Part shown: one piece after another, positions 1 to 64,000 of the stretch
Layout of the letters: every line of letters starts with the position of its first letter
Numbering within the stretch: the first letter of the stretch is position 1
Assembly: GCA_031441465.1 (NCBI GenBank)
Contig: JANOEP010000027.1
Coordinates: 13,572 to 77,571, forward strand
Length of the DNA stretch: 64,000 nt
Direction: 5' to 3'
From: a bacterium
GTDB lineage: Bacteria > Krumholzibacteriota > Krumholzibacteriia > LZORAL124-64-63
Notes under the pieces: model-generated
Seen by the model: only the letters and a program-made list of their open reading frames with translations
Databases searched by the model: none
What the model was told of the DNA's origin: nothing
Made by a program: the position numbers and the translations under genes

Positions 1-904
1 GTTCGTGGGTCATCGTGGTGCCCGACACCAGCCGGTTGTCGGTGTTCAGGGTGACCCGCAGCCCCTCGTCCAGGAAGCGCTTGATGGGATGGTCCGACCA
101 GCGGGCGATCGCCCGGGTCTGCATGTTGCTCGCGAGGCACACTTCCACCGCGATGCGGCGGTCGTTGACCCACTGCATCAGATCGGGGTCGCGGACCAGG
201 TTGGTGCCGTGCCCGATCCGGTTGGCGCCGCAGTAGTGGATGGCCTGGTGGATGCTCTCGGGGCCGAACGCCTCGCCCGCGTGCACCGTGACCGGCAGGT
301 TGTGGTTGAGCACCACGAAGAAGGCCTGCCGGTGGTCCTTGGCGGGAAAATCCTTCTCGGCGCCCGCCAGGTCGAAGGCCACCACGCCCCGCCCCTTCCA
401 GCGCACCGCCAGCTCCGCCAGTTCCACCGACGAGGCGGGCGAAATGTGTCGGATCCCGCAGATGATCTGCCCGGTGACGATGCCGTAACGCCGGCGCGCC
501 AGGTCGAGGCCGCGCTGCACCGCGGCGACGATCTCGTCCAGGGTCAGCCCCCGCACCGTGTGCAGCATCGGCGAGTAGCGCACTTCCATGTAACGGATGT
601 TCTCGCGGTGCGCGTCCTCGGCCAGTTCGAAGGCGATCCGTTCGATGTCGCCGGCGTGCTGCATGAGCTGCAGGGTGATGTCGAAGACCTTGAGGTAGTC
701 CTCGAGGCTCTCGCACTGCTCGCCCACCTCGCAGACCGCGCGCACGTCGTCGTCGTCGCGGAAGGCGAAGGGCAGGTCGTGGCGCGCCGCCAGTTCGCGG
801 ACCGTGGCCGGGCGCAGCGAACCGTCCAGGTGGACATGAAGGTCGGTCTTGGGGAGGGCGTGCAGGAGTTGGCTGGTGGCCCTGTCGGTCACGTCGGTCG
901 TCAT
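1..904 (-). CDS. add: Adenosine deaminase (runs off the left edge of the window)
   Basis: My own translation of the minus strand from ATG 904 (RBS AGGAG upstream): MTTDVTDRATSQLLHALPKTDLHVHLDGSLRP...YMEVRYSP...GVVAFDLAGAE...VTVHAGEAFGPESIHQAIHYCGANRIGHG...LEVCLASN...VTLNTDNRL, i.e. the ADA metal-binding motifs. It is absent from the ORF track because its stop lies outside the window. Confidence 0.93.
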   Translation of the reverse strand, partial: MTTDVTDRATSQLLHALPKTDLHVHLDGSLRPATVRELAARHDLPFAFRDDDDVRAVCEVGEQCESLEDYLKVFDITLQLMQHAGDIERIAFELAEDAHRENIRYMEVRYSPMLHTVRGLTLDEIVAAVQRGLDLARRRYGIVTGQIICGIRHISPASSVELAELAVRWKGRGVVAFDLAGAEKDFPAKDHRQAFFVVLNHNLPVTVHAGEAFGPESIHQAIHYCGANRIGHGTNLVRDPDLMQWVNDRRIAVEVCLASNMQTRAIARWSDHPIKRFLDEGLRVTLNTDNRLVSGTTMTHE

Positions 905-939
905 CGCGATGCTCCTGTCGAACACCCGGGGGTCATAGC

Positions 940-1171
940 ATCCTGGGCCGGGGACCCCTTTGGGACCCGGCCCAGGATAGAAAGCGCCGATGCGGGCGAT
1001 GGTCCTCCAGGCCTGAAGGCGACTCATTTCCCCAGGCACTGATGCCGGCCGCTCCGCAGCCACGAGTCAAGCTGCGTGGGACCGCACCGACCCTGTGCTG
1101 ACAGGCTGGGCCTTCAGCGAATGATGATACCTCGCCACCAACCCGAAGGCAACCCGTAGGTTGTGACGGCG
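940..1171 (-). ncRNA. Candidate structured leader RNA / riboswitch-like element upstream of add (no family assigned)
   Basis: Nested stems 995-1003/1129-1136 and 1013-1020/1110-1117, internal hairpins, two C(UNCG)G tetraloop hairpins at 1142-1163 on the minus strand, and a long GC hairpin at 940-978. G-U pairs favour the minus strand. Confidence 0.45.
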
Positions 1172-1173
1172 AA

Positions 1174-1202
1174 ATTGTCCCCGGCCGGACTCGTTCTGTC
1201 AC
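1174..1202 (-). promoter_or_regulatory. Putative sigma70-like promoter for the add leader
   Basis: Minus strand GTGACA-N17-GACAAT immediately upstream of the structured region. Confidence 0.35.
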
Positions 1203-1618
1203 CCGGGCCTGGACCTTGGACTTTCGGACCGGCAGCCTCTTTCCCGATGGAATCTTAACTGTCATGAACATAAAGTCTTATCCGGTGAGCGGCTCCACGC
1301 CCGCCGCCGATACTGCCTGGGTTCGACTCGCCGCGCCCCTTCCGGCGGCGAGCCTTCCGTCCCTCCTCACGATTCGAGCGATCCGACTTCCTGCCGAGTC
1401 TGCCGATCGTGAGACCGTCACTGCCGCGGCCGACCGGTCGAGCCCGATGCGCCGTGCGTTCGCTGCTTGTCCGCTCGCGAATCGCCTGGCCTGGACGGTG
1501 TGACTGCACTTCCTGATCCCAGGGACAATCTCCCGGTCACAACCTGGACAACACCCTGGTGAAGCAGTATCTTCCATTCGCAGCGATGGACCCCCACCGC
1601 CCCGAAAGGAGCGCGAGC

Positions 1619-2416
1619 ATGCGTTCGCTCCCGAGTCCGACTCGGCCCCTCGCCGGTTTGGTCCTGATGGCGTTGCTCCTGGGCCTGGCGCCCTCGGTTT
1701 CCCACGCCCAGGACCCGGCCGCCGCCGCCGCGCCCGCCGACAGCGTTCAGGCCCCGGCGCCCACCCGGCTGCGGCACCCCTCGCTCCTGGCCGCCTCGGC
1801 GTCGTTCGTCCATCTGCTACCCCTGCACATCCTCAAGGAGAATGTCGCCGACATCAACGACCTGACCACGGCGGGTACGGGGGTCATGGCCGACATCCGG
1901 GTGAACGTCCTGGACGGACTGGCCCTCTCGGTCGGCGGCATGCGCGGCGGCTTCGGGCTGCGCGACAACAAGCCCGGCGAGATGTCCGCGATCAACGAGC
2001 GGTTCGTCGACAGCGACCCCATCACTCCGGACAACTACCTCCGGCTCGACGGCGTCTTTTTGAACGTCACCGCGTACCTGGGCAACAAGATCACGCCCAA
2101 CTCCCGCTTCAACCCCTACATGCGGGGCAGCGTCCTCTACTACGACTGGGCCCTGCACGAGGACGGACGCGGCAGCGACGTCGTCACCTACCAGGACCAG
2201 GCCCTCGAAGGCCAGAACCTCGGCTTCGGCGCCGGTTTCGGCACCGAGTACCGGTTGAACTCACGGGCGAACCTGGACCTGCAGTTGCTCTGGGGATACG
2301 TCCTGACCGGCGACGAGATCAAGTGGGAGGGCCTGCAGTCGCCGTTCAACGAGAGCTACTACTGGACGAACACCCACTTCTGGAACCTGTCGCTGGGACT
2401 GGTGATCGGGATCTGA
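1619..2416 (+). CDS. Outer-membrane beta-barrel protein (OmpA/OmpW-like small barrel)
   Basis: RBS AAAGGA, signal peptide ending SHA-Q, amphipathic beta-strands (FNPYMRGSVLYY, GFGAGFGTEY, NLSLGLVIGI at the C-terminus). Confidence 0.7.
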   Translation: MRSLPSPTRPLAGLVLMALLLGLAPSVSHAQDPAAAAAPADSVQAPAPTRLRHPSLLAASASFVHLLPLHILKENVADINDLTTAGTGVMADIRVNVLDGLALSVGGMRGGFGLRDNKPGEMSAINERFVDSDPITPDNYLRLDGVFLNVTAYLGNKITPNSRFNPYMRGSVLYYDWALHEDGRGSDVVTYQDQALEGQNLGFGAGFGTEYRLNSRANLDLQLLWGYVLTGDEIKWEGLQSPFNESYYWTNTHFWNLSLGLVIGI

Positions 2417-2439
2417 CCCGCGACCCTCCCGCTTGCACG

Positions 2440-2469
2440 AAGGCCGGCCCCGCGGGGGCCGGCCTTTTT
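2440..2469 (+). terminator. Intrinsic terminator between the convergent OMP and ahcY genes
   Basis: AAGGCCGGCCCC-GCG-GGGGCCGGCC-TTTTT hairpin followed by a T-run. Confidence 0.8.
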
Positions 2470-2492
2470 CGTGCGGACGCCGCGGCCCGGGC

Positions 2493-3770
2493 TCAGGTGC
2501 CCGCGGAATAGTCGTCGGCGTAGAGGACCTGCTCGTCGGTCAGCTTGTCGAGCGACATGCCCATGGTGCGCAGCTTGATGCCGGCGATGTACTGGTCCTG
2601 CGTCTCGGGGATGTCGTGGACGTCGGCGGCGAGGCTGCCGCCCTCGTGCGCGAGCCGGACCATGCTCAGGAACTGGTTCGCGAACGACATGTCCATGACC
2701 TCGCTGGGGTGTCCCTCGGCGGCGGCCAGGTTGACCAGGCGGCCCTGCGCCAGCAGGTAGATGCGCCGGCCGTCGCGCAGGGTGTACTCCTCGCAGTTGT
2801 CGCGGATCTCGCGCTTGCCGGTCGACAGCGAGGCGAGGTCGTCGATGTTGATCTCGCAGTCGTAGTGGCCGGTGTTGCAGACGATGGCGCCGTCGCGCAT
2901 GACCTCGAAGTGCCGCTTGACGATGACGTCCTTCATCCCGGTCGCGGTGATGAAGATGTCGCCGACGGCGGCGGCCTCGTCCATGGTCATGACCCGGTGG
3001 CCGTCGAGGGTCGCCTTCAGGGCGGCCGTGGCCTTGATCTCCGTGGCGATGACGCTGGCGCCGAGGCCGGACGCGCGCATCGCGCAACCCTTGCCGCAGT
3101 GGCCGTAGCCGGCGACGACGAAGTTCTTGCCGGCCAGCAGCACGCTGGTCGCACGGATGATCCCGTCGAGGCTGGACTGGCCGGTGCCGTAGACGTTGTC
3201 GAAGTCCCACTTGGTCTCGGCGTCGTTGACCGCGATGACCGGGTACTTCAGCGCACCGTCGGCGGCCATCGCGCGCAGGCGGTGGATGCCGGTGGTGGTC
3301 TCCTCGGTGCCGCCGACGATCCCCCCGATCAGGTGCGGGTGGCGGTTGTGGACCGAGAAGATGAGGTCGGCGCCGTCGTCGAGCGTGAGGGTGGGCTTGA
3401 AGTCGAGGGTGCGGTCGATGCACCAGTAGAACTCCTCGACGTTCATCCCGTGCCAGGCGTAGATCGAGATGCCGGCGGCCGCCAGGGCGGCGGCCACGTC
3501 GTCCTGCGTGGACAGGGGGTTGCAGCCGCTCCACGAGATCTCGGCGCCCGCGGCGAGCAGGGTCTCGATCAGGACGGCCGTCTCCTTGGTCACGTGCAGG
3601 CAGCCGGCGATGCGCATGCCCTTGAGCGACTGCAGCCGGGCGTGCTCCTCGCGCAGGGACATCATCACCGGCATCCGGCTCTCGGCCCAGTCGATCCGGC
3701 GCCGCCCGGCCGCGGCGAGGCCGGGATCGGCCACCTTGCTGGGAACGGCGCCGGCATGCTTGTTCGTCAT
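2493..3770 (-). CDS. ahcY: S-adenosyl-L-homocysteine hydrolase (adenosylhomocysteinase)
   Basis: Motifs GCLHVTKET, CNPLSTQDD, DDGAD, EETTTG, KWDFDNVYGTGQS, GYGHCGKG, GRLVNLAAAEGHPSEVMDMSF; RBS GAGGAGG. Confidence 0.97.
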   Translation of the reverse strand: MTNKHAGAVPSKVADPGLAAAGRRRIDWAESRMPVMMSLREEHARLQSLKGMRIAGCLHVTKETAVLIETLLAAGAEISWSGCNPLSTQDDVAAALAAAGISIYAWHGMNVEEFYWCIDRTLDFKPTLTLDDGADLIFSVHNRHPHLIGGIVGGTEETTTGIHRLRAMAADGALKYPVIAVNDAETKWDFDNVYGTGQSSLDGIIRATSVLLAGKNFVVAGYGHCGKGCAMRASGLGASVIATEIKATAALKATLDGHRVMTMDEAAAVGDIFITATGMKDVIVKRHFEVMRDGAIVCNTGHYDCEINIDDLASLSTGKREIRDNCEEYTLRDGRRIYLLAQGRLVNLAAAEGHPSEVMDMSFANQFLSMVRLAHEGGSLAADVHDIPETQDQYIAGIKLRTMGMSLDKLTDEQVLYADDYSAGT

Positions 3771-3790
3771 CATCGTCCTCCTCTTGCGGG

Positions 3791-4837
3791 TCAGTGCGGG
3801 ACGGGTCCCGCCTCGTCGGTCGCGGATGGGGCGGCCGCGGCGGGAGTCTTCTCCCCCACGGCCAGGAACACGTCGGGCCAGACCGCGCCGCGGTCCTGCA
3901 GGCCGGGCGGCAGGGAGACCCGAGCCAGGTCGATCTGCGCCGGACGGCGCACGAGGTAACGGCGCGGGGCGAGTGCGTGGCGCGCGAAGAACGCCAGCAT
4001 CTCCTCGCGGGAGAAACCGAGCCACTGGTGGGCCAGTTCCTCGCGCATCCACTGCAGATTGTGGCTCGTGAAGGCCACCACGACCACCTTGCCGCCGGGG
4101 CGCACCACGCGGGCCATCTCGCTCACGGCCTGCCCGGGGCTGGCAACGTGGTGCAGCACCATCGAGCAGTAGGCGGCGTCGAAGGCGCCGTCGGCGAACG
4201 GCAGAGCCTGGACGTCCGCGCTCCGGAACCGGACGCCGGCGATCTGCTCGCGCTCGCAAAGCTGGCGTGCGCGCTCGAGCATCGCCTCGCTGGTGTCCAC
4301 GGCGGTGACGGTCGCGCCCGTTCCCGCGAGCAGGGGCAGCAGGGCGCCCGTGCCGGTGCCGATGTCCAGGACCGCGAGCCCGGGCGGAACCAGGGCCGCC
4401 ACGGCGCCGGCCTGGATGTCGGGGGCCTCGAAGGCGGGGCGGATCTGGTCCCAGGCGCCGGCGATCCCCGCGAAGAACTCACCCGTGCGGCGGTCGCGGT
4501 CGGCCAGCACGCGGCGCAGCGCCTCGTCGTCGCCGGCGGCCTCGGGCACTCGGCCCGCCGAGGCGAGGACGGCATCCAGCAGGCCCGCATCGGCGCCCAG
4601 GGCGGACCGGTCGGCCAATCCGTACCAGCCCCAGGTCCCGTCCTTGCGATGGCTCAGCCAGCCCGCGTCACGCAGGACGGCCAGGTGCTTCGAGACGCCG
4701 GGTTGGCTCAAGCCGAGGATCTGCACCATGTCCTGGACGGTCAATTCTCCCCGCCCGAGCAACCGCAGCAGCCGCAGCCGCGTCGGATCGCCGACGGCCT
4801 GGTACATGGCTGCAGGGTGCTGGAATTGGGTGACCAC
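3791..4837 (-). CDS. sahR: ArsR-family HTH fused to a class I SAM-binding (methyltransferase-like) domain; SahR-type regulator
   Basis: N-terminal ArsR motif (GDPTRLRLL...SQPGVSKHLAVLRDAG), C-terminal VLDIGTGTG...LPFADGAFD...MVLHH...RPGG; sits directly upstream of ahcY, the known sahR-ahcY arrangement. Confidence 0.85.
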   Translation of the reverse strand: MVTQFQHPAAMYQAVGDPTRLRLLRLLGRGELTVQDMVQILGLSQPGVSKHLAVLRDAGWLSHRKDGTWGWYGLADRSALGADAGLLDAVLASAGRVPEAAGDDEALRRVLADRDRRTGEFFAGIAGAWDQIRPAFEAPDIQAGAVAALVPPGLAVLDIGTGTGALLPLLAGTGATVTAVDTSEAMLERARQLCEREQIAGVRFRSADVQALPFADGAFDAAYCSMVLHHVASPGQAVSEMARVVRPGGKVVVVAFTSHNLQWMREELAHQWLGFSREEMLAFFARHALAPRRYLVRRPAQIDLARVSLPPGLQDRGAVWPDVFLAVGEKTPAAAAPSATDEAGPVPH

Positions 4838-4857
4838 AGTCTCCGCCTGCCGAACAA

Positions 4858-4879
4858 TGAATCGCTAAATAACGATACA
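4858..4879. promoter_or_regulatory. Imperfect palindrome, candidate SahR autoregulatory operator
   Basis: TGAATCGCTAAATAACGATACA in an AT-rich patch about 20 bp upstream of the sahR start. Confidence 0.45.
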
Positions 4880-4953
4880 GAAATATAAATGAGTTCCAGC
4901 CGTTCAGCAACCAGAAATGCCGACATGAAATACCTACGCGGGAGGCCCGGTCA

Positions 4954-6363
4954 TCAGTGACCGGACACCCCCAAGACATCGTGGAGCGCCTCCTGGAGGC
5001 CTTCGCTGAGTGTGGGGTGCGGGTGCACGACCCGGCTCCAGACCGCCAATCCCCCCCCGAACCCCAGAGCGGTGGCGGCGGCGGCGATCAGGTCCGTGGC
5101 GTGGGGCCCAACCATGTGGACGCCGAGGACCCTGTCGCCGGATCCTTCGGCAACCACCTTCACGAAGCCATGCAATTCATTGAGGATGGAGGCTTTGCCG
5201 AGAGCGGACATCGGGAAGCGCCCCACGCGGACCTCGTGGCCTCGGGCACGGGCCTCCTCTTCCGTCAGGCCGACGGAAGCGACCTCGGGAGAACAGTAGG
5301 TGCAGGAGGGGATGAGATCGAGATCGAGCGGCGTCACCGCCAGCCCCGCGGCGTGTCCGGCGGCGACCAGCGCCTGGGCGCTGGCGGTGTGGGCCAGTTG
5401 GGGCGCCAGCGTGATGTCGCCGATGGCGTAGACGCCCGGCGCCGCCGTCAGCTGGAAAGCGTCGGTCTGGACGAAGCCGCGCCGGTCCACGACGGCACCG
5501 GCTTCGGCCAAGCCGAGGCCCTCGGTGACCGGCCGGCGGCCGACCGCCAGCAGCAGGTGCGAGGCCGTGCGCACCGCCGACTCGCCGGTCGCGAGGTTCT
5601 TGAGTTCGACCTCCACGAGGTCGCCGGCGCGTTCGACCCGCACGGCGCGGTGGCCGCAGAGCACGCCGATCTTGCGGCGGACCAGCGCCTGCTCGATCTC
5701 GCGCGAACAATCGGCGTCTTCCAGCGGCAGGACCCGCGGCAGCATCTCCACCAGCGTCACCACACCGCCGAAGGCCGCGACGACATCGGCGAACTCGACG
5801 CCGACCGCACCGGCGCCCAGCACGATCAGGGACGGCGGCACGGCCGGGATCTCGAGCAGGTGGTCGCTGGTCAGGATCCGCTCGCCGTCGGGCTGCACCC
5901 CGGGGACGGCGCTGGCCGCCGAACCGGTGGCGACGATGATCTTCGGCGCCAGCAGGACTGCCGGGGATTCGCCGACCCGCTCCACGACCACGCGGCCGGG
6001 GCCGTCGAGGCGGCCGCGGCCGCGCACGACCTCGACGCCGGCGTCGTCCAGCAGCGCGGCGACACCGAGAGCGCCCTTGCGCACGACCGTCTCCTTGCGC
6101 TTCTGGACCTTCGTCCAGTCGAAGCCGGCGGCGGTAACATCCACGCCGAAGGTCTTCGCTCCCTTGCGGCACAATTCCCAGGTGCGCGCCGACTGCAGCA
6201 GCGCCTTGGTCGGGATGCAACCGCGCAGCAGGCAGGTGCCGCCGAGCCGCTCGTCCTTCTCGACCAGGACGGTGCGCAGCCCGAGTCGGGCGCCGCGCGC
6301 GGCGGCCACGTAGCCGCCCGGCCCGGCGCCGATCACGACAAGGTCGCAGGATCGTTCGCTCAT
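4954..6363 (-). CDS. lpdA: Dihydrolipoyl dehydrogenase (E3)
   Basis: VIGAGPGGY, redox disulfide GGTCLLRGCIP, GAGAVGVE, C-terminal HPHPTLSE. Confidence 0.93.
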   Translation of the reverse strand: MSERSCDLVVIGAGPGGYVAAARGARLGLRTVLVEKDERLGGTCLLRGCIPTKALLQSARTWELCRKGAKTFGVDVTAAGFDWTKVQKRKETVVRKGALGVAALLDDAGVEVVRGRGRLDGPGRVVVERVGESPAVLLAPKIIVATGSAASAVPGVQPDGERILTSDHLLEIPAVPPSLIVLGAGAVGVEFADVVAAFGGVVTLVEMLPRVLPLEDADCSREIEQALVRRKIGVLCGHRAVRVERAGDLVEVELKNLATGESAVRTASHLLLAVGRRPVTEGLGLAEAGAVVDRRGFVQTDAFQLTAAPGVYAIGDITLAPQLAHTASAQALVAAGHAAGLAVTPLDLDLIPSCTYCSPEVASVGLTEEEARARGHEVRVGRFPMSALGKASILNELHGFVKVVAEGSGDRVLGVHMVGPHATDLIAAAATALGFGGGLAVWSRVVHPHPTLSEGLQEALHDVLGVSGH

Positions 6364-6560
6364 GGTCTTCTCCCGGGGATGTCGTCCGCGGCGGAGCCGG
6401 CGGGGCCGCGCCGCGTCCATCATAGGAGCCGGCCGGCGGGAACGCCAGCCGCGACGCGGGCCGGCGCCGCCCCCTCTCCGGCGTTGACGAAACGGGTCGC
6501 GCAGGTTCTGATGGGCCAGGCTCGCCACGGCGGCGGACCGCTCACGACAGGAGAAACGCC

Positions 6561-7904
6561 ATGTCCGACACCACCGCCTCGGCGGCCCCGGGACGCTTCC
6601 ACCCGGCCGGACGTCCGTACCGGCTGATCGTGCTGGGCTTCGCCAGCCTGCTGACCTTCGGCAGCTACTTCGCCTACGACATCATCGGGGCCCTGGCGCC
6701 CTCGCTGGTGAAGGATCTGGGCGCCTCGCGCAGCATCATCGGCGGCTTCTACACCGCGTACAGCGTGGCGGCGATCCTGGCGGTGTTCGCCAGCGGATTC
6801 CTCATCGACCGTCTGGGCACGCGCCGCTCGAGCATGATCTTCTCGGTCCTGGTGCTGTGCGGCGCGCTCGTGGTGGCCTCGGCCAAGACGATCCCGATGG
6901 TCTTCGTCGGACGCTTCATTTTCGGGGCCGGCGCCGAACCGCTGGTCGTCGCCCAGAGCGCCATCCTCGCCCGCTGGTTCCGCAACAAGGAGATCGCCCT
7001 GGCCTTCGGCATCTCCCTGACGGTCTCGCGCCTGGGCACGCTGTTCGCGTTCAACACCGGCGAATTGATCGCCCAGACCTTCGGCGGTTACCGGGCCGGC
7101 CTGGTCGCGGCCGCGATCTTCTGCTGCGTCTCGCTGCTGGGCAACATCGTCTACGTGATCCTGGACCGCCGCGGCGAGCGCCACCTGCCCCACCTCCAGG
7201 AAACCGGCGCCGAGGACAAGATCACCCTCTCGCACATCCTGAAGCTCAGCCCCAGCTTCTGGTACGTGACGCTGCTCTGCCTGACCTTCTACTCCGCGGT
7301 GTTCCCCTTCACGGCCCTGAGCACCGACTTCTTCGTCGACAAGTGGGGCGTGCAGCGCGTGGCCGAGGCGAGCGGGGGTTTCCTCGCCAACGTCTTCACC
7401 AGCTTCCTGCACATGTTCGAGACCGCCGGCGGGCTCTCCTCGATCATCATCTTCGCCTCGATGATCTGCGCACCGTTCGCCGGCCTGCTGGTCGACCGGG
7501 TGGGGCGGCGGGCGACGATGATGCTGGTGGGCTCGATCCTGATGATCCCGGCCTACCTGCTGCTCGGATTGACCGACATCTACCCGGTGCTGCCGATGCT
7601 CGTGCTGGGCGCCGCCTTCGTGCTGGTCCCGGCGGCGATGTGGCCGGCGATCCCGATGGTGGTCAAGGCCGAGCACACGGGCACCGCCTTCGGCCTCTGC
7701 ACCGCGATCCAGAACATCGGTTTGGCCATCTTCCCCTTACTGAACGGGTGGCTGCGCGACGCCACCCAGGGCTACAGCGCCAGCATGCTGATGTTCGCCG
7801 GGCTCGGCGTCGTGGGGTTCGTCTTCGCGCTGCTGCTGAAACGCGCCGACCGCGCCGGCGGCAGCGTGCTGGAGCACAAGCCGCGCCGCGAGGCCGGGGT
7901 TTGA
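6561..7904 (+). CDS. MFS transporter (MFSD1-like)
   Basis: About 12 hydrophobic segments; motif A GFLIDRLGTRR and GLLVDRVGRR; N-terminal FGSYFAYD. Confidence 0.88.
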   Translation: MSDTTASAAPGRFHPAGRPYRLIVLGFASLLTFGSYFAYDIIGALAPSLVKDLGASRSIIGGFYTAYSVAAILAVFASGFLIDRLGTRRSSMIFSVLVLCGALVVASAKTIPMVFVGRFIFGAGAEPLVVAQSAILARWFRNKEIALAFGISLTVSRLGTLFAFNTGELIAQTFGGYRAGLVAAAIFCCVSLLGNIVYVILDRRGERHLPHLQETGAEDKITLSHILKLSPSFWYVTLLCLTFYSAVFPFTALSTDFFVDKWGVQRVAEASGGFLANVFTSFLHMFETAGGLSSIIIFASMICAPFAGLLVDRVGRRATMMLVGSILMIPAYLLLGLTDIYPVLPMLVLGAAFVLVPAAMWPAIPMVVKAEHTGTAFGLCTAIQNIGLAIFPLLNGWLRDATQGYSASMLMFAGLGVVGFVFALLLKRADRAGGSVLEHKPRREAGV

Positions 7905-7998
7905 CGCCCATGCGGACGCCGCCTATCATACCGACGCCCGCCGCGCGGGCCCGGCGCCGCATTCGGCGGCCGCCGATGCACGAGAGCCTGGAGGCCCC

Positions 7999-8781
7999 AT
8001 GAAGATCGCCGTTTGCGTGAAGCAGGTCCCCGATTCGGAGACGCGGATCGCCCTGGCCGCCCCGGGCCCGGTGCTCGATCGGTCCGGCTTCACCCGCGTG
8101 TTGAACCCCTACGACGCCTACGCCGTCGAGGAGGCGGTCCGCATCAAGGAGCGCCTGGGCGCCGATTGCGAGATCACCGCCGTGACGATCGGCCCCGACC
8201 GCGCCGTCGAGACGCTGAAGAAGGACTGCCTCGCGGTGGGCTGCGACCGTGCGATCCGGGTGAACGAGCCCGCGCTGGAAAACGCCGAACCGCTGCAGAC
8301 GGCGAAGGTGCTCGCGGCGGTGCTGCGGCGGGGCGGCTACGACCTGATCCTGACCGGCAAGCAGGCCATCGACGACGACAGCGCCCAGGTGGGCCCGATG
8401 CTCGCCGAGCTGCTGGATTGCGCACAGGCGACGGTGGTGACGAAGCTGGAACTGGACGAGGGAACCTTCACCGCCACCTGCGAGATCGAGGGCGGCGCCG
8501 CCATCGTCCAGGGCACCTTGCCCGCGGTCGTCACCTGCCAGAAGGGCCTGAACGAGCCGCGCCTGCCCAGTCTGCCAAACATCATGAAGGCCGGACTGAA
8601 GCCGCAGGAAACCCTGACCTGCGCCGATCTGGGTCTCGAGATCCCCGCAGCCCGCTCCCGGGTCACGACGTACACCCCGCCCCCGCCGCGCGCCGCGTGC
8701 CGGATGGTCGCCGCCGACGATCCCGCCGCCGCCGCCCGGGAACTGGCGCGCCTGCTGCGCGACGAAGCCAAGGTCATCTGA
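7999..8781 (+). CDS. etfB: Electron transfer flavoprotein subunit beta
   Basis: MKIAVCVKQVPD, NPYDAYAVEEA, GKQAIDDDSAQVGPMLA, NEPRLPSL. Confidence 0.96.
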   Translation: MKIAVCVKQVPDSETRIALAAPGPVLDRSGFTRVLNPYDAYAVEEAVRIKERLGADCEITAVTIGPDRAVETLKKDCLAVGCDRAIRVNEPALENAEPLQTAKVLAAVLRRGGYDLILTGKQAIDDDSAQVGPMLAELLDCAQATVVTKLELDEGTFTATCEIEGGAAIVQGTLPAVVTCQKGLNEPRLPSLPNIMKAGLKPQETLTCADLGLEIPAARSRVTTYTPPPPRAACRMVAADDPAAAARELARLLRDEAKVI

Positions 8782-8794
8782 CGGGAGACTGGAC

Positions 8795-9772
8795 ATGCCG
8801 AACATCGCCGTTTTCATCGAGCAGAGCGGGGGAACCGCCAAGAAGGTCGCCTGGCAGATGACGGCCGAGGCGCGCCGCCTCGTCGACCGGACGGGCGGCG
8901 AGGTCTGGGCCGTCATCCTGGGAGACGCCGCCGCGGCCGTCGACGCCGGTCGCCACGGCGCCCACCGCGTCTTCGTCGCCGAAGGCGACGCCTTCGCCCG
9001 TTACAACTCCGAGACGTGGACCAGGGCCCTGGCCTCCTTCGTCGCGTCCCGCCACCCCGACCTCCTGCTGGTGGGCGCGACCGCGATGGGCAAGGACTTC
9101 GCACCCCGACTGGCGGCGCGGCTGGACGCGGCCTGTGTGAGCGACTGCGTCGGTCTGGCGTTCGACGGGGGCTTCTCGCTGCGCCGACCGATCTTTGCCG
9201 GCAAGTGCTACACCGAGACGGCGATCGACGCGCCGGTGGCGGTGGTCGGCGTGCGGCCGAACGCCTTCCCCCTGCTCGTGGACGGCGACGCCGGCCAGGG
9301 ACGGGACGCGACCACCGAGAGCTTCGACCCCGGCCTGGACGGCTTCGTGCCGCACGCCGCAATCGTCGAGACGCGGACTTCGGCGGAGAAGAAGATCGAG
9401 CTGACCGAGGCGGAGGTCATCGTCTCGGGCGGCCGCGGGCTCAAGGAAGCCGCCAACTACCGGCTGATCGAGGAGCTGGCGGCGGCCATGGGCGCCGCGG
9501 CGGGCGCCAGCCGCGCCATCGTCGACGCGGGCTGGGTGCCCCACTCCCACCAGGTCGGCCAGACCGGCAAAACCGTCAGCCCCAAGCTCTACGTGGCGGT
9601 GGGAATCAGCGGCGCGATCCAGCACCTCGCGGGCATGAGTTCCTCGAAGTGCATCGTGGCGATCAACAAGGACCCCAACGCCCCGATCTTCAAGGCCGCC
9701 GATTACGGCATCGCGGCCGATCTGTTCGAGGTCGTGCCGGCGCTGCGGGCCGCGATCCAGGCCCTGGACTGA
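8795..9772 (+). CDS. etfA: Electron transfer flavoprotein subunit alpha
   Basis: [57 protein letters not shown]. Confidence 0.96.
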
Positions 9773-9812
9773 CGAGGGCCCGACACCGCCGCGATCGTGC
9801 ACCACCATGCAG

Positions 9813-9847
9813 AGGGGCTCCGCCGCGGCGGAGCCCCTGTTTCGTTT
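9813..9847 (+). terminator. Intrinsic terminator after etfA
   Basis: AGGGGCTCCGCC-GC-GGCGGAGCCCCT followed by GTTTCGTTT. Confidence 0.7.
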
Positions 9848-9868
9848 CCCGTCTGTCGTCCGGAGCGA

Positions 9869-11365
9869 TCAGCCCGCGATCGCGTTGCGCACGGGCCGCA
9901 GACCGACGTTGATCACGCCGGCGGCGGGGTACATGGCGGTGCGGCGGGCGCTGCGGCAGCCGTGGGCCGGGCTCGAGTAGGTGCCGCCGCGGGTGACCCG
10001 CAGCATGCCGTCGCCGACGACCAGGGGATCGGTCGCCGGTCCCGGGGCGTACGGAGCGGAGACGTCCTGGCACCATTCGGCCAGATTGCCGTGCATGTCG
10101 TAGAGGCCCCAGGCGCTGGGCAGCTTCTGCTCCACGCGCATGACCACGGGCATGCAACTCCAGCCGATCAGGTCGAGGTTCGGGTCGACGCACTCCGGAT
10201 TCAGCAACGGCCCGTTGGCGAAGGCCGTGGTCGAGCCCGCCCGGCAGAGGTATTCCCACTCGGCTTCGGTGGGCAGCCGGTAGCCCTGCGTGTCGACCTG
10301 ATTCCCGGCGGCGAGCGTCCAGGTGGCGTGATCGTAGGCGCGCGGGAGCCCCTGACGCAGGTTGCGCCAGTCGCAATAGGCGGCCGCGCCGTACCAGTTG
10401 ACGCCGCCGATGGGGTAGGTCGCGAAGTCGGCGTTCAGGATCCGGAACGAGTCCGCCAGGGCGGAGAACGACAGCGTCGTGGCGTTGAGGTTCAGCAACT
10501 CGGTCTCGGAACCGTCGAGGTTGTCGTACACGTGGTAACCCAGGACTTCGTCGATGGTCAGCGTGTCGACGCGGCAATGCCCCTGATGGTAGGCCCAGTT
10601 CAACTGCGTGCGGAACGCCTCGCGCGTGATCTCGCTTCTGGCGGCGAAGAGGCCGCGGGACAGGGTGACCTGGCGTTGGCTTTCTTCCGCGCGACGGCCC
10701 CATTCGCCCTCGGGGCTGCCCATGGTGAACGCGCCGTCGGGCACGAACCGGTACCCGGTCGGCGCCGGCAGGTCCTGGCGGTAGACGCCCGCGAAGGTCG
10801 TGACGCCTCCGAAAACTTCCAGCGTCTGAGGGGTGAGGACGGGCAGCCACCAGCCGCTGCGCGTCTCCCACGCCAGCGTGTACACGCCGGAGTCGAGAGC
10901 GTCGAGGGTCAGGTCCCCCGCACCGGTCAGCCGGTAACCGTCGGGCCCGTTCAGAACCCAGGCCGAACCGGCATCGTCGGGGGTGGCGTCGATCATGATC
11001 GTGCTCGGCAGGTTCTCCCGGTAGAGACCGGCGAATTCCAAGCTGCCGCCGGCTTCGAGCTTGAGGGTCACCGTCGTCGGGGACGGGCGGACCCAGCCCG
11101 CGACGGCGCCCCAGGTCAGCGTGTAGTTGCCCAGGGATTGCGACGTGAACGTGCGCGCCCCGGTCCCGCTCTCGTTGAAACCGCCGGGGCCGCGCAGCGT
11201 CCAGGAGATGCCGAGGGTCGTCGGGCCCGGGGTGACGACCACGGTGCCGGACGTGGGGGGAGCGGTGGACGAGCCGCCGTCGTCTTCGCCGCAGCCCGCG
11301 CCGAAGGCCAGGGTGGCGGCGAGCGCGGCGCAGGCGAGGATCGGGTGTCGCTGCTGGAACATCAT
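9869..11365 (-). CDS. Lipoprotein with two tandem beta-sandwich repeats and a C-terminal FGE/SUMF1 (formylglycine-generating enzyme-like) domain
   Basis: Lipobox-like AFGAGC; two ~80-aa repeats (WTLRGPGG...GNYTLTW / WVLNGPDG...GVYTLAW); FTMGSP, YRLPTEAEWEY, WGLYDMHGNLAEW, RVTRGG. Confidence 0.85.
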   Translation of the reverse strand: MMFQQRHPILACAALAATLAFGAGCGEDDGGSSTAPPTSGTVVVTPGPTTLGISWTLRGPGGFNESGTGARTFTSQSLGNYTLTWGAVAGWVRPSPTTVTLKLEAGGSLEFAGLYRENLPSTIMIDATPDDAGSAWVLNGPDGYRLTGAGDLTLDALDSGVYTLAWETRSGWWLPVLTPQTLEVFGGVTTFAGVYRQDLPAPTGYRFVPDGAFTMGSPEGEWGRRAEESQRQVTLSRGLFAARSEITREAFRTQLNWAYHQGHCRVDTLTIDEVLGYHVYDNLDGSETELLNLNATTLSFSALADSFRILNADFATYPIGGVNWYGAAAYCDWRNLRQGLPRAYDHATWTLAAGNQVDTQGYRLPTEAEWEYLCRAGSTTAFANGPLLNPECVDPNLDLIGWSCMPVVMRVEQKLPSAWGLYDMHGNLAEWCQDVSAPYAPGPATDPLVVGDGMLRVTRGGTYSSPAHGCRSARRTAMYPAAGVINVGLRPVRNAIAG

Positions 11366-11487
11366 CGACCTCGGAGGGGTGGAGTGAGCGGAAGCGGCGG
11401 CGAACACCCATGCCGGACGGCGCGCGCCCCGTCTAATGTAGGGTCCGGCCTTCGCCAGCGTCAAGCGGGGAAGCGCCCCCTGCGGCC

Positions 11488-12534
11488 TCAGGCGCCCAAT
11501 TGCCTCTGGGCGGCGGCCACCGCCGTCTGGGCCTCGTCGACCAGCTGCTGGAGGATCTCGCGCAGGGGCTGCGTGCGGGTCACCAGGCCGACCGACTGGC
11601 CGGCCATGAGCGAACCGCGAACGACGTCGCCGTCCACCGCGCCCTCGCGCAGGGAACCGACCCAGTACTTCTCCACCTCGAATTGGGCGTCCTGGCGGGT
11701 CATTTCCCCCGCTTCCACCTGGCGCAGCAGGTCGAGCTGCAGCTCGCCGAATCGCTGCATCGCCGAATTGTTCAGGGCGCGCACCGCGACCACCGGCAGC
11801 TTCGACGAGTACTGGGGCGTGGCGATCGCCTCGCGGGAGCGGGCCTTGATGAAGGCCTGCTTGAACGCCGGGTGTGCGAGGCACTCGTCGGCGACGACGA
11901 AGCGGGTGCCGAGCTGGGCGCCGGCCGCGCCCATCAGGCAGAGGTGCCCGATCATGCGGCCGTCCGCGATGCCGCCGGCGACGAAGATCGGCAACCGATC
12001 CGCGAACGGGAACAGGACCTCCTGCAACAGCACCGAGGTCGAAACGTGACCGATGTGGCCGCCCGCCTCGCTGCCCTCCAGGATGAGCGCGTCGGCCCCG
12101 TAGTCGATCATGCGTTCGGCGATGGAGCCCGCCGAGGCGAAGCAGATCACCTTCGCGCCGCTCGCGCGGGCCTGTTCGACCTCGCTCTGGCGCGGGATCG
12201 AACCGGCGAAGAAGATGTGGCTGAGATTCTTCTCGCAGCAGATGTCCAGGTGGGCCCGGTAGTTCGGCGCGATGACGATGATGTTGGCGCCGAAGGGCCG
12301 GTCGGTCAGGGCGCGGGTGCCGTCGATCGAGGCCGCGAAGAGTTCGGGAGGCATGTTGCCGCCGGCGAGCGAGGCGAAACCGCCCAGGTTGCTGAACGTC
12401 GCGACGAGGTGCGGGTCGGAGATCCAGGTCATGGCGCCGCACATGATCGGCACGTGGGAGCCGAAAAAGTCGGCGCCGCGTCGCCAAAGACGGTCCAGTA
12501 GGGGAGTCGTGCGCACGGGATCGTAGCCGGCCAT
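11488..12534 (-). CDS. Nitronate monooxygenase / FabK-type enoyl-ACP reductase family flavoprotein
   Basis: PIMCGAMTWIS, RPFGANI, EGSEAGGHIG, VAGGIADG, GAQLGTRF, GSLMAGQSVG; RBS GGAGG. Confidence 0.85.
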   Translation of the reverse strand: MAGYDPVRTTPLLDRLWRRGADFFGSHVPIMCGAMTWISDPHLVATFSNLGGFASLAGGNMPPELFAASIDGTRALTDRPFGANIIVIAPNYRAHLDICCEKNLSHIFFAGSIPRQSEVEQARASGAKVICFASAGSIAERMIDYGADALILEGSEAGGHIGHVSTSVLLQEVLFPFADRLPIFVAGGIADGRMIGHLCLMGAAGAQLGTRFVVADECLAHPAFKQAFIKARSREAIATPQYSSKLPVVAVRALNNSAMQRFGELQLDLLRQVEAGEMTRQDAQFEVEKYWVGSLREGAVDGDVVRGSLMAGQSVGLVTRTQPLREILQQLVDEAQTAVAAAQRQLGA

Positions 12535-12679
12535 CGTCGCCTCCATCGCTCGGGAATCCGCGTCGGCGTCCCGGCGGTCCGGGGCAGCCGACGTCAACGA
12601 TATCTTACCGCACATGTCTGGTTTGGCAAGTTCCGACGTCGGCGAGCGCGGTCCGACGAGGGCGGCGGGCCCGTCCGGC

Positions 12680-14689
12680 TCAATCCTCCAGCTGGCGTTC
12701 GATCATTTCGGCCAGGTCCAGGGCGCGCAGGGTCTCCTCGCGTCCGGTCTCCTTGATACCGTCGTCGATCATCGTCAGGCAGAACGGGCAGGCGGTGCAG
12801 ACCTCCGCGGCCCCGGTGCCGGCCGCCTCGTCGACCCGGTTCTGGTTGATGCGCGTGCCCAGGGACTCCTCCATGAACATCCGGGCCCCGCCGGCGCCGC
12901 AGCAGAAGCCGTCGCGGCGGCTGCGGGCCATCTCGACGCGTTCGAGGCCCAGGGCGTCGACGAGGTCGCGAGGCGCGTCGTAGACGTCGTTGTGCCGGCC
13001 GAGGTAGCAGGAGTCGTGGTAGGTGACCCGCGCGCGCCCCCCCTCCTTCAGCCGCAGCCGCCCCTGCGTCACGAGGTCCTGCAGCAGCTCGGAATGGTGC
13101 AGCACACGCGACGCGGACCAGTCGAACTGGGGGTACTCGTTGCGGATCATGTTGAAGCAGTGCGGGCAGGCCGTGACCACAGCGCCGACGTCGTAGCGGG
13201 CGAACGTCTCGATGTTGCGCCGCGCCTGCGCCTGGAAAAGATACTCGTGACCGGCGCGGCGGGCCGGATCGCCGCAGCAGCCCTCTTCGGTGCCCAGCAC
13301 GGCGTAGTCCACGCCGGCGCGGTTCAGCAGACGGCACACGGCGCGCAGGACGTCCTTGTTGCGCTCGTCGTAGGCGCCGGCGCATCCCACGAAGAGCAGG
13401 TAATCGGCGCGGCCCCGGTCGCGCAGACGCGGCACCGGCAGGTCGCCGATCCAGTCCTCTCGGGCGGCGGCGCCGACGTTCCAGGGGTTCGAATTGTTTT
13501 CGAGGCCGCGCAGCGCCGACTGGAACTCCGGCGGCATGGCCGAGTCCATCATCATGCGGTGGCGGCGCAGGTCCACGATGTGGTCGACGTGCTCGATGGC
13601 GACCGGGCAGACCGTCTGGCAGTAGCCGCAGGTGGTGCAGCCCCACAGCACGTCGTCGGGGATCACGACGCCGGCGAGAGCCGGACGATCGAGCGCGGCC
13701 GAAACGGCGGCCGCCTCCGCGTCGCGTCCCTGGTGCTTCAGCTTGCCGACCTGGCGCAGGCCGTCGGCGACGGCCAGCAGGTGGTCGCGCTGGTCGGTGA
13801 TGAGTTCCCGCGGGCGCAGCGGCTTGCCGGTGGTGGCCGTGGGGCAGTGCTCCGTGCAGCGCCCGCACTCGGTGCAGGAGTACATGTCCAGCAGGCGCCG
13901 CCAGGAGTAGTCTTCCAGCTTCCCGACGCCGAAGACCTCGCGGCCCTCGAAGTCCAGGCGCGCCGGCGCGCCCGGTGGCCCCAGTTTCATCGTGAACACG
14001 TTGGGCAGGGCCGTCAGCACGTGGAAGTGCTTGCCAAAGGGCAGAAAATTCAGGAACGCCAGCACCAGGACCAGGTGCGACCAGAACAGCCAGTCCAGCC
14101 ACGCCCGCGCGTCCGACGCCGGGACGCCCGCGAACAGACCCGACAGCGCGGTGCCCACGAAGGACCAACCGGCCTCGGGGTGGTCCGGCCGCAGGGCGAA
14201 CAGGACCGCGTCGCCGAGCAGGTCGGTGACCATCAGCGCGGCGATCCAGGCCAGGATCAGCACGCCCTCGGCGCTGAAGTGCAGGCGCCGGGGCCGCAGC
14301 ACCAGCCGGCGCCAGGCCGCGAAGCCCACGGCGGCCAGCACCACCAACTCGAACACGTCCTTCAACGCCGCGTAGGCCCCGCCGAGCGGGCCGTCGAAGC
14401 CCGGCAACTGGAAGTCGGGGCTGAAACCGCGGCCGCACAGCGTGATCGTGCGCAGGGACACCACCAGGAAGCCCGAAAAGATGCCCACGTGCATCCAGCC
14501 CGCGCCCCGCTCGTAGAGCAGCCGCCGTTGGCCGAAGCCGATGGCGAACAGACGCCGCAGGCGCTCGCCAACGCGGTCGCGGCGGTTGTCGGGCGCGGCG
14601 GCCCGCAGCAGCCAGGCCCGGTCCGCGATGGTGTTCGCGAACATGGCCAGCGCCGCCAACAGCAGCACGAAAGTCAGTACGGGGTTCAT
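12680..14689 (-). CDS. Membrane-bound Fe-S oxidoreductase (FadF/DUF224-like: TM domain + 2x[4Fe-4S] + two CCG domains)
   Basis: N-terminal TM helices with His residues, [58 protein letters not shown]. Confidence 0.9.
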
Positions 14690-14926
14690 GGCCGTCCTCG
14701 CGGATCGGGATTCGTGACGTCGCGGCGAAGATAGCAACCGCGGTCGGGTCGGGGTATCGAAATCCGCAAGCGCGCCCGCCACCCTGGGGGTGGACACCGG
14801 GGACGGTCCTCGGTACATTCTGCGGGTTCCGCGACGACGTCGTTGGGGCGCCGGGAGCGAGTCCCGGTTTTCCTGGCGGGATCCGCGTTTTCGACTGCGG
14901 ATTCCGGCATATCCGGAGGGACGTCC

Positions 14927-15367
14927 ATGGACCACAACCGCACCGACGACTTCGACCCCACTCCCGGTGACGACGCCGTCCGGAAGCTCCTGCTCGGCAT
15001 GCGCCGGGTGGCCGTGGTCGGCATCTCCGAGAATCCCGAGCGGGCCAGCCACGGCATCGCCCGCTTCCTGATCGGCAAGGGTCTCGAGGTCGTGGGCGTC
15101 AACCCCCAACTGCGGGAAGTGCTGGGCGTGCCCGTCTACCTCTCGCTGGCCGACGTGCCCGGGACGATCGACGTGGTCGACGTCTTCCGCCGCAGCGAAG
15201 CCGTCCCCTCCATCGTGGACGAGGCCATCGCCGCCGGCGCGCGCGCCGTCTGGCTGCAGGAGGGCGTGGTCCACGCCGAGGCGTCCCGCAAGGCGATCGC
15301 CGCGGGACTCGTGGTCGTCGCGAACCGTTGCATCTACAAGGAATGGCTGCGCCTGGCCAACGCTTGA
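14927..15367 (+). CDS. CoA-binding protein (YccU-like)
   Basis: [36 protein letters not shown]. Confidence 0.9.
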
Positions 15368-15400
15368 GTCCAGGCCGGGAGGGATCGCGGAGGTGCCTCG

Positions 15401-16369
15401 ATGAAGAAAGTGCTGATCACGGGCGTGACCGGGTTCGTCGGCTCCCATCTGGCGGAGCACCTGCTCGCCGAGGGCGGCCACGAGGTTCACGGCCTGAAAC
15501 GCTGGCGGAGCCGGCTGGACAACATCGCCCATTTCGAGGACCGGCTCGTCCTGCACGACGGCGACATCACCGACGCGCGCAGCCTGCGCGAGGTGGTGGC
15601 CGCCGTCGCCCCCGACCAGGTCTACCACCTCGCGGCCCAGTCCTACGTGCCGGCGAGCTGGCGGGAGCCGGACTCCACGCTGACGACCAACGTGCGCGGG
15701 CAGCTGAACCTGTTCGAGGCCGTGCTGCAGGCGGGCCGGCCCTGCAGGATCCAGATCGCCGGCAGCAGCGAGGAATACGGCCTGGTCCACCCCGGCGAGC
15801 TGCCCATCACCGAGGACAACCCGTTGCGCCCGCTCAGCCCGTACGCGGTGAGCAAGGTGACCCAGGACCTGCTGGCTTGGCAGTACCACCGCAGCCACGG
15901 GCTGGACGTGGTGCGCACCCGCGGCTTCAACCACACCGGCCCGCGGCGCGGCGAAGTCTTCGTCAGCAGCGATTTCGCCCGACAGATCGCGCTGATCGAA
16001 GCGGGCCGGCGCGCACCCGTGATCCACGTCGGCAACCTCGAAGCCAGCCGCGACTTCACCGACGTGCGCGACATGGTGCGCGCCTACCGTCTCGCCCTCG
16101 AGCTGGGCGAATCCGGCGCCGTGTACAACGTCTGCTCGGGCGTCGCGGTGACCATCCGCGAACTGCTGGACCGGTTGTTGGCGATGTCACGCGTCTCGGT
16201 CCGCGTGGAACAGGATCCCGCCCGCATGCGCCCGTCCGACGTGCTGGTCCTGGCCGGGTCGGCGGCCCGCTTCCGCGACCGCACGGGCTGGGAGCCGGTC
16301 ATCCCCTTCGAGCGGACCCTCGCCGACCTGCTCGACTACTGGCGTACCCGGATCGGCGCGGGCGCCTGA
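15401..16369 (+). CDS. GDP-mannose 4,6-dehydratase / GDP-4-keto-6-deoxymannose reductase-like SDR
   Basis: [56 protein letters not shown]. Confidence 0.88.
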
Positions 16370-17385
16370 TGGCCGGCCGCAACCCCGCCTCGGACCTGGT
16401 CCTAGTCACCGGCGCCACGGGCTTCGTCGGCCAGTGGCTCCTGGAGGAACTGCTCGAGAACGGCGCCGCTGTCGCGGGGACCGGTTTGCCGGCCGCCGAC
16501 GGGAGCTCTCCCCGTTTGAGTCGTCACGTCCGTGAAGGCGAGGCCCGCTACCGCTGCCAGGCCGGCGTCTGGCATTTCTCGCCCCTGGACGTGACCGACG
16601 GCGCGGCGGTCGCCAGGGCGCTCGCCGCGCTGCGGCCCGCCACGGTCTACCACCTGGCGGCGCAGAGCTCCGCCGGGCTCTCCTTCCAGGACCCCCACGG
16701 CACCTTCGCCGTGAACGTCGGCGGTACGCTCAACCTGCTCGAGGCGATCCGCGCCCTGCCCGCGGCGGCACGGCCGCGCCTGCTGGTCGTGGGTTCGGCC
16801 GACGAGTACGGCGCGCCGGAACAGCCCCTGCCCCTGACCGAGCGCGCACCGCTGCGGCCGCTGTCGCCCTACGGGTCGAGCAAGGCGGCCGCCACGCTGC
16901 TGTGCCGGCAGTACCACGCGGCCCACGGCCTGCCGGTGATCGTCGCGCGACCGTTCAGCCACACCGGGCCGGGCCAGTCGGTGAACTTCGCTTTCCCCTC
17001 GTGGGCGCGGCAGCTCGCGACCGCGGCGAGGACGGGCGGCGTGGCCGAGATCCTGGTCGGGGACCTGCGCCCGCACCGGGACTACCTCCACGTCCGCGAC
17101 GTCGTGCGGGCCTACCGCCTGCTGGCGGAACGGGGACTGCCGGGCCAGGTCTACAACGTGGCCTCCGGCGCCGGGACCACCCTGCAGAACGCTCTGGACA
17201 TCTTGTGCCGGGCGTCGGAACTTGGCGTCCGAGTCCGGACCGATCCGGACCGTTTGCGACCCGCCGACATCCCCCACCTGGTGGGCGACGCCGCCAAGCT
17301 GCGCGCCGCCACGGGCTGGGTGCCGAAACTGGACCTGGAAACCGCACTGCGCGACCTGCTGCAGTGGATGAGGGAGCAGCCATGA
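16369..17385 (+). CDS. Second GMD/RMD-like NAD(P)-dependent epimerase/dehydratase
   Basis: TGATG overlap with the previous gene; VTGATGFVG, YHLAAQSS, GSADEYG, SPYGSSK, FSHTGPGQ. Confidence 0.85.
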   Translation: MAGRNPASDLVLVTGATGFVGQWLLEELLENGAAVAGTGLPAADGSSPRLSRHVREGEARYRCQAGVWHFSPLDVTDGAAVARALAALRPATVYHLAAQSSAGLSFQDPHGTFAVNVGGTLNLLEAIRALPAAARPRLLVVGSADEYGAPEQPLPLTERAPLRPLSPYGSSKAAATLLCRQYHAAHGLPVIVARPFSHTGPGQSVNFAFPSWARQLATAARTGGVAEILVGDLRPHRDYLHVRDVVRAYRLLAERGLPGQVYNVASGAGTTLQNALDILCRASELGVRVRTDPDRLRPADIPHLVGDAAKLRAATGWVPKLDLETALRDLLQWMREQP

Positions 17386-18692
17386 GCCGCATCTGCATGA
17401 TCGGAACCGGATACGTGGGCCTCGTTTCGGGAGCCTGCCTGGCCGACTTCGGGCACGAGGTCTGGTGCGTCGACATCAACGACGAGCGCATCGCCGACCT
17501 GCACCGCGGCGTGATGCCGATCTACGAGCCCGGCCTCGACCGTCTCGTCGCCAAGAACGTCGCCGGCGGCCGCCTCTTCTTCACCACCTCGCTGGCCGAG
17601 GCGATGGGCAAGACCGACGTGATCTTCATCGCCGTGCAGACGCCCATGTCCGACGGCGGCGAGGCCGACCTGACCTACGTGCTCAACGTCGCGCGCGAGA
17701 TCGGGCAGTTGATGACGCGGCCCAGCGTCATCGTGACCAAGAGCACCGTCCCGGTGGGCACGTCGCGCAAGGTCAAGGCGGCCATCCTGGAATCCCAGAA
17801 ACTGCCGGTGGACTTCGATCTGGCCAGCAACCCGGAATTCCTGCGCGAGGGGTCGAGCATCGAGGACTTCATGCGCCCGGACCGCGTCGTGGTCGGCACC
17901 GATTCGGCCCGCGGCGAGAAGGTCATGCGCGAGATCTACCGGCCGCTCTACCTGCTGGAAACCCCGATCCTCGTCTGCGACATCGAATCCGCGGAGCTGA
18001 TCAAGTACGCCAGCAACGCCTTCCTGGCGGTCAAGATCTCCTACATCAACGAGATCTCCGCGCTGGCCGACCGCGTGGGCGCCGACGTCTCGCTGGTGGC
18101 CAAGGCCATGGGCCTCGACAAGCGCATCGGGCCGAAATTCCTGCACGCCGGACTGGGCTTCGGCGGTTCGTGCCTGCCCAAGGACACCAACGCCATCGTC
18201 CACATCGCCGAACAGGCCGGCACGGACATGAGCATCGTGCGCGCGGCGATCGGCGTGAACGAGCGCCTGCCCGACCTCGCCATGGCGAAGGCCCGCGAAC
18301 TGCTGCCCGAACTGAAGGGCGCGGTCGTGGCCCTGCTCGGCCTGAGCTTCAAGCCGAACACCGACGACATCCGCGACGCGCCCAGCCGCGCGCTGGTCGC
18401 CGCCCTGCAGACGGCGGGCGCCACGCTGCGCGTGCACGACCCGGTGGCCATGGACAACTTCCGCGCCGTCCACCCCTCCCTGCACTACTGCGAGGGCCCG
18501 TACGACGCCGCGGCCGGCGCCGACCTCGTGCTGCTGGTCACCGAGTGGAACGAATACCGGCAGCTCGACCTGGCGCGGCTAGGCGCCGCCATGCGCGGGC
18601 GCCGCTTCCTGGACTGCCGTAACGTCTACAACAGCGCCCTGCTGGGCGAGCAAGGCTTCGCCTACCGGTGCTTCGGGCGCCCCCGCGCCTAG
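17382..18692 (+). CDS. ugd: UDP-glucose/GDP-mannose 6-dehydrogenase
   Basis: ATGA overlap; IGTGYVGL, KSTVPVGT, NPEFLREG, IKYASNAFLA, GFGGSCLPKD, FKPNTDDIR. Confidence 0.93.
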   Translation: MSRICMIGTGYVGLVSGACLADFGHEVWCVDINDERIADLHRGVMPIYEPGLDRLVAKNVAGGRLFFTTSLAEAMGKTDVIFIAVQTPMSDGGEADLTYVLNVAREIGQLMTRPSVIVTKSTVPVGTSRKVKAAILESQKLPVDFDLASNPEFLREGSSIEDFMRPDRVVVGTDSARGEKVMREIYRPLYLLETPILVCDIESAELIKYASNAFLAVKISYINEISALADRVGADVSLVAKAMGLDKRIGPKFLHAGLGFGGSCLPKDTNAIVHIAEQAGTDMSIVRAAIGVNERLPDLAMAKARELLPELKGAVVALLGLSFKPNTDDIRDAPSRALVAALQTAGATLRVHDPVAMDNFRAVHPSLHYCEGPYDAAAGADLVLLVTEWNEYRQLDLARLGAAMRGRRFLDCRNVYNSALLGEQGFAYRCFGRPRA

Positions 18693-18732
18693 CGGCCCTG
18701 CGACCGGCCGCGGCCGGACGGGAAAGGACGAC

Positions 18733-19860
18733 ATGCACGAGAAGGACGGCCGCCGCGTCGCCCGCTACGACCTGGTGACGCCGATGCTGCCCTGCAAGCA
18801 GGAGATCCTGGCCGGCGTCGACCGCCTGCTGTCGACCGGGGAGTACATCCTGGGCCGGGAAGTGCACGCCCTCGAAAGCGAGATGGCCGCGGCCTGCGAG
18901 GTCGCCGACGCCGTCGGCGTCGCCTCCGGCTCCGCGGCCCTGTACTTGGCGCTGCAGATCGCCGGTGTCGGGCCCGGCGTCGAGGTCGTGACCACTCCCT
19001 ACACCTTCGTCGCGACCATCGAGGCGATCATCCGCCTGGGCGGCACGCCCGTGTTCGTGGACCTCGACCCGCGCACGCTCAACCTGGACCCCGACCTCGC
19101 CGCCGCGGCCGTCACCCCGCGCACCCGCGTCCTGCTGCCGGTGCACATCTTCGGCATGCCCTGCGAGATGGAACCCCTCGCCCGGACCGCGGCGCAGCAC
19201 GGTCTGGACGTCGTGGAGGACATGTGCCAGGCCTACGGTTCCCTCTACCGGGGCCGTCCCTGCGGGTCCTTCGGCCGCATGGCCTGCCTGAGCTTCTACC
19301 CGACCAAGAACCTGCCCGGCATCGGCGACGGCGGGATGATCCTCTGCCGCGACGACGACGACGCCGCCCGGCTGCGCCGCCTGCGCGGCCACGAGACGGT
19401 CCGCGTCGGGGACCGCCTGCTCTCGGGCTGGAACAGCCGACTCGACGAGATCCAGGCCCTGGTGATCCGCGTCCGCCTGGCCCGCTTCGCCGACGAGCAG
19501 GCCGACCGCGACCGCGCCGCCGCCGTCTACAACGATCTCATTCCCGAAGCCAACCGGCTCGCCGCGCCCCGGCCCGGCTCCGGCGTCCGCGTCACCCATC
19601 ATCAGTACTGGATTCGCGTACCGGATCGTGCCAGACTGGAGGCCCGCCTCCGGGAGGCCGGCGTCGACTTCGGCATCTACTACGCGCCGCCGCTGCACCG
19701 TCACGAGCTGGCCGAGTACTGCCGGATCCACGGCGCGATGACGCACGCCGAAGCCGCAGGACGGGAAGTGCTGGCCCTGCCGATCCACCAGGCGTTGCCC
19801 GAACGGGACGCCCGCCGGATCGGGGAACTGGTGCAGGAACACCTCGCGCGGACGGCCTGA
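18733..19860 (+). CDS. DegT/DnrJ/EryC1/StrS PLP-dependent sugar aminotransferase
   Basis: SGSAAL, TFVAT, PVHIFG, EDMCQAYG, SFYPTKNL, GWNSRLDEIQA. Confidence 0.92.
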   Translation: MHEKDGRRVARYDLVTPMLPCKQEILAGVDRLLSTGEYILGREVHALESEMAAACEVADAVGVASGSAALYLALQIAGVGPGVEVVTTPYTFVATIEAIIRLGGTPVFVDLDPRTLNLDPDLAAAAVTPRTRVLLPVHIFGMPCEMEPLARTAAQHGLDVVEDMCQAYGSLYRGRPCGSFGRMACLSFYPTKNLPGIGDGGMILCRDDDDAARLRRLRGHETVRVGDRLLSGWNSRLDEIQALVIRVRLARFADEQADRDRAAAVYNDLIPEANRLAAPRPGSGVRVTHHQYWIRVPDRARLEARLREAGVDFGIYYAPPLHRHELAEYCRIHGAMTHAEAAGREVLALPIHQALPERDARRIGELVQEHLARTA

Positions 19861-19897
19861 CATCGGTGCGGACCGCGACCACGGGAGAGTACGAGCG

Positions 19898-20989
19898 ATG
19901 AGCAGCGGCACCTACACCCTGGGAACCCTGGACGGGCGCCTCAACCGCGCCCAGACCTTGCTGGTCATCGAACGGCTGCGCGCGGCGCACCCGCGGGCCA
20001 TCTTCGACATGGTCACCATCTCGGACCCCCGCACCAACCGGCAGAGCGCGTCGGAGCTGTACTGCGCCCACTCGGCGGCGGAGATCGAGATGCTGCTGTC
20101 GCACCTGCTCGCCGGGGAGTTCCAGCTGCTCGACATCGCCGCTGAGGATATCGTGCGGCCGCTGCCGAGCGGGCTGGTCGTCGCGGCGGTGCCCGAGCGC
20201 AACACGCCCTTCGACGCCCTGCTGCACAAGGGCGGCTGCATCGCGGACGACCTCGAGGACGGCACGCGCGTCGGCGTCCTGAGCCGCCGCTCGATGGCCC
20301 AGATCCACCAGCTCTGGCCCCAGCTCAAACCGAAGCTGCTCTACGGCGGCGCCGTCGAGGCACTGGACGCGTACCTGCAGGACGAGGCCGTGGACTGCCT
20401 GGTCCTGCCCGCGGCCATCGCCGAGCGCCTGGGCGTCCAAGACATCGTGACGGAGATCTTCTTCCCGGAGATCACCCTGCCCGGAGCCGGACAGGGCCTC
20501 ATCGCCATCATCGCGCGGGCCGGCGACGCCGAGGTGCTCGGCATGGTGGCGGCCATGGACTCCCCCCAGTCCCGCGCGGAGATGACGGCCGAGCTGGCCT
20601 TCCGCGAGAGGATCTGCTCGGACCAGGACTGCCCTCTCGGCGTGCTGGCCCAGGCCGGCGAAGACAGCCTGATCATCACCGGCGCCGTGGGCTCCATGCA
20701 CGGCCACTCCATGAACCAGGCCGTCCTGCGCGGGCCCTCGATCGAGGCGGCGGCGCTGGGCGTGCGGCTGGCCGAGCAGCTCCTGCTCAACACGGCCTCG
20801 CTGATCGACCTGCTGGAAGCCGATTTTCCCGAGGGTCTGCCCGTGGAACTCGAGGAGGGCGCGGCGGCGCCGCAGGAAGCCGACGGCATCCACGAGGAAA
20901 ACCTGCCGGAAGAGCTCGGCGAGGATTTCAAGGGCGGCGGGGACGATCCCTACGACGACGATTTCGTGGAGCCGCGCGACGACTACTGA
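19898..20989 (+). CDS. Porphobilinogen deaminase (HemC)-fold protein with a degenerate active site and acidic C-terminal tail
   Basis: HemC-like segments (PERNTPFDALL, LPGAGQGLIAI, AELAFRERI...CPLG), but most conserved Arg residues and the GGC cofactor-attachment motif are altered. Confidence 0.75.
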   Translation: MSSGTYTLGTLDGRLNRAQTLLVIERLRAAHPRAIFDMVTISDPRTNRQSASELYCAHSAAEIEMLLSHLLAGEFQLLDIAAEDIVRPLPSGLVVAAVPERNTPFDALLHKGGCIADDLEDGTRVGVLSRRSMAQIHQLWPQLKPKLLYGGAVEALDAYLQDEAVDCLVLPAAIAERLGVQDIVTEIFFPEITLPGAGQGLIAIIARAGDAEVLGMVAAMDSPQSRAEMTAELAFRERICSDQDCPLGVLAQAGEDSLIITGAVGSMHGHSMNQAVLRGPSIEAAALGVRLAEQLLLNTASLIDLLEADFPEGLPVELEEGAAAPQEADGIHEENLPEELGEDFKGGGDDPYDDDFVEPRDDY

Positions 20990-21954
20990 CCCGAGGGCGA
21001 CGACCGGCCCTGTCCTGCCGACGTTTCCGGATCGCCTGCGGCCGCCAAGCCGGCCGCCACGGCAGCGGCGGCGAACGGGTCGCTCATTTGGGCCGTGCCG
21101 ATCTGCACGGCGACCGCTCCCACCGCGAAGAACTTCAACGCATCCTCGAGGGTCGTGATCCCACCGACACCCACTACGGGCAGACCCGTCTCCTGCACGA
21201 TCTCGTCGACCCGGGCCAACGCGACCGGCAGCAGGGCGGGGCCGCTGTAACCGCCCCGCCGGCGCGGCAGGACCGGCAAACCCGTGCGCAGGTCCACGTC
21301 CATGCCGATCAGGGTGTTGATGGCGGTCACCCCGTCGGCACCGCCGCGCGCCGCCGCGGCGGCGAGCCGGGCGATGCTGCCGACGTTGGGCGTGAGCTTG
21401 GCCAGCAAGGCGCGCTCCGGCAGGTGCTCGCGCGCCGCGGCGACACAGCGCTCCACCATCACGGGATCGCGGCCGAAGTCGACCCCGCCCTCGGCCACGT
21501 TCGGGCAACTCAGGTTCAGCTCGACGCCGTGCCAGTGAGCCGACCCGGCGGCCGCCGCGGCCAGCCGGCGGGCCAGATCCCCGAACTCCCCGGGCCGGGT
21601 GGCCGCGAGGCTGGCGACGAAGGGCACCCCGCGCGCTTCGAGGACCGGCACGATCTCGTCCACGAAGCGCGCGAGGCCGACGTTCTCCAGCCCGATGGAA
21701 TTCAAGGCGCCGTGCGCGGTCTCCCACAGCCGGGGCGGCGGGTTGCCGGGGCGGGCCTCGGGCGTGACCGTCTTGGTGACCACCGCCCCGAGACCGGCGA
21801 AGGGCGACCCGTAGCCGGGAGCGACGAGATCGGCCCCGTCCAGGCCGTAACCGAAGCAACCCGATGCGGTCCAGATCCGACCGGGAAACTCGCGCGGGCC
21901 GAGCCGCAGAGGTCCGCGGGGATCGAAGGCGAGCCAGCCCGGCAGCATCATCAC
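20983..21954 (-). CDS. pyrD: Dihydroorotate dehydrogenase B, catalytic subunit
   Basis: TASGCFGYG, VTKTVT, GNPPPRL, LNSIGLEN, ELNLSCPNV, KLTPNV, INTL, GGYSG. Start could be GTG 21954 or ATG 21951. Confidence 0.93.
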   Translation of the reverse strand: MMMLPGWLAFDPRGPLRLGPREFPGRIWTASGCFGYGLDGADLVAPGYGSPFAGLGAVVTKTVTPEARPGNPPPRLWETAHGALNSIGLENVGLARFVDEIVPVLEARGVPFVASLAATRPGEFGDLARRLAAAAAGSAHWHGVELNLSCPNVAEGGVDFGRDPVMVERCVAAAREHLPERALLAKLTPNVGSIARLAAAAARGGADGVTAINTLIGMDVDLRTGLPVLPRRRGGYSGPALLPVALARVDEIVQETGLPVVGVGGITTLEDALKFFAVGAVAVQIGTAQMSDPFAAAAVAAGLAAAGDPETSAGQGRSSPSGQ

Positions 21955-22778
21955 ACACCGCTCCCCTCGCCGAACCGCGCCCAGTCCAGTCCACGCGCGT
22001 CGAAGACGGGCCCGTCCTTGCAGGCCGTGGCGTAGCCGCCGTCCTGCGCGCGCGGAACCACGCAGCCCCGGCACACGCCGTACCCGCAGCCCATGCGTTC
22101 CTCCACCGAGACCGAGCAATCCCAACCGCGCTCGGCGGCCAGCACCGCCGCCGCGCGCAGCAGGGGCAGCGGCCCGCAGGCCAGCACCACGTGCGCCGGC
22201 GACCCGGCGGGCAGCAGCGAGCGCGCCAGTTCCACGACATTCCCGCCGAAGGCGAGTCGACCGGCCGGAACCGCGCCGGGCCGGTCCAGGCTGACGCGCC
22301 AGGCGGGGCTCAGCAGGCCCCAGGGCAGGTCGTCGCCGTCACGGCCACCGGCACAGCGGAGATCCTGCGGCCGGTCCCAGCGTTCCGCCCAGGCGAGCAG
22401 GGGCGGCAGCCCCACCCCGCCGGCCAGCAAGAGGCGCGGCCTGGGGTCGGGTGCGGGGAACGGGCGGCCCAGGGGGACGAGGCAGGTGACCGGGGCCCCG
22501 ACACCGGCGTCGCGCAGCCGGGCGGTGCCGCGGCCGACAACCTTGTAGAGCAGCGAGAGACGTTGTCCGGTCTTCGCCAGCAGGGAGAAGGGCCGGCCGA
22601 AGACCAGGGCGAGGTCGCCCGTGAGGTTGAGCATGCAGAACTGGCCCGGTTGGAACGGGACGGCTTCCTCCAGCTCGAGTTCCAGCCGCCGCATGGACGA
22701 GGAGACGGGGACATCCGCGGCGATCGTCCCACGCAGACGGCGGGCGGACGGTGGGGGCGCGGCGGCGGGCATGGTCAC
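21951..22778 (-). CDS. pyrK: Dihydroorotate dehydrogenase electron-transfer subunit
   Basis: PGQF, RPFS, VVGRGT, AGGVGLPP, ACGP, EERMGCGYGVCRGC...CKDGPVF. Confidence 0.92.
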   Translation of the reverse strand: MTMPAAAPPPSARRLRGTIAADVPVSSSMRRLELELEEAVPFQPGQFCMLNLTGDLALVFGRPFSLLAKTGQRLSLLYKVVGRGTARLRDAGVGAPVTCLVPLGRPFPAPDPRPRLLLAGGVGLPPLLAWAERWDRPQDLRCAGGRDGDDLPWGLLSPAWRVSLDRPGAVPAGRLAFGGNVVELARSLLPAGSPAHVVLACGPLPLLRAAAVLAAERGWDCSVSVEERMGCGYGVCRGCVVPRAQDGGYATACKDGPVFDARGLDWARFGEGSGV

Positions 22779-22812
22779 GTGGCGTTCTCCTGGGCCGCGG
22801 CCCGGTTTCCCG

Positions 22813-24387
22813 TCAGCCTCGTCCCTGCAGCTTGCGGTCGCGCCAGTGCGACCGGCGCCCGCCCGGGACCGGAGAAGTCAAGGGCCGTTCGCTCACCGGA
22901 CCGGCCGCCTCGGGGCCGTCATCGCCGATTTCCGGCGGCGCGCCGGCTGCCAATTCGAGTTCGCGCCGGCGTGCCTCGAGCCCGGTCAGGTAGCCGTAGA
23001 GATCGCCCTCGGGCCCTTCCCGCACCACGAAGGCCTGGGGCGACTCCGGGAACTCGGCCTGCAGCCGCGCGGTCTGCACCGCCGCGGAATCCGGCAAGGC
23101 CAGATGGTCGCGGTAGATCAAGGCGGCGCCGTAGAGGCCGCGCACGGCGGCGGCGCTGTCCTGCGCCGCCGCCGCGGCCACTTCGAGGTAGGCGTCCAAC
23201 GCGAGCCGCGGCCGGTCGAGTGCGAACAGCAGGACGTTGGCCATGCTCAAACGCAAGGCGGGCTTCTGGTCCTCGCCGGCGGTGCCGAGCCGTTGCTCGG
23301 CGGCCAGGTAGCGGTTGAGTTCGGCGTCGAGCCGGCGGCAGCGCTGCTCGTCCTCCAGGACGTTCGCGTTGCGCAGGGCGTCGCGGAACTGCTGCCGGGC
23401 CTCCTCGATCTTCCACTGCTTCAGGTAGATCTCCCCGAGCATCTCGGCCAGCCGCGCCGGCACCTCGCCGGCGCGCCACTCCACGGGGAGGTTCTCCAGC
23501 AACGGGGCCGCTTCCTCGGACTTCCCGCGGGCGATCAGGACCTCGGCCTGAGCCAGGGCCACCACGCCGTCCTTCCCGTAGAGTTCGGCCTCCTGCTTCA
23601 ACTGGGTGACCAGATCCGCGGCCTCGTCGTGGCGCCCGAGCCGCGCCAGGCAGCGGGCCTGCAGCAGGCGCGCGTCGAACAGCTCGCCCTTGTCCCCGCC
23701 GACGGCGGCGACGGCCTCCAGCCGGCCGCGGGCCTCGTCGTACTCCCCCAGCTCCCAGTAGCAACGGGCCAGCTTGGTGCCGACGGCTGCCGCTTCGCCC
23801 CGGTCGGCGTGCCGGTCGAGATAATCGCGGAAGCGGTCGCGGGCGTCCGCCCAGGCCTCCATCGCCAGGGCGTTTTCGCCGCCGACGCGCAGCGCTTCGG
23901 CCTGGAATTCCGACTCGGGGAAGGCCTGCTCGAGCTGGGCGAGGTAGTTGCTGCTGCCGCCGACATCGCCCACCAGCAGGTGGCTCACGGCCTGGAGGTA
24001 CAGGGCCTCCTCCAAATGAGGCGTGGCCGGGAAGTTCGAGACCAGCAGTTCCAGCTGGGTGATGGCCATGCGGTGGGACTCGAGGCGGTGGTACGCCTTC
24101 GCCATCAGGAACAGGGCGTCGTCGGTGAGGGCGTGGCCCGGGTATTCGTCCAGGATGATCTGGCACTTCTTGATGCAGCGCTGGTATTCCAGGGCCTGTT
24201 GCGACGTGGGTGTGGCGGGGTCCAGGCCCTGCTTGATGCGGTCGCCGCGCACCAGTTCGGCGGTCGTGAAGGCCTTCTTGGCATTGTAGAAGGTGTTGAA
24301 GCGGGCGCAACCCGCGCCGCAGGCCAGCAACGCCAGGACGAGCAGGGCGGCGGTCGGTTTCCGATGCCGGTACCACATCGCGATCAT
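22813..24387 (-). CDS. TPR-repeat lipoprotein (BamD / SprE-PorW-like)
   Basis: Signal peptide with lipobox GAG-C followed by ARFNTFYNA; many TPR-like helices (DDALFLMAKAY, EEALYLQA). Confidence 0.75.
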   Translation of the reverse strand: MIAMWYRHRKPTAALLVLALLACGAGCARFNTFYNAKKAFTTAELVRGDRIKQGLDPATPTSQQALEYQRCIKKCQIILDEYPGHALTDDALFLMAKAYHRLESHRMAITQLELLVSNFPATPHLEEALYLQAVSHLLVGDVGGSSNYLAQLEQAFPESEFQAEALRVGGENALAMEAWADARDRFRDYLDRHADRGEAAAVGTKLARCYWELGEYDEARGRLEAVAAVGGDKGELFDARLLQARCLARLGRHDEAADLVTQLKQEAELYGKDGVVALAQAEVLIARGKSEEAAPLLENLPVEWRAGEVPARLAEMLGEIYLKQWKIEEARQQFRDALRNANVLEDEQRCRRLDAELNRYLAAEQRLGTAGEDQKPALRLSMANVLLFALDRPRLALDAYLEVAAAAAQDSAAAVRGLYGAALIYRDHLALPDSAAVQTARLQAEFPESPQAFVVREGPEGDLYGYLTGLEARRRELELAAGAPPEIGDDGPEAAGPVSERPLTSPVPGGRRSHWRDRKLQGRG

Positions 24388-24427
24388 CCATTCCCAGGGG
24401 TCGTCACAGAACTGGATCGGTACGCTC

Positions 24428-25738
24428 TCAGTCCCCGTCGCGGTAGGTCGACCGGCCGCGCAGGAAGGTCGCCTTGACGCGCCCGATCAGCTTCTGACCG
24501 CCGTACGGGGTGTTCTTGCTCTTGGACCGCAGCGCCTCGGGCTGCACGGTCCACTCCTCTTCCGGGTCGAAGAGCAGGAAGTCGGCCTCCCCGCCCTCCT
24601 CGAGCCGTCCGCACGGCAGCCCGTAGGTCGCCGCGGCGCGCGCGCTCATCCGCTCCACCAGCTGGCCGAGGCCCAGCTTGCCGGTCCGGACCAGGTGAGT
24701 ATGGCAGACCGCGAGCGCGGTCTCCAGTCCGACCACGCCGAAGGGCGCCTGGTCGAACATCAGTTCCTTCTCCATCGCCGTGTGCGGCGCGTGGTCGCTG
24801 GCGATGCAGTCCAGCACGCCGTCGACGAGCCCCTGGGTCACGGCCTCGATGTCCTCCTGCTCGCGCAGCGGCGGGTTCATCTTGAACAGCGGCGAGAAGT
24901 CCCGGCAGCACGAGTGGTCCAGGGACAAGTGGTGGGGCGTCACCTCGGCGGTGACGTGGACGCCCTGTTCCCGCGCGCGGCGGATGATCTCGACGGTGCC
25001 CCGGGTCGAAACGTGGGCGACGTGCAGGTGGCCGCCGGTGGTGCGGGCCAGCTCGACGTCGCGGAAGACCATCACGTCCTCGGCCAGCCGCGGCAGCCCG
25101 GCCAGACCCAGTTTCGTCGACCAGTAGCCGGCGTGCATGACGCCCTTGCCGGCCAGGGTCGCGTCCTCGGCGTGCGAGGTCACGGGTACGCCCAGCATCC
25201 GCGCGTACTGCAGGGCGTACTGCATGAGTTTGCCGTGCATGACCGGCTGCCCGTCGTCGGTAAAGCCGACGGCCCCGGCCTTGACGAGGTCGCCGAACTC
25301 GGTGAGCGACTCGCCCTCCTGCCCCTTGCTGATCGCCGCGGTGGGGAAGACCCGGCAGAGGCCGGTCTCCTCGGCGCGGTCCAGGATGTAGCGCACCATC
25401 GGCGCGTCGTCCACCGGCGGGCGGGTGTTCGGCATGGTCACCACGGCCGTGAAGCCGCCCGCCGCCGCCGCGCGCGAGCCGGTGGCGATCGTCTCCTTCT
25501 CCTCCTGGCCGGGCTCGCGGAAGTGCACGTGGACGTCGACGAGGCCGGGCGCGCAGACCAGGCCGCCGCCGTCGAGCACGGGCAGGTCCTCGCGCGACGG
25601 CGCGCCCAGGCCCAGCGCCTCGACGCGGCCCTTCTGCACGTGCAGGAAGCCCGGCCGCTCGGACAGCGTCCCGTCGCGGCACAGGCGCACGTTCGCGACC
25701 AGGTACTCGGCGGGGATCCGCTTCCAGTTCCACTCCAT
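24428..25738 (-). CDS. pyrC: Dihydroorotase (type I)
   Basis: PGLVDVHVHFREPG, MPNT, FTDDG, HVAHVST, EVTPHHL, KMNPPLR, ASDHAPH. Confidence 0.96.
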   Translation of the reverse strand: MEWNWKRIPAEYLVANVRLCRDGTLSERPGFLHVQKGRVEALGLGAPSREDLPVLDGGGLVCAPGLVDVHVHFREPGQEEKETIATGSRAAAAGGFTAVVTMPNTRPPVDDAPMVRYILDRAEETGLCRVFPTAAISKGQEGESLTEFGDLVKAGAVGFTDDGQPVMHGKLMQYALQYARMLGVPVTSHAEDATLAGKGVMHAGYWSTKLGLAGLPRLAEDVMVFRDVELARTTGGHLHVAHVSTRGTVEIIRRAREQGVHVTAEVTPHHLSLDHSCCRDFSPLFKMNPPLREQEDIEAVTQGLVDGVLDCIASDHAPHTAMEKELMFDQAPFGVVGLETALAVCHTHLVRTGKLGLGQLVERMSARAAATYGLPCGRLEEGGEADFLLFDPEEEWTVQPEALRSKSKNTPYGGQKLIGRVKATFLRGRSTYRDGD

Positions 25739-25740
25739 GG

Positions 25741-26705
<965 letters not shown>

Positions 26706-26709
<4 letters not shown>

Positions 26710-27257
26710 CCCTCCTGCACCTCCCCGACGACGACTTCCTGGCGATCGTCGTACTCCTTCACCTTGACCTTGATGATCTCCTTCTGGGAGGTGGGGACGT
26801 TCTTGCCCACGAAGTCCGGTCGGATGGGCAGCTCGCGGTGCCCGCGGTCGATGAGCACCGCCAGACGGATCGCGCGCGGCCGGCCCCAGTCCATGATCAC
26901 GTCGAGCGCGGCGCGCACCGTGCGGCCGGTGTACAGCACGTCGTCGATCAGGATGACGTTCTTGTCGGTGACGTCCATCGGCACGGTGGTCTCGTTGATC
27001 CGCGGCGCCGGACCGATCGTCGACAGGTCGTCGCGGTAGAACGTGATGTCGATGGCGCCGAGCGGCACCTCGACCCCCTCCACCTTGCGGATCGCCTCGC
27101 CGATCAACGCCGCCAGCGGCACGCCGCGGCGCTGCACGCCCAGCAGCACCAGGTCCGTCGTCCCCTTGTTCGCCTCGATGATCTCGTGGGCGATGCGGGT
27201 CAGCGCGCGGCCGACCTCGCTGCCGTTCATGATGGTGGTCTTCTCGACGAAGGACAT
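26706..27257 (-). CDS. pyrR: Pyrimidine operon attenuation protein / uracil phosphoribosyltransferase
   Basis: [52 protein letters not shown]. Confidence 0.97.
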
Positions 27258-27290
27258 CTCTTCACCCCTCCCGGGGGCGTCGCCGGACAC

Positions 27291-27322
27291 AAAAAAAGGC
27301 AGGGCCTGAACGCACCCGTGCC
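27291..27322 (-). terminator. Attenuator terminator in the pyr leader
   Basis: Minus strand GGCACGGGT...GCCCTGCC followed by 7 T, between the PyrR site and pyrR. Confidence 0.8.
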
Positions 27323-27342
27323 AGCCTGGTTCCGGTTCCGCC

Positions 27343-27376
27343 TCCTTTTGGGCCTCGCGGGGCCGCATTAAAAGGA
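27343..27376 (-). promoter_or_regulatory. PyrR-binding RNA stem-loop (anti-antiterminator)
   Basis: Minus strand UCCUUUUAAUGCGGCCCCGCGAGGCCCAAAAGGA matches the known PyrR element (CCUUUAA ... RUCC-NGNGA-GGY ... AAGG). Confidence 0.85.
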
Positions 27377-27468
27377 CAGCCGCTACTGTCTCGGGGCGAA
27401 TCTAGCAGATCGCCGGCGCGGGCGCAAGAGCCACCTCCGGGCCGGTCCGTCCCCGGACCGGGCCGCCG

Positions 27469-28485
27469 CTAGACTTCCCGGTCCGCACACAGCTGCAGGT
27501 CCGCCTCGCTCTTGACCTCGGCCAGGACGGCGAGCATCTGCTCGCCGGTCTCGGTGGCGAACAGGCGGCGGCGGATGGCCGCCGCGCCCGGGAAACCCCG
27601 GAAGTAGCGCACGACGTGCTTGCGCACCACGTGCGAGCCGATGCGCTCCCCCTTCAGACGGCATTCCTCGACGATGTGCCGGTCGACGGTGGCGAAGATC
27701 TCGGCCAGAGTCGGCGGCGCGAATTCCCGCAGGCCCTCGGCGGCGTCCATCGCCGCGAAGAGCCACGGGTCGCCGGTGGCGGCCCGCCCCACCATGACCG
27801 CGTGGCAGCGGGTCGTGCGCACCATGCGGGCGTACGAGTCCCCGTCCACGACGTCGCCGTTGCCGATCACCGGGATGTCGAGGGTCGCCACCAGGTCCGC
27901 GATGCGCTCCCAGTCGGCCTCGCCGGAGAATTTCTGAGCGCGGGTGCGGCCGTGCAGCGTGACCCAGGCGCAGCCCGCCTCCTGCAACGCCAGGCCCACC
28001 TCGCGATAGTTGACCGAGGCCTCGTCCCAGCCGGTGCGGATCTTGGCGCTGACCGGCGCCGGGCTCGCCGCGACGACCGCTGCCGTGATCTCCGTCAGCA
28101 GCGGCACGTCGGCGAGCAGCGCGCTGCCCCCGCATTTCGCCACGACCTTCTTGGCCGGACAGCCGAAGTTGATGTCCAGCACATCGAGCCGCCGGTTCGC
28201 CATCAGGCGGGCCGCGCCGGCCATCGCGGCGGGCTCGTTGCCGAAGATCTGCACCCCGACCAGCCCCCGCTCGCCCTCGGTGTCCACGAGCCGCCACGCC
28301 TGGGGGATGTCGTAGGTCAGGCCCTTGGCGGCGGTGAACTCGCAGAAGGCGATCCCCGCGCCGTGCTCGCGGCAGATGTCCCGGAACGCCCGGTCGGTCA
28401 CGCCGGCCATGGGCGACAGGGCGGTGCGCACGCCGGCGAACCAGGGCGTGCGGGGGTCGATGCGGACGGGCTTGCGGTCGAACAA
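27469..28485 (-). CDS. dusB: tRNA-dihydrouridine synthase (DusB-like)
   Basis: LSPMAGVTD, VQIFG, DINFGCP, GGSALL, KIRTGW, LHGRTR, IGNGDV, MVGRA. Confidence 0.92.
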   Translation of the reverse strand: MFDRKPVRIDPRTPWFAGVRTALSPMAGVTDRAFRDICREHGAGIAFCEFTAAKGLTYDIPQAWRLVDTEGERGLVGVQIFGNEPAAMAGAARLMANRRLDVLDINFGCPAKKVVAKCGGSALLADVPLLTEITAAVVAASPAPVSAKIRTGWDEASVNYREVGLALQEAGCAWVTLHGRTRAQKFSGEADWERIADLVATLDIPVIGNGDVVDGDSYARMVRTTRCHAVMVGRAATGDPWLFAAMDAAEGLREFAPPTLAEIFATVDRHIVEECRLKGERIGSHVVRKHVVRYFRGFPGAAAIRRRLFATETGEQMLAVLAEVKSEADLQLCADREV

Positions 28486-28571
28486 GGCGCTCCGATCGGT
28501 TGGCGATCCGGCGTGGCGGCGCCTCCAATATAGCAGGGATGCCCGTGGCTGAAAGGCCGGTCGCCGACGGG

Positions 28572-28603
28572 AAACGGGCCGCCCCCGTCGGGAGGCGGCC
28601 CGT
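28572..28603 (-). terminator. Probable terminator after the 28625-29470 gene
   Basis: ACGGGCCGCC...GGCGGCCCGT hairpin with only a short T tail on the minus strand. Confidence 0.55.
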
Positions 28604-28624
28604 GCGCGGGTTTGGGGTCCGCGA

Positions 28625-29470
28625 CTACTTGTACATCGACTTCACTTCGCCCCAGCCGTACAGGTCGTCGACGTCCTCGGCGTCGTCTTCCTCGTCGGCG
28701 GCGGTGTCCAGCGAACCGGCCAGCGTCTTGTTGCCGCAACCGCAGTCGCCGCGGTTGAAGTCGCGCAGCTCACGGATCAGGCGCCGCGCCTCGCTCCGGG
28801 CCGAGTGCGACAGGCATCCGTACCAGGGACGCGAGCCCAGGAACGTGTCGGCGGCGGCGATCGACGACGCGGCGGTGTCCTCGACGCCGGCGGCGACGTT
28901 CAGCTTGGCGGCGATCAGCTGGCGGGCCAACCGCATCTGCAGGGTGATCGCGGGCAGGCGCAGCACGCACAGCAGTTCCTGCTTGTTGCGCAGGTGGTTG
29001 CCGATCCGCAGCTGATTCACGGGCCATTCGTTGCAATGGCGCTTCCACCAGGCCGGGCGGTGGGCGCAGACGACCGTGGTGTTGCCGCCGCAGTCCAGGA
29101 CTTGCTCGAAAGTCTTGATCGTGTCGCCGCTGGTGACGAAGGGCAGGAAGAAGGTCCCGATCACCGTGACGTTGCCCGTGAGGTCCAGCGACCACTCGCC
29201 CGCCGCTTCCATGGGGACGGCGTCGGCGTCCATCTCGAGCCGGACCGTGCCGGTGTGCTCCTCGAGCACCGCGCCGTCACGGGTCGCCGCGACAGCATAT
29301 TCCACGTCGACGTAGGGGTGGCTGGTCCCGATCTTGACCAGACCTTCCATCGACCAGCCTTCGCAATCCGCCGTGGCGCTGAAGGCGTCCCAGCGGGTGG
29401 CCTGGGCGGAGGTCGCCAGGCCCGCCACCAGCAACGCCAGCAACAAAACGTTCATCTTCTTGGACATCAT
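28625..29470 (-). CDS. Secreted hypothetical protein with a C-terminal WGxVKxxY motif
   Basis: Signal peptide ending AQA; beta-rich N-half; LARQLIAAKLN helix; acidic linker, then WGEVKSMYK-stop. Confidence 0.75.
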   Translation of the reverse strand: MMSKKMNVLLLALLVAGLATSAQATRWDAFSATADCEGWSMEGLVKIGTSHPYVDVEYAVAATRDGAVLEEHTGTVRLEMDADAVPMEAAGEWSLDLTGNVTVIGTFFLPFVTSGDTIKTFEQVLDCGGNTTVVCAHRPAWWKRHCNEWPVNQLRIGNHLRNKQELLCVLRLPAITLQMRLARQLIAAKLNVAAGVEDTAASSIAAADTFLGSRPWYGCLSHSARSEARRLIRELRDFNRGDCGCGNKTLAGSLDTAADEEDDAEDVDDLYGWGEVKSMYK

Positions 29471-29704
29471 CGACTTCCCTCCTACGTACAAGCTATGTTG
29501 TTGGTTGATTTAGGGGTGTGGCCCTGCGCCACGGAAGAATCATACATCATGCAAATATCCTAATTCAACAATAAAAATGTGAAATTATCAAATACACGCA
29601 GGTGGGGGCAGGGCCGCCCGGCCTTCTGGAGGAGGAATCCTGCTGGTAATTCTTTATTTTTCAACGAAACTGATGACTTCACCCTGACCGGAGCGTCCAG
29701 AGAG

Positions 29705-30811
29705 ATGGTGACGGCGAACTCCCGGATCAATCTGGCCCTGGTCAACGGCATGAGGAGCCTCGGCGGCGCCGAACTCTGGCACCTGGACGTGGCCCACGGT
29801 CTGCGGGACCGCGGGCACCGCGTTCTGGTGGTCGGCCAACCCGGTTCGGAACTGCTGCGCCGAGCGTCGGCGTCGGGACTCGAGGTGGCCGGCGTGCCGA
29901 TCCGCTGCGACGGGGCGCCTTGGACCGTGGCCCGACTCGGCCGGTTGTTCCGCTCCCACGGCACGACGGCGGTCCTCTGCAACCGCCTCAAGGACCTCAA
30001 GGCCGCGGGCGTCGCGGCGCGGCTGGCCGGGGTCGGGGTCGTCCTGAAGAGCCGCGAGAGCGACCATCCCCTGCGCCGGCGCCCGCATTACCGCTGGTAC
30101 TACGACCGGGTGGCCACCGGCGTGCTCGTCAACTCGCAGGCCACGTTGCGCACGACCATGAGCAGCGCGCCCTGGCTGCGGCCCGAACGGGTCCACCTGC
30201 TGTACAAGGGCATCGACGGCGAGCGCTTCGGTGTGCAGCCGGAATCGCCGGGCCGCCTCGCGGTGGGCTTCGCCGGCAGCCTGGACGAGCGCAAGGGCGT
30301 GCCGCTGCTGATGGCGGCCTGGTCGAGGGTGCTCGCCGCGAGCGGCGGCGCCTCCCCCGTGCTGCGCCTCGCCGGCGACGGCCCGCTGCGGCCGGCGCTG
30401 GCGGCCTGGCGCGCGGGTTTGCACGATCCCGGCAGCGTCGAGTTGTCGGGTTGGGTCCAGGACATGCCGGCGTTCCACGGCGCGCTCGCGCTGCTGGCGG
30501 TCCCGTCGCGGTACGAGGGGTTCGGGCTCGCCGCCGCCGAGGCCGGAGCCTGCGGCCGGCCCGTCGTCGCGACACGGACCAGCTCCCTGCCCGAGGTGGT
30601 GCGCGACGGCGAGACAGGTCTGCTGGTGCCCCCGGGCGACCCGGACGCCCTGGCCGCCGCGATCCTGAGGTTGCTGAACGATCCCGGTCTGCGCCGTCGC
30701 CTCGGCGCGGCCGCGGCCGGGCACATCCGCACACGCTTCGACCGGGCCGCGATGCTGACCCGGCTCGAGGGCCTGCTGCGGCCCCCGCTGCGGCAAGAGG
30801 AGACGCCGTGA
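29705..30811 (+). CDS. Glycosyltransferase family 4 (GT-B)
   Basis: GGAE, RKG, PSRYEGFGLAAAEAGACGRPVVAT, PEVVRDGETGLLV. Confidence 0.92.
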   Translation: MVTANSRINLALVNGMRSLGGAELWHLDVAHGLRDRGHRVLVVGQPGSELLRRASASGLEVAGVPIRCDGAPWTVARLGRLFRSHGTTAVLCNRLKDLKAAGVAARLAGVGVVLKSRESDHPLRRRPHYRWYYDRVATGVLVNSQATLRTTMSSAPWLRPERVHLLYKGIDGERFGVQPESPGRLAVGFAGSLDERKGVPLLMAAWSRVLAASGGASPVLRLAGDGPLRPALAAWRAGLHDPGSVELSGWVQDMPAFHGALALLAVPSRYEGFGLAAAEAGACGRPVVATRTSSLPEVVRDGETGLLVPPGDPDALAAAILRLLNDPGLRRRLGAAAAGHIRTRFDRAAMLTRLEGLLRPPLRQEETP

Positions 30812-31602
30812 CCAGGCTGCGCGTGGCCGCGATCCAGACCTCGCCGGTGTTCGGCGAGCCCGCCCACAACCTCGAGACGGCCCTGGCCCTGGTGCCGCCC
30901 GGCCTCGACCTGGCCGTCCTGCCCGAACTCTGCACGACCGGTTACCAGTTCCGCGATCGCGAGGAAGCGCTGGGCCTGGCCGAGACGGCCGACGGCCCGA
31001 CGTCGCGGCGCCTGGCGGCGTGGGCCGCCGCGACCGGCACCACCCTGGTGGCGGGCTTCGCCGAGCGCGACGGTGATCAGCTCTACAACAGCAGCCTGCT
31101 GGTGCGGCCCGACGGCACCACGGCGTTCTACCGCAAGGTCCACCTCTTCTGGGACGAGAAGCTCGTCTTCGCGCCGGGCGACCTCGGCTTTCCCGTCATC
31201 CCGGCCTGCGGCACGTCGGTGGGCATGATGATCTGCTTCGACTGGATCTTTCCGGAGGCGGCCCGCACCCTGGCGCGGCGCGGCGCGAAACTCATCGCCC
31301 ACCCCAGCAATCTGGTGCTGCCCCACTGCCCCGACGCGATGGTGACGCGCTGCCTGGAGAACCGCTGCTTCGCGGTGACGGCGAACCGGGTGGGCGGCGA
31401 GGAGCGGGTCGAGGGCCGGCGGCTCGAATTCATCGGCCGCAGCCAGGTCTGCGGCCCCGGCGGTGCGCCCCTGGTGCGCCTCGGCGGCGACGTCGCGGGC
31501 GTCGCCGCGGCCGTGATCGACCTCGCCGACGCCGACCCGCGCCTGACGCCGCGCAACGATGTGTGGGAGGATCGCCGGCCGGATCAGTACACGGACGGCT
31601 AG
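30808..31602 (+). CDS. Carbon-nitrogen hydrolase (nitrilase superfamily)
   Basis: GTGA overlap; catalytic triad LPEL / YRKVHL / ICFDW; ANRVG. Confidence 0.92.
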   Translation: MTRLRVAAIQTSPVFGEPAHNLETALALVPPGLDLAVLPELCTTGYQFRDREEALGLAETADGPTSRRLAAWAAATGTTLVAGFAERDGDQLYNSSLLVRPDGTTAFYRKVHLFWDEKLVFAPGDLGFPVIPACGTSVGMMICFDWIFPEAARTLARRGAKLIAHPSNLVLPHCPDAMVTRCLENRCFAVTANRVGGEERVEGRRLEFIGRSQVCGPGGAPLVRLGGDVAGVAAAVIDLADADPRLTPRNDVWEDRRPDQYTDG

Positions 31603-32882
31603 GCTATGGCCTCGGCGCCGGCCCGCCAGTCCTTCGGCACCACGACCACGCCGGCCTCGGTCACCTTGAACAGGCGGTGGTCGGCCTCGCGGTCCCAGCC
31701 GATGTGCATGCCGTCGGGGATCTCGGCGCCCTTGTCGACGATGGCGCGGTGGACCGCCGCGCGCTTGCCGATGCGGGCGTTGTCCATGATCACCGAATCG
31801 ACCACGTGGCAGCCGGCGTCGAGGTAGACGTTGCGACCCAGGATCGAGCGCTCGGCGGTGCCGCCGGAGATGATGGTGCCGCCGCCGACGATCGAGCCGA
31901 TCAACTGCCCGATCGGGCTGGCGCCGTCGAAGTGGTTGTGGACCGTCTTGGCGGGCGGGGCCGGCGCCATCCAGGTGCGGATCGGCCAGTCGCGGTCGTA
32001 GAGGCTGAACGGAGGCACCGGACGGATCAGGTCCATCGAGGCGGCGTAGTAGGTGTCGAGCGTGCCGATATCGCGCCAGTAGCGCGGCTGGTCGGTCTCG
32101 TGGTCGAGGAAGGGATAAGCCAACACCCCGCCTTCGCGCACCATGGCCGGGATGACGTTCTTGCCGAAGTCGTGGGCCGATCTCGGGTCGCCCGCGTCCT
32201 TCTGCAATTCGCTGACGAGGTCCTCGCGGTTGAAGACGTAGACCCCCATGTTGACCAGGCACCAGTCGGGCTTGCCGGGGATCGTCTTGGGGTCCGACGG
32301 CTTCTCCTGGAACCCGATCACCCAGCCCTTCTCGTCGACCTCCAGGATGCCGAACTCGTGGGCCTCGCTGCGCGGCACCACGACCGCGGCCAGGGTCAGG
32401 CGCGCCTTGCGGCGGGAGTGCAGGACCATCAGCGTGGAGTAGTCCATGCGGTAGATGTGGTCGCCGGAGAGGATCAGCACGAAATCGGGCTGCTCGCGGT
32501 CGATGAGGTAGATGTTCTGGTAGATGGCGTCCGCGGTGCCGCGGTACCACATCTCGCCGACGCGATGCTGCGGCGGGATGCCGTAGAGGAACTCCCCGGC
32601 CTCGTGGTTGAAGATCTGCCAACCCTTCAACAGGTGCTTGTCCAGCGAGTAGGACTTGTACTGCGTCAGCACGTAGATGCGGCGCAGGCCCGAATTCCAG
32701 ATGTTGCTGAGCGTGAAGTCGATGATGCGGTAGTTGGCGCCGAACGGCACGCCGGGCTTGGACCGCTCGTCGGTCAGGGGCCGCAGCCGTTCGCCGCGCC
32801 CGCCGGCCATGATCATCGTCAGGGTGTGGCGCGGCAGGTCGAGGATCTTCACGGGCGAGTCCGTCTTGCTGCCGACGCTCAT
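31599..32882 (-). CDS. glgC: Glucose-1-phosphate adenylyltransferase
   Basis: AGGRGERLRPLT, KPGVPFG, YRIIDF, WYRGTADA, LSGDHIYRMDY, FQEKP, HDFGKNVIP, YWRDIGT. Confidence 0.97.
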   Translation of the reverse strand: MSVGSKTDSPVKILDLPRHTLTMIMAGGRGERLRPLTDERSKPGVPFGANYRIIDFTLSNIWNSGLRRIYVLTQYKSYSLDKHLLKGWQIFNHEAGEFLYGIPPQHRVGEMWYRGTADAIYQNIYLIDREQPDFVLILSGDHIYRMDYSTLMVLHSRRKARLTLAAVVVPRSEAHEFGILEVDEKGWVIGFQEKPSDPKTIPGKPDWCLVNMGVYVFNREDLVSELQKDAGDPRSAHDFGKNVIPAMVREGGVLAYPFLDHETDQPRYWRDIGTLDTYYAASMDLIRPVPPFSLYDRDWPIRTWMAPAPPAKTVHNHFDGASPIGQLIGSIVGGGTIISGGTAERSILGRNVYLDAGCHVVDSVIMDNARIGKRAAVHRAIVDKGAEIPDGMHIGWDREADHRLFKVTEAGVVVVPKDWRAGAEAIA

Positions 32883-34330
32883 GTTCCCTCCAGGCTGCAG
32901 TAGAGATCCTCGTAGGCGGCCGCCGGCGCCGCCCAGCCGTAATCCGCGTCCATCCCCCGCCGCACGAGACTACTCCATCGGCCCGGCTCGCGCCAAGCTT
33001 CGATCGTGCGGGCGAGCGCGGCGCCGAGCGCCGCCGGCGTCGCCTCGTCGAAGACGAAGCCGTCCCCGGCGGGGTCGGCGGCGTCGGTCACGGTGTCGGC
33101 CAGCCCGCCGGTGCGCCGCACCACCGGCGGCGTGCCGTAGCGCAGGGCGTACAGCTGGGCCAGGCCGCAGGGTTCGAAGCGCGACGGCATCACGAAGGCG
33201 TCGGCGCCGGCGTAGAAGCGGCGCGAGAGGGCCTCGTCGAAGCGCGCGGCGAAGGCGATCCGGCCCGGATGAGCCGCCGCGGCCGCGCTCAGGGCCAGTT
33301 CCAGGGCGGGTTCGCCGGTGCCGAGCACGGCCAGCCGCCAGCCGTCGTCGACGAGCGTGCCGACCAGCGGCAACAGCAGGTCGATCCCCTTCTGCTGCGC
33401 CAGGCGGCCGACCGAGGCGAGCACCGGTCCGCCGTCCTCGAGCCCCAGTTCCCTCAGCAGGGCGGTGCGGCAGGCGATCTTGCCGACCGGCGCACGCGCC
33501 GTGTAAGTCGCGGGCAGGCAGGGGTCGGTGGCCGGGTTCCACGCCTCCCGGTCCATGCCGTTGAGGATTCCCGAGAAGTCCGCGCCCCGATCGCGCAGCA
33601 CGCCGGCCAGGCCGCAACCCAGGTCCTCGTCGGCGGTCACCTCGTGCGCGTAGGTCGGGCTGACCGTGTTGACCCGGTCGGACAGCAGGATGCCGGCCTT
33701 CATCAGGTTCAGGCCGCCGTGAAATTCCATCTCGCCGGGGTGCCAGGCCAAGCGCGCCGGCAGGTCGAGGCCCGGGAACTCCCAGCGCGGATGGAGCGAT
33801 TGGTGGGCGAGGTTGTGGATCGTCAGCAGCGTGCGGGACTTGGCCAGCGGCGTGCCCGCCCGCGACCAGCAAGCCAGGTCGACGGCCGCCAATGCGCTCG
33901 CCGCGTCGTGGAGATGGACCACGTCGGGCGCCCAGTCCAGCATCACCGCCGCCTCCAACGCTCCCTGCGCCAGCAGGGCCAGGCGCGGCAACGTGTCCGC
34001 GAACTCGCTCGTTTGCGCGTAGCCGTAGATGCCGGGGCGAAAGTACAGAGCTGCGTTCTCGAGCAGCAGCACGTCGGGACCCTCGGCGGCCTGCGCGCGC
34101 CAAAACCGGCAGCGCCGCACCGCGCCGCCGCGGCGCACCGCGAAGAACGGCAGTTCCGGGCAGGGCGTCAGCGCGTGCAGTTCCCGGTCGATGTCGCCGT
34201 AGAGCGGCAGCACGACCTTCACCTCGTGCCCGCGCGCGGCCAGGGCGCCCGCGAGCGCCGCCACCATGTCGCCCAGGCCGCCGGCCTTGGCCAGCGGCGC
34301 GTACTCGGCGGTGATCATCAGGATCTTCAT
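32879..34330 (-). CDS. glgA: Glycogen/starch synthase (GT5)
   Basis: KAGGLGD, HLHD, TIHNL, TVSPTYA, GILNG, RLAQQKG, PSRFEPCGLAQL, TGGLADTV. Confidence 0.96.
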   Translation of the reverse strand: MKILMITAEYAPLAKAGGLGDMVAALAGALAARGHEVKVVLPLYGDIDRELHALTPCPELPFFAVRRGGAVRRCRFWRAQAAEGPDVLLLENAALYFRPGIYGYAQTSEFADTLPRLALLAQGALEAAVMLDWAPDVVHLHDAASALAAVDLACWSRAGTPLAKSRTLLTIHNLAHQSLHPRWEFPGLDLPARLAWHPGEMEFHGGLNLMKAGILLSDRVNTVSPTYAHEVTADEDLGCGLAGVLRDRGADFSGILNGMDREAWNPATDPCLPATYTARAPVGKIACRTALLRELGLEDGGPVLASVGRLAQQKGIDLLLPLVGTLVDDGWRLAVLGTGEPALELALSAAAAAHPGRIAFAARFDEALSRRFYAGADAFVMPSRFEPCGLAQLYALRYGTPPVVRRTGGLADTVTDAADPAGDGFVFDEATPAALGAALARTIEAWREPGRWSSLVRRGMDADYGWAAPAAAYEDLYCSLEGT

Positions 34331-34331
34331 C

Positions 34332-36497
34332 TCAGACCTCCCGCGGCGCGGCGACCCCGTGCTCGATCGCGAACGACTGCCGGAAGGTCTGCGTGACGCC
34401 GGGATCGAGGTCGAGGTCCCAGACGAACAGCAGCAGGTGCCCCTGGTAGGTCAGCCGGAAACCGTCCTCGGCCTGCGTCGCCGTGCGCACGGCGTGGATC
34501 CACACCTCCGCCTCGTTGCCCAGCTCCCAGCGCAGCGCGGCGCGGTGCAGGGGCACCAGCACGGTCAGTTCGCGGCGACGGTCGAGGCGGACCGAGTCCA
34601 GCGGCGTCGCCGGCTCGTCGCCGTCCGGAGCGTAGGCGCCGCCGTCGTACAGGGCCAGGTTCCACTCCGGCGCGAAACGGCAGCGCACGCGTTCCGTGCC
34701 GATGTTGCGCACCGTCCAGGCGACGTCGAACGCCGCGCCGTTGCGGTGCAGCGCCACCGTCTTCTCCACCTGCAGCGGGAAGGCGCGGCCCCCGCGGTCG
34801 CGGTAGCAGCCTTCGCGGCGGGTCTGGAAGCGATCGTCCTCGAGGCTGCCCGTCTGGCCAAAGCGGGGCGACGTCATCGCCGCCGGCGCGGCGGCGAAAT
34901 CGCCGCCGTCCTGGCCGGCCATGTCCGGCAGCACGTTGGGGAACCCGGCGTCCGGGTGCAGGAAGCGCTCGAGCAGGGAATAGCGGGGCTGGGGGTCCAC
35001 GGCCAGCGCCCGCTTGATTTCCGGCGACACGCGGGTGACCAGGTCGTGGATCGACACGCCCTGATCGGCGCCGGCGGCGTCGCCGCCCGCCCCGGTGAGC
35101 GGCGCGCGCTCGATCTTGGTGTGGTAGGCCTCGCGCCGGCGGCGCAGGGTGTTCTGGAGATTCCAGTCCTCGCGGCGGTCTTCGAGACCGATCAGCGCGC
35201 CGCCGCGGTCCGGCGAGAGGTAAAGTTCGATCGCGTCGTTGCCCAGCCGCACGTCGGTGCCCGTCCGGCCGACCAGCGACACCATCTGGGCGCGCGGGGG
35301 CGGCGCCACGGTCTGGATGATCTCGGTGCCCAGGATCAGGTGCCGGTAGATCGCGTGACGCAGGTGCGGCAGGTAGAGACCGCCGAAGACGCCGTGCCAG
35401 TAGGCGCAGTTGCACTGGGCCCGCCACAAGTGGTCGCGGGCCTCGTCGACGCGCTGCTCGTCGGCGCCGGTGGCCTCGGCGGCGGCGATCTCCTCGTGCA
35501 GCAGCAGGGAGCGCCGCTGCATCAGCAGGCTCTCCTCGTACTTCTGGAAGAACTGGCGCCAGAAACCGCCCCTGAAGAAGGGGCGCATCTCGTCCCAGCG
35601 GTCCTGGTCGCGGTAGGCGTGCACCGCGTCGGCGAAGATCTCGGCGGCGGGCATCGGCAACGACCATTCCGACATCTCGAAGTAGCTGCCGGGCGGCAGG
35701 TAGACGCGCTCGCGCGGCGGGCGGGCCCGCAGCACCTCGGACGGGTGCGCCAGCTCGAGCCAGTCCGACTCGGCGTCCAGGGCCGTACAGAAGCGGTCCA
35801 GCCAGCCGCGGCCGTAGACGAGGTCGTGGGTGCCGGGCCAGGCGCCGAACTTCTCGCCGTCGTCGATCATGACCAGGACGCCCTCGGGGTCGCGCTCGTG
35901 CAGGGCGCGGCAAGCGGCCACGGTTTCGGACGGGTCGCGGAACGGGATCAGGTAGCGCAGCTGCTCGCTGATGGGCAGCAGGGCCACCTCGTGGCCGAGG
36001 TCGTCGGTCAGCAGCGGGCCGTGGGTCAGGCGCTCCGGCGGCACGCCGGCCTGGACGAAGTGGTAGTCGTCGAGCAGGGCGAACTCCACGCCGGCGCGGG
36101 CCAGCGAGCCGGCCAGGTGCGGCTCCCAGACGCGCTCGGCCATCCAGACGCCGCGGCAGTCGGCGCCGAGGTGCTGGCGCACCCAGTCGCACATCATCCG
36201 CAGCTGGCCGACGCGGTCGCGCTCCGGGATGGCGGCGAGGATCGGCTCGTAGAAGCCGCCGCCGAGCATCTCCACGCGCCCCGCGCGCACCAGGAAGGCC
36301 GCGCGCTCGAGCCACTCCGGGTGGTGGCGCTGCAGCCATTCCAGCAGGGGTCCGCTCACGTGCAGGCTGAAGCGGAAACGCTCGTGGCGCTCGACCCGCT
36401 CCAGGAACGGCAGGTAGCTGCTGCGGTAGATGTCCTCGATCACGTGATCGAAGTTGCCGACGGGCTGGTGGTTGTGGATGCCGACGACGAGCTTCAC
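34332..36497 (-). CDS. GH57 4-alpha-glucanotransferase / alpha-amylase (with DUF1925/DUF1926-type C-terminal part)
   Basis: GTG start overlapping the upstream stop; HNHQP, GGFYEPIL, WMAERVW, DDGEKFG, AQCNCAYWHGVFGGLYLPHLR. Confidence 0.92.
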   Translation of the reverse strand: MKLVVGIHNHQPVGNFDHVIEDIYRSSYLPFLERVERHERFRFSLHVSGPLLEWLQRHHPEWLERAAFLVRAGRVEMLGGGFYEPILAAIPERDRVGQLRMMCDWVRQHLGADCRGVWMAERVWEPHLAGSLARAGVEFALLDDYHFVQAGVPPERLTHGPLLTDDLGHEVALLPISEQLRYLIPFRDPSETVAACRALHERDPEGVLVMIDDGEKFGAWPGTHDLVYGRGWLDRFCTALDAESDWLELAHPSEVLRARPPRERVYLPPGSYFEMSEWSLPMPAAEIFADAVHAYRDQDRWDEMRPFFRGGFWRQFFQKYEESLLMQRRSLLLHEEIAAAEATGADEQRVDEARDHLWRAQCNCAYWHGVFGGLYLPHLRHAIYRHLILGTEIIQTVAPPPRAQMVSLVGRTGTDVRLGNDAIELYLSPDRGGALIGLEDRREDWNLQNTLRRRREAYHTKIERAPLTGAGGDAAGADQGVSIHDLVTRVSPEIKRALAVDPQPRYSLLERFLHPDAGFPNVLPDMAGQDGGDFAAAPAAMTSPRFGQTGSLEDDRFQTRREGCYRDRGGRAFPLQVEKTVALHRNGAAFDVAWTVRNIGTERVRCRFAPEWNLALYDGGAYAPDGDEPATPLDSVRLDRRRELTVLVPLHRAALRWELGNEAEVWIHAVRTATQAEDGFRLTYQGHLLLFVWDLDLDPGVTQTFRQSFAIEHGVAAPREV

Positions 36498-38206
36498 GCC
36501 TGACCTCCTGAGAGCAGCACGGGGATGTCGAGTCCGGGATCCGCCTCGGCGCCAGCCAGGTCCAGGGCCTGCTGCAGGTGGCGGCGGAACGTGGTGTCGA
36601 ATTCGTGCGCGTAGTCGGTGGGGTTGTCGTCCCCGTACCACCAGAACCAGTCGCTGCTCTCGGCATTGGCCATGGCCGTCATCGCCGCCGCGAGCGGCCC
36701 CACGCAGCCGGGGCCGATCAGCGCGGGGTCGGGAGCCTCCACCTCGACGCCGCCGGCCAAGCCGACCCGGCGCAACGCGCCGGCGGCGGCCAGCCGCTCC
36801 TGGAAGCGGTCGCGCACGCGCGTCAGGTACTCCCATCCGCGGTTCTTCTCGGCGTGGCCGACCCAGGTCGTGAAGTCGGCCCGGATCCACGAACCGGCGC
36901 AGACGCGCCCGAGTTCGCCGACACGGCCGCCCGCGACCAGATGCTCGTCGAAGGTCGTCCACCGCAGGTCGGGCGCCTCGGCGACGGCCCGGTACATGGC
37001 CTGCAGGAAATCCTGCCCGTTGCGCTCGTAGAACTCCCAGGGGTTCTCCCCGTCCAGGATGATCGGCACGACGCAGCCCGCGCCCTGGTCGGACGAATCC
37101 GCGGCCAGCTCCGCGCGGATCGACCGCAGGTGGCCCAGCAGGTCGGCGACCGCGTCCTGCGCCCGCCACGACTGGTAGCGGAAACCCAGCGCGTCGCTCA
37201 GGCCCGTGTCGCGGAAGAACAGCGCCGGCGCGTCGGCGCCGCCCCAGCGCCAGGCCTGGAAGTGGCGCCGTGCGGGGGCGGTCTGACCGCTTCGCGCCAG
37301 GGAGCGCGCCAGCACGCCCTGGTCGGTCGCCGCCCAGAGGATCCCCTCGGTCTGCAGCACGCGCAACGCGGCCTCACTGATGGAACCCTCGGCCGGCCAC
37401 ATGCCGCGCGGCCGCACTCCGAGCACGCGCGCGGTCTCGTCCAGCGCCGTCTTCACGTGGTACCAGGCGTCGCCGGGGTAGCGGAAACGGGCCGCCGGCA
37501 AGGGCAGGTGCGGCAGGGCTTCGTGGGCGGCCTCGGTGTCGCAGAGCAGCGGCAGGATGGGATGGTTCAGCGGCGTGCAGGAGATCTCGATGCAACCGCG
37601 GTCGGCCGCCTCGCGGTAGGCCGGCAGCACGCCCTGCAGGAACGCGTGCTGGCGCTCGAGGAGTTCCGCCTTGTCCGCGGCCGAGAACCCGTCCCCGCGC
37701 GCGATCAGGCGCGCGACCGACGGATCCTCGCGCAGCGTGCGCCCGCACCAGGCGAGGTGGAAGAGCACCTGCAGGTCGAGCAGATCCTGATCCGTGAAGC
37801 GTTCGGCGCGGCCCGCCGGCACCTCGACGCCCTCTCCCCGCTGTTCCCACAGGGCGCGCAGGCGGGGGAACTCGGCGAAACGGCGCGCGTGGTGGAAGGC
37901 GAAGAAATCCCGCACGATCCGCGCGCGGTCGGCCGGGTCCAGGTCGGCGGGGGCGGCCCGGGCCAGCAGCAGGTGGTCGTCCGGCACGCCCGCGGCCGCC
38001 GCCTCGATCTGCCGCAACAACGAGGGCACGACGTTGAACACGGCGCGGGCGCCGGGCTGCTCCCGCACGTAACGGACCATATCGTAATAGCTTAGCAGCG
38101 CGTGCAGGCGAACCCAGGGCATGCGCGGCCGGCCCAGCGCGGCGTCGGTGTAGTCGGGCTGGTGCATGTGCCACAGGACGGCGACAGACAGGGGCTGGGG
38201 GGTCAT
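36494..38206 (-). CDS. GH57 glycoside hydrolase (amylopullulanase-like), cytoplasmic
   Basis: WHMHQP, PWVRLH, HPILPLL, GMWPAEG, ILDGENPWE, AESSDWFWW. Confidence 0.92.
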   Translation of the reverse strand: MTPQPLSVAVLWHMHQPDYTDAALGRPRMPWVRLHALLSYYDMVRYVREQPGARAVFNVVPSLLRQIEAAAAGVPDDHLLLARAAPADLDPADRARIVRDFFAFHHARRFAEFPRLRALWEQRGEGVEVPAGRAERFTDQDLLDLQVLFHLAWCGRTLREDPSVARLIARGDGFSAADKAELLERQHAFLQGVLPAYREAADRGCIEISCTPLNHPILPLLCDTEAAHEALPHLPLPAARFRYPGDAWYHVKTALDETARVLGVRPRGMWPAEGSISEAALRVLQTEGILWAATDQGVLARSLARSGQTAPARRHFQAWRWGGADAPALFFRDTGLSDALGFRYQSWRAQDAVADLLGHLRSIRAELAADSSDQGAGCVVPIILDGENPWEFYERNGQDFLQAMYRAVAEAPDLRWTTFDEHLVAGGRVGELGRVCAGSWIRADFTTWVGHAEKNRGWEYLTRVRDRFQERLAAAGALRRVGLAGGVEVEAPDPALIGPGCVGPLAAAMTAMANAESSDWFWWYGDDNPTDYAHEFDTTFRRHLQQALDLAGAEADPGLDIPVLLSGGQA

Positions 38207-38289
38207 GGCGCTCCCTCGAAAAAAAACATGGGCGGCCTGGAACCTCGGCCGCGGACCCTGCGTAGAATACAACATCGGATCGGACAAGC

Positions 38290-38346
38290 AACTCAGGACC
38301 GACCCCGAAATTCAGATCCGAGCCCGAAACTCAGTACCGAATCCGA
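38290..38346 (+). repeat. Three tandem imperfect 19-bp direct repeats in a divergent promoter region
   Basis: AACTCAGGACCGACCCCGA / AATTCAGATCCGAGCCCGA / AACTCAGTACCGAATCCGA. Confidence 0.7.
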
Positions 38347-38508
38347 GAGTCATTCCCCAGAGGCGAGAGCAGAGCGAGTCAAGCGTGCAGCGGCGGGAGC
38401 GGGGCGACCCGCTCCCGCCGTTTTATGCCTCGTTCAGGAATCCCCCTTGGAGCAGCGCACCCGGATCGACTAAGATCGCCCCCGTCCCGAACCCTGAGGA
38501 GCGACGGC

Positions 38509-39591
<1,083 letters not shown>

Positions 39592-39608
39592 TTCGGGACC
39601 GCCGCCCG

Positions 39609-41840
39609 TCAACGACGGGGCGGAACGCGGATCTCCACCGCCGACCGGATCCGCTCGGCTCCCGGCCCTTCCAGATCCCAGTCCACGACCTCCCGCCCAT
39701 CGGCGCCGCGGGTCACCGTGACTCGCAGCACCGCATCCCCCACGGCCACCAACCCGGACAGGCGCGGCCAGGCCTCCGGCAGCGACGGCGCGATCGTCAC
39801 GCGCGGCGGGTCGGCCGCGAGGTCGGCCTTCACGCCCAGGTAGTCCTCCCCCACGTTGCGCAGCAATTCGCTCAGCGACCAGGCCTGGCTGGTGGCGCCG
39901 CCGAACTCGTCGTTGCTGGCGGCGCGGTCGCCGTCGCGGATCTCCTGCAGGGTGCCGACGGCGCCTTCGTCCAGGATCTCGTCCAGCAGCATGCGCGTCT
40001 GCCCGAAGCCGTCGCGCGGCGCCGGCAGCGCCGACACGTACGGCCCGGAGAGCCAGAGCCAGACGTCGCCGTTGTGGTAGGCCTCGTCGTAGTAGTAGCG
40101 GTCGAGCCAAAGGTGGCGCGGGTGGTAGTTCGGGTCGGCCGCGTCGAGGGAGCGCACGCCCCAGGGCGTGACCGTGTGTTCGCGGTTCTCCGCGACGATC
40201 AGGCGGCGCTGGTCCTCGTTGAACAGGTGCGGGGAGACCAGCAGGGCGAGCAGCCCGTTGGGGCGGTGCTGCGTGTCCGGTGAACCGTCGGGGTCGAGAT
40301 GGTCGGCGATCCTCCCCCCGGCCACGAATCGCTGCTGGAAGGCGTTCTCCAGCCGCAGGGCGGCGGTCGTGTACCGGCGGGCCAGTGCGTCGCCCTGCAG
40401 ACCGGCGGCTTCGCCGCCGCAGCGGACGGCCAGACGCGCCGCCGTCTGCAGGCCGCGGTGGAAGAGCGCCTGGGCCTCGACGGCTCGGTTCCCGCGCGGC
40501 GAGTAGGGATGCTGCTCGCCGCCGCCGTCCATCCAGGTCTCGCCCTCACCGTGCGTCAGGAAACCTTCGCCGTCGACGGCGTGAGCCAGCGCCCCCTCGC
40601 AGGCGCGCAGCACCACGGGCGTCATCTCGCGGACGAAGGCGTCATCCCCCGAGCGCCGCCAGTACTCGTCCAGGGCGCGCACGAACCACCAGGTGCCGTC
40701 GATGCTGGCGTACTGCACCTGGTCCACGGTGACGAAGTTGGGCACGCGGCCGAAGCGCGGGCTCGCGGGGTTGCGGTCCTGGTAGGCGGCGAAGGAGCGC
40801 AGGATCTCCCGCGCCGTGGCGAAGTCGAGGCCCGCGGCCAGCGCCCCGGGCAGCACGATGAAGGTGTCGCGGCCCCAGTAGGTGGTGAACCAGTAGAAGC
40901 CGGCGTAGACGCCGACGCCGCGCTGCTCCATCACCAGGTTGTCCAGCGAGACGCGGGCCCAGCCCAGGGCGCGGTCGTCGCGGGCAACGCCCGTGGACAG
41001 GCGCGCCGGATCGGCGAGGTCGGACAGCCGGGCGGCCCGCGCGGCCGCCAGTGCGGGCGCGTCGGCCAGCAGCCGCCGGGCGCGCTCCGCCGCCGCCGAC
41101 GACGTCGCGTCGGCAGCGATCACCACTTCCACGCGGCCCGACGGCACCTGCGACGGGATGCGCCCGCGAATCTCGCCGGCCTCCCAGGGCGTGGCCGACT
41201 CCATGGCCTTGCGTGCTGCGTCGACGGGGTAACGCCGCGGCAGGTAGCGCCCGGTCGGCGCGAAGTCGGCTGCGCCGGCGACCGCGACGGCCAGCCAGGG
41301 CGGGTTGCGTTCCCCGGCGGCGGCCGCGGTGCGGTCGGCGCGCCCGACGCACAGCACGCCGCCCTCCCAGACGGTCAGGTAGTCGGGCCGCACGACCTTC
41401 CACAGGAAGCGCATGTCGACCCTCGGCACGAAGGCGAAGCCGCCGACCGGCACACCCGCGTAGACGACCTGGAAGCCGTCGCTGCGGTCCAGCAGGGTGA
41501 CGGTCTCCACGACGACACCCTCGGCGAGCCGGTGGAAGCGCAGCAGCCGGTCCGGCAGCACGGCGGCCGAGTCGGCGGTCGCGGCCGCCAGCTCGCGCCC
41601 GTCCTCCAGGCGCAGCGACCAGCCGTCGAGCAGCTCGTGCATGGCTATGGTGAAGCCGTGGTAGCTTCGGGTGTCCTCCCCGACGGCGCAACCCGCGAGG
41701 TGAGCCGCGCCTTTGTCGGTGAAGATGAACTCGCGAGGGTGGTCGGGGGTGACCGGGACCGCCAGGTCCTCGAGCACTCCGGCGACGACCTGGGCGGGCA
41801 ACGTCAGCAGCAGCAGGAACATCAAGCTATACGGTCGCAT
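39609..41840 (-). CDS. Amylo-alpha-1,6-glucosidase (glycogen-debranching, GH133-like) with an N-terminal signal peptide
   Basis: YAGFYWFTTYWGRDTFI, GRVPN, SIDGTWWF, TWMDG, PRGNRAVE, RPN, YHNGDVWLWL, QAWS; hydrophobic N-terminal leader. Confidence 0.85.
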   Translation of the reverse strand: MRPYSLMFLLLLTLPAQVVAGVLEDLAVPVTPDHPREFIFTDKGAAHLAGCAVGEDTRSYHGFTIAMHELLDGWSLRLEDGRELAAATADSAAVLPDRLLRFHRLAEGVVVETVTLLDRSDGFQVVYAGVPVGGFAFVPRVDMRFLWKVVRPDYLTVWEGGVLCVGRADRTAAAAGERNPPWLAVAVAGAADFAPTGRYLPRRYPVDAARKAMESATPWEAGEIRGRIPSQVPSGRVEVVIAADATSSAAAERARRLLADAPALAAARAARLSDLADPARLSTGVARDDRALGWARVSLDNLVMEQRGVGVYAGFYWFTTYWGRDTFIVLPGALAAGLDFATAREILRSFAAYQDRNPASPRFGRVPNFVTVDQVQYASIDGTWWFVRALDEYWRRSGDDAFVREMTPVVLRACEGALAHAVDGEGFLTHGEGETWMDGGGEQHPYSPRGNRAVEAQALFHRGLQTAARLAVRCGGEAAGLQGDALARRYTTAALRLENAFQQRFVAGGRIADHLDPDGSPDTQHRPNGLLALLVSPHLFNEDQRRLIVAENREHTVTPWGVRSLDAADPNYHPRHLWLDRYYYDEAYHNGDVWLWLSGPYVSALPAPRDGFGQTRMLLDEILDEGAVGTLQEIRDGDRAASNDEFGGATSQAWSLSELLRNVGEDYLGVKADLAADPPRVTIAPSLPEAWPRLSGLVAVGDAVLRVTVTRGADGREVVDWDLEGPGAERIRSAVEIRVPPRR

Positions 41841-41972
41841 CGGATCTCCTTCCCGCAGGGAGCGCCAGGATACCCCCCGCCGCGGCGAGTGCCAACTGCG
41901 GGGAGCGTGCCCTGCCGTCTCGGGCTTTCGAGACTACCATGGTCTGGCATCCGCAACGACAGGAGTCGACCC

Positions 41973-43244
41973 ATGATCCGGATCACCTCGGCGCGCCGCT
42001 GCGCGCTCTTGCTGCCCGCACTGCTCAGCCTCGCCGCCACGGCCCGGGGAGCGGCGCGCGAGGACTTCGACTTCGTCCTGGCCGGCGACATGCGCCGCTA
42101 CATCGTCGTCGACGGCATCCACGGCTGGGATCAGGCCTGCGCGGCGATCGCCGCGGCCGGCCCGGGCGCCTTCCTGGTCTCTCCGGGCGATTTGGATCAG
42201 CAGGGGACCACCAACCCCGCGAGCATCGTCTCAGCCACGGTCGAATCCGAGATCGGACCCGGGTATCCCTTCTTCCCGGGCGTCGGCAACCACGATGCGG
42301 AGCACGCCCCGACCATGCAGTGGCTCCGCGGCTTCGACCTGGGCGGACCGGGCCTCGCGGTCAACCCGGGACCGCCCGGCAGCGAGGAAACCACCTTTTC
42401 GTGGGACTACGCGCACGCCCATTTCGTGATGCTCAACGAGTGCTTCGACGGCGTCGACGACACGGGCGCCATCTACGGCAACTGGAACCCGGCGTTGGAT
42501 GCCTGGCTCGAGGCCGACCTCGCGGCCACGACACAACCGCTGATCTTCGTGTTCGGCCACTTCCCGGCCTGGCCCCGTCCCGATCGCGACAGCGGCCTCT
42601 GGAATCACGCCAACGACACGGCGTTCAACGCCTACGGCGGCGGGGTCTACCGCGACGCGCTCTGGGACATCCTGACCCGGCACCAGGTGACGGCCTACGG
42701 GTGCGGGCACACCCACACCACGAGCGTCGTGAATTTCCAGGGCGTCTGGCAACTGGACCAGGGCCATGCCCGCGGGCCGGTCAACACGAGCTTCAACGGC
42801 CTGAGCACGTTCCTGATCGTCCACGTCCGGGCCAGCGGCGCCGTGGTCGTGGACACCTGGCGGCAGCCCCACACCGAAGGCGCCGGCAACGAGGCGCCCT
42901 ACGCCCTGGCCCACGTCGACACGCTGCGCCAGGCCGATCCCGCCACCGCCGCACCGCCCGCGCCGACGTCCCTGGCCGACCTGCGCGTCTCGCCGAACCC
43001 CTTCAACCCGTCGCTGCTGGTCGAGTGCGAGGTGGCGGAATCCCGGGACCTGAAGGTCGGGATCTTCGACCTGCGCGGCCGGCTGGTGGCCGACCTTTGG
43101 CGGGGCGCCGTGCCCGCCGGCACGCACGTCCTGCGCTGGGACGGGGACGGCCCGGACGGGCGCGCCGCGCCCTCGGGCTCGTACCTCGTCCGCATGGAAG
43201 ACGGCGGTGTCGCGACGAGCCGTCGCGTCACGCTGGCCCGCTGA
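41973..43244 (+). CDS. Secreted calcineurin-like metallophosphoesterase with a FlgD-Ig/T9SS-like CTD
   Basis: Signal peptide; GDMR, PGDLD, GNHD, FGHFP, GHTH; C-terminal PNPFNP...IFDLRGRLV...WDG...SGSYLVR. Confidence 0.85.
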   Translation: MIRITSARRCALLLPALLSLAATARGAAREDFDFVLAGDMRRYIVVDGIHGWDQACAAIAAAGPGAFLVSPGDLDQQGTTNPASIVSATVESEIGPGYPFFPGVGNHDAEHAPTMQWLRGFDLGGPGLAVNPGPPGSEETTFSWDYAHAHFVMLNECFDGVDDTGAIYGNWNPALDAWLEADLAATTQPLIFVFGHFPAWPRPDRDSGLWNHANDTAFNAYGGGVYRDALWDILTRHQVTAYGCGHTHTTSVVNFQGVWQLDQGHARGPVNTSFNGLSTFLIVHVRASGAVVVDTWRQPHTEGAGNEAPYALAHVDTLRQADPATAAPPAPTSLADLRVSPNPFNPSLLVECEVAESRDLKVGIFDLRGRLVADLWRGAVPAGTHVLRWDGDGPDGRAAPSGSYLVRMEDGGVATSRRVTLAR

Positions 43245-43270
43245 ATCCGTCCGGGCTTCCGGATATGGAC

Positions 43271-43300
43271 GAGGGCCCCGGTCCGCGGACCGGGGCCCTC
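43271..43300. terminator. GC hairpin between convergent genes (probable bidirectional terminator)
   Basis: GAGGGCCCCGGTCC-GC-GGACCGGGGCCCTC. Confidence 0.6.
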
Positions 43301-43323
43301 TCTCGTTGACACGGCCCGTGAAG

Positions 43324-45699
43324 CTACTTCACGAGCATCATCTTGCGCACGCCCACCTCGCCGTTGATCTCGAGGCGGTAGAAGTAGACGCCGGCCGGCG
43401 ACAGCTGTCCGGTGGCGTCGCGGCCGTCCCACGTCATCGCGTGGGCGCCGGTCTCCAGACGTCCTTCGTGCAGGGAGCGCACGAGCCCGCCCTTCAGGTC
43501 GTAGACCCGCAGCGAGGCCGGGCCGGCCCGGTTGACCGTGAAGCTGATCTCGGTCTGCGGGTTGAAGGGGTTCGGACGGTTCTGCTCGAGCGCCATCCGC
43601 GACGGCGTCAGGTCGGGAGCCGCCGTGGTCTCGCAGTGGTGCAGCACGTCGAGCTGCAGGACCTGGGGACTGGCGGTGCTGTAGTTGTCGGCGTCGACGG
43701 TGAACGAGCGGTTGGCCTGGCCCGTGCACTCGTAGACGTCGTTCACCATGTACTTGTAATCGGTGAAGATCTGGCTCGAGTCGGCGAACACGACCGACTT
43801 CGAGTAGATCCCGTCGCCGGCCGTCGCGTCCGGCGTGATGCCGTTGTCGAGCATGACGTTGAGCGAAGGCACGTCCCAGCTGAAGCTCGGGGGCGCGACG
43901 TTGCTCGCGGTGCCGTTGACCGACACCACGTCGCCCGGGACGACCGGCGTCTGGCCGACGTTCGTGTCCACGCGGAAGACGACCCTGACCGGCCGCCAGG
44001 TGGTGGTGCAGCGGTCGAAGTGGACCACGGGCATGGCCAGCGGGCCCAGCGCGCCGCCGACGGTGTCGTAGAGTTCGTCGTTCAGGAAGACGCCGCGGTC
44101 GCCCTGCGCGAAGCACTCGTACGCGTCGTTGAGCAGGAACTTGTAGGTCACGTTCTTGCGCGAGCCGGCCGGGAAGGTGACGCGCTTCGAGTAGATGCCG
44201 TCACCGGCCGCGGCGTCCGGGGCGACGCCGTCGTCGGCCAGCAGGTTGATCGAGGGGACGGTGTAGTCCAGCGGCGCGTCGGAGCCGTTGACCGCCACCA
44301 CGTCGCCGGGCGCGAAGCCGTAGACGTTCAGGTCCACGTACAGCAGCACGTCGATGGCGTGGGCGGTGAACTGGGTCGGGTCGGCGTTGTTCCACCACAC
44401 GTCCAGGACGTCCTGGGCGCCGGTGGCGAGGTCCATCACGTGGTTGCGGTTGCCGGCGATCGGCTCGTAGGTCGCGCAGTTGTAGACCCACTTCCACTCC
44501 AGGTTGGCCGTGGCGGTGCCGGCGCCGCAGTTGCCGGGCAGGCAGAAGTCGGAGGCGACTTCGTAGACGCCGCCGCCCTGGTCCACGCCGGTCATGCCGT
44601 CGCACAGCGACCAGGTCAGCGGCAGAGTGCCGCCCTCGACGGTGAAGTCGCCGTAGGGCTGCGTCTGGCCGGTCAGGAACTGGCTCATGCGGCCGCGGAA
44701 CACGACGTTCTTGATGGCGAAGCAGGTCGTGCTGCCCGCGACGATGGGGTTGCCCGCGAGGTCCTTCACGTTGTTCACGGTGACCGTGTACATCGTGGGG
44801 CTGGCCCCGATGTCGGCGTTCAGGGTCAGGTGGACGACGTTCAGGTTGAGGGCGTTGCGCGCGGCGGCGCTGACCGTCGCCCCGGTGACCAGGTAGTTGC
44901 CGGGCACCTGCGCGGTGGCGGCGCCGACCGGCTCGCTGAAGGTGACGTCGACGACGCTCGTGGTCAGGTGCTGCGCGCCGGACAGGGTCGGCGCGTCGTT
45001 GTCGGCGGCGTTCATGACGGTGAACGCCAGGTAATCGAACATCGGGATGTCGATCGGCGTGTCCCAGGTCGTCGAGCCCGGGGTCGACAGCTGGCTGGCG
45101 TCGTTGGCGGCGGCGTCCAGGGGGCCCTTGGTCGGGCTGTCCTGGGTGACCCAGGCCTCGACGTTGACGGCCGCTCCCGGCGCGACGCCCAGCGAGCCCA
45201 GCAGCACCCCCAGCTCGCAGAAGCCGTTGCCGGCGATCCAGCCAAGCGCGCCGTTGCCGGGCGCGGAGAGGTTGGCCCAGGCGGTGCCGTTCCAGTACAG
45301 GCCGCCCTGCCAGTTGTTGTCGAGGTTCACGTAGAACATGAAGTCGGGCTTGTTGGCGGCCAGGCTCCACTCCAGCTGCCGGCCCCACGGGTCGAGGGTG
45401 CCGCCGGCGGCGGTGCCCACGTCGATGGCGATGCCCAGCTGGACCGTGCCGAAGTTGCCGTTGTCCTGCTCGAAGCCGACGTAGAGCTTCACGGCGTCGT
45501 TGGTCACGTAGAAATCGCCGATGTCGATCTGCGCGAACTGGGTGTCGCCGCCGTCGGCGTCCAGCAGGTTGGCCGGGTTGAAGTCGTTGACGCCATCGAT
45601 GACGATGGTCTGCGGCACCTGGGCCGCGAGCGCCGCCGGCAAGGCCAGGGCGATCACAACCAGCAGCGCGGCGCGGGCCGGGGTTCGAGTCGTGCGCAT
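43324..45699 (-). CDS. Secreted multidomain carbohydrate-binding protein (DOMON/CBM9-like, Ig-like, 3 CBM20-like modules with DDG..D..AGDGIYS motifs, FlgD-Ig CTD)
   Basis: RBS GAGGAGG; signal peptide; repeated modules V.F.VD...V.VNG...W...DDG..PDA.AGDGIYS...YK[FY]..N..YE; C-terminal NRPNPFNP...WDGRD...AGVYFYRL. Confidence 0.75.
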   Translation of the reverse strand: MRTTRTPARAALLVVIALALPAALAAQVPQTIVIDGVNDFNPANLLDADGGDTQFAQIDIGDFYVTNDAVKLYVGFEQDNGNFGTVQLGIAIDVGTAAGGTLDPWGRQLEWSLAANKPDFMFYVNLDNNWQGGLYWNGTAWANLSAPGNGALGWIAGNGFCELGVLLGSLGVAPGAAVNVEAWVTQDSPTKGPLDAAANDASQLSTPGSTTWDTPIDIPMFDYLAFTVMNAADNDAPTLSGAQHLTTSVVDVTFSEPVGAATAQVPGNYLVTGATVSAAARNALNLNVVHLTLNADIGASPTMYTVTVNNVKDLAGNPIVAGSTTCFAIKNVVFRGRMSQFLTGQTQPYGDFTVEGGTLPLTWSLCDGMTGVDQGGGVYEVASDFCLPGNCGAGTATANLEWKWVYNCATYEPIAGNRNHVMDLATGAQDVLDVWWNNADPTQFTAHAIDVLLYVDLNVYGFAPGDVVAVNGSDAPLDYTVPSINLLADDGVAPDAAAGDGIYSKRVTFPAGSRKNVTYKFLLNDAYECFAQGDRGVFLNDELYDTVGGALGPLAMPVVHFDRCTTTWRPVRVVFRVDTNVGQTPVVPGDVVSVNGTASNVAPPSFSWDVPSLNVMLDNGITPDATAGDGIYSKSVVFADSSQIFTDYKYMVNDVYECTGQANRSFTVDADNYSTASPQVLQLDVLHHCETTAAPDLTPSRMALEQNRPNPFNPQTEISFTVNRAGPASLRVYDLKGGLVRSLHEGRLETGAHAMTWDGRDATGQLSPAGVYFYRLEINGEVGVRKMMLVK

Positions 45700-45710
45700 G
45701 GACATCCTCC

Positions 45711-48700
45711 TCATTTCACCAGGGTGAGCGTCCGGGTCGCGACCCGGCCGCCGTGAACGAGCTTGCAGACGTAGGTGCCGGCGGCCAACACGCGGCCGTC
45801 GAGGCCGACGCCGCGCCACGCCACCGCGTGGGAACCGGGGGCCAGCGGACCGTCGACCAGCACGGCCACGCGTTCCCCCTTCAGGTTGAAGACAGCCAGG
45901 TTGACGGGCGCCGCCTCGTCGCCGGGCAACTCGAAACGGATCTCGGTCCGGGGATTGAAGGGGTTGGGATAGGGCGGCGACAACGCCAGAACCGCCGGCG
46001 CCGGCGGGGTCGCGGTCGCCGACCAGGCGTCGGGCCGCCCGTCCCCGTCGTCGTCGACGGTGAAGGTCCAGACGGTGTCGATCGTCGGCAGGGCGGCCGC
46101 CGCGTTGCTGGGCGCCGAGTCGCCCCCGAGCACACCGCCGGGCTCGGGGTCCCAGCAGAGCGACGCCACCACCGAGAGCGTGGCGCCGGCGGGCACCCGC
46201 CCGGCGCCCAGCCCGAACAGGGTGTCCCAGGGAATGGCGAGCTCGCTGCCGCCGAGGTCGCCGTTCAAGTGCTGGGAATCGAAAGCCGAGACGATCTCGC
46301 CGGTGAGGTCGGCGGTCGTCGTCGGCGAGAGGATCCTCCAGAAGGAGTCGGAGTCCCAGACGGACTGGTGCTGGTAGCAGCCGTACTGGTAGTCGGCGCG
46401 GAAGCCGGGGGCCGTGAAGATCGCGCCGCGCTCCCAGACGTCGATCGCCGCGAGGTTGATCTGGCCCGCCGGCCCTCCGGGATCGGTGTCCAGGTACAGG
46501 AGCCAGGAGTTGCCGCTGACCCGGCCGTCGACGGCCAGGTAGAGGTAGGCGTCGTCCCAGCTGGCGTGCAGGCCGTCGATCTCGTTGCTGGAGGACCACG
46601 ACGAGTCGTTCGGGTCCGACAACTCCAGGTACCCGTCCCACTCGCCCGCCTCGAGGCGCCCGTCGACGGCCACCAGCGTCGGGGCGCGCACCGCGACCGT
46701 GACGTCGTCGGCCGCGGTCACCGGCGCGTTGCCGGCGCCGCCGGGGTCGCGCACCGAGTCCGCCGTCAGCAGCAGCCGCAGGTCGGCGGGGTCCAGGGCC
46801 GACAGCGCCGCGCCGTCGGCGGCGTCCAGCTGCAGGGTGAGCGCGTCGCCCGCGAGGGTCTCGACCACGGTGGTCGCGGCGCCCAACGTGAGTTCGGCCG
46901 TGCCGTCGGCGTCCGCGTCGATGCCGAATCCCGTCGGGTCCAGCGTGGCCGGGGCGGCCGCCTGGTCGAACGAGACCGCCAGCCGGCGCGACGTCGGGTA
47001 GTAGTCCGCCGCCACGGGCAGTGGGCCCAGGTCGTCGGTCAGGGTCGTCGCCAGCGCGCGCAACTCAGCGATCTCGCCGCCGGCGCCGGGCGCGCTCGTC
47101 ACGCCGGCGAACAGCCGCACCGCGAAGGCTCCCGCACCCTTGATCTCGTCGCCCTTCATGAGCGTGCCCGCGAACTCGCCCTGATGGGACGCGCCGGCCG
47201 TGCCCAGCACCCAGGCCGCCGTCACGCCGGTCCAGGGGTTGCGCTGGCCCATGTAGGCGGCGTCGGCGACCCAGACCCGGTCCATCTGCGCGTTCCAGAT
47301 CAGATCGACCAGGGACGGCGAAAAGCCGCTGCGGATCCAGTGGGTGCCCGCACCCACGCGGTAGACGGCCTCCAGGAAGCTGTCGCCCTCGGTCAGGCTG
47401 ATCTCCTTGGACGTCTCCCCGCGCACCGCCCGCAGCGTCACCGTCGGGCCCGCGCCCTGGACGACCTGCAGGTCGTAGGTCTCGTGCTGGTGGTCCGGGC
47501 TCACGTCGCTGAAGGCGCCGACGTGGTTGGCGTCGTTGTAGTCGGCCTCGCCGTTCCACGAGGCGTTGTCGCAGCCGATGGCCGTGTCGCCGAGACCCGG
47601 CCCCTTGACGAAGAGGTTGACCAGGCGGCCGCCGGCGGCTTCGAAGACCGCGAACAGGTGGTCGTTGTGCAGGACGACCTCGTCGTGGCCGTCGTTGTCG
47701 AGGTCGACCGCGTAGGCGGCCGTCGTCTGGAGGTACAGGCCCGCGGCCCAGCGCGAGGCCTCGGCGTAGATCATCGCCTGCTTCACGTGCGCGGAGTAGT
47801 TGTGCTCCCAGCCGGGGATCGGCCCCACGAGGCCCTCGTGCCAGGCCGTCTCGTAGAGGTTGGTCATCAGCACGTACCAGCCGGCCTGCGAGATGTGGTT
47901 GTCCGGAGCGGCCATCAGCGCGTTGTAGGCGTCGTTCCACAGGGCGCCGTAGTTCTTGCAGTTGCCGCCCGCGCCGGCGCAGGCGCCGCCGCCGTCGCCG
48001 CCGTTGGCCCAGGGCACCCAGCCGGCCCAGTGGCCGTACCAACCGTTGTCGCCGCCGCCGTAGCCGCCGGTGCCGCCGATCTCGTTGTAGGTGCCGGGCA
48101 CGGGCGAGAAGGTGTCGCCGTTGAAGTTCGGGTTGCTCAGGGCGTCGGCCAGCTTCCAGGTGGCGAGCCAGGCGCTCTCCTGGCTGCACTTGTTGACGAA
48201 CCAGTCGTAGGTCTCCTTGGCGTTCGGGGTGGCCGAGGCCCAGCCGCCCATCTCGGCGATCGCCTCCCAGTCCTCGCCCGCGGTCGCGAGGCGGTACTCG
48301 CCGACACCCGACGCTGCCAGACCCGCCAGGATGTCCAGGGAACCCTGGCCGTTGCCGCCAACGATGTTGCCGGTGAAGCTGCGGTCGCGCGGAATCAGGC
48401 GCAGGCCGTTGGCCGCCAGGAAGTGGATCCGGTGGTTGTCGTGGCCCTGCAGGTGGACGTCGTCGTCCAGGATGACGCCCCAGACGCCGTGCGGCTGGAA
48501 ATCGTCGCCGAGCCAGTCGTTGACGCCGCTGGACGGGTAGCCCGAGGTGTTGAGCCAGACGCGCTCGGGGATCCAGGCGACGCGCGGCTCGTAGCCGTAG
48601 CGCGTGGCGACCATGTCGGTCTCGATCGAGACCGCCCAGTCGTTCATCTCGTCGCGGACGAAGGGCATGATGTGCTGCGCGTAGGCGGAGGTGAGCATGC

Positions 48701-49484
48701 CGGCCCAGCCCGCGGCTGCGCCGTCGGCGAGCCAGGCGTTGAAGTCCTGCGGGTCGCCGCTGTTGTGGGCCCACTCGGCGGCGGTCTGCAGCGGGCCCGA
48801 GAGGTGGAAGTTGCCGGGCACGCCGGTCGCCTGGTGCACCTGGAGCGCCTCGTCGAAACCGCTGCCCTCGAGGTCGGCGCTGCGGCCGTGGAAGACGTCG
48901 CTGTAGCCGAGGCCCTGGTTGCCGTGCAGCACCAGGGCGCAGTTGGCGGCGTAGAGCTTGTCGGGAGGATCGTGGACGACGACCTCCTCGCCCGCCAGGG
49001 TGCTGACCGTCATCGTCAAGGGGCCCGCCGCGAGGTCCGCCGGCAGGTCCAGCCAGACCGCGTCGGGATCGCCCGCCCGCCTGCCGGCCCCCGCCGCGAC
49101 GTAGGCACCGCCGGAGATTTCGAGCCGATCCTCGAACAGGACCCTCGCCGCGGCGCCGGCGGTGGCGACGGTCACCTTCAACGGCACGGCGGCGGGGCCC
49201 GCTGTCAGTTCGCTGCCGGGGAACAGACCCGCCGGGCGCGCTTCGAGGCTGAGGAAGCTGATGCGCAGCCGGTCGACGCCGTCGCCGCGGTGCCGCGTCA
49301 CCGCCAGCACGTCGGCGCAGGGAGGCAGGCCGGGCAAGTGCCCCACGCCGTCGACACCCAGGACGGTCACCGTTCCCACCGGAGCGGGAGCCCCGGCGGC
49401 CCGGGCGGAGCCGGTCGCCAGGACGCTCGCGGTCCCGATCACCAGGATTCCGACCGTCAACCGGCCTCGGAACAAGCGGCGCAT
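45711..49484 (-). CDS. Secreted divergent GH57-family enzyme with accessory domains and a FlgD-Ig/T9SS-like CTD
   Basis: Signal peptide; LHGNQ, NFHLSGPL, WIPERVW, ILDD, EDWE, YETAWH; DLDNDGHDEVVLHND start of a DUF1926-like domain; C-terminal YPNPFNP. Confidence 0.75.
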   Translation of the reverse strand: MRRLFRGRLTVGILVIGTASVLATGSARAAGAPAPVGTVTVLGVDGVGHLPGLPPCADVLAVTRHRGDGVDRLRISFLSLEARPAGLFPGSELTAGPAAVPLKVTVATAGAAARVLFEDRLEISGGAYVAAGAGRRAGDPDAVWLDLPADLAAGPLTMTVSTLAGEEVVVHDPPDKLYAANCALVLHGNQGLGYSDVFHGRSADLEGSGFDEALQVHQATGVPGNFHLSGPLQTAAEWAHNSGDPQDFNAWLADGAAAGWAGMLTSAYAQHIMPFVRDEMNDWAVSIETDMVATRYGYEPRVAWIPERVWLNTSGYPSSGVNDWLGDDFQPHGVWGVILDDDVHLQGHDNHRIHFLAANGLRLIPRDRSFTGNIVGGNGQGSLDILAGLAASGVGEYRLATAGEDWEAIAEMGGWASATPNAKETYDWFVNKCSQESAWLATWKLADALSNPNFNGDTFSPVPGTYNEIGGTGGYGGGDNGWYGHWAGWVPWANGGDGGGACAGAGGNCKNYGALWNDAYNALMAAPDNHISQAGWYVLMTNLYETAWHEGLVGPIPGWEHNYSAHVKQAMIYAEASRWAAGLYLQTTAAYAVDLDNDGHDEVVLHNDHLFAVFEAAGGRLVNLFVKGPGLGDTAIGCDNASWNGEADYNDANHVGAFSDVSPDHQHETYDLQVVQGAGPTVTLRAVRGETSKEISLTEGDSFLEAVYRVGAGTHWIRSGFSPSLVDLIWNAQMDRVWVADAAYMGQRNPWTGVTAAWVLGTAGASHQGEFAGTLMKGDEIKGAGAFAVRLFAGVTSAPGAGGEIAELRALATTLTDDLGPLPVAADYYPTSRRLAVSFDQAAAPATLDPTGFGIDADADGTAELTLGAATTVVETLAGDALTLQLDAADGAALSALDPADLRLLLTADSVRDPGGAGNAPVTAADDVTVAVRAPTLVAVDGRLEAGEWDGYLELSDPNDSSWSSSNEIDGLHASWDDAYLYLAVDGRVSGNSWLLYLDTDPGGPAGQINLAAIDVWERGAIFTAPGFRADYQYGCYQHQSVWDSDSFWRILSPTTTADLTGEIVSAFDSQHLNGDLGGSELAIPWDTLFGLGAGRVPAGATLSVVASLCWDPEPGGVLGGDSAPSNAAAALPTIDTVWTFTVDDDGDGRPDAWSATATPPAPAVLALSPPYPNPFNPRTEIRFELPGDEAAPVNLAVFNLKGERVAVLVDGPLAPGSHAVAWRGVGLDGRVLAAGTYVCKLVHGGRVATRTLTLVK

Positions 49485-49589
49485 GGCATCCCCCCGGGCG
49501 TCGGCTGCACCGGCGCCCGCCACGATCCACGTCAAAAAGGGCGCGTCGGGTCGTTTCGGGGCCGCCCGGCACGCAGGATTCCATAGGAG

Positions 49590-49619
49590 ATTGTATCAAA
49601 TCTTGTGGGGGTATTGCAA
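49590..49619 (-). promoter_or_regulatory. Putative sigma70 promoter for the secreted GH57 operon
   Basis: Minus strand TTGCAA-N18-TACAAT with an extended -10 TG. Confidence 0.55.
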
Positions 49620-49644
49620 GTGGCATCGGCCGGCGCGGAGCGGA

Positions 49645-50487
49645 TCAGCCCTTCACGCCGCCCAGGGTGAGGCCGGAGATCAGGTACCGGCTGAGCAGCA
49701 GGAACAGGACCACGACCGGGATGCAGACCAGGACCGAACCGGCGGCGTAGTTGGCCCACTCGGTCTGGTAGGTGGAGGCCAGCGACTCGAGACCCAGCGG
49801 CAGGGTGTGCAGTTCGGCGCTCGGCAACATGACGCGGGCCACGATGAACTCGCTCCAGCCGGTCATGAAGGAGAACAGCGCGGTGATCACCAGGGCCGGC
49901 GCGCTCAGCGGCAGCGTGACGCGGCGGAAGGCCTCGAAGCGGCTGGCGCCGTCGATCAGCGCCGCCTCCTCGAGGTCGACGGGGATCGTGTCGTAGTAGC
50001 CCTTCATGGTCCACACGCAGAACGGGAGCGCCGTGGCCACGTAGGCGATCACCACCCCGATCAGGGTGTCCACCAGCTGGACCTTGCGCATGATCATGTA
50101 GAGGGGCAGCAGGAGCATCGTCGCGGGGAACATCTGCGTCACGAGGATCCCCTGCAGGGCGGCGCCGCGCCCGCGGAAGCGCGACCGCGAAAAAGCGTAG
50201 CCCGCCAGGCTGGCCAGCGAGACGCCGATCAGCGCCGTGCTCACCGACACCAGCAGGCTGTTGCGCAGCCAGGTCGGGAACGGCTTGTCGAAGAGGATGG
50301 CGCGGTAGGCCGCCAGCGTCGCGCCCTGCGGGATCAGCCGCAGGTCCGTGGTGTAGAGCTGGTCGCCGGGCCGCAGCGAGATGTTGACGACCTGCAGGAT
50401 CGGGTAGACCGAGAACAGCACGAACAACCACACCAGCGCGTGCACCCACACGTGGCTCCAGAGACGGGCCGCCGGACGCGCACGCAT
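49645..50487 (-). CDS. malG: Maltose/maltodextrin ABC transporter permease (MalG-like)
   Basis: AGYAFSRSRFRG, QMFP, KGYYDTIP, EAA loop LEEAALIDGA, WSEF, GLTLGGVKG. Confidence 0.9.
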   Translation of the reverse strand: MRARPAARLWSHVWVHALVWLFVLFSVYPILQVVNISLRPGDQLYTTDLRLIPQGATLAAYRAILFDKPFPTWLRNSLLVSVSTALIGVSLASLAGYAFSRSRFRGRGAALQGILVTQMFPATMLLLPLYMIMRKVQLVDTLIGVVIAYVATALPFCVWTMKGYYDTIPVDLEEAALIDGASRFEAFRRVTLPLSAPALVITALFSFMTGWSEFIVARVMLPSAELHTLPLGLESLASTYQTEWANYAAGSVLVCIPVVVLFLLLSRYLISGLTLGGVKG

Positions 50488-51386
50488 CAGAATGCCTCCC
50501 GGTCGGCGGCGCGCTGGTAGATCTTCACGATCCCGAACAGGGTCAGGAAGATGAAGACCGAGAAGGCGGCCGCGTAGCCGTAGCGGTAGTAGGTGAAGGC
50601 GGCCTTGTAGACGTAGGTCACCAGGATGTGGCTCTTGTCGCCGGGCTCGCCCTGCTTGGTGACCAGCCAGATCACGTTGAGGTTGTTGAAGGTCCAGATC
50701 GTGCCCAGCACGATCGCGGGCGTCAGCACCGGCCTGAGCATCGGCAGGGTGATCGCGGTGAAGCGGCGCCAGGCGCCGGCCCCGTCGATGCGGGCCGCCT
50801 CGTAGAGTTCTTCGGGGATGCTCTGCAGGCCGCCCAGGGCCACGACCATGATGAACGGGAAGCCGAGCCAGATGTTCGTGATCGTCGCGGCGGCGAAGGC
50901 CGTCCACTCGCCGCTCAGCCAGCCCACCGCCCCGAGCCCCAGCTTGCCCAGCAGCAGGTTCACCGAACCGTACTCCAGGTTGAACATGCCGCGCCAGGTC
51001 AGGGCTGAGATGTACTGCGGCATGGCCCAGGGCAGGATCAGCAGGGCGCGGTACAGCGGCCGGCCCGGCAAGCGGCGGTTCAGCAGCAGTGCCGCGCCCA
51101 CCCCGAGGGTCACGTGGAAGACGAGGTTGACACCCGTCCACAGGAACGTCCTGAGAAAGACGCGCAGGAATTCCGGCTCGCGCACGAGCTTGGCGTAGTT
51201 GGTCAGTCCGTTGAACGCCGGGTCGCGGAAGTGGAACATGTTCCAGTTGGTGAACGACATCCCGACGTTGTAGAAGAACGGGTACGCCACGACCAGCAGC
51301 AGCACCGCGGCGGTGGGCGCCAGGAACCAGAGAGCCATCCGGCCGCCCCGGGATTCGAGGTCCACGCGTCGGCGCCCACCGTTCAT
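50487..51386 (-). CDS. malF: Maltose/maltodextrin ABC transporter permease (MalF-like)
   Basis: YRALLILPWAMP, NIWLGFPF, LQSIPEELYEAARIDGA, FNNLNVI. Confidence 0.9.
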   Translation of the reverse strand: MNGGRRRVDLESRGGRMALWFLAPTAAVLLLVVAYPFFYNVGMSFTNWNMFHFRDPAFNGLTNYAKLVREPEFLRVFLRTFLWTGVNLVFHVTLGVGAALLLNRRLPGRPLYRALLILPWAMPQYISALTWRGMFNLEYGSVNLLLGKLGLGAVGWLSGEWTAFAAATITNIWLGFPFIMVVALGGLQSIPEELYEAARIDGAGAWRRFTAITLPMLRPVLTPAIVLGTIWTFNNLNVIWLVTKQGEPGDKSHILVTYVYKAAFTYYRYGYAAAFSVFIFLTLFGIVKIYQRAADREAF

Positions 51387-52636
51387 TCCCGCATCTCCGC
51401 GATCAGGCGCACGGCCCGCTCCTGCATGCGGGCGGCGGCCGCCTCCGGCGTCAGCTCGCCGCTGAGGCAGGCCTGGTAGGCGGGGCGCATGGCGTCCCAG
51501 ATGGCCCGCATCTCGCTGACGATGGGCATGATGCGCCCGTGGTCGACCTGGCGACGCGAGGCGGCCAGCAGCGGGTCGGCCACGAGTTGGGGGTCGGCGC
51601 GCACTTCGATGTCGCCGGGCAACACCGCCAGTTCGCGCGCCAGATCCGTCTGCACCTCGGGCGAGGTCAACCAGCGCAGCAGAGCCAGGGTGGCCGGCAG
51701 GCTCTTGGGGTGCGTGTAGCGGTTCACCGAGTAGCACTTGGCCGCGGTCATCGGCGAGGGCCACAGCCCGGTGGCGGGGATACGCGGCAGCAGGCCCAGT
51801 TCGATGTCCACGCCGGCCTGCCGGTAGCCGTCCCACGACCAGGGTCCGTTGACGATGTAGGCGGCGCGCCCCTCCTTGAACAACGTGTCGGCCAGCTGGT
51901 AGTCGCACTCGCGCGGCATCACGCCGGCTTCCACTAGGCCCTTGAGGAAGGTCAGGGCGTCGATCATGCCCTGGGAGTCGAGGGTCGGGTTCGCCTGCGC
52001 GTCCATCACCCAGCCGCCGAAGCCGCCCAACCACGGCACCAGGAAGAAGGGCTCGATGCGGTCGAAGACCACGCCGTAGATCTCGGGCTTGCCGTCGCCG
52101 TCGCGGTCGACGGTGAGCCGGCGCAGCTGCGCGACCCAGGCGTCGGCGTCCTCCGGGATCGCGTCCACGTGCGCGCGGTTGGCCACCAGGGTGAGGTGGT
52201 TGCCGACCTGGTCGGGCAGGCCCCAGACGTGCCCCTCGAGGGTCGGCAGGCCGGAGGGGTCGAAGCGCGCCAGCACCTCGGGCGGCAGCAGCTCGTCCAG
52301 CGGCAGGATCAGGTCCATGATCACGAAGGGACCGACCTGGTCCGAGGGGCCGTAGACCAGGTTGGGTCCGCCCATGGCCATGGCTGCGGTCTGGAACTGG
52401 GTGCGCAGGTCCTCGGTGTTGTAGTTGGCGCGGGAGATGCGGATGTCGGCGTACTCGGGGTGGGCGGCCTGGAACTCGCCGATGTGCCGCTCGAGCAGGG
52501 TGCGCTCGCGGGGATCCATCTGCTCCCAGATGACGACCTGGTCGGCGCGGTCGACCCGACCGCAGCCGCCGGCGGTCGCCAGCAGCGACAGGCAGGCGAC
52601 GAACGGCGCAATGCGGTGGGGGCACGGGCGGTTCAT
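51383..52636 (-). CDS. malE: Maltose/maltodextrin-binding lipoprotein (MalE-like solute-binding protein)
   Basis: Lipobox AGG-C; GPSDQVG, FKEGRAAYIVNGPWS, IMPIVSEMRAIW. Confidence 0.85.
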   Translation of the reverse strand: MNRPCPHRIAPFVACLSLLATAGGCGRVDRADQVVIWEQMDPRERTLLERHIGEFQAAHPEYADIRISRANYNTEDLRTQFQTAAMAMGGPNLVYGPSDQVGPFVIMDLILPLDELLPPEVLARFDPSGLPTLEGHVWGLPDQVGNHLTLVANRAHVDAIPEDADAWVAQLRRLTVDRDGDGKPEIYGVVFDRIEPFFLVPWLGGFGGWVMDAQANPTLDSQGMIDALTFLKGLVEAGVMPRECDYQLADTLFKEGRAAYIVNGPWSWDGYRQAGVDIELGLLPRIPATGLWPSPMTAAKCYSVNRYTHPKSLPATLALLRWLTSPEVQTDLARELAVLPGDIEVRADPQLVADPLLAASRRQVDHGRIMPIVSEMRAIWDAMRPAYQACLSGELTPEAAAARMQERAVRLIAEMRE

Positions 52637-52765
52637 GGTCCGATGAGGCTACCCGCCCGAATGGTCCCGTGCAATCGGAATGTGGTGGCGGCGCGACCGC
52701 CGCGCCCCGTATAATGCCGGCTCCCGGAACGCGACCACGTCCACCGACCGGAGCGGGGCGATCCC

Positions 52766-55700
52766 ATGCGAGCCAGCCAACTCCTGCGAACCCGCGCGGC
52801 CCTGGCCGCGTTGCTCGTCCTGCTGGGCGCCGCGGGCGCCGCGGCCGAACCCTTCCACACGCCGACCGTCAACGGCCTCATCGCCGGCGACGGCGTCGAC
52901 TGGGAGACGCCCGACCGCGTGCTCGACGACTTCGACGACGACGGCAACCAGCGCTCGGGCAACACCCGTCACCTGTGGCTCACCTGGGACCAGAACAATC
53001 TCTACCTCGGCCTGAACTACCAGGCGCTGGACCGCACGGTCGTGGTCTACCTCGACGCGGGGCTGGGCACGGGACCCACCGACGCGTCGCTGCTCGACCA
53101 GTTCCCCCGCGCCCTCGTGCTGCCCGCGGGTCGGCACATCGACCTGCTGCTCGCGCAGCACCACACCGGGTTCACCAACCTCGGCACGCTGCAGGCCTGG
53201 CGCGTCACCGACGCAACCGGCGCGCTGACCGAGATCACCACCTCGACGCAGAACGCCCAGACCTACGGCGTGGACAACACCTTCCCCGGCGCCAGCATCT
53301 TCTGGTTCCGCAACGAGATCGCCATCCCCTGGAGCGTGGTCTACCCCGACGGCCCACCCGCACACGCGGTGCTGCGCGCCGCCGTGGCCGTCACCCCCGG
53401 CGCCGACGGCGCCGGCGCCGACGACCTCATGCCCGGGCTCGGCCGGCTCGAAGGCGTCGCGGGTCCGATCCGGATCGCCCAGATGCACGCCTCGATCCTC
53501 GATCAGGACGGCGACGGCGAGGTCGACCCCCTCGACGCCGGCGCCAGCGGCACGGTCACCCTGCAGCAGGATCCGGGCAACGCGGCGATCACCGCGACGG
53601 CCACGCTGACCGACTGGAGCGGCGCGCCGCTCGGCGGTCCGATCGCCGCGGTCCGCACCGCCGCCGGCGCCCACGACTACCGTCTCGGCCGCTTGGCCGC
53701 CGGCACCTACACGCTGCAGTTCTCGGCGCCGGGCTACTTCCCCAACACGATCGAGGTCACGGTAGCGGCCGGACAGGAGCTGACCGGCGCCAACGTCACG
53801 CTGGAGAAGGCGACCACGATCACCGGCACGCTCGCGCTCGAGTTGGCCGGCTCGCGCGGCGGTTTCGTGTTCCGGGCCCCGGACGGCGCGGTCCTGGCGG
53901 AGCAGCCGCTGCTGCTGCCCAACCAGTTCCCGTACCACTTCACGTTCTACGTGCAGGAGAGCGGCGACTACGAGCTGGAAGCCTTCGCCGCCAACCACCT
54001 GCGCCGGACCTTCACCATCCCCGTGGTCGCGGGCGTCGATGTCGCGAACCTCGTCCTGCAGCTGCCGCGGGCGCCCCTGATCGCCGGCGCCGCCTCGTTC
54101 GCCAGCGGCCCCGGCGCGGCCGGCACCGTGACGATCGGCAACGCGGCCGGCGACACCGTCCTGGCGACCACGGTGATCGGACCCGGCGCGACCGCGTTCT
54201 CGTACTACGCGCCGCGGCTCGGGGCCTTGACCCTGCGAGCCACCGCCGGCACCTACGCCCCCGTCGTGCTGAACGTCAACGTCGTCGCGGGCCAGGACCT
54301 GAACGGGCTCGCGCTGCCGCTACACCGCCTGCCGCAGCTCGCCGGCTCGATCGGCTTCGCCGACGGGCCCGGACACGCAGGCCGGCTGATCCTCTCCGGC
54401 GGCGCCGCCGATCCCGACACGCTGGACTTCCCCGCGGACGGCGGCACGTTCGCCGAAGGCTCCGGCGAGCTGGCGCCCTTCTTCGTGCCCGCCGGGAGCT
54501 ACCTGCTCACGGCCGAGGCCGACGGCTACGTTCCGCAGACCCGCGAACTGGCCGTGGCCGACGCGCCCGACCAGACAGTGGACGCGGGCGTGTTCTCGCT
54601 GCTGGCGGTGCGGGCCGACCGCCTGCGCCTGCTGGACGACCAGGGCCTGCCGACGGTGAGCGTGTCGGCCACGGTCTCGGTCCCCGCGGACGGCTTCTAC
54701 TCCTACGCGCCGCTGCGGCTCGAGGCGGTCGACGCCGCAGGGCGGCGCGACCTGTTTGACCTCGACGCCAAGCTGGCGGACCTACCCCTGACCGCGCGCA
54801 AGCTCGACGACGTGTCGCCGCCGAGCGGGGCCGCGCGCTTCCTCGCGAGCGAGGACTTCGCGGACGTCGTCACCACCGCCAGCGCCGACAGCGGCCTGAT
54901 CCGGCTCTGGATCGCCGACGACGCGGTCGAAGTGCTGCGCCTCTACGTTGGACCCGACGTTCCCGACCACCTCAAGCAGGGACCCGAGTCCCCCACGGCC
55001 CGCTTCATGGTCGGCTTCAACGACCCCCGCCCGGCCGTCGTCGTGCTCGCGGCCGAACGCGACACGCTGCGCACCGACGGCCAGGACGCCGTGCTGGTCT
55101 CGGCCCAGCTCTACGACTCCGCCGGCAACGCGAGCCTCCTGCCCGATATCGCGGTCACCTTCTCCGTCGCCCCGTCCTCGACCGGCGAGGGCGCCTTCAC
55201 CGTCCCCACGGTGACCACCAACGCCGACGGCTTCGCCGTGGCCGAGCTGACCGCCACCGGCACCGGCGTGCTGCAGATCGACGCGTCCGTGTCCATCGAC
55301 GGCGCGGTCCTGGAAGTCCGCACCGGTGGGCCGGACGGGCCCGTCGGCCGCCTGCCGGTGACCGTCATCCCCGGGGTCACGGTCTCCTGGCGGATCGCCG
55401 CCGCGGCGGGCACCGCCGGCATCGCCTTGCCGGCGACCATCGTCGCGCAGCTGGTCGACGCCTACGGCAACCCCACCGCGGACGCGGGCGTGCCGCTGAC
55501 GTTCGTCGCGGCGCCCGCGACGCTCGGCTCGTTCACCGTCCCGGCGACCCAGAGCGGCGCCGACGGCCGGGCCACGGCCGTCTTCCAGCCCGCCGGCCTG
55601 GCCGGTGTGGTGACCCTCGACGCCGTCTCGTCCGCGTATCCCGTGGAGCCGGTCCTGCTGCAACTGCGCGACGTGGCCGTCGAGACCGACCCCGACTGGC

Positions 55701-58700
55701 AGAACGAGCCCGCAGACCACAACAGCTTCGACACGATCGACCTGACCGCCGTCGTGCTGGACAACACGCCCGACACGTTGCTGCTGGAGATCCCCTTCAC
55801 CACCGACTGGGCCGGCGTCCAGCTGCACGTGCTGCTGGAGACCAACGCCGACGCGGGCGGCGCCGCGAGCGACCCCTTCGTCATGCCCGTCAACTACGGC
55901 CACGCGCTGCGGCCCGACTACGCCCTGACCTCGAAGTATTCCGCCAACGACTACGGCGACTTCCGCAAGGCGTCCGGCGCGGGCTGGCAGTTCTGGAGCA
56001 CCGCGACGGCGACCTTCGAAGACTCCCCCGGCACGAACAACATCCAGGACAGCTGGGTCGAGATCACGGCCGACGCGGTCCGCATCGCCATCCCGTTCGC
56101 GGCCCTCGGGGGCGCGCCCGATTCGCTGCGCTGCGAGGTCTACGCCACGCAGGAGGACGGGGGCCAGAAGCGCTCGGCCTTCGACTCGGTCCCGCCCGAC
56201 GCCACCCTCGACCTGGACTTCGACTACCTCGACCCGCAGACGGGCGACTGGGAGTCGACGGTGCTGCCGACCACGCTCGCCAACTGGGGCCGCACCTACC
56301 GGATCAAGACCGACTTCCCGACGCCGCCGGCGGTGACCGAAGCCGCCGCCGCGCCCGTCGAACTGACGGCCGGCACGCCCTACGTCCTGACCGCCCGGGT
56401 CCTGGACGCGGGCGACGGCGTCGGCGACGTGCTGGCCGACCTCTCGTCGACGGCGGGCGCCGCGCTGGCGCGGATGCACGACGACGGCGAGACGGCCCAC
56501 GGCGACGCCTTCGCGGGCGACGGCGTCTTCAGCCTGCGCGCGTTGGTGCCCCTGGGCAGCCCCGGCGGCGAGCAACCGCTGGTGGTCCTGGCCTACGACG
56601 CCGCCAACCGCGTCGCCGCGCGCGACACGGCGCTGGTGCAGGTCGCCGCGCAGGTCGAGATCCTCCGCAGCACCACCGACGCCGAGGGCGACGACCACGG
56701 CCCGAACCAGCCGAGCGAGGCCCTCAAGTACTACACCTACCCGACCAACGCCGTCTTCGTGCCGAACGCCTTCGACCTGCGCTCGCTGAACGTGTACGAG
56801 ACCACGGCCGTGGTGGCCGGCCGGCCGGTCGTCATGCTGGCCTTCGAGATCGGCGTCGGCGACTTCCCCAACCCCGCCGATCCCGGCATGGCCGACTGGA
56901 ACCCCACCTACGGCGAGATGAACATCCAGAAACTGGACCTGCTGATCGACAGCGCGCCGGGCGGGGCGACCACCGGCCTGCCCAACCGCCGCCTGGACCT
57001 GCAGCCCTGGAACGCCTGGGAGTACGCCGTGATCATGGACGGCTGGTACAAGGCGCTGGTCCCTTCGTTGGGCCTGAACTCGCTGGACGCCTGGCGCGAG
57101 AACGCCCTGCGCAACGACGTCGACATGCAGTTCTCCGGGGACTTCGACCGCAACACGATCACCGCCCTGGTCTCCAAGGCGGCCCTGGGCAACCCGACCG
57201 CCGACGACGTGCGCAACTGGAACATCGCCGTGCTGATCTCGAGCCACGACTTCGGCGGCGAAGAGGTCCTGGGCGGCGTGCGCTGGGTCAACGAGGCGCG
57301 CAGCGAGTGGAACTTCGGCGGCGGCCACTACACCGACCGCGACGCCAACGTCATGGATCTGCTGCTCTCTCCGGGCGCCGGCCGCAGCGCCGGCCTGCCC
57401 CAGGAGCAGATCCTGGACTACGACCGGCCCGAAGCGCGCGACCGCCTGGCGCAGGGCCTGGCCGCCTGCGCCCTGGAGATCTCCGCTTTCGAGGACACCG
57501 GCCCGCCGGTGATCCGCATCGTCAAGGACTACGGTGAGGTCGTGCGCCGCACGCCGCTGCGCGACGCGCCGATCGCCTTCACCCTGGAGATCAGCGACGA
57601 CTACGCCGTCGACCACGCAACCTTCCGCTACCGGCCCAGCAGCGCCGCCGGCGCCTGGTCGGCGGAATCGCCCATGGGCTACGTGGGCAACGACCTCTGG
57701 AGCGTCGACATCCCCGCCGCGTGGCTGGACGAGAACCTGGTGCGCTCCCCCGTCGACGGCACGCGCTACCTGGAGTTCCAGGTCGAGGCCGTCGACGCCA
57801 GCGCCGAGCACAAGACCACCGTCTCGCCGGTGACCACCATGCAGATCGAGGAGACGGCCGAGAGCCTGCGACTGACCGCAGCCATGGTTGCGGGCGAAGT
57901 GCGGCTGCGCCAAGTGGAGGGCTCGACGCTGGTCCTGGACGACGCCCTGCGCGGCCGGCTGGTCGAGTACTACCGCGACTGGACAGGCTCGACCCTGACG
58001 GCCGACAGCCTGGCGATCGTGCTGGAACTCGGTTGGGATCTGCGCCGGGTCCCGGACAGCGTGCGCAGCGCCCCCGCCGCCACGGACGCCCGTCCACTGG
58101 GGGTGACCCGCGAGGTGCGGCTGGACCTCGCCGCGACGTCGAGTCGCCTGGTGCCGCTCGATGACCGCCTCCCGGGTCCACTGTCGCTCACGCTGCACTA
58201 CATGCAGTCGGACCTGCCGCCCGGCGCCGACGAGGACCAGGTCGCGGTCTTCGAGTACCACGCCGCGGCGAACCGCTGGGTCCTGGTCGGCGGCAACGTC
58301 AATCCCGACGGCAACGAGGTCACCATCAACACCGACCACGCCGGGACCTACGGCCTGTTCTGGGCCCGCGACCTCGGCTACGACACGGGTGAGGTCGTCT
58401 CCGGCGTCACGATCTCGCCGAACCCGTTCTCCCCCAACGGCGACGGGCTCTACGACCAGACCACGATCAGCTTCTACCTCGACCGCGAGGCTTCGATCAC
58501 GCTCGAGGTCTACAACATCGACGGCAAGCTCAAGGCGCGGCTGCAGGAGACCGTCTCCTACACCGGCGACGACGACGCCCAGGGCCGACCTCGCCGCATC
58601 GCCGGCTTGATCTGGGACGGCACCGACGGGAACGGCGACCTCGTCCCTTACGGCGTGTACGTGCTGCGCCTGCTGGCCACCTACCAGGTGGGCGGCGGCA

Positions 58701-58744
58701 ACCGCACGATCGGCAGCAACCATCCCGTGGCGGTGATCCGATGA
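52766..58744 (+). CDS. 1992-aa secreted/surface multidomain protein (DOMON/CBM9-like, carboxypeptidase-regulatory-like and Big/invasin Ig repeats, glucodextranase-C-like DOMON, PNPFSPNGDG-type CTD)
   Basis: Signal peptide; TATAAT upstream at 52710; AQLYDSAGN and AQLVDAYGN Ig motifs; MHDDGETAHGDAFAGDGVF; DAEGDDHGP...YTYPTNAVF...FDL; C-terminal ISPNPFSPNGDG...WDGTDGNG...GVY. Confidence 0.8.
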   Translation: MRASQLLRTRAALAALLVLLGAAGAAAEPFHTPTVNGLIAGDGVDWETPDRVLDDFDDDGNQRSGNTRHLWLTWDQNNLYLGLNYQALDRTVVVYLDAGLGTGPTDASLLDQFPRALVLPAGRHIDLLLAQHHTGFTNLGTLQAWRVTDATGALTEITTSTQNAQTYGVDNTFPGASIFWFRNEIAIPWSVVYPDGPPAHAVLRAAVAVTPGADGAGADDLMPGLGRLEGVAGPIRIAQMHASILDQDGDGEVDPLDAGASGTVTLQQDPGNAAITATATLTDWSGAPLGGPIAAVRTAAGAHDYRLGRLAAGTYTLQFSAPGYFPNTIEVTVAAGQELTGANVTLEKATTITGTLALELAGSRGGFVFRAPDGAVLAEQPLLLPNQFPYHFTFYVQESGDYELEAFAANHLRRTFTIPVVAGVDVANLVLQLPRAPLIAGAASFASGPGAAGTVTIGNAAGDTVLATTVIGPGATAFSYYAPRLGALTLRATAGTYAPVVLNVNVVAGQDLNGLALPLHRLPQLAGSIGFADGPGHAGRLILSGGAADPDTLDFPADGGTFAEGSGELAPFFVPAGSYLLTAEADGYVPQTRELAVADAPDQTVDAGVFSLLAVRADRLRLLDDQGLPTVSVSATVSVPADGFYSYAPLRLEAVDAAGRRDLFDLDAKLADLPLTARKLDDVSPPSGAARFLASEDFADVVTTASADSGLIRLWIADDAVEVLRLYVGPDVPDHLKQGPESPTARFMVGFNDPRPAVVVLAAERDTLRTDGQDAVLVSAQLYDSAGNASLLPDIAVTFSVAPSSTGEGAFTVPTVTTNADGFAVAELTATGTGVLQIDASVSIDGAVLEVRTGGPDGPVGRLPVTVIPGVTVSWRIAAAAGTAGIALPATIVAQLVDAYGNPTADAGVPLTFVAAPATLGSFTVPATQSGADGRATAVFQPAGLAGVVTLDAVSSAYPVEPVLLQLRDVAVETDPDWQNEPADHNSFDTIDLTAVVLDNTPDTLLLEIPFTTDWAGVQLHVLLETNADAGGAASDPFVMPVNYGHALRPDYALTSKYSANDYGDFRKASGAGWQFWSTATATFEDSPGTNNIQDSWVEITADAVRIAIPFAALGGAPDSLRCEVYATQEDGGQKRSAFDSVPPDATLDLDFDYLDPQTGDWESTVLPTTLANWGRTYRIKTDFPTPPAVTEAAAAPVELTAGTPYVLTARVLDAGDGVGDVLADLSSTAGAALARMHDDGETAHGDAFAGDGVFSLRALVPLGSPGGEQPLVVLAYDAANRVAARDTALVQVAAQVEILRSTTDAEGDDHGPNQPSEALKYYTYPTNAVFVPNAFDLRSLNVYETTAVVAGRPVVMLAFEIGVGDFPNPADPGMADWNPTYGEMNIQKLDLLIDSAPGGATTGLPNRRLDLQPWNAWEYAVIMDGWYKALVPSLGLNSLDAWRENALRNDVDMQFSGDFDRNTITALVSKAALGNPTADDVRNWNIAVLISSHDFGGEEVLGGVRWVNEARSEWNFGGGHYTDRDANVMDLLLSPGAGRSAGLPQEQILDYDRPEARDRLAQGLAACALEISAFEDTGPPVIRIVKDYGEVVRRTPLRDAPIAFTLEISDDYAVDHATFRYRPSSAAGAWSAESPMGYVGNDLWSVDIPAAWLDENLVRSPVDGTRYLEFQVEAVDASAEHKTTVSPVTTMQIEETAESLRLTAAMVAGEVRLRQVEGSTLVLDDALRGRLVEYYRDWTGSTLTADSLAIVLELGWDLRRVPDSVRSAPAATDARPLGVTREVRLDLAATSSRLVPLDDRLPGPLSLTLHYMQSDLPPGADEDQVAVFEYHAAANRWVLVGGNVNPDGNEVTINTDHAGTYGLFWARDLGYDTGEVVSGVTISPNPFSPNGDGLYDQTTISFYLDREASITLEVYNIDGKLKARLQETVSYTGDDDAQGRPRRIAGLIWDGTDGNGDLVPYGVYVLRLLATYQVGGGNRTIGSNHPVAVIR

Positions 58745-59622
58745 CAAGAACCACGACGAGGCGGGTCCTGCTCGCCCTCCTGCTGGTGCTCGGCGCCGCC
58801 CAGTCGGCCCGGGCCGACTTCCGCCACGCCCGTCTGGGTGCGCGGCCGCGGGCCCTGGGCTCGGCCTTCACGGCGTTGAGCGACGACCCCAACGCCGTGT
58901 TCTGGAACCCCGCCGGCCTGTCGCGCGACGACCGGCTCTCGCTCACGCTCAGCCGGGCCTGGCAATACTCGGCGGAAGGCCTGGGCACCGACGACCTGAT
59001 CGTGACCTCGCCCGACCTGTGCGGTCTGCGGGTGGGCCTGGGCGTCATCCGCGTAGGCATCGAGGACCTGCTGTACGAGGACACCTACGCCCTGGCCGGC
59101 GCCGTGCGCGCACCGTGGCTGGAGGGGCTCTCGCTCGGGGTGACGGGCAAGGTCTTCCGCCTGGAGGCGCCCGGCTACGAGAGCTACGGCGACCCCGCCT
59201 ACAACGGCGGCGACATGGGCTTCGCCGTGGACCTGGGCTTCCTCTACGACAGCGGCCGGGCCTGGACCCTGGGCGGCGTGGTGCAGAACCTGAACGAGCC
59301 CTACCTGCAGCTGCTGGAGACGACCGTGGACCCCGATCCGGTGTTCAGCACCTTCGCCGTGGGCGGCAGCTACCTCTTCCGCGAGACACTGCGGGTCAGC
59401 GGCGACGTGCGCAGCCGCGAGGGCGGCTTCGGCGACACGACGCTGCACGGCGGCGCCGAGATCTGGTTCTTCGACGCGCTGGCCCTGCGGGCCGGCCTCG
59501 CCGCCGGCCAGGTCACGATGGGCTTCGGCCTGCAGGACGTGCGCTGGCAGCTCGACGTGGCCCTGGAATCCTTCGAACGCGTCGGCAACGTGTACATGCT
59601 CTCTTTCACGGTGAGGGACTGA
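58741..59622 (+). CDS. PorV/PorQ (FadL-like) outer-membrane beta-barrel, T9SS shuttle-like
   Basis: ATGA overlap with the giant gene; signal peptide followed by GARPRALGSAFTALSDDPNAVFWNPAGL; GFAVDLGFLY; LALRAG. Confidence 0.8.
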   Translation: MTRTTTRRVLLALLLVLGAAQSARADFRHARLGARPRALGSAFTALSDDPNAVFWNPAGLSRDDRLSLTLSRAWQYSAEGLGTDDLIVTSPDLCGLRVGLGVIRVGIEDLLYEDTYALAGAVRAPWLEGLSLGVTGKVFRLEAPGYESYGDPAYNGGDMGFAVDLGFLYDSGRAWTLGGVVQNLNEPYLQLLETTVDPDPVFSTFAVGGSYLFRETLRVSGDVRSREGGFGDTTLHGGAEIWFFDALALRAGLAAGQVTMGFGLQDVRWQLDVALESFERVGNVYMLSFTVRD

Positions 59623-59623
59623 C

Positions 59624-61234
59624 GTGAAGTCTAGCTGGCGACGCAGTGCGCTCCTGCTGCTGACCGCGGCCCTGACGGCCGGCTCCGCGGCGACCGCCGC
59701 GGCGGCGACGAAGCTCGAGGGGTACTACTCGATCTGGTCCGCCGCCGACCGCACCGACCGCAACTGGCATTTCGGGATGCCCTCCCACTACGCGGAGCTG
59801 AAGTTCCTCAACAACGCCAGCGAGGGCGTCGAGAGCTTCGTCAAGCTGCGCGTCAACGCCAACAGCGACGACGACCGCACCTCGTTCGTCGAGTACTACA
59901 CGCCGCCCTGGATCGCGGCGGAGGGGCACATCAAGTTCCGCAGCAAGGCCACCGAGACGATCCTGTTCTCGCGCCAGAACCACTTCTGGATCAACGACGA
60001 GCCCCTGTTCAACCTCGTCAGCGACGGCAAGCTGAAGAACGACAGCTACGGTCCGCAGTCCCAGGGCGTGCGCTTCGAGCTTTTCAACCACCGGCTGCCC
60101 GGGCTGGGCACGTGGGGCGCCGTCGCCATCTACAGCGACGACGGCGGCACCCACAACTGGGGGCAGGGCGACGTGCGCGACGGCGTCGACTCCTGGATCG
60201 TGCGCGTGCGCAACCGCTCCTGGGGCGACCGCCTGGTGGGCGGCCTGATGTTCCTGCGCAAGGACTGGACCGACACCGGTGCGCCGCTGGCCACGTCGCG
60301 GCTCGGCCTGATGAACAACCAGGTCTACGAAGCCGACCTGGCCTTCTTCCCCCACGACCTGGTCGCCGACGGTCTGCACCTCGGCCCGCTGGACCTGGAA
60401 CAGTCGCGCTGGACACTCGAATACGCGCTGAGCCGCGTGCCCTACCAGGAGCACATCAGCGGCCACCCCACCGATTTGAACCGCCTCTTCGGCGCCGAGG
60501 TGCGCGACATCCACGTCGGCAACCTCATCCTGCACGGCTGGTACCACGACGCCGGCGAGAACTTCCGCGACTTCCTCTCCGGGCGCTGGGACGACGAGCG
60601 CAAGTACAACCGGATCACCCAGCACGCCGAGGGCATCTTCTTCGTGCCCCGCAAGGCGATCACCGCCAAGGTCGCCTACGACAAGGAGCGGCTGCGGGTC
60701 CCGGACGAGATCGGCTTCGGGCTGCGCCCGTCCGAGACCTGGTACGGCGAGGTCTACGTCGAGTTCATCAAGGGGTTCAAGGGCAAGACCATCTACAAGC
60801 GCTGGCACGGCTTCGACGCCGATTCCGACGTCAACGCCTACGCCACCTACCCCGACCTGTTCGCCGAGCTGTCGGTCGAGAACTTCCTGGCGAAGATCCG
60901 CCTGCAGTTCCGCCTGCACGACTTCGACACCTTCCGCGAGTCGAGCGCCTACGGCTTCGACATGAACGTCAACATCACCGACAAGGTGAAGGGCTACCTG
61001 CGCATGCTCGACGCCCGCGACAGCGTCGAATCGCGCCAGACGGCCTTCGCCCAGCTGAAGTACGACCTCGGCTACGGCGCCGAGTTCTACTTCGAGTACG
61101 GCGACCCCGGCCAGTCCGACAACATCGTCTGGACGGACTGGTTCATCGGCTTCGTGGATCCGGACGCCAGCCGCACGCCCAACAGCCGGTTGTTCAAGGA
61201 CCGCCTGGCGATGTCCTTCCGGACCTGGTTCTGA
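59624..61234 (+). CDS. Outer-membrane beta-barrel protein (putative porin)
   Basis: Signal peptide, aromatic-rich amphipathic strands, C-terminal LAMSFRTWF (terminal Phe, BAM beta-signal-like). Confidence 0.7.
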   Translation: MKSSWRRSALLLLTAALTAGSAATAAAATKLEGYYSIWSAADRTDRNWHFGMPSHYAELKFLNNASEGVESFVKLRVNANSDDDRTSFVEYYTPPWIAAEGHIKFRSKATETILFSRQNHFWINDEPLFNLVSDGKLKNDSYGPQSQGVRFELFNHRLPGLGTWGAVAIYSDDGGTHNWGQGDVRDGVDSWIVRVRNRSWGDRLVGGLMFLRKDWTDTGAPLATSRLGLMNNQVYEADLAFFPHDLVADGLHLGPLDLEQSRWTLEYALSRVPYQEHISGHPTDLNRLFGAEVRDIHVGNLILHGWYHDAGENFRDFLSGRWDDERKYNRITQHAEGIFFVPRKAITAKVAYDKERLRVPDEIGFGLRPSETWYGEVYVEFIKGFKGKTIYKRWHGFDADSDVNAYATYPDLFAELSVENFLAKIRLQFRLHDFDTFRESSAYGFDMNVNITDKVKGYLRMLDARDSVESRQTAFAQLKYDLGYGAEFYFEYGDPGQSDNIVWTDWFIGFVDPDASRTPNSRLFKDRLAMSFRTWF

Positions 61235-61305
61235 CCGACGCCGCGCGGCCCGCGGGCCGCCTGTCCCCGCCGGCGCCGCCGGCGAGACCCGATAGGGAGC
61301 AAACG

Positions 61306-63354
61306 ATGCGCAAGCACGATCCGATCCTCCTGGCCGCCGCCCTGCTGCTCGGGACCCTGCTGCTCGCCGCTGCGCCGGCGGCCGCGGCCGTCAAGAGCGT
61401 GCCCGTCGGCGTGAAGTTCACCCACCAGGCGCCCGGCGCGGGCAAGGTGAACCTGGCCGGCTCGTTCAACGGCTGGGACGCCCAGCGCCATCCCCTGACC
61501 GACGAGGGCGGGGGCGTCTGGTCGATCGTGATGGCGCTCAAACCGGGCAAATACGACTACAAGTTCGTCGTGGACGGGGCCTGGTTCGCCGACGCGGAGA
61601 ACCCGGACTCCACACCGGACTCCTACGGCGGCACCAACTCGGCGATCCAGGTGGGCGACGACGGCAAGCTGGTCGCCGTGGCCGCCTCCGCGACGAAGGC
61701 GGCTCCCGCCACGACGCTCAACCCGAAGCTGACGTACAGCGGCCGCTACCTCGGGCGCTATCTGGCCTGGAAGGACCGCGACGGCGATCCCCGCTTCCGC
61801 ATGGAGCGCCCCGAGCAGAACGTCGATCTCAACTTCAACACCAAGGTGAGCGACGTCGTCGACGCCTACACCAGGCTGCGCCTGGACAACACGACCAACG
61901 TCGTGCTGAACAACATCCACGCCCAGCTCGACGAGGGCGCGATCGACGTCCACCCCGGCCCCTACCGGGTCCTGGGCTACTGGGACATGGAAACCCTGCA
62001 ACTGGGCGATCCGCTGAGCAGCGGCGGCGATGTCGATCTACCCGGCACGATCCTGGACGACCACCTCAAGGCGGGCAAGGGCACCGCCGGCGTCGTGGTC
62101 GCCGGCTCGCCCTTCGGCCTGATGTACGAGGGGTTCTTCGCCGACGTGCACGACGCGAACTACTACAACGACATCAACCTCTACGACAACACCGGCCGCG
62201 ACATCTTCGGCTCGCGCCTCTCCCACCAGGCGCTGGGCCTGACCTTCGGCGTGCCCTTGTACCTGCAGCGCGAGCTGGTCTGGGTCGAAATGACCAGCCT
62301 GCTGGGCCAGCCCGACGGTACCGGCATCGCGGCCCTGGACCGCTACCTGGACCTCACCGGCGACTCCAGCGACTGGTTCGAGCTGGACCGCTTCGACCTG
62401 CGCCTGGGCTTCGACCTCACCCGCGAGCTGTCGGACGGCCGCGGCCGCGCGCAGCTGGAGTGGTTGTACGCGGCGGCCGACGAGCGTTTCGTCACCGGCA
62501 GCCGCACCGGCTTCAACAACACCAACGGCCCGACCGACATCGACCTCTCCACGCGCGCCCGCCGCATCTGGCACGCCTCACTCGAGCAGACGCTGCGCCC
62601 GGGCCGCCGGGTGAACGTCGAGCACACCACCGTGACCGAGAGCGGCGCCCAGCCCGGCGAGGCTTCCACGAACTTCGTGTTCCTCGACCAGGCCAGCGCC
62701 AGCAATCGCGTCTACATCGCCTTCGGCCCGGCTCGGCCCGCAATGACGACCGAGTACACCGAGCTGACCTGGACCGAGGAGGCGGAGGACCGCAGCCACC
62801 TGCTGTGGGTGCAGCGCTACGCCGTTGCGGCGGACTACGCCGCGGCCGGCCTCGCGGCCCCTGACGGCGGGACGACCGCCGACGCGACGATCTGGTCGGT
62901 GGCGACCCGCCATGTCCTAGGCACTCCCGGCGACCGCTACGGGCACTGGGACCTCGAGGGCGCCTGGTCGGACCTGAACGACCACGTGACTCCCGCCCAC
63001 GGCCACAGCCTGGAGTGGATCCTGCGGGCCGACCGGCAGGTCTCGCGCCGCATGCACGCCTTGTTGAACCTGCGCTGGATCGGCTACCGGCTCGACGGCC
63101 TCGCGGGCGGCGACGACGAGTTCTTCGCGCCCTGGCTCGGCCTGCAGTACCAGCCCAGCCCGCGCCTGGACGTGACCTTCTTCTACGGCGTGGACCCGCT
63201 GGACTTCGGCATCGACTACGACGGCCGCGAGGTCGGGCGCTGGCGGTACCGCCGGCAGTACGTCCTGGACCACGCGGGCACGACGGAACTGGACGCCGAG
63301 CAGTCGCTCGCCGACGTCCAGGCCCTGGGCATCCGCGCCAACATGCGCTTCTAG
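61306..63354 (+). CDS. CBM48 (AMPK-beta-like glycogen-binding domain) fused to an outer-membrane beta-barrel
   Basis: Signal peptide; VNLAGSFNGW...GVWSIVMALKPGKYDYKFVVDGAWFADAENP...YGGTNS; Ala-rich linker; barrel ending GIRANMRF. Confidence 0.8.
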   Translation: MRKHDPILLAAALLLGTLLLAAAPAAAAVKSVPVGVKFTHQAPGAGKVNLAGSFNGWDAQRHPLTDEGGGVWSIVMALKPGKYDYKFVVDGAWFADAENPDSTPDSYGGTNSAIQVGDDGKLVAVAASATKAAPATTLNPKLTYSGRYLGRYLAWKDRDGDPRFRMERPEQNVDLNFNTKVSDVVDAYTRLRLDNTTNVVLNNIHAQLDEGAIDVHPGPYRVLGYWDMETLQLGDPLSSGGDVDLPGTILDDHLKAGKGTAGVVVAGSPFGLMYEGFFADVHDANYYNDINLYDNTGRDIFGSRLSHQALGLTFGVPLYLQRELVWVEMTSLLGQPDGTGIAALDRYLDLTGDSSDWFELDRFDLRLGFDLTRELSDGRGRAQLEWLYAAADERFVTGSRTGFNNTNGPTDIDLSTRARRIWHASLEQTLRPGRRVNVEHTTVTESGAQPGEASTNFVFLDQASASNRVYIAFGPARPAMTTEYTELTWTEEAEDRSHLLWVQRYAVAADYAAAGLAAPDGGTTADATIWSVATRHVLGTPGDRYGHWDLEGAWSDLNDHVTPAHGHSLEWILRADRQVSRRMHALLNLRWIGYRLDGLAGGDDEFFAPWLGLQYQPSPRLDVTFFYGVDPLDFGIDYDGREVGRWRYRRQYVLDHAGTTELDAEQSLADVQALGIRANMRF

Positions 63355-63367
63355 GAACGGGAGAGTG

Positions 63368-63811
63368 ATGAGCAAGCACCGACGTCCGCGACCGCTGCGC
63401 CCGACCGTCCTGCGCCCGATGATCCTGGGCTTGGCCGCCCTGCTGCTGCTCGGCGGCTGCGGCTACATGCGCGTGATCCGCACCCGCGTCCCGCCGCCGA
63501 AGCGCCTGGACGACGGCCTGGTCCGTTTCTTTTACGAGGCGCCCCAGGCCAAGCACGTGAACCTGTGCGGCAACTGGGACGAGAACGACTGGTGCAGCAC
63601 CCGCGGCACCGGCCGCTTCGACCACGAGATCGGCGCCATGCACGACGACGACGGCGACGGCATCTGGGAGATCCAGATCCACCTCGAACCCGGCCGCTAC
63701 GAGTACAAGTACGCCGTCGACTGGGGCATGCGCTGGGAGCAGGATCCCAGCAACCCGACGGGGCGGGACGACGGGTTCGGTGGGCAGAACTCCATCCTCA
63801 TCCTCAAGTAG
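63368..63811 (+). CDS. Small lipoprotein with a CBM48-like glycogen-binding domain
   Basis: Lipobox LGG-C; VRFFYEAPQAKHVNLCGNW...DGDGIWEI...LEPGRYEYKY...DPSNP...DGFGGQNS. Confidence 0.85.
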   Translation: MSKHRRPRPLRPTVLRPMILGLAALLLLGGCGYMRVIRTRVPPPKRLDDGLVRFFYEAPQAKHVNLCGNWDENDWCSTRGTGRFDHEIGAMHDDDGDGIWEIQIHLEPGRYEYKYAVDWGMRWEQDPSNPTGRDDGFGGQNSILILK

Positions 63812-63813
63812 CT

Positions 63814-63942
63814 CCATCGAGACGAGCGTGACAGGGGACGCGCTCCGGGCACCTCGTGTGCCCGGAGCGCTTGGCCTTCCGGCTCCTCCGCCATCCTGGC
63901 TGCGGAGCCTCCAGGACACCCCTGTCACGCTCGTCTCGATGG
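63814..63942. repeat. 129-bp palindromic element with 24-bp perfect terminal inverted repeats (MITE/REP-like or structured RNA)
   Basis: CCATCGAGACGAGCGTGACAGGGG (63814-63837) / CCCCTGTCACGCTCGTCTCGATGG (63919-63942), enclosing a 13-bp hairpin and a second hairpin. Confidence 0.7.
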
Positions 63943-63963
63943 GGCGCAGGCGGGTATTGCGGG

Positions 63964-63992
63964 TTGACTCGCGACGGTCTGGGCTATACTGT
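63964..63992 (+). promoter_or_regulatory. Putative sigma70 promoter for a gene beyond the window
   Basis: TTGACT followed by TATACT (15 bp spacer) or TACTGT (17 bp spacer). Confidence 0.45.
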
Positions 63993-64000
63993 GCATATGC

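Follow-up and report, generated by a model that had tools for sequence, protein, structure and literature searches.

How could alpha-glucans enter a bacterium that lacks the SusC/SusD pair? Polysaccharide utilization loci of Bacteroidota combine SusCD with GH13 enzymes, and enterobacteria combine LamB with MalEFGK. The locus described here lies in a 64,000-nucleotide stretch of DNA (the window) from a Krumholzibacteriota bacterium, for which an earlier note had stated the absence of SusC/SusD. A genome-wide search bore this out. SusD has no match in the genome, which is 96.8% complete, and no more than 2 of the phylum's 208 genomes contain it; a SusC-type receptor was not found either, the SusC model reaching 57 bits at best versus a cut-off of 368. 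The lack of the pair implies a need for another uptake system. The reading that we favor, with a probability of roughly 0.65, is an alpha-glucan (starch, glycogen, maltodextrin) utilization locus that is predicted to do a Sus-type job with other outer-membrane parts. It would be a TonB-independent uptake locus, an analogue of Sus and not a member of it.

Genes of the locus

Coding frames were picked by third-position GC because the G+C content of the window is 70%, and genes were named by Pfam and NCBIfam profile searches. The left half of the window is occupied by unrelated housekeeping genes. Conservation was followed in 23 related genomes, which contributed 25 loci selected for a match to CBM48bar (a barrel protein with a CBM48 domain), and in three further loci of the family f3. 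Given this choice, and since many of the stretches end at contig ends, the counts out of 25 describe neighbors of the module, not genomes.

31599..32882, minus strand: glgC, glucose-1-phosphate adenylyltransferase (NF001947 533.7 bits, cut-off 470)
32879..34330, minus strand: glgA, ADP-glucose glycogen synthase (TIGR02095 482 bits, above cut-off)
34332..36497, minus strand: cytoplasmic GH57, 4-alpha-glucanotransferase type (PF03065 141, PF09094 96.8, PF09095 136.9 bits)
36494..38206, minus strand: cytoplasmic GH57, second type (PF03065 122.5 bits)
38425..39591, plus strand: MalK/UgpC-type sugar ABC ATPase (NF008653 492.5 bits, cut-off 432; 15/25 loci)
39609..41840, minus strand: exported amylo-alpha-1,6-glucosidase (GDE_C) debrancher (PF06202 209 bits; 11/25 loci, 3/3 f3 loci)
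41973..43244, plus strand: secreted metallophosphoesterase with FlgD_ig-type C-terminal tail (PF00149 28.3, PF13860 35.7 bits; 1/25 loci)
43324..45714, minus strand: P796, secreted, 796 amino acids, with Big_5, two choice-of-anchor X motifs and a T9SS type A tail (17/25 loci)
45711..49484, minus strand: P1257, secreted, 1257 amino acids, with a C-terminal tail (PF03065 15.6 bits, below the cut-off of 21.2; 14/25 loci)
49645..50487, minus strand: MalG-type permease (PF00528 62.7 bits; 17/25 loci)
50487..51386, minus strand: MalF-type permease (PF00528 63.8 bits; 17/25 loci)
51383..52636, minus strand: MalE-type solute-binding lipoprotein (PF13416 88.4 bits; 19/25 loci)
52766..58744, plus strand: P1992, giant secreted protein, 1992 amino acids, with Ig-like, CarboxypepD_reg and Glucodextran_C (PF09985 90 bits) domains (21/25 loci)
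58741..59622, plus strand: PorV/PorQ/PorP-like small outer-membrane barrel (NF033709 57.2 bits, below the cut-off of 90; PF13729 29.6 bits; 24/25 loci)
59624..61234, plus strand: B536, 536 amino acids, predicted 24-strand outer-membrane barrel (23/25 loci)
61306..63354, plus strand: CBM48bar, with a signal peptide, CBM48 at residues 28-119 and a predicted 22-strand barrel (PF02922 49.6, PF16561 53.4 bits)
63365..63811, plus strand: CBM48 lipoprotein (PF16561 24.3, PF02922 20.1 bits, just below cut-offs; 25/25 loci)
63860..64000, no strand: last 141 bases of the contig, repeated exactly at the start of contig C48

The MalEFGK-type importer that had been proposed for this locus is borne out by profile matches to all components. 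The ATPase possesses an OB_MalK domain and scores 423.9 bits with the MalK equivalog model (cut-off 568). MalF and MalE also stay below the cut-offs of their specific models (NF008232, 164 versus 392 bits; NF007011, 102.6 versus 291 bits), and MalE features the lipobox LLATAGGC. The GH57 enzyme at 34332..36497 comprises the AmyA-gluTrfs middle and C-terminal domains, and its translation has no signal peptide. The debrancher has a signal peptide (N-terminus MRPYSLMFLLLLTLPAQVVAG) and carries no C-terminal sorting tail; it is therefore probably periplasmic.

The secreted proteins possess C-terminal tails of the T9SS type, and elsewhere the genome encodes SprA-, PorU- and PorV-like proteins, in line with the T9SS-like cargo described in the earlier note. 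GldL and GldM have no match in the genome, and control genomes are equally silent. P1992 possesses a distinct, long FlgD-like tail, and its profile matches residues 734-1003 of glucodextranase 1ug9 (E 1e-7). P796 had been described as a multi-CBM protein. Pfam and NCBIfam recognize no CBM in it; their matches are confined to Big_5, choice-of-anchor X and the C-terminal tail (TIGR04183 24.9 bits, cut-off 23; PF13860 36.5 bits). In the atlas, its nearest other clusters consist of tailed starch-binding proteins with CBM20/26/48 (score 0.83), and it is probably a glucan binder. P1257, formerly listed as a secreted GH57, matches that family below threshold; aligned with the GH57 of the window (hhalign), it covers 222 columns at 29% identity (E 0.017, probability 2.7%). 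Together with an atlas lead (score 0.75), this suggests that P1257 is probably a divergent GH57-like enzyme. The tailed metallophosphoesterase has no evident alpha-glucan link and is not conserved in the locus; it went unmentioned when almost every gene here was said to be linkable to alpha-glucans.

The window ends where the contig ends. The overlapping contig C48 carries DUF134, a NifX-like gene and two GH13 genes, one of which encodes a signal peptide and five CBM48 modules. The two GH13 genes are located ∼0.8 to 6.6 kb past the window end, and C48:126-6715 is colinear (91.7% identity) with the module-flanking region of a genome of the same genus (G168). The five-CBM48 GH13 is found in 22 of the 25 loci. 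TonB-dependent receptors, SusD and GH13 indeed have no match on the contig of the window, but GH13 is missing there merely because the contig ends, and the proposal of a GH57-based system therefore does not hold. Apart from this absence, the "secreted GH57" and the "multi-CBM protein", the genes listed in the earlier note were confirmed at or near their coordinates.

Outer-membrane barrels and CBM48 proteins

The unusual outer-membrane barrels noted before are three in number, namely the PorV-like protein, B536 and CBM48bar. The start of the PorV-like gene overlaps the stop of the P1992 gene by 4 nucleotides, and the gaps that follow the PorV-like gene measure 1, 71 and 10 nucleotides. The predicted model of B536 (pLDDT 75, pTM 0.69) assumes 24 long strands, and its best fold matches are the usher pores FimD (Z 18.3) and PapC (Z 18.1). 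B536 belongs to no Pfam or NCBIfam family; homologs are present in 77 of the 208 genomes whose record names assign them to the phylum Krumholzibacteriota.

The predicted model of CBM48bar (pLDDT 83, pTM 0.70) has 22 strands and ends in a C-terminal phenylalanine. A floppy linker connects the barrel to the CBM48 domain, which aligns with 4aef (Z 14.0) and AMPK beta (Z 11.8). The CBM48 domain is carried by 58 of 60 homologs of the barrel part. The barrel part itself matches the barrels of TonB-dependent transporters with Z 15.1. For CBM48bar and B536 alike the fold matches are generic, since many unrelated barrels reach Z 12 to 14; the matches of the CBM48bar barrel to maltoporin (Z 13.9) and CymA (Z 13.5) are generic fold matches only. 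Neither this barrel part nor B536 has a paralog in the genome. Pfam gave no match to plug, TonB-dependent-receptor or usher families in B536 or CBM48bar, and no TonB box was seen in the barrels. Barrels of 22 and 24 strands have the size of gated transporters and ushers, not of porins. Open barrels of this size without a plug would leak, and some gate must therefore exist.

The CBM48 lipoprotein is encoded next to CBM48bar. An alignment of 18 sequences features an invariant G-C lipobox, a conserved R..P motif immediately after the lipid cysteine, and the invariant CBM48 residues Trp-76, Tyr-114, Lys-115, Trp-124 and Asn-142. The putative sugar-binding positions of CBM48, which we take to correspond to those of AMPK beta, are invariant in two sets of 28 and 18 sequences. 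Within the genome, CBM48 modules are concentrated in the alpha-glucan locus. In outer-membrane barrels, an N-terminal domain usually lies in the periplasm. Because the CBM48 of CBM48bar is N-terminal to its barrel, we take it as periplasmic, and by this general topology the CBM48 domains may be located on the periplasmic side and not on the cell surface.

Conservation across the phylum and competing explanations

The earlier note had called for a synteny search, and co-conservation was found in the 25 loci of relatives and the 3 f3 loci. The string of PorV-like gene, B536, CBM48bar and CBM48 lipoprotein is preserved throughout, in order as well as in strand. In most relatives it lies 3′ of P1992 and near MalEFGK, the exported debrancher and secreted tailed proteins; the order of the flanking genes varies, and the block stays intact. 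The four genes travel together with the five-CBM48 GH13, the debrancher and the MalEFGK-type importer, and in most lineages the set also holds the giant tailed protein and two tailed secreted proteins. This grouping is far beyond chance. The module is patchy within genera (4 of 8 genomes in g20, 1 of 8 in g28). Metatranscriptome support is limited to contigs with 90 to 97% similarity from RNA libraries in which DNA may be present. For a published Krumholzibacteriota bin, starch/glycogen glycoside hydrolases are reported as the most abundant class (PMC10936416).

Each of these families is common when taken singly, and housekeeping genes fill the window's left half, so that a usual MalEFGK maltodextrin operon might simply lie beside unrelated outer-membrane and surface-protein genes without forming a functional unit. 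Co-location across seven families of the phylum, rearranged yet kept together, contradicts this, as do the CBM48 modules shared by barrel, lipoprotein and GH13, and we regard such a chance neighborhood as extremely improbable.

The genes glgC and glgA adjoin the locus in its own genus and in one other (g3). Together with the strand numbers of the large barrels, which resemble those of export pores such as ushers, this would fit a locus that serves the cell's own alpha-glucan, exporting or remodeling a capsular or periplasmic polymer made by GlgC/GlgA, with the barrels as export pores. However, no more than 2 of the 25 loci have glgC, glgA and the two cytoplasmic GH57 genes as neighbors; glgC and glgA are lineage-specific neighbors and not core, and the proposal that the system feeds glycogen synthesis fails on the same count. 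The ABC system includes a solute-binding protein and is therefore an importer, the conserved partners are hydrolases with signal peptides (GH13, the debrancher, GH57-like P1257), and the window revealed neither polysaccharide export genes nor a polymerase gene. We thus consider this explanation very unlikely.

The barrel block might also be a secretion or anchoring device for P1992, comparable with PorP/SprF of type B T9SS cargo, with maltodextrins entering by ordinary porins and the CBM48 modules only tethering the complex to glucan. The overlap of the P1992 and PorV-like genes and their presence in 21 and 24 of the 25 loci speak for this, and giant tailed frames are followed by PorV-family genes elsewhere in the genome as well (C9:106050 then 106484; C49:41768 then 42307). 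Bacteroidota type B cargo is reported to bind a PorP-like barrel of its own (PMC9143113). Yet all three f3 loci retain the four-gene block with no room for a P1992-sized gene 5′ of the PorV-like gene, and in each the block still adjoins the debrancher and a malE-GH13-malFG operon. Moreover, no B536 or CBM48bar paralogs accompany the other giant-cargo/PorV pairs of the genome, and CBM48 is fused to the barrel in nearly all homologs. A device for P1992 is therefore considered unlikely.

A predicted uptake pathway and its relatives

For TonB-independent alpha-glucan uptake, the preferred reading, we propose the following pathway. P1992, P796 and GH57-like P1257 would be exported by the SprA/PorU/PorV-like system and would bind and cut alpha-glucan on the cell surface. 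Long, still-branched fragments would then pass the outer membrane through the large barrels, a step that should need no TonB because the barrels have neither plug nor TonB box. In the periplasm, the CBM48 of CBM48bar, the CBM48 lipoprotein and the five-CBM48 GH13 would hold the incoming chain, while GH13 and the debrancher would trim it to linear maltodextrins for import by the MalE lipoprotein and MalFGK. In the organism's own genus, the neighboring cytoplasmic GH57 enzymes and GlgC/GlgA may process the products, an adjacency that is lineage-specific.

Like Sus (SusCDEFG and SusA/B of Bacteroides thetaiotaomicron) and Sus-like loci, this clustered locus would feed an outer-membrane barrel of TonB-dependent-transporter size by surface glucan-binding proteins and an amylase, with a putative lipoprotein partner encoded beside the barrel and GH13-type trimming in the periplasm. 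In contrast to Sus, SusC and SusD are absent, the 22-strand barrel has a CBM48 in place of the SusC plug, two further barrels are present, T9SS-type tails take the place of lipid anchors on the surface proteins, and an ABC importer serves the inner membrane.

With the enterobacterial LamB/MalS/MalEFGK/MalQ system and CymA of Klebsiella oxytoca, the locus shares predicted TonB independence, a predicted periplasmic GH13 amylase, a MalE-type binding protein, MalFGK and a cytoplasmic 4-alpha-glucanotransferase. No protein of the window matches the LamB or CymA family in Pfam or NCBIfam, and the large barrels are built of 22 and 24 strands instead of 18 or 14. CBM48 on barrel and lipoprotein and the giant tailed surface proteins also set the locus apart.

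T9SS cargo with PorP/SprF-like barrels (SprB-SprF, PG1035-PorP; PMC9143113) likewise pairs a giant protein bearing a C-terminal sorting domain with a small PorV/PorQ/PorP-like barrel encoded directly after it, and SprA-, PorU- and PorV-like genes are shared. Here, however, the small barrel stays below the curated PorV cut-off (57 versus 90 bits) and persists in f3 where a giant gene has no upstream room. Tailed secreted glycan-active proteins also replace Sus-type surface lipoproteins in the T9SS-linked polysaccharide degradation of Cytophaga hutchinsonii and ‘Candidatus Paraporphyromonas polyenzymogenes’ (PMC5831590), which operates without SusCD. Both are Bacteroidota systems acting on cellulose, and neither a barrel fused to a CBM nor a linked ABC importer is described in the portions of the literature consulted.

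An uncultured phylum without the usual Bacteroides-type sugar-uptake pair thus possesses a conserved gene cluster for predicted feeding on starch or glycogen. At its core are three uncharacterized outer-membrane barrels, of which one carries a fused glycogen-binding domain.

Gene content of the locus and its continuation on a second contig

The G+C content of the window is 70%, and ORF lists compiled mechanically abound in false frames; coding frames were chosen by third-position GC and then named with Pfam and NCBIfam. The left 31 kb consist of unrelated housekeeping genes. From 31.6 kb to the window end follow glgC, glgA, a GH57 gene of the 4-α-glucanotransferase type, a second GH57 gene, and a gene for a MalK/UgpC-type ATPase, then the genes for a debrancher, a tailed metallophosphoesterase, and two tailed secreted proteins, and finally malG, malF, and malE, the last of which encodes a lipoprotein. 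The opposite strand carries the genes for a giant tailed protein, three barrels, and a CBM48 lipoprotein. The features with their positions are:

39609..41840, minus strand: debrancher, a GDE_C protein with a signal peptide
41973..43244: secreted calcineurin-type metallophosphoesterase with a sorting tail
43324..45714, minus strand: P796, tailed secreted protein of 796 aa
45711..49484, minus strand: P1257, tailed secreted protein of 1257 aa
52766..58744, plus strand: P1992, tailed secreted protein of 1992 aa
58741..59622, plus strand: PorV-like barrel
59624..61234, plus strand: B536, 536-aa protein of no family
61306..63354, plus strand: CBM48bar, CBM48-plus-barrel protein
63365..63811, plus strand: CBM48 lipoprotein

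Start and stop coordinates outline two tightly packed divergent operons, malEFG-P1257-P796 leftward and P1992-PorVlike-B536-CBM48bar-lipoprotein rightward. The genes for P1992 and the PorV-like barrel overlap by 4 nt, and the subsequent gaps measure 1, 71, and 10 nt. Both cytoplasmic GH57 enzymes pass the family cut-off (PF03065, 141.3 and 122.5 bits versus 21.2). The importer shows the features of the MalEFGK (CUT1) type, namely PF13416, PF00528 twice, and PF00005 together with OB_MalK; its genes stay below the equivalog cut-offs of E. coli MalE, MalF, and MalK and reach that of the UgpC/MalK subfamily.

The window (C27:13572-77571) stops at the end of its contig, C27, which is 77571 bases long and belongs to a genome of 74 contigs that is 96.8% complete. 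The final 141 bases of C27 recur exactly as the start of another contig, C48. The stretch C48:126-6715 is colinear (91.7% identity) with the sequence flanking the module in G168, a genome of the same genus. C48 starts with a DUF134 helix-turn-helix gene and a NifX-like gene and encodes two GH13 proteins. The first is a 1273-aa frame with a signal peptide, five CBM48 modules, and a neopullulanase/maltodextrin-glucosidase-like catalytic domain, without a sorting tail; the second (636 aa) is divergent from the first and TreZ/GlgX-like. The statement of the earlier note that GH13 is missing thus holds within the window and fails for the locus, and its description of the system as GH57-based is not borne out, given these genes on a contig that overlaps the window end.

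Right after the stop codon of the lipoprotein gene, at the contig junction, a perfect 24-nt inverted repeat (window 63814-63837 and 63919-63942) encloses a second hairpin of 13 bp. It could act as a terminator, or it could be a repeat element at which the assembly broke. In G168, 2.9 kb separate the lipoprotein gene from the GH13 region (L036:16741-19535) and encode a 360-aa barrel-like protein and a 576-aa lipoprotein with repeated β domains, neither of which has a family match. A search of the assembly under study for this segment returned its flanks only, and the 141-base overlap of C27 and C48 indicates that the segment is absent from this genome. Directly after the second GH13 gene, C48 carries an Hdr/Mvh-type cluster (C48:6954-15028, L042) that is absent at this position in G168. 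It comprises two FAD/FeS oxidoreductases, a ferredoxin-like protein, an MvhD-like FlpD, the small and large subunits of a NiFe hydrogenase, and a maturation protease.

Conservation across the phylum

A search of 208 genomes of the phylum with CBM48bar found full-length relatives in many genera. The resulting tally of 202 of the 208 genomes was dropped, as it was inflated by the CBM48 domain alone, and the count from a B536 profile, which is free of a promiscuous domain, was used instead. By this profile, the B536 family is present in 77 of the 208 genomes, in 53 of the 125 high-quality genomes, and in 36 of the 81 genera. Its distribution over the families f1–f9 of the phylum is uneven (f1, 47/90; f2, 2/7; f3, 6/12; f4, 6/10; f5, 1/1; f6, 12/43; f7, 2/8; f8, 0/23; f9, 0/13).

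For synteny, the window proteins were compared with each of 25 loci from 23 genomes, which had been picked by their CBM48bar match.

Table. Number of loci with each gene, among 25 loci from 23 genomes; several of the misses are contig ends.
Gene: loci
CBM48 lipoprotein: 25
PorV-like barrel: 24
CBM48bar: 24
B536: 23
Five-CBM48 GH13: 22
P1992: 21
MalE: 19
MalF: 17
MalG: 17
P796: 17
MalK: 15
P1257: 14
Second GH13: 11
Debrancher: 11
glgC: 2
glgA: 2
Each cytoplasmic GH57: 2
Metallophosphoesterase: 1

The order and strand of the barrel block (the genes for the PorV-like barrel, B536, CBM48bar, and the lipoprotein) are constant in these loci; the importer, GH13, and tailed-protein genes switch sides. 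At three further loci of family f3, the block adjoins the debrancher gene and a malE-GH13-malFG operon. Across the 25 loci and the three f3 loci, most of the genes stay together, whereas glgC, glgA, the cytoplasmic GH57 genes, and the metallophosphoesterase gene are rare neighbors. The observation in the earlier note is correct for the most part, and the grouping is a genuine, conserved locus.

The barrel block is duplicated in two genomes, in G168 on contigs C1 and C3 and in G070 on contigs C18 and C20. In relatives from seven genera (g2, g19, g20, g21, g23, g26, and g28), the CBM48bar gene encodes ∼820 to 840 aa with a second in-frame CBM48 (for example, G083:C1:3165603-3167996), and the lipoprotein of family f4 has two CBM48 modules. 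Metatranscriptome contigs from three runs of two studies align with segments of the locus with 90 to 97% identity, with DNA carry-over possible; most aligned pieces are short spurious high-GC matches. Single contigs bridge B536-CBM48bar and CBM48bar-lipoprotein, although contigs cannot show a transcript, and we regard these data as a weak hint of expression.

Outer-membrane barrels in comparison with known uptake systems

None of the three outer-membrane barrels falls into an annotated family. The model of CBM48bar (pLDDT 83, pTM 0.70) consists of a CBM48 domain (residues 28-119), a low-confidence linker (residues ∼120-140), and 22 long strands by DSSP that run to the C-terminal phenylalanine. 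In an all-against-all fold search (VIA-align), 22-strand barrels of TonB-dependent transporters ranked first, aligned to the barrel part only, with FyuA (PDB code 4epa) as the best match (Z 15.1, 381 residues aligned, rmsd 5.1). Maltoporin, a SusC-like protein, and MtrB reached Z 13.5 to 13.9, and Foldseek matches in the PDB were TonB-dependent transporters with TM-scores of just 0.24 to 0.41. CBM48bar thus shares the 22-strand barrel of TonB-dependent transporters but carries a CBM48 at its N terminus in place of plug and TonB box; a Pfam scan returned CBM48-type domains only, with no plug and no receptor family (PF00593/PF07715).

The N-terminal domain superposes on CBM48 modules of known structure with Z 11 to 14 (rmsd 1.7 to 2.4) and passes both CBM48 cut-offs (PF02922, 49.6 bits; PF16561, 53.4 bits). 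The W, Y-K, W, and N positions, which we take to be the sugar-contacting residues of AMPK-β-type modules, are invariant across 28 sequences. Homologs of the barrel part, named glycogen-binding domain-containing proteins by NCBI, have the CBM48 in 58 of 60 cases. The CBM48 lipoprotein is slightly under the same cut-offs (20.1 and 24.3 bits, respectively). An alignment of 18 lipoprotein sequences features an invariant G-C lipobox, a conserved stretch right after the cysteine (consensus xYxRIIRNRLPxPHR), and then the CBM48, in which the W, Y-K, W, and N positions are again invariant. An outer-membrane barrel usually has its two termini in the periplasm, and the CBM48 of the barrel protein should therefore face the periplasm and not the surface, where it had been placed in the earlier note.

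The second barrel, B536, is modeled with 24 long strands (pLDDT 75, pTM 0.69). Over the whole protein it matches the usher pores FimD (Z 18.3) and PapC (Z 18.1), with a margin of roughly four Z units over the next-best group. Chaperone-usher pores of this 24-strand geometry possess an internal plug and N- and C-terminal periplasmic domains, whereas B536 is a barrel only, with no usher plug, no terminal domains, and no match to the usher or any other Pfam family. Its relatives number 129 in a set of 5.8 billion proteins, all without a Pfam domain and named "hypothetical protein" where the source names them. Among 1.84 billion representatives there are 117 clusters (no Pfam family in 49 of 50 scanned), and 63 loci occur among 185,579 species genomes. 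The B536 family and the CBM48bar barrel family are narrow, and neither barrel has a paralog in the genome under study. The third barrel matches NF033709 with 57.2 bits in two stretches, against a cut-off of 90, and is therefore called PorV-like only.

The lack of SusC and SusD reported for the window holds genome-wide. SusD (PF07980) gave 0 matches in the 96.8% complete genome, with a positive control in B. thetaiotaomicron, and the best match to the SusC model (TIGR04056) scored 57 bits versus a cut-off of 368. Eight TonB-dependent receptors (PF00593) are encoded, all on other contigs. In contrast to a Sus-like locus, the genes described here include no adjacent pair of SusC-like transporter and SusD-like lipoprotein. 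The 18-strand maltoporin LamB differs in strand number from CBM48bar (22) and B536 (24), none of the three barrels has a LamB Pfam match, and maltoporin is only a generic fold match to CBM48bar (Z 13.9) and B536 (Z 13.8). Functionally, the locus would resemble a Sus or a maltose system without being a member of either.

Secreted proteins and a possible route of glucan uptake

P1992 contains Ig-like domains and a Glucodextran_C domain (90 bits), and its profile matches glucodextranase in the PDB (1ug9, E 1e-7); no catalytic domain was found in it. Besides this glucodextranase match, only the FlgD-like tail was found when P796, P1257, and P1992 were compared with the PDB by sequence and by profile. 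No CBM was recognized in P796. Apart from its own, the Atlas clusters closest to it (score 0.83) hold tailed CBM20/26/48 starch-binding proteins from other FCB phyla, and we treat this proximity as no more than a lead. P1257 reaches 15.6 bits with PF03065 (cut-off 21.2), and BLASTP against the second GH57 gave no meaningful alignment. A profile of ten P1257 orthologs aligned with the window GH57 over 222 columns at a probability of 2.7% (hhalign), pairing HLSGPL, PERVW/AERVW, and EDWE/DDGE. The PERVW and EDWE residues are invariant in 10 sequences and presumably mark the regions of the GH57 catalytic Glu and Asp. Together with an Atlas lead toward GH57-like proteins (score 0.75), these motifs suggest that P1257 is quite probably GH57-like.

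The sorting tails score unevenly. Those of P796 (TIGR04183, 24.9 bits versus 23) and of the metallophosphoesterase (FlgD_ig, 35.7 bits versus 27) exceed the cut-offs, that of P1257 falls below them (FlgD_ig, 26.7 versus 27; TIGR04183, 16.1 versus 23), and that of P1992 has weak matches only to sorting-domain models. The metallophosphoesterase gene, located inside the locus, is kept in the closest relative only, and a role on phosphorylated starch would be pure speculation. Elsewhere in the genome, a 2267-aa frame matches SprA_N above cut-off (43.5 bits), a full-length PorU-like gene (403 bits versus 420) adjoins a PorV gene, and eight PorV-family genes exceed their cut-off. The PorU/T9SS-sortase model has 52 matches, most to its C-terminal tail region only. 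The GldL and GldM models are silent, but so they are in control genomes, and "T9SS-like" is a fair name for the secretion system. A 531-aa protein with an FGE-sulfatase domain (GldK/PorK fold) is encoded at window 9869-11464 amid housekeeping genes, without GldLMN-like neighbors.

At C9:106050-107296 and C49:41768-43104, giant frames (3123 and 2310 aa) with a sorting tail are each immediately followed by a PorV-family gene, an arrangement like that of P1992 and the PorV-like barrel. The barrel block might thus serve only P1992, as type B cargo is served by PorP/SprF-type barrels according to PMC9143113. This role is opposed by the f3 loci (n = 3), where the PorV-like gene has too little space upstream to accommodate a giant gene, and by the lack of paralogs of the barrels beside the other giant-cargo/PorV pairs.

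We favor an uptake role for the block, on the observed basis of gene set, conservation, domain content, signal peptides, and predicted folds, from which we infer the following mechanism. The tailed proteins would bind and cut glucan outside the cell, and the fragments would cross the large barrels without TonB. The five-CBM48 GH13 and the debrancher, which have signal peptides but no sorting tails, would act in the periplasm, implying that long, branched fragments reach this compartment. MalE and MalFGK would import the products. The CBM48 domains of the barrel and the lipoprotein, together with the GH13 modules, could hold incoming chains in the periplasm. Candidate gates for the large barrels may be the conserved helical last loop of the CBM48bar model (residues ∼630-670), the CBM48 itself, or the conserved N-terminal stretch of the lipoprotein. 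Export of self-made glucan, by comparison, is unlikely, as an importer and exported hydrolases are present.

In its full form, this proposal unites the plugless 22- and 24-strand barrels with the PorV-like barrel and the CBM48 lipoprotein in a new class of translocon for glycans in the outer membrane. Such a translocon would take up long branched α-glucan without TonB, through a ratchet of periplasmic CBM48 (the barrel N-terminal domain, the lipoprotein, and the five-CBM48 GH13) that binds the emerging chain and blocks back-sliding. We give this tentative reading a probability of about one in four.

Current understanding of how glycans cross the outer membrane comes mainly from the SusCD pairs of Bacteroidota and the LamB-type porins of Proteobacteria. 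Krumholzibacteriota occur widely in sediments, sludge, and groundwater, and almost all of them are without SusD (found in 2 of 208 genomes, both times with an internal stop). In a Krumholzibacteriota bin, starch/glycogen glycoside hydrolases were the most abundant class, as a passage in PMC10936416 states. In titles and abstract openings, a literature search found no description of the locus or of CBM48-fused barrels, and the Krumholzibacteriota papers among the matches listed, judged likewise by title and abstract opening, did not treat this locus. A full-text search combining CBM48, outer-membrane barrels, and maltodextrin found no such fusion described among the matches listed. The outer-membrane part of the locus appears to be new, with an uptake function proposed from sequences and models. 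If the barrels are the uptake route, they would represent a third solution to outer-membrane glycan uptake, and in uncultured lineages annotators would gain a marker of starch or glycogen use from genes that currently carry the names "hypothetical" or "glycogen-binding domain-containing protein."

Follow-up and report, generated by a model that had tools for sequence, protein, structure and literature searches.

A conserved cassette of two putative outer-membrane barrels and CBM48 proteins in alpha-glucan loci of uncultured bacteria

Results

A five-gene cassette within an alpha-glucan utilisation locus

The window, the whole 64,000-nucleotide stretch of Krumholzibacteriota DNA analysed here, contains a unit of five genes encoding a T9SS-tailed surface protein (P0005), a PorV/PorP-like barrel (P0004), a barrel protein from now on referred to as barrel A (P0002), a second barrel with an N-terminal CBM48 domain (barrel B, P0001) and a CBM48 lipoprotein (P0003) (Table 1). 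The first-pass annotation had described a unit of three genes, and the two upstream genes have to be added to it. Its account of those three, namely a fusion of CBM48, Ala-rich linker and Phe-ending barrel flanked by a barrel without a CBM and a lipoprotein made of one CBM48, holds at all three positions. The first three cassette genes are translationally coupled, with a 4-nt overlap between P0005 and P0004 and a 1-nt gap between P0004 and P0002.

Table 1 Coordinates and features of the cassette genes and their neighbours in the window
Feature	Position	Strand	Description
P0005, secreted surface protein	52766..58744	+	1992 aa; Ig-like domains; Glucodextran_C at residues 1302-1555; C-terminal T9SS-type sorting domain
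P0004, PorV/PorQ/PorP-like outer-membrane barrel	58741..59622	+	293 aa; 4-nt overlap with P0005 stop
P0002, barrel A	59624..61234	+	536 aa; signal peptide; about 22-24 beta-strands; C-terminal Phe (ends ...RTWF)
P0001, barrel B	61306..63354	+	682 aa; signal peptide, CBM48 (nt 61408-61659), linker, 543-aa barrel (nt 61723-63351), Phe end
P0003, lipoprotein	63365..63811	+	148 aa; lipobox LLGGC; conserved peptide after Cys, then one CBM48
MalE-like solute-binding protein	51383..52636	-	divergent from cassette; Pfam SBP_bac_8 9.1e-25
Two ABC permease genes (MalF/G-like)	49532..51400	-	BPD_transp_1 1.6e-16 in 50487-52625 frame; homologues in related loci
T9SS-tailed protein	45711..49535	-	1274 aa; strongly conserved domain of unknown family; part of locus, not cassette
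GH57	36494-38287	-	Pfam
MalK	38425-39591	+	Pfam
Amylo-alpha-1,6-glucosidase GDE_C	39609-41840	-	Pfam

The neighbourhood, with its MalE, MalF/G, MalK, GH57 and GDE genes, is an alpha-glucan utilisation locus. In the genome to which the window belongs (96.8% complete), neither LamB (PF02264) nor SusD gave a match. Nine Plug-domain proteins are encoded, all on other contigs, and the 77.5-kb contig of the cassette carries no TonB-dependent receptor; these nine receptors could import glucans instead of the cassette. A GH13 amylase with five CBM48 domains and an SPI-type signal is likewise found on another contig.

The cassette recurs in several phyla

Using a barrel A profile, 79 related loci were found, labelled as Krumholzibacteriota, Latescibacterota, Eisenbacteria, Cloacimonadota and others, and the module occurs in bacteria of FCB-related candidate phyla. 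Synteny was counted only in those loci whose contig leaves room for each gene; on this basis the cassette is kept in 63-76 of 64-76 loci. Specifically, a PorV-like gene lies directly upstream of barrel A (72/73), preceded by a homologue of the T9SS-tailed protein (64/65). A CBM48 follows barrel A directly in 76 of 76 loci, as one copy in 52 and as two copies in 24, barrel B is present in 72 of 74 and the CBM48 lipoprotein in 63 of 64.

Generally, the cassette adjoins genes for MalEFGK and for GH13 amylases that carry 3-5 CBM48 domains. Mal ABC genes were identified in 41/79 related loci (30/36 of those of at least 15 kb) and a protein with at least three CBM48 domains in 31/79 (25/36 of those of at least 15 kb); where scanned, the latter proved to be a GH13 alpha-amylase lacking a T9SS tail. 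All organisms with the cassette are uncultured, and no description of the module was found in the literature searched.

Two barrels outside described families

Barrel A matches no family in Pfam or NCBIfam at E<=0.1 and no PDB sequence at E<=1, and by sequence belongs to no described family. Only 110 representatives among 1.84 billion proteins are related to it at E<=0.001. The barrel part of barrel B, a 543-aa beta-rich region ending in ...ANMRF, similarly matched no Pfam, NCBIfam or PDB sequence family. Both P0002 and P0001 have more than 100 database relatives, with E down to 0, so the barrels are not a chance open reading frame pattern. AlphaFold2 models of both are confident all-beta barrels (mean pLDDT 87.9 and pTM 0.79 for P0002; 88.3 and 0.76 for P0001), in line with the transmembrane-type barrels proposed in the first-pass annotation. 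Strand number (about 22-24 in both), sidedness and pore occlusion were parsed from secondary-structure strings and contact lists of the models. Conserved aromatic and charged residues are abundant on the strands of barrel A that face the lumen.

Fold searches returned generic 18-26-strand barrels only, with ties among unrelated large barrels. The best scores for barrel A were FimD (Z 16.3, 366 residues aligned, rmsd 5.7) and PapC (Z 16.1). For barrel B, a match to maltoporin extends over part of the protein only (Z 15.6, 301 residues, rmsd 6.5) and scores level with ushers and TonB-dependent receptors. TonB-dependent transporter barrels score Z 12-14.6 against A and B (BtuB 366 residues, rmsd 4.4), tied with ushers, MtrB and porins. 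LamB identity was rejected, as neither protein matches PF02264 at E<=0.1 and about 22-24 strands were parsed compared with 18 in maltoporin, and TonB-dependent transporter or SusC identity was rejected at the sequence level in the absence of Plug (PF07715) matches; PF00593 was not matched either. As far as sequence goes, the earlier view that neither barrel is a LamB protein or a TonB-dependent receptor therefore stands. A language-model lead to DUF6029 (PF19494) was also dismissed: the genome's DUF6029 matches lie elsewhere, and hhalign of both barrel alignments against one of them gave a probability of less than 1%.

The first-pass picture of two barrels can be extended by their likely kinship. 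An hhalign comparison of barrels A and B, using alignments of 72 and 66 sequences, gave 95.5% (E 1.6e-8, 420 columns), falling to a probability of only 3% with narrower alignments; the two barrels appear to be distant paralogues.

Because only generic barrels were matched, A and B might be general large porins present at this locus by chance, with an incidental CBM48 fusion. We consider this highly improbable, given the CBM48 that follows barrel A in every locus with room across several phyla, the CBM48 carried by every full-length P0001 relative and the presence of the barrel genes in single copy in their genome. Matches to AlgE (Z 13.4-13.7), Wzi (Z 11.7-13.0) and PelB (12.4), tied with many others, could instead point to export or retention of a cell-made alpha-glucan such as a capsule or a surface glycogen-like polymer. 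We give this idea very little credence as well: the genes nearby encode importers and hydrolases (MalEFGK, GH13, GH57, GDE), and no glycosyltransferase or synthase was found in the scanned flanks.

CBM48 domains with intact glycogen-binding residues

In P0001, a signal peptide with a cleavage site judged by eye (AAA|AV) precedes the CBM48 at residues 35-118, which scores above both Pfam cut-offs (PF16561 53.4 bits, cut-off 26.8; PF02922 49.5 bits, cut-off 22.4) and matches the N-domain of a Pyrococcus amylase in fold (Z 13.9, rmsd 1.9, 90 residues). The Ala-rich linker of 15-20 aa has low confidence in the model (residues 119-139, pLDDT 37-58). Its length is tightly kept: across 70 loci the median is 15 aa, most linkers measure 10-21 aa and a single outlier has 2.

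The CBM48 of P0003 scores just under the same cut-offs (24.3 vs 26.8 and 20.1 vs 22.4) and is matched at 1e-16 by a profile of the CBM48 domains in the P0001 family; being a CBM48, P0003 was rejected as a SusD/RagB protein. Homologues suggest an ATG start at 63368 rather than the GTG start, placing the lipid-bearing Cys at residue 31 instead of 32.

Mutation of W100, K126 or W133 of AMPK beta1 abolishes or weakens glycogen binding, as stated in an excerpt of PMC6274970. These residues align with W57, K86 and W93 of P0001, which are invariant in 57/57 family members; their P0003 equivalents W75, K114 and W123, together with N141, are invariant in 37/37 P0003-family sequences. The glycogen-binding residues of the cassette CBM48 domains thus appear intact, and this conservation, together with the alpha-glucan locus, agrees with the glycogen/maltodextrin theme suggested at the outset.

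A T9SS-tailed surface protein and its probable anchor

P0005 is matched by Glucodextran_C (2.1e-25) and, under the cut-off, by CHU_C (0.0039). Its N-terminal domain of ~230 aa is common to ~370-aa cassette proteins of other phyla, and CHU_C or FlgD_ig is above the cut-off in small P0005 homologues. P0004 scores 57.2 bits with NCBIfam PorV_fam (cut-off 90) and 29.6 bits with Pfam TraF_2 (cut-off 25), and a Cloacimonadota homologue reaches 21.3 with PorP_SprF (cut-off 22.3). The setting of P0004 is that of PorV/PorQ/PorP-type proteins, as its gene lies next to that of a T9SS CTD protein and the genome encodes a T9SS translocon (SprA_N 43.5 bits, above the cut-off). P0004 is likely an anchor or shuttle for P0005; according to a portion of PMC9143113, type B CTD cargo is held by PorP-like proteins.

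The lipoprotein is predicted to occupy the lumen of barrel A

Complex prediction of barrel A with P0003 gave ipSAE values of 0.00, 0.81 and 0.61 in three runs (median 0.61), the best of three controls reaching 0.00. In the calibration set, 116 of 157 solved complexes attained this mark, as did 2 of 215 mismatched pairs; since the prediction relied on alignments made for this analysis, that calibration applies only roughly. Contact agreement among the runs was 0% at the guaranteed level, with partner pLDDT of at least 66. In the best run, P0003 receives contacts from strands all round barrel A and from turns 340-347, 378-386 and 419-424, which had been identified as the most conserved short segments before the complex was predicted. 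Residues at least 90% conserved make up 26/57 of the barrel A interface compared with 130/508 overall, which may only reflect the conserved lumen-facing residues; the P0003 side shows no such enrichment (11/38 vs 30/117).

The CBM48 of P0003 is thus predicted to sit as a plug inside the periplasmic half of the barrel A lumen, touching the conserved short turns and inward-folded loops. The lipoprotein had earlier been proposed to act as a lid or receptor. The modelled partner is barrel A, which lacks a CBM, and the predicted position in its lumen on the short-turn side is not that of a lid on the outside of the fused barrel. Two further elements of the first-pass proposal, gated conductance and transfer of glucan to MalE, gain no support from these results.

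Discussion

A candidate TonB-independent route for alpha-glucans

With modest confidence we lean towards the cassette being a TonB-independent outer-membrane module that captures alpha-glucans (starch, glycogen, long maltodextrins) and takes them up, a reading based on sequence and models. We hypothesize that P0005, held on the surface by P0004, would capture the polymer, whose chains would then pass through both barrels with no energy input from TonB. These very wide barrels would be kept from being open holes by the lipoprotein CBM48, in trans, for A and by the N-terminal CBM48, acting in cis on its linker of fixed short length, for B. Both CBM48 parts could in addition supply binding sites at the periplasmic exit and so bias movement inward. 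The GH13 amylase that has a signal peptide and five CBM48 domains would cut the chains, and MalEFGK would import the cleavage products. No energy source is evident for such TonB-independent passage of a polymer. Uptake is also disfavoured by the limited spread of barrel A, found in only 73 of the 201 genomes sampled from the phylum, by the presence of Mal ABC genes in no more than 41 of 79 flanks, and by the scores of P0003 and P0004 under some curated cut-offs.

It is also conceivable, if unlikely, that the barrels transport nothing and together with the PorV/PorP-like protein form a platform that assembles or anchors the T9SS surface protein, with the CBM48 domains as plugs or assembly chaperones and import left to TonB-dependent receptors elsewhere. 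The cassette always opens with the T9SS-tailed protein and the PorV/PorP-like barrel, and PorP-like proteins are known to hold type B CTD cargo; its first three genes are coupled, its genome encodes SprA besides the nine Plug-domain receptors, and the predicted CBM48 position fills the barrel A lumen. However, the invariance of glycogen-binding residues in both CBM48 families goes beyond what a purely structural plug needs, and the conserved charged and aromatic lumen of barrel A and the lack of a TonB-dependent receptor on the contig likewise speak against such a platform.

RcsF is a lipoprotein lodged in the barrels of OmpA/C/F. The plug position predicted for P0003 recalls this arrangement, and in one related locus (L076) a histidine kinase with two CBM48 domains in its N-terminal part adjoins the cassette. 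Glucan binding to CBM48 could accordingly alter the barrel complex and signal alpha-glucan availability across the envelope. We regard such an outer-membrane sensor as very unlikely, since the kinase occurs in one locus only, among the few scanned with Pfam, no regulator is part of the cassette and the neighbours are enzymes and importers.

Under the uptake reading, a cassette that recurs in gene clusters for starch use across several little-known phyla looks like an undescribed outer-membrane route for starch-like sugars. All of these findings agree with the first-pass proposal that unrelated parts make up a functional analogue of SusCD/LamB.

Comparison with known systems

A close parallel in organization is offered by SusC/SusD (SusE/F/G) of Bacteroides and Sus-like PULs, which, like the cassette, are outer-membrane modules within alpha-glucan loci. 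In each case a large barrel is accompanied by starch-binding lipoprotein(s), surface binding proteins, an amylase and an importer in the inner membrane, and the lipoprotein gene follows the barrel gene. Unlike their Sus counterparts, the cassette barrels have no Plug, show no detectable sequence kinship with TonB-dependent receptors and lack evident coupling to TonB. The surface subunit of the cassette carries a T9SS tail and is partnered by a PorV/PorP-like protein, and its lipoprotein, a CBM48 of 115 aa, is predicted to lie inside a barrel, whereas the Sus lid is a TPR protein.

With the specific glycoporins LamB (maltoporin), ScrY (for sucrose) and CymA (for cyclodextrin) the cassette would share TonB-independent passage of alpha-glucan oligomers that feeds a MalEFGK-type importer. 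In ScrY, a periplasmic extension at the N-terminus has been proposed to lengthen the sugar slide, and in CymA an N-terminal peptide sits in the pore. The cassette barrels differ in their strand number (about 22-24 as parsed from models, compared with 14-18) and in having a whole folded CBM where glycoporins have a greasy-slide-only channel.

In LptD/LptE, the lumen of a very large barrel is filled by a small lipoprotein in trans, which matches the arrangement predicted for barrel A and P0003, while the cis plug of TonB-dependent transporters, an N-terminal domain lodged in its own lumen, is a possible arrangement for barrel B. No sequence relationship to either was found, the fold match to LptD is low and generic (Z 10.6), the cargo is another, and in the cassette a carbohydrate-binding module serves as the predicted plug.

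The FimD and PapC ushers, 24-strand barrels with the top fold scores for barrel A, have a plug and N- and C-terminal domains that barrel A lacks. Unrelated barrels come within about 2 Z of these scores, and chaperone-usher identity was rejected because no usher Pfam family matched and the translocation barrel alone aligns. Finally, P0005 and P0004, as well as their small homologues, repeat the pairing of T9SS type B CTD cargo with a PorP/SprF-like anchor, as outlined in the same portion of PMC9143113. They differ from such pairs in that P0004 falls under the NCBIfam PorV cut-off (57 vs 90) and the P0005 CTD under the Pfam cut-offs, and in being embedded in a fixed set with two further barrels.

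A candidate glycan uptake cassette

We rate five closely packed genes, all in the same direction at 52766-63811 of the forward strand, as a putative outer-membrane glycan uptake system made from undescribed protein families. The window has a G+C content of about 70% and ends where the contig ends. Barrel B (P0001) starts with a signal peptide and a CBM48/AMPK-type glycogen-binding domain (residues 35-118, above both Pfam cut-offs), for which SEX4 and the AMPK beta CBM48 are the best PDB sequence matches, and continues into a beta-rich part of 543 aa ending in ...NMRF. Barrel A (P0002) likewise carries a signal peptide and ends in ...RTWF; it had no match in Pfam or NCBIfam at E<=0.1 and none among PDB sequences at E<=1. 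The lipoprotein P0003 combines a lipobox with a single CBM48 that lies slightly below the Pfam cut-offs and is clear with the family profile; both it and the PorV/PorP-like barrel P0004 score under some curated cut-offs.

A promoter and terminator scan gave no signal above shuffles. RNA-library contigs from two studies (P1 and P2) match the operon at 90-97% identity, some of them spanning the A-to-B and B-to-lipoprotein junctions; they come from relatives and may contain DNA, and are at most a hint of expression, with no transcript demonstrated.

Coordinates of the cassette genes and of two T9SS-tailed proteins upstream
Gene	Coordinates	Strand	Length (aa)	Remarks
P0005	52766-58744	+	1992	T9SS-tailed surface protein
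P0004	58741-59622	+	293	PorV/PorP-like barrel; 4-nt overlap with P0005 stop
P0002	59624-61234	+	536	Barrel A; start 1 nt past P0004
P0001	61306-63354	+	682	Barrel B with N-terminal CBM48; 71-nt gap before
P0003	63365-63811	+	148	CBM48 lipoprotein; 10-nt gap before; ATG at 63368 suggested by homologues
	45711-49535	-	1274	T9SS-type tail
	43324-46641	-	1105	T9SS type A cargo

Fold and family of the two barrels

AlphaFold2 models, based on alignments of 57 and 58 family members, are confident for barrel A (pLDDT 87.9, pTM 0.79) and barrel B (pLDDT 88.3, pTM 0.76); in the latter, pLDDT is 81-89 in the CBM48 and 37-58 in the linker. Read from secondary-structure strings rather than coordinates, A has about 24 strands and B 22-24. 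Short turns of 2-8 residues alternate with long loops in both, the exception being T5 of barrel A with 20 residues, and both termini would thus lie on the short-turn, periplasmic side.

Foldseek and an exhaustive structural search returned only large barrels from unrelated families, with nearly tied scores. The usher barrels FimD (Z 16.3) and PapC (Z 16.1) lead for barrel A, followed by Occ porins, VDAC/Tom40, TonB-dependent receptors and MtrB. Barrel B matched maltoporin (Z 15.6, covering residues 142-575 only), FimD (15.1), then MtrB, and several TonB-dependent receptors at 14.2-14.6. Because scores tie among unrelated large barrels, no structural family is named for A or B, and Plug, LamB and usher profiles had no match in either protein. 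The first-pass annotation had described a CBM48-barrel fusion beside a second barrel and a CBM48 lipoprotein, and its observations were right on every point; its failure to recognise either barrel as LamB or a TonB-dependent receptor agrees with these searches. The predicted barrels A and B define two protein families absent from current domain libraries.

DUF6029, suggested by the protein atlas, was rejected; Porin_4 and Tpr/MOSP, the other atlas neighbours, are generic barrel look-alikes. Three DUF6029 proteins, large predicted barrels ending in Phe, are encoded on contigs C11, C43 and C64 of the same genome (L089-L092) and are unrelated in sequence to A and B.

Profile comparison indicates that barrels A and B are paralogues from an old duplication. 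Using wider alignments of 72 and 66 sequences from related loci in several phyla, hhalign (-mact 0.1) aligned them over 420 columns with a probability of 95.5% and an E of 1.6e-8; the first, narrower profile-profile comparison detected no relationship (probability 3%). In both, the first hairpin is long, the penultimate strand is short, and the last loop is long, conserved and starts with Y-G-x-D-P.

Conservation and distribution

Each barrel family has more than 100 relatives; those of A and B share contigs and come from MAGs labelled Krumholzibacteriota/-ia or Latescibacteria, with some doubtful labels (Gemmatimonas sp., bacterium). A barrel-A profile scan of species-representative genomes yielded 79 loci, labelled Krumholzibacteriota, Latescibacterota, Eisenbacteria and Cloacimonadota, together with one MAG each labelled Elusimicrobia and Spirochaetes and some that are evidently mislabelled. 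Synteny was counted with our own profiles and domain coordinates, restricted to loci with enough contig. The T9SS-tailed protein precedes the PorV-like gene at 64 of 65 such loci, and the PorV-like gene lies immediately upstream of barrel A at 72/73. Downstream of barrel A, a CBM48 is found at all 76 loci with room (single in 52, double in 24), barrel B comes next at 72 of 74, and the CBM48 lipoprotein follows at 63/64. The exceptions are L044, a truncated locus, the divergent L082, and L073, where the gap is slightly larger.

Overall, the barrel A family is rare (110 representatives at E<=0.001 among 1.84 billion proteins). It is single-copy in its own genome and patchy in its own phylum, being present in 73 of 201 sampled genomes and 53 of the 125 good-quality ones; most of the phylum's sampled genomes lack the cassette, a weak point of the uptake reading.

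Two longer barrel-A relatives, P0271 with a CsgG-like N-terminal piece and P0313 with no Pfam match, show no CBM, and P0352 was discarded as a spurious Ig-repeat match. In L068, L070 and L072 (Eisenbacteria- and Effluviviaceae-labelled MAGs) the lipoprotein of the cassette carries two CBM48 domains and is 247-259 aa long, and in L068 and L070 it is followed by a GH57 with a CBM48 on either side. Krumholzibacteriia-type loci have two CBM48 domains on barrel B instead.

The surface protein and its secretion

In distant phyla the first gene of the cassette encodes only about 370 aa, made up of the P0005 N-terminal domain and a CHU_C/FlgD_ig-type T9SS tail, and the giant size of P0005 is therefore not essential to the cassette. 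A PDB sequence search for the N-terminal domain of these small surface proteins matched only the FlgD-like tail. SprA is present in the genome. Type B T9SS cargo is known to be held on the surface by pairing of the CTD protein with an adjacent PorP/PorV-family barrel (PMC9143113), and of the whole cassette the P0005/P0004 pair alone belongs to a type already known. The main rival to uptake is that barrels A and B are a mere assembly or anchoring platform for T9SS cargo, which we regard as unlikely.

CBM48 domains and a predicted lipoprotein-barrel complex

The CBM48 parts look functional and exactly positioned. W57, K86 and W93 of barrel B, invariant in its family, align with W100, K126 and W133 of AMPK beta1, whose mutation abolishes or weakens glycogen binding according to PMC6274970. 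The equivalent residues of the lipoprotein, W75, K114, W123 and N141, are kept in 37/37 family sequences. Between the CBM48 and the first strand of barrel B, the linker spans a median of 15 residues (70 loci; mostly 10-21, a single outlier having 2), and its end carries the conserved N-T-x-L-N-x-K-V. In the lipoprotein family alignment (A3), the lipid Cys is immediately followed by a peptide, C-x-x-x-x-[IV]-[IL]-[RK]-x-R-[LV]-P-x-P, that is retained between phyla as distant as Krumholzibacteriota and Cloacimonadota. Given the usual topology, the short linker and the conserved peptide would hold both CBM48 domains near the periplasmic face.

Conservation mapped before any complex prediction had singled out turns 341-345 (VPxKA), 381-384 (FxxG) and 420-422 (NxL) as the best-conserved short segments of barrel A, along with strands rich in conserved charged and aromatic residues. 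Mature barrel A and mature lipoprotein, with alignments for both, were then predicted as a complex in three runs, with three controls. The ipSAE values were 0.00, 0.81 and 0.61 (median 0.61), compared with 0.00 in all controls; among solved complexes 116 of 157 attain the ipSAE mark, and among mismatched pairs 2 of 215 do. Partner pLDDT stayed at 66 or above, and the contact agreement guaranteed between runs was 0%. The model supports binding of the lipoprotein to barrel A and does not demonstrate it, and the run at 0.00 is a weak point.

Contacts in the best run go all round the strands of barrel A near the short-turn end (32, 56-58, 74-76, 154, 198-205, 242, 262, 294-304, 338-349, 378-386, 413-424, 446-458 and 535), with loop contacts at 117-138 and at residues 500 and 503. 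Residues 36-40 of the basic peptide after the Cys are in predicted contact with barrel A. The lipoprotein had been proposed to act as a lid, alongside a hypothetical gated channel and hypothetical delivery of glucan to MalE; this single complex prediction, made with barrel A, does not bear the lid out, and we read it as placing the CBM48 inside the lumen, in its periplasmic half, and two long loops as folding in from the opposite side. The barrel A side of the predicted interface is enriched in residues at least 90% conserved (26/57 versus 130/508 overall, hypergeometric p 4e-4), in part perhaps through lumen residues that may be conserved anyway, and the lipoprotein side is not (11/38 versus 30/117). 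The four sugar-binding residues of the lipoprotein fall outside the confident contact list, which is no evidence of their being free.

Alpha-glucan context

Upstream of the cassette, on the other strand (MalK being listed on +), lie genes for MalE, two permeases, two large T9SS-tailed proteins, GDE, MalK and GH57. Across the 79 loci, Mal ABC parts occur at 41 (30 of the 36 that span at least 15 kb) and a protein with at least three CBM48 domains at 31 (25 of these 36). Where scanned, this protein proved to be a GH13 alpha-amylase that lacks a T9SS tail and has 3-5 CBM48 domains at its N-terminus. The version encoded on contig C48 (L003-L007) of the same genome has five tandem CBM48 domains and an SPI-type signal, lacks a lipobox and T9SS tail, and is probably periplasmic. 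A CBM48 and GH13 lipoprotein adjoins it. Neither LamB nor SusD has a match in the genome, which is 96.8% complete; its nine Plug-domain proteins are all on contigs other than that of the cassette, and the presence of such TonB-dependent receptors elsewhere in the genome is a further point against uptake through the module.

Residues ~188-839 of the 1274-aa protein had no Pfam, NCBIfam or PDB sequence family match, and are very highly conserved, at E 7e-178 to 2e-166, in Cloacimonadota alpha-glucan loci (L075, L078 and L088); the protein is a candidate for an undescribed surface alpha-glucan enzyme or binder. A Cloacimonadota homologue has two pullulanase X25 domains. The frame of the 1105-aa cargo, which has choice-of-anchor X and Big_5 domains, overlaps that of this gene, and the true start is uncertain. 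In L076 (Elusimicrobia-labelled MAG), a histidine kinase at 15031-17856 with two CBM48 domains ahead of HAMP adjoins the cassette and a MalK gene, which suggests periplasmic sensing of alpha-glucan chains.

A proposed uptake mechanism

On balance, we lean towards TonB-independent alpha-glucan uptake, with capture by P0005, passage through barrels A and/or B, and CBM48 domains as plugs and exit sites. The T9SS would secrete P0005 and P0004 would anchor it at the surface as a capture protein, and alpha-glucan chains would go through A and/or B without TonB. The CBM48 parts would prevent the very wide barrels from being open holes and serve as binding sites at the periplasmic exit, where binding, cleavage by the multi-CBM48 amylase and import through the ABC system would together draw chains inward. 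Readings of the module as a sensor, an exporter or an incidental porin are less likely.

More tentatively, and with doubt prevailing, the module could be a third, independent route of polysaccharide import beside specific porins and SusCD: a TonB-independent 'CBM-plugged' translocon. A CBM48 would then sit in each 22-24-strand lumen, in trans as the lipoprotein of A and in cis as the N-terminal domain of B, and together with the T9SS-displayed capture protein the barrels would reel long alpha-glucans into the periplasm, where the five-CBM48 amylase awaits. Other glycans may be handled by this architecture with different CBMs.

Comparison with known systems

No CBM48-fused outer-membrane barrel or comparable cassette was found described in the literature searched, which covered few subscription journals; in the portions consulted of PMC11495043, PMC6851124 and PMC12590816, these phyla or CBM48 appear only in enzyme inventories. 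Three features would be unusual: the lodging of a carbohydrate-binding module inside a very large barrel or its fusion to one, the ancient duplication into two barrels, and the coupling with a type IX-secreted surface protein. To our knowledge, how polymers pass the outer membrane in bacteria outside Bacteroidota is largely unknown, above all for uncultured FCB-related phyla, which are abundant in sediments, sludge and aquifers. The module would be a concrete candidate for the outer-membrane step of starch and glycogen use and would make alpha-glucan users recognisable in metagenomes lacking SusCD or LamB.

The likeness to Sus and LamB is one of locus logic. Unlike Sus, the module has no Plug and no SusD, and it differs from LamB in strand number and in having no LamB profile match. 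Among the nearest architectural analogies are LptD/LptE, a very large barrel plugged by a lipoprotein, the cis plug of TonB-dependent transporters and the periplasmic N-terminal extension of ScrY.
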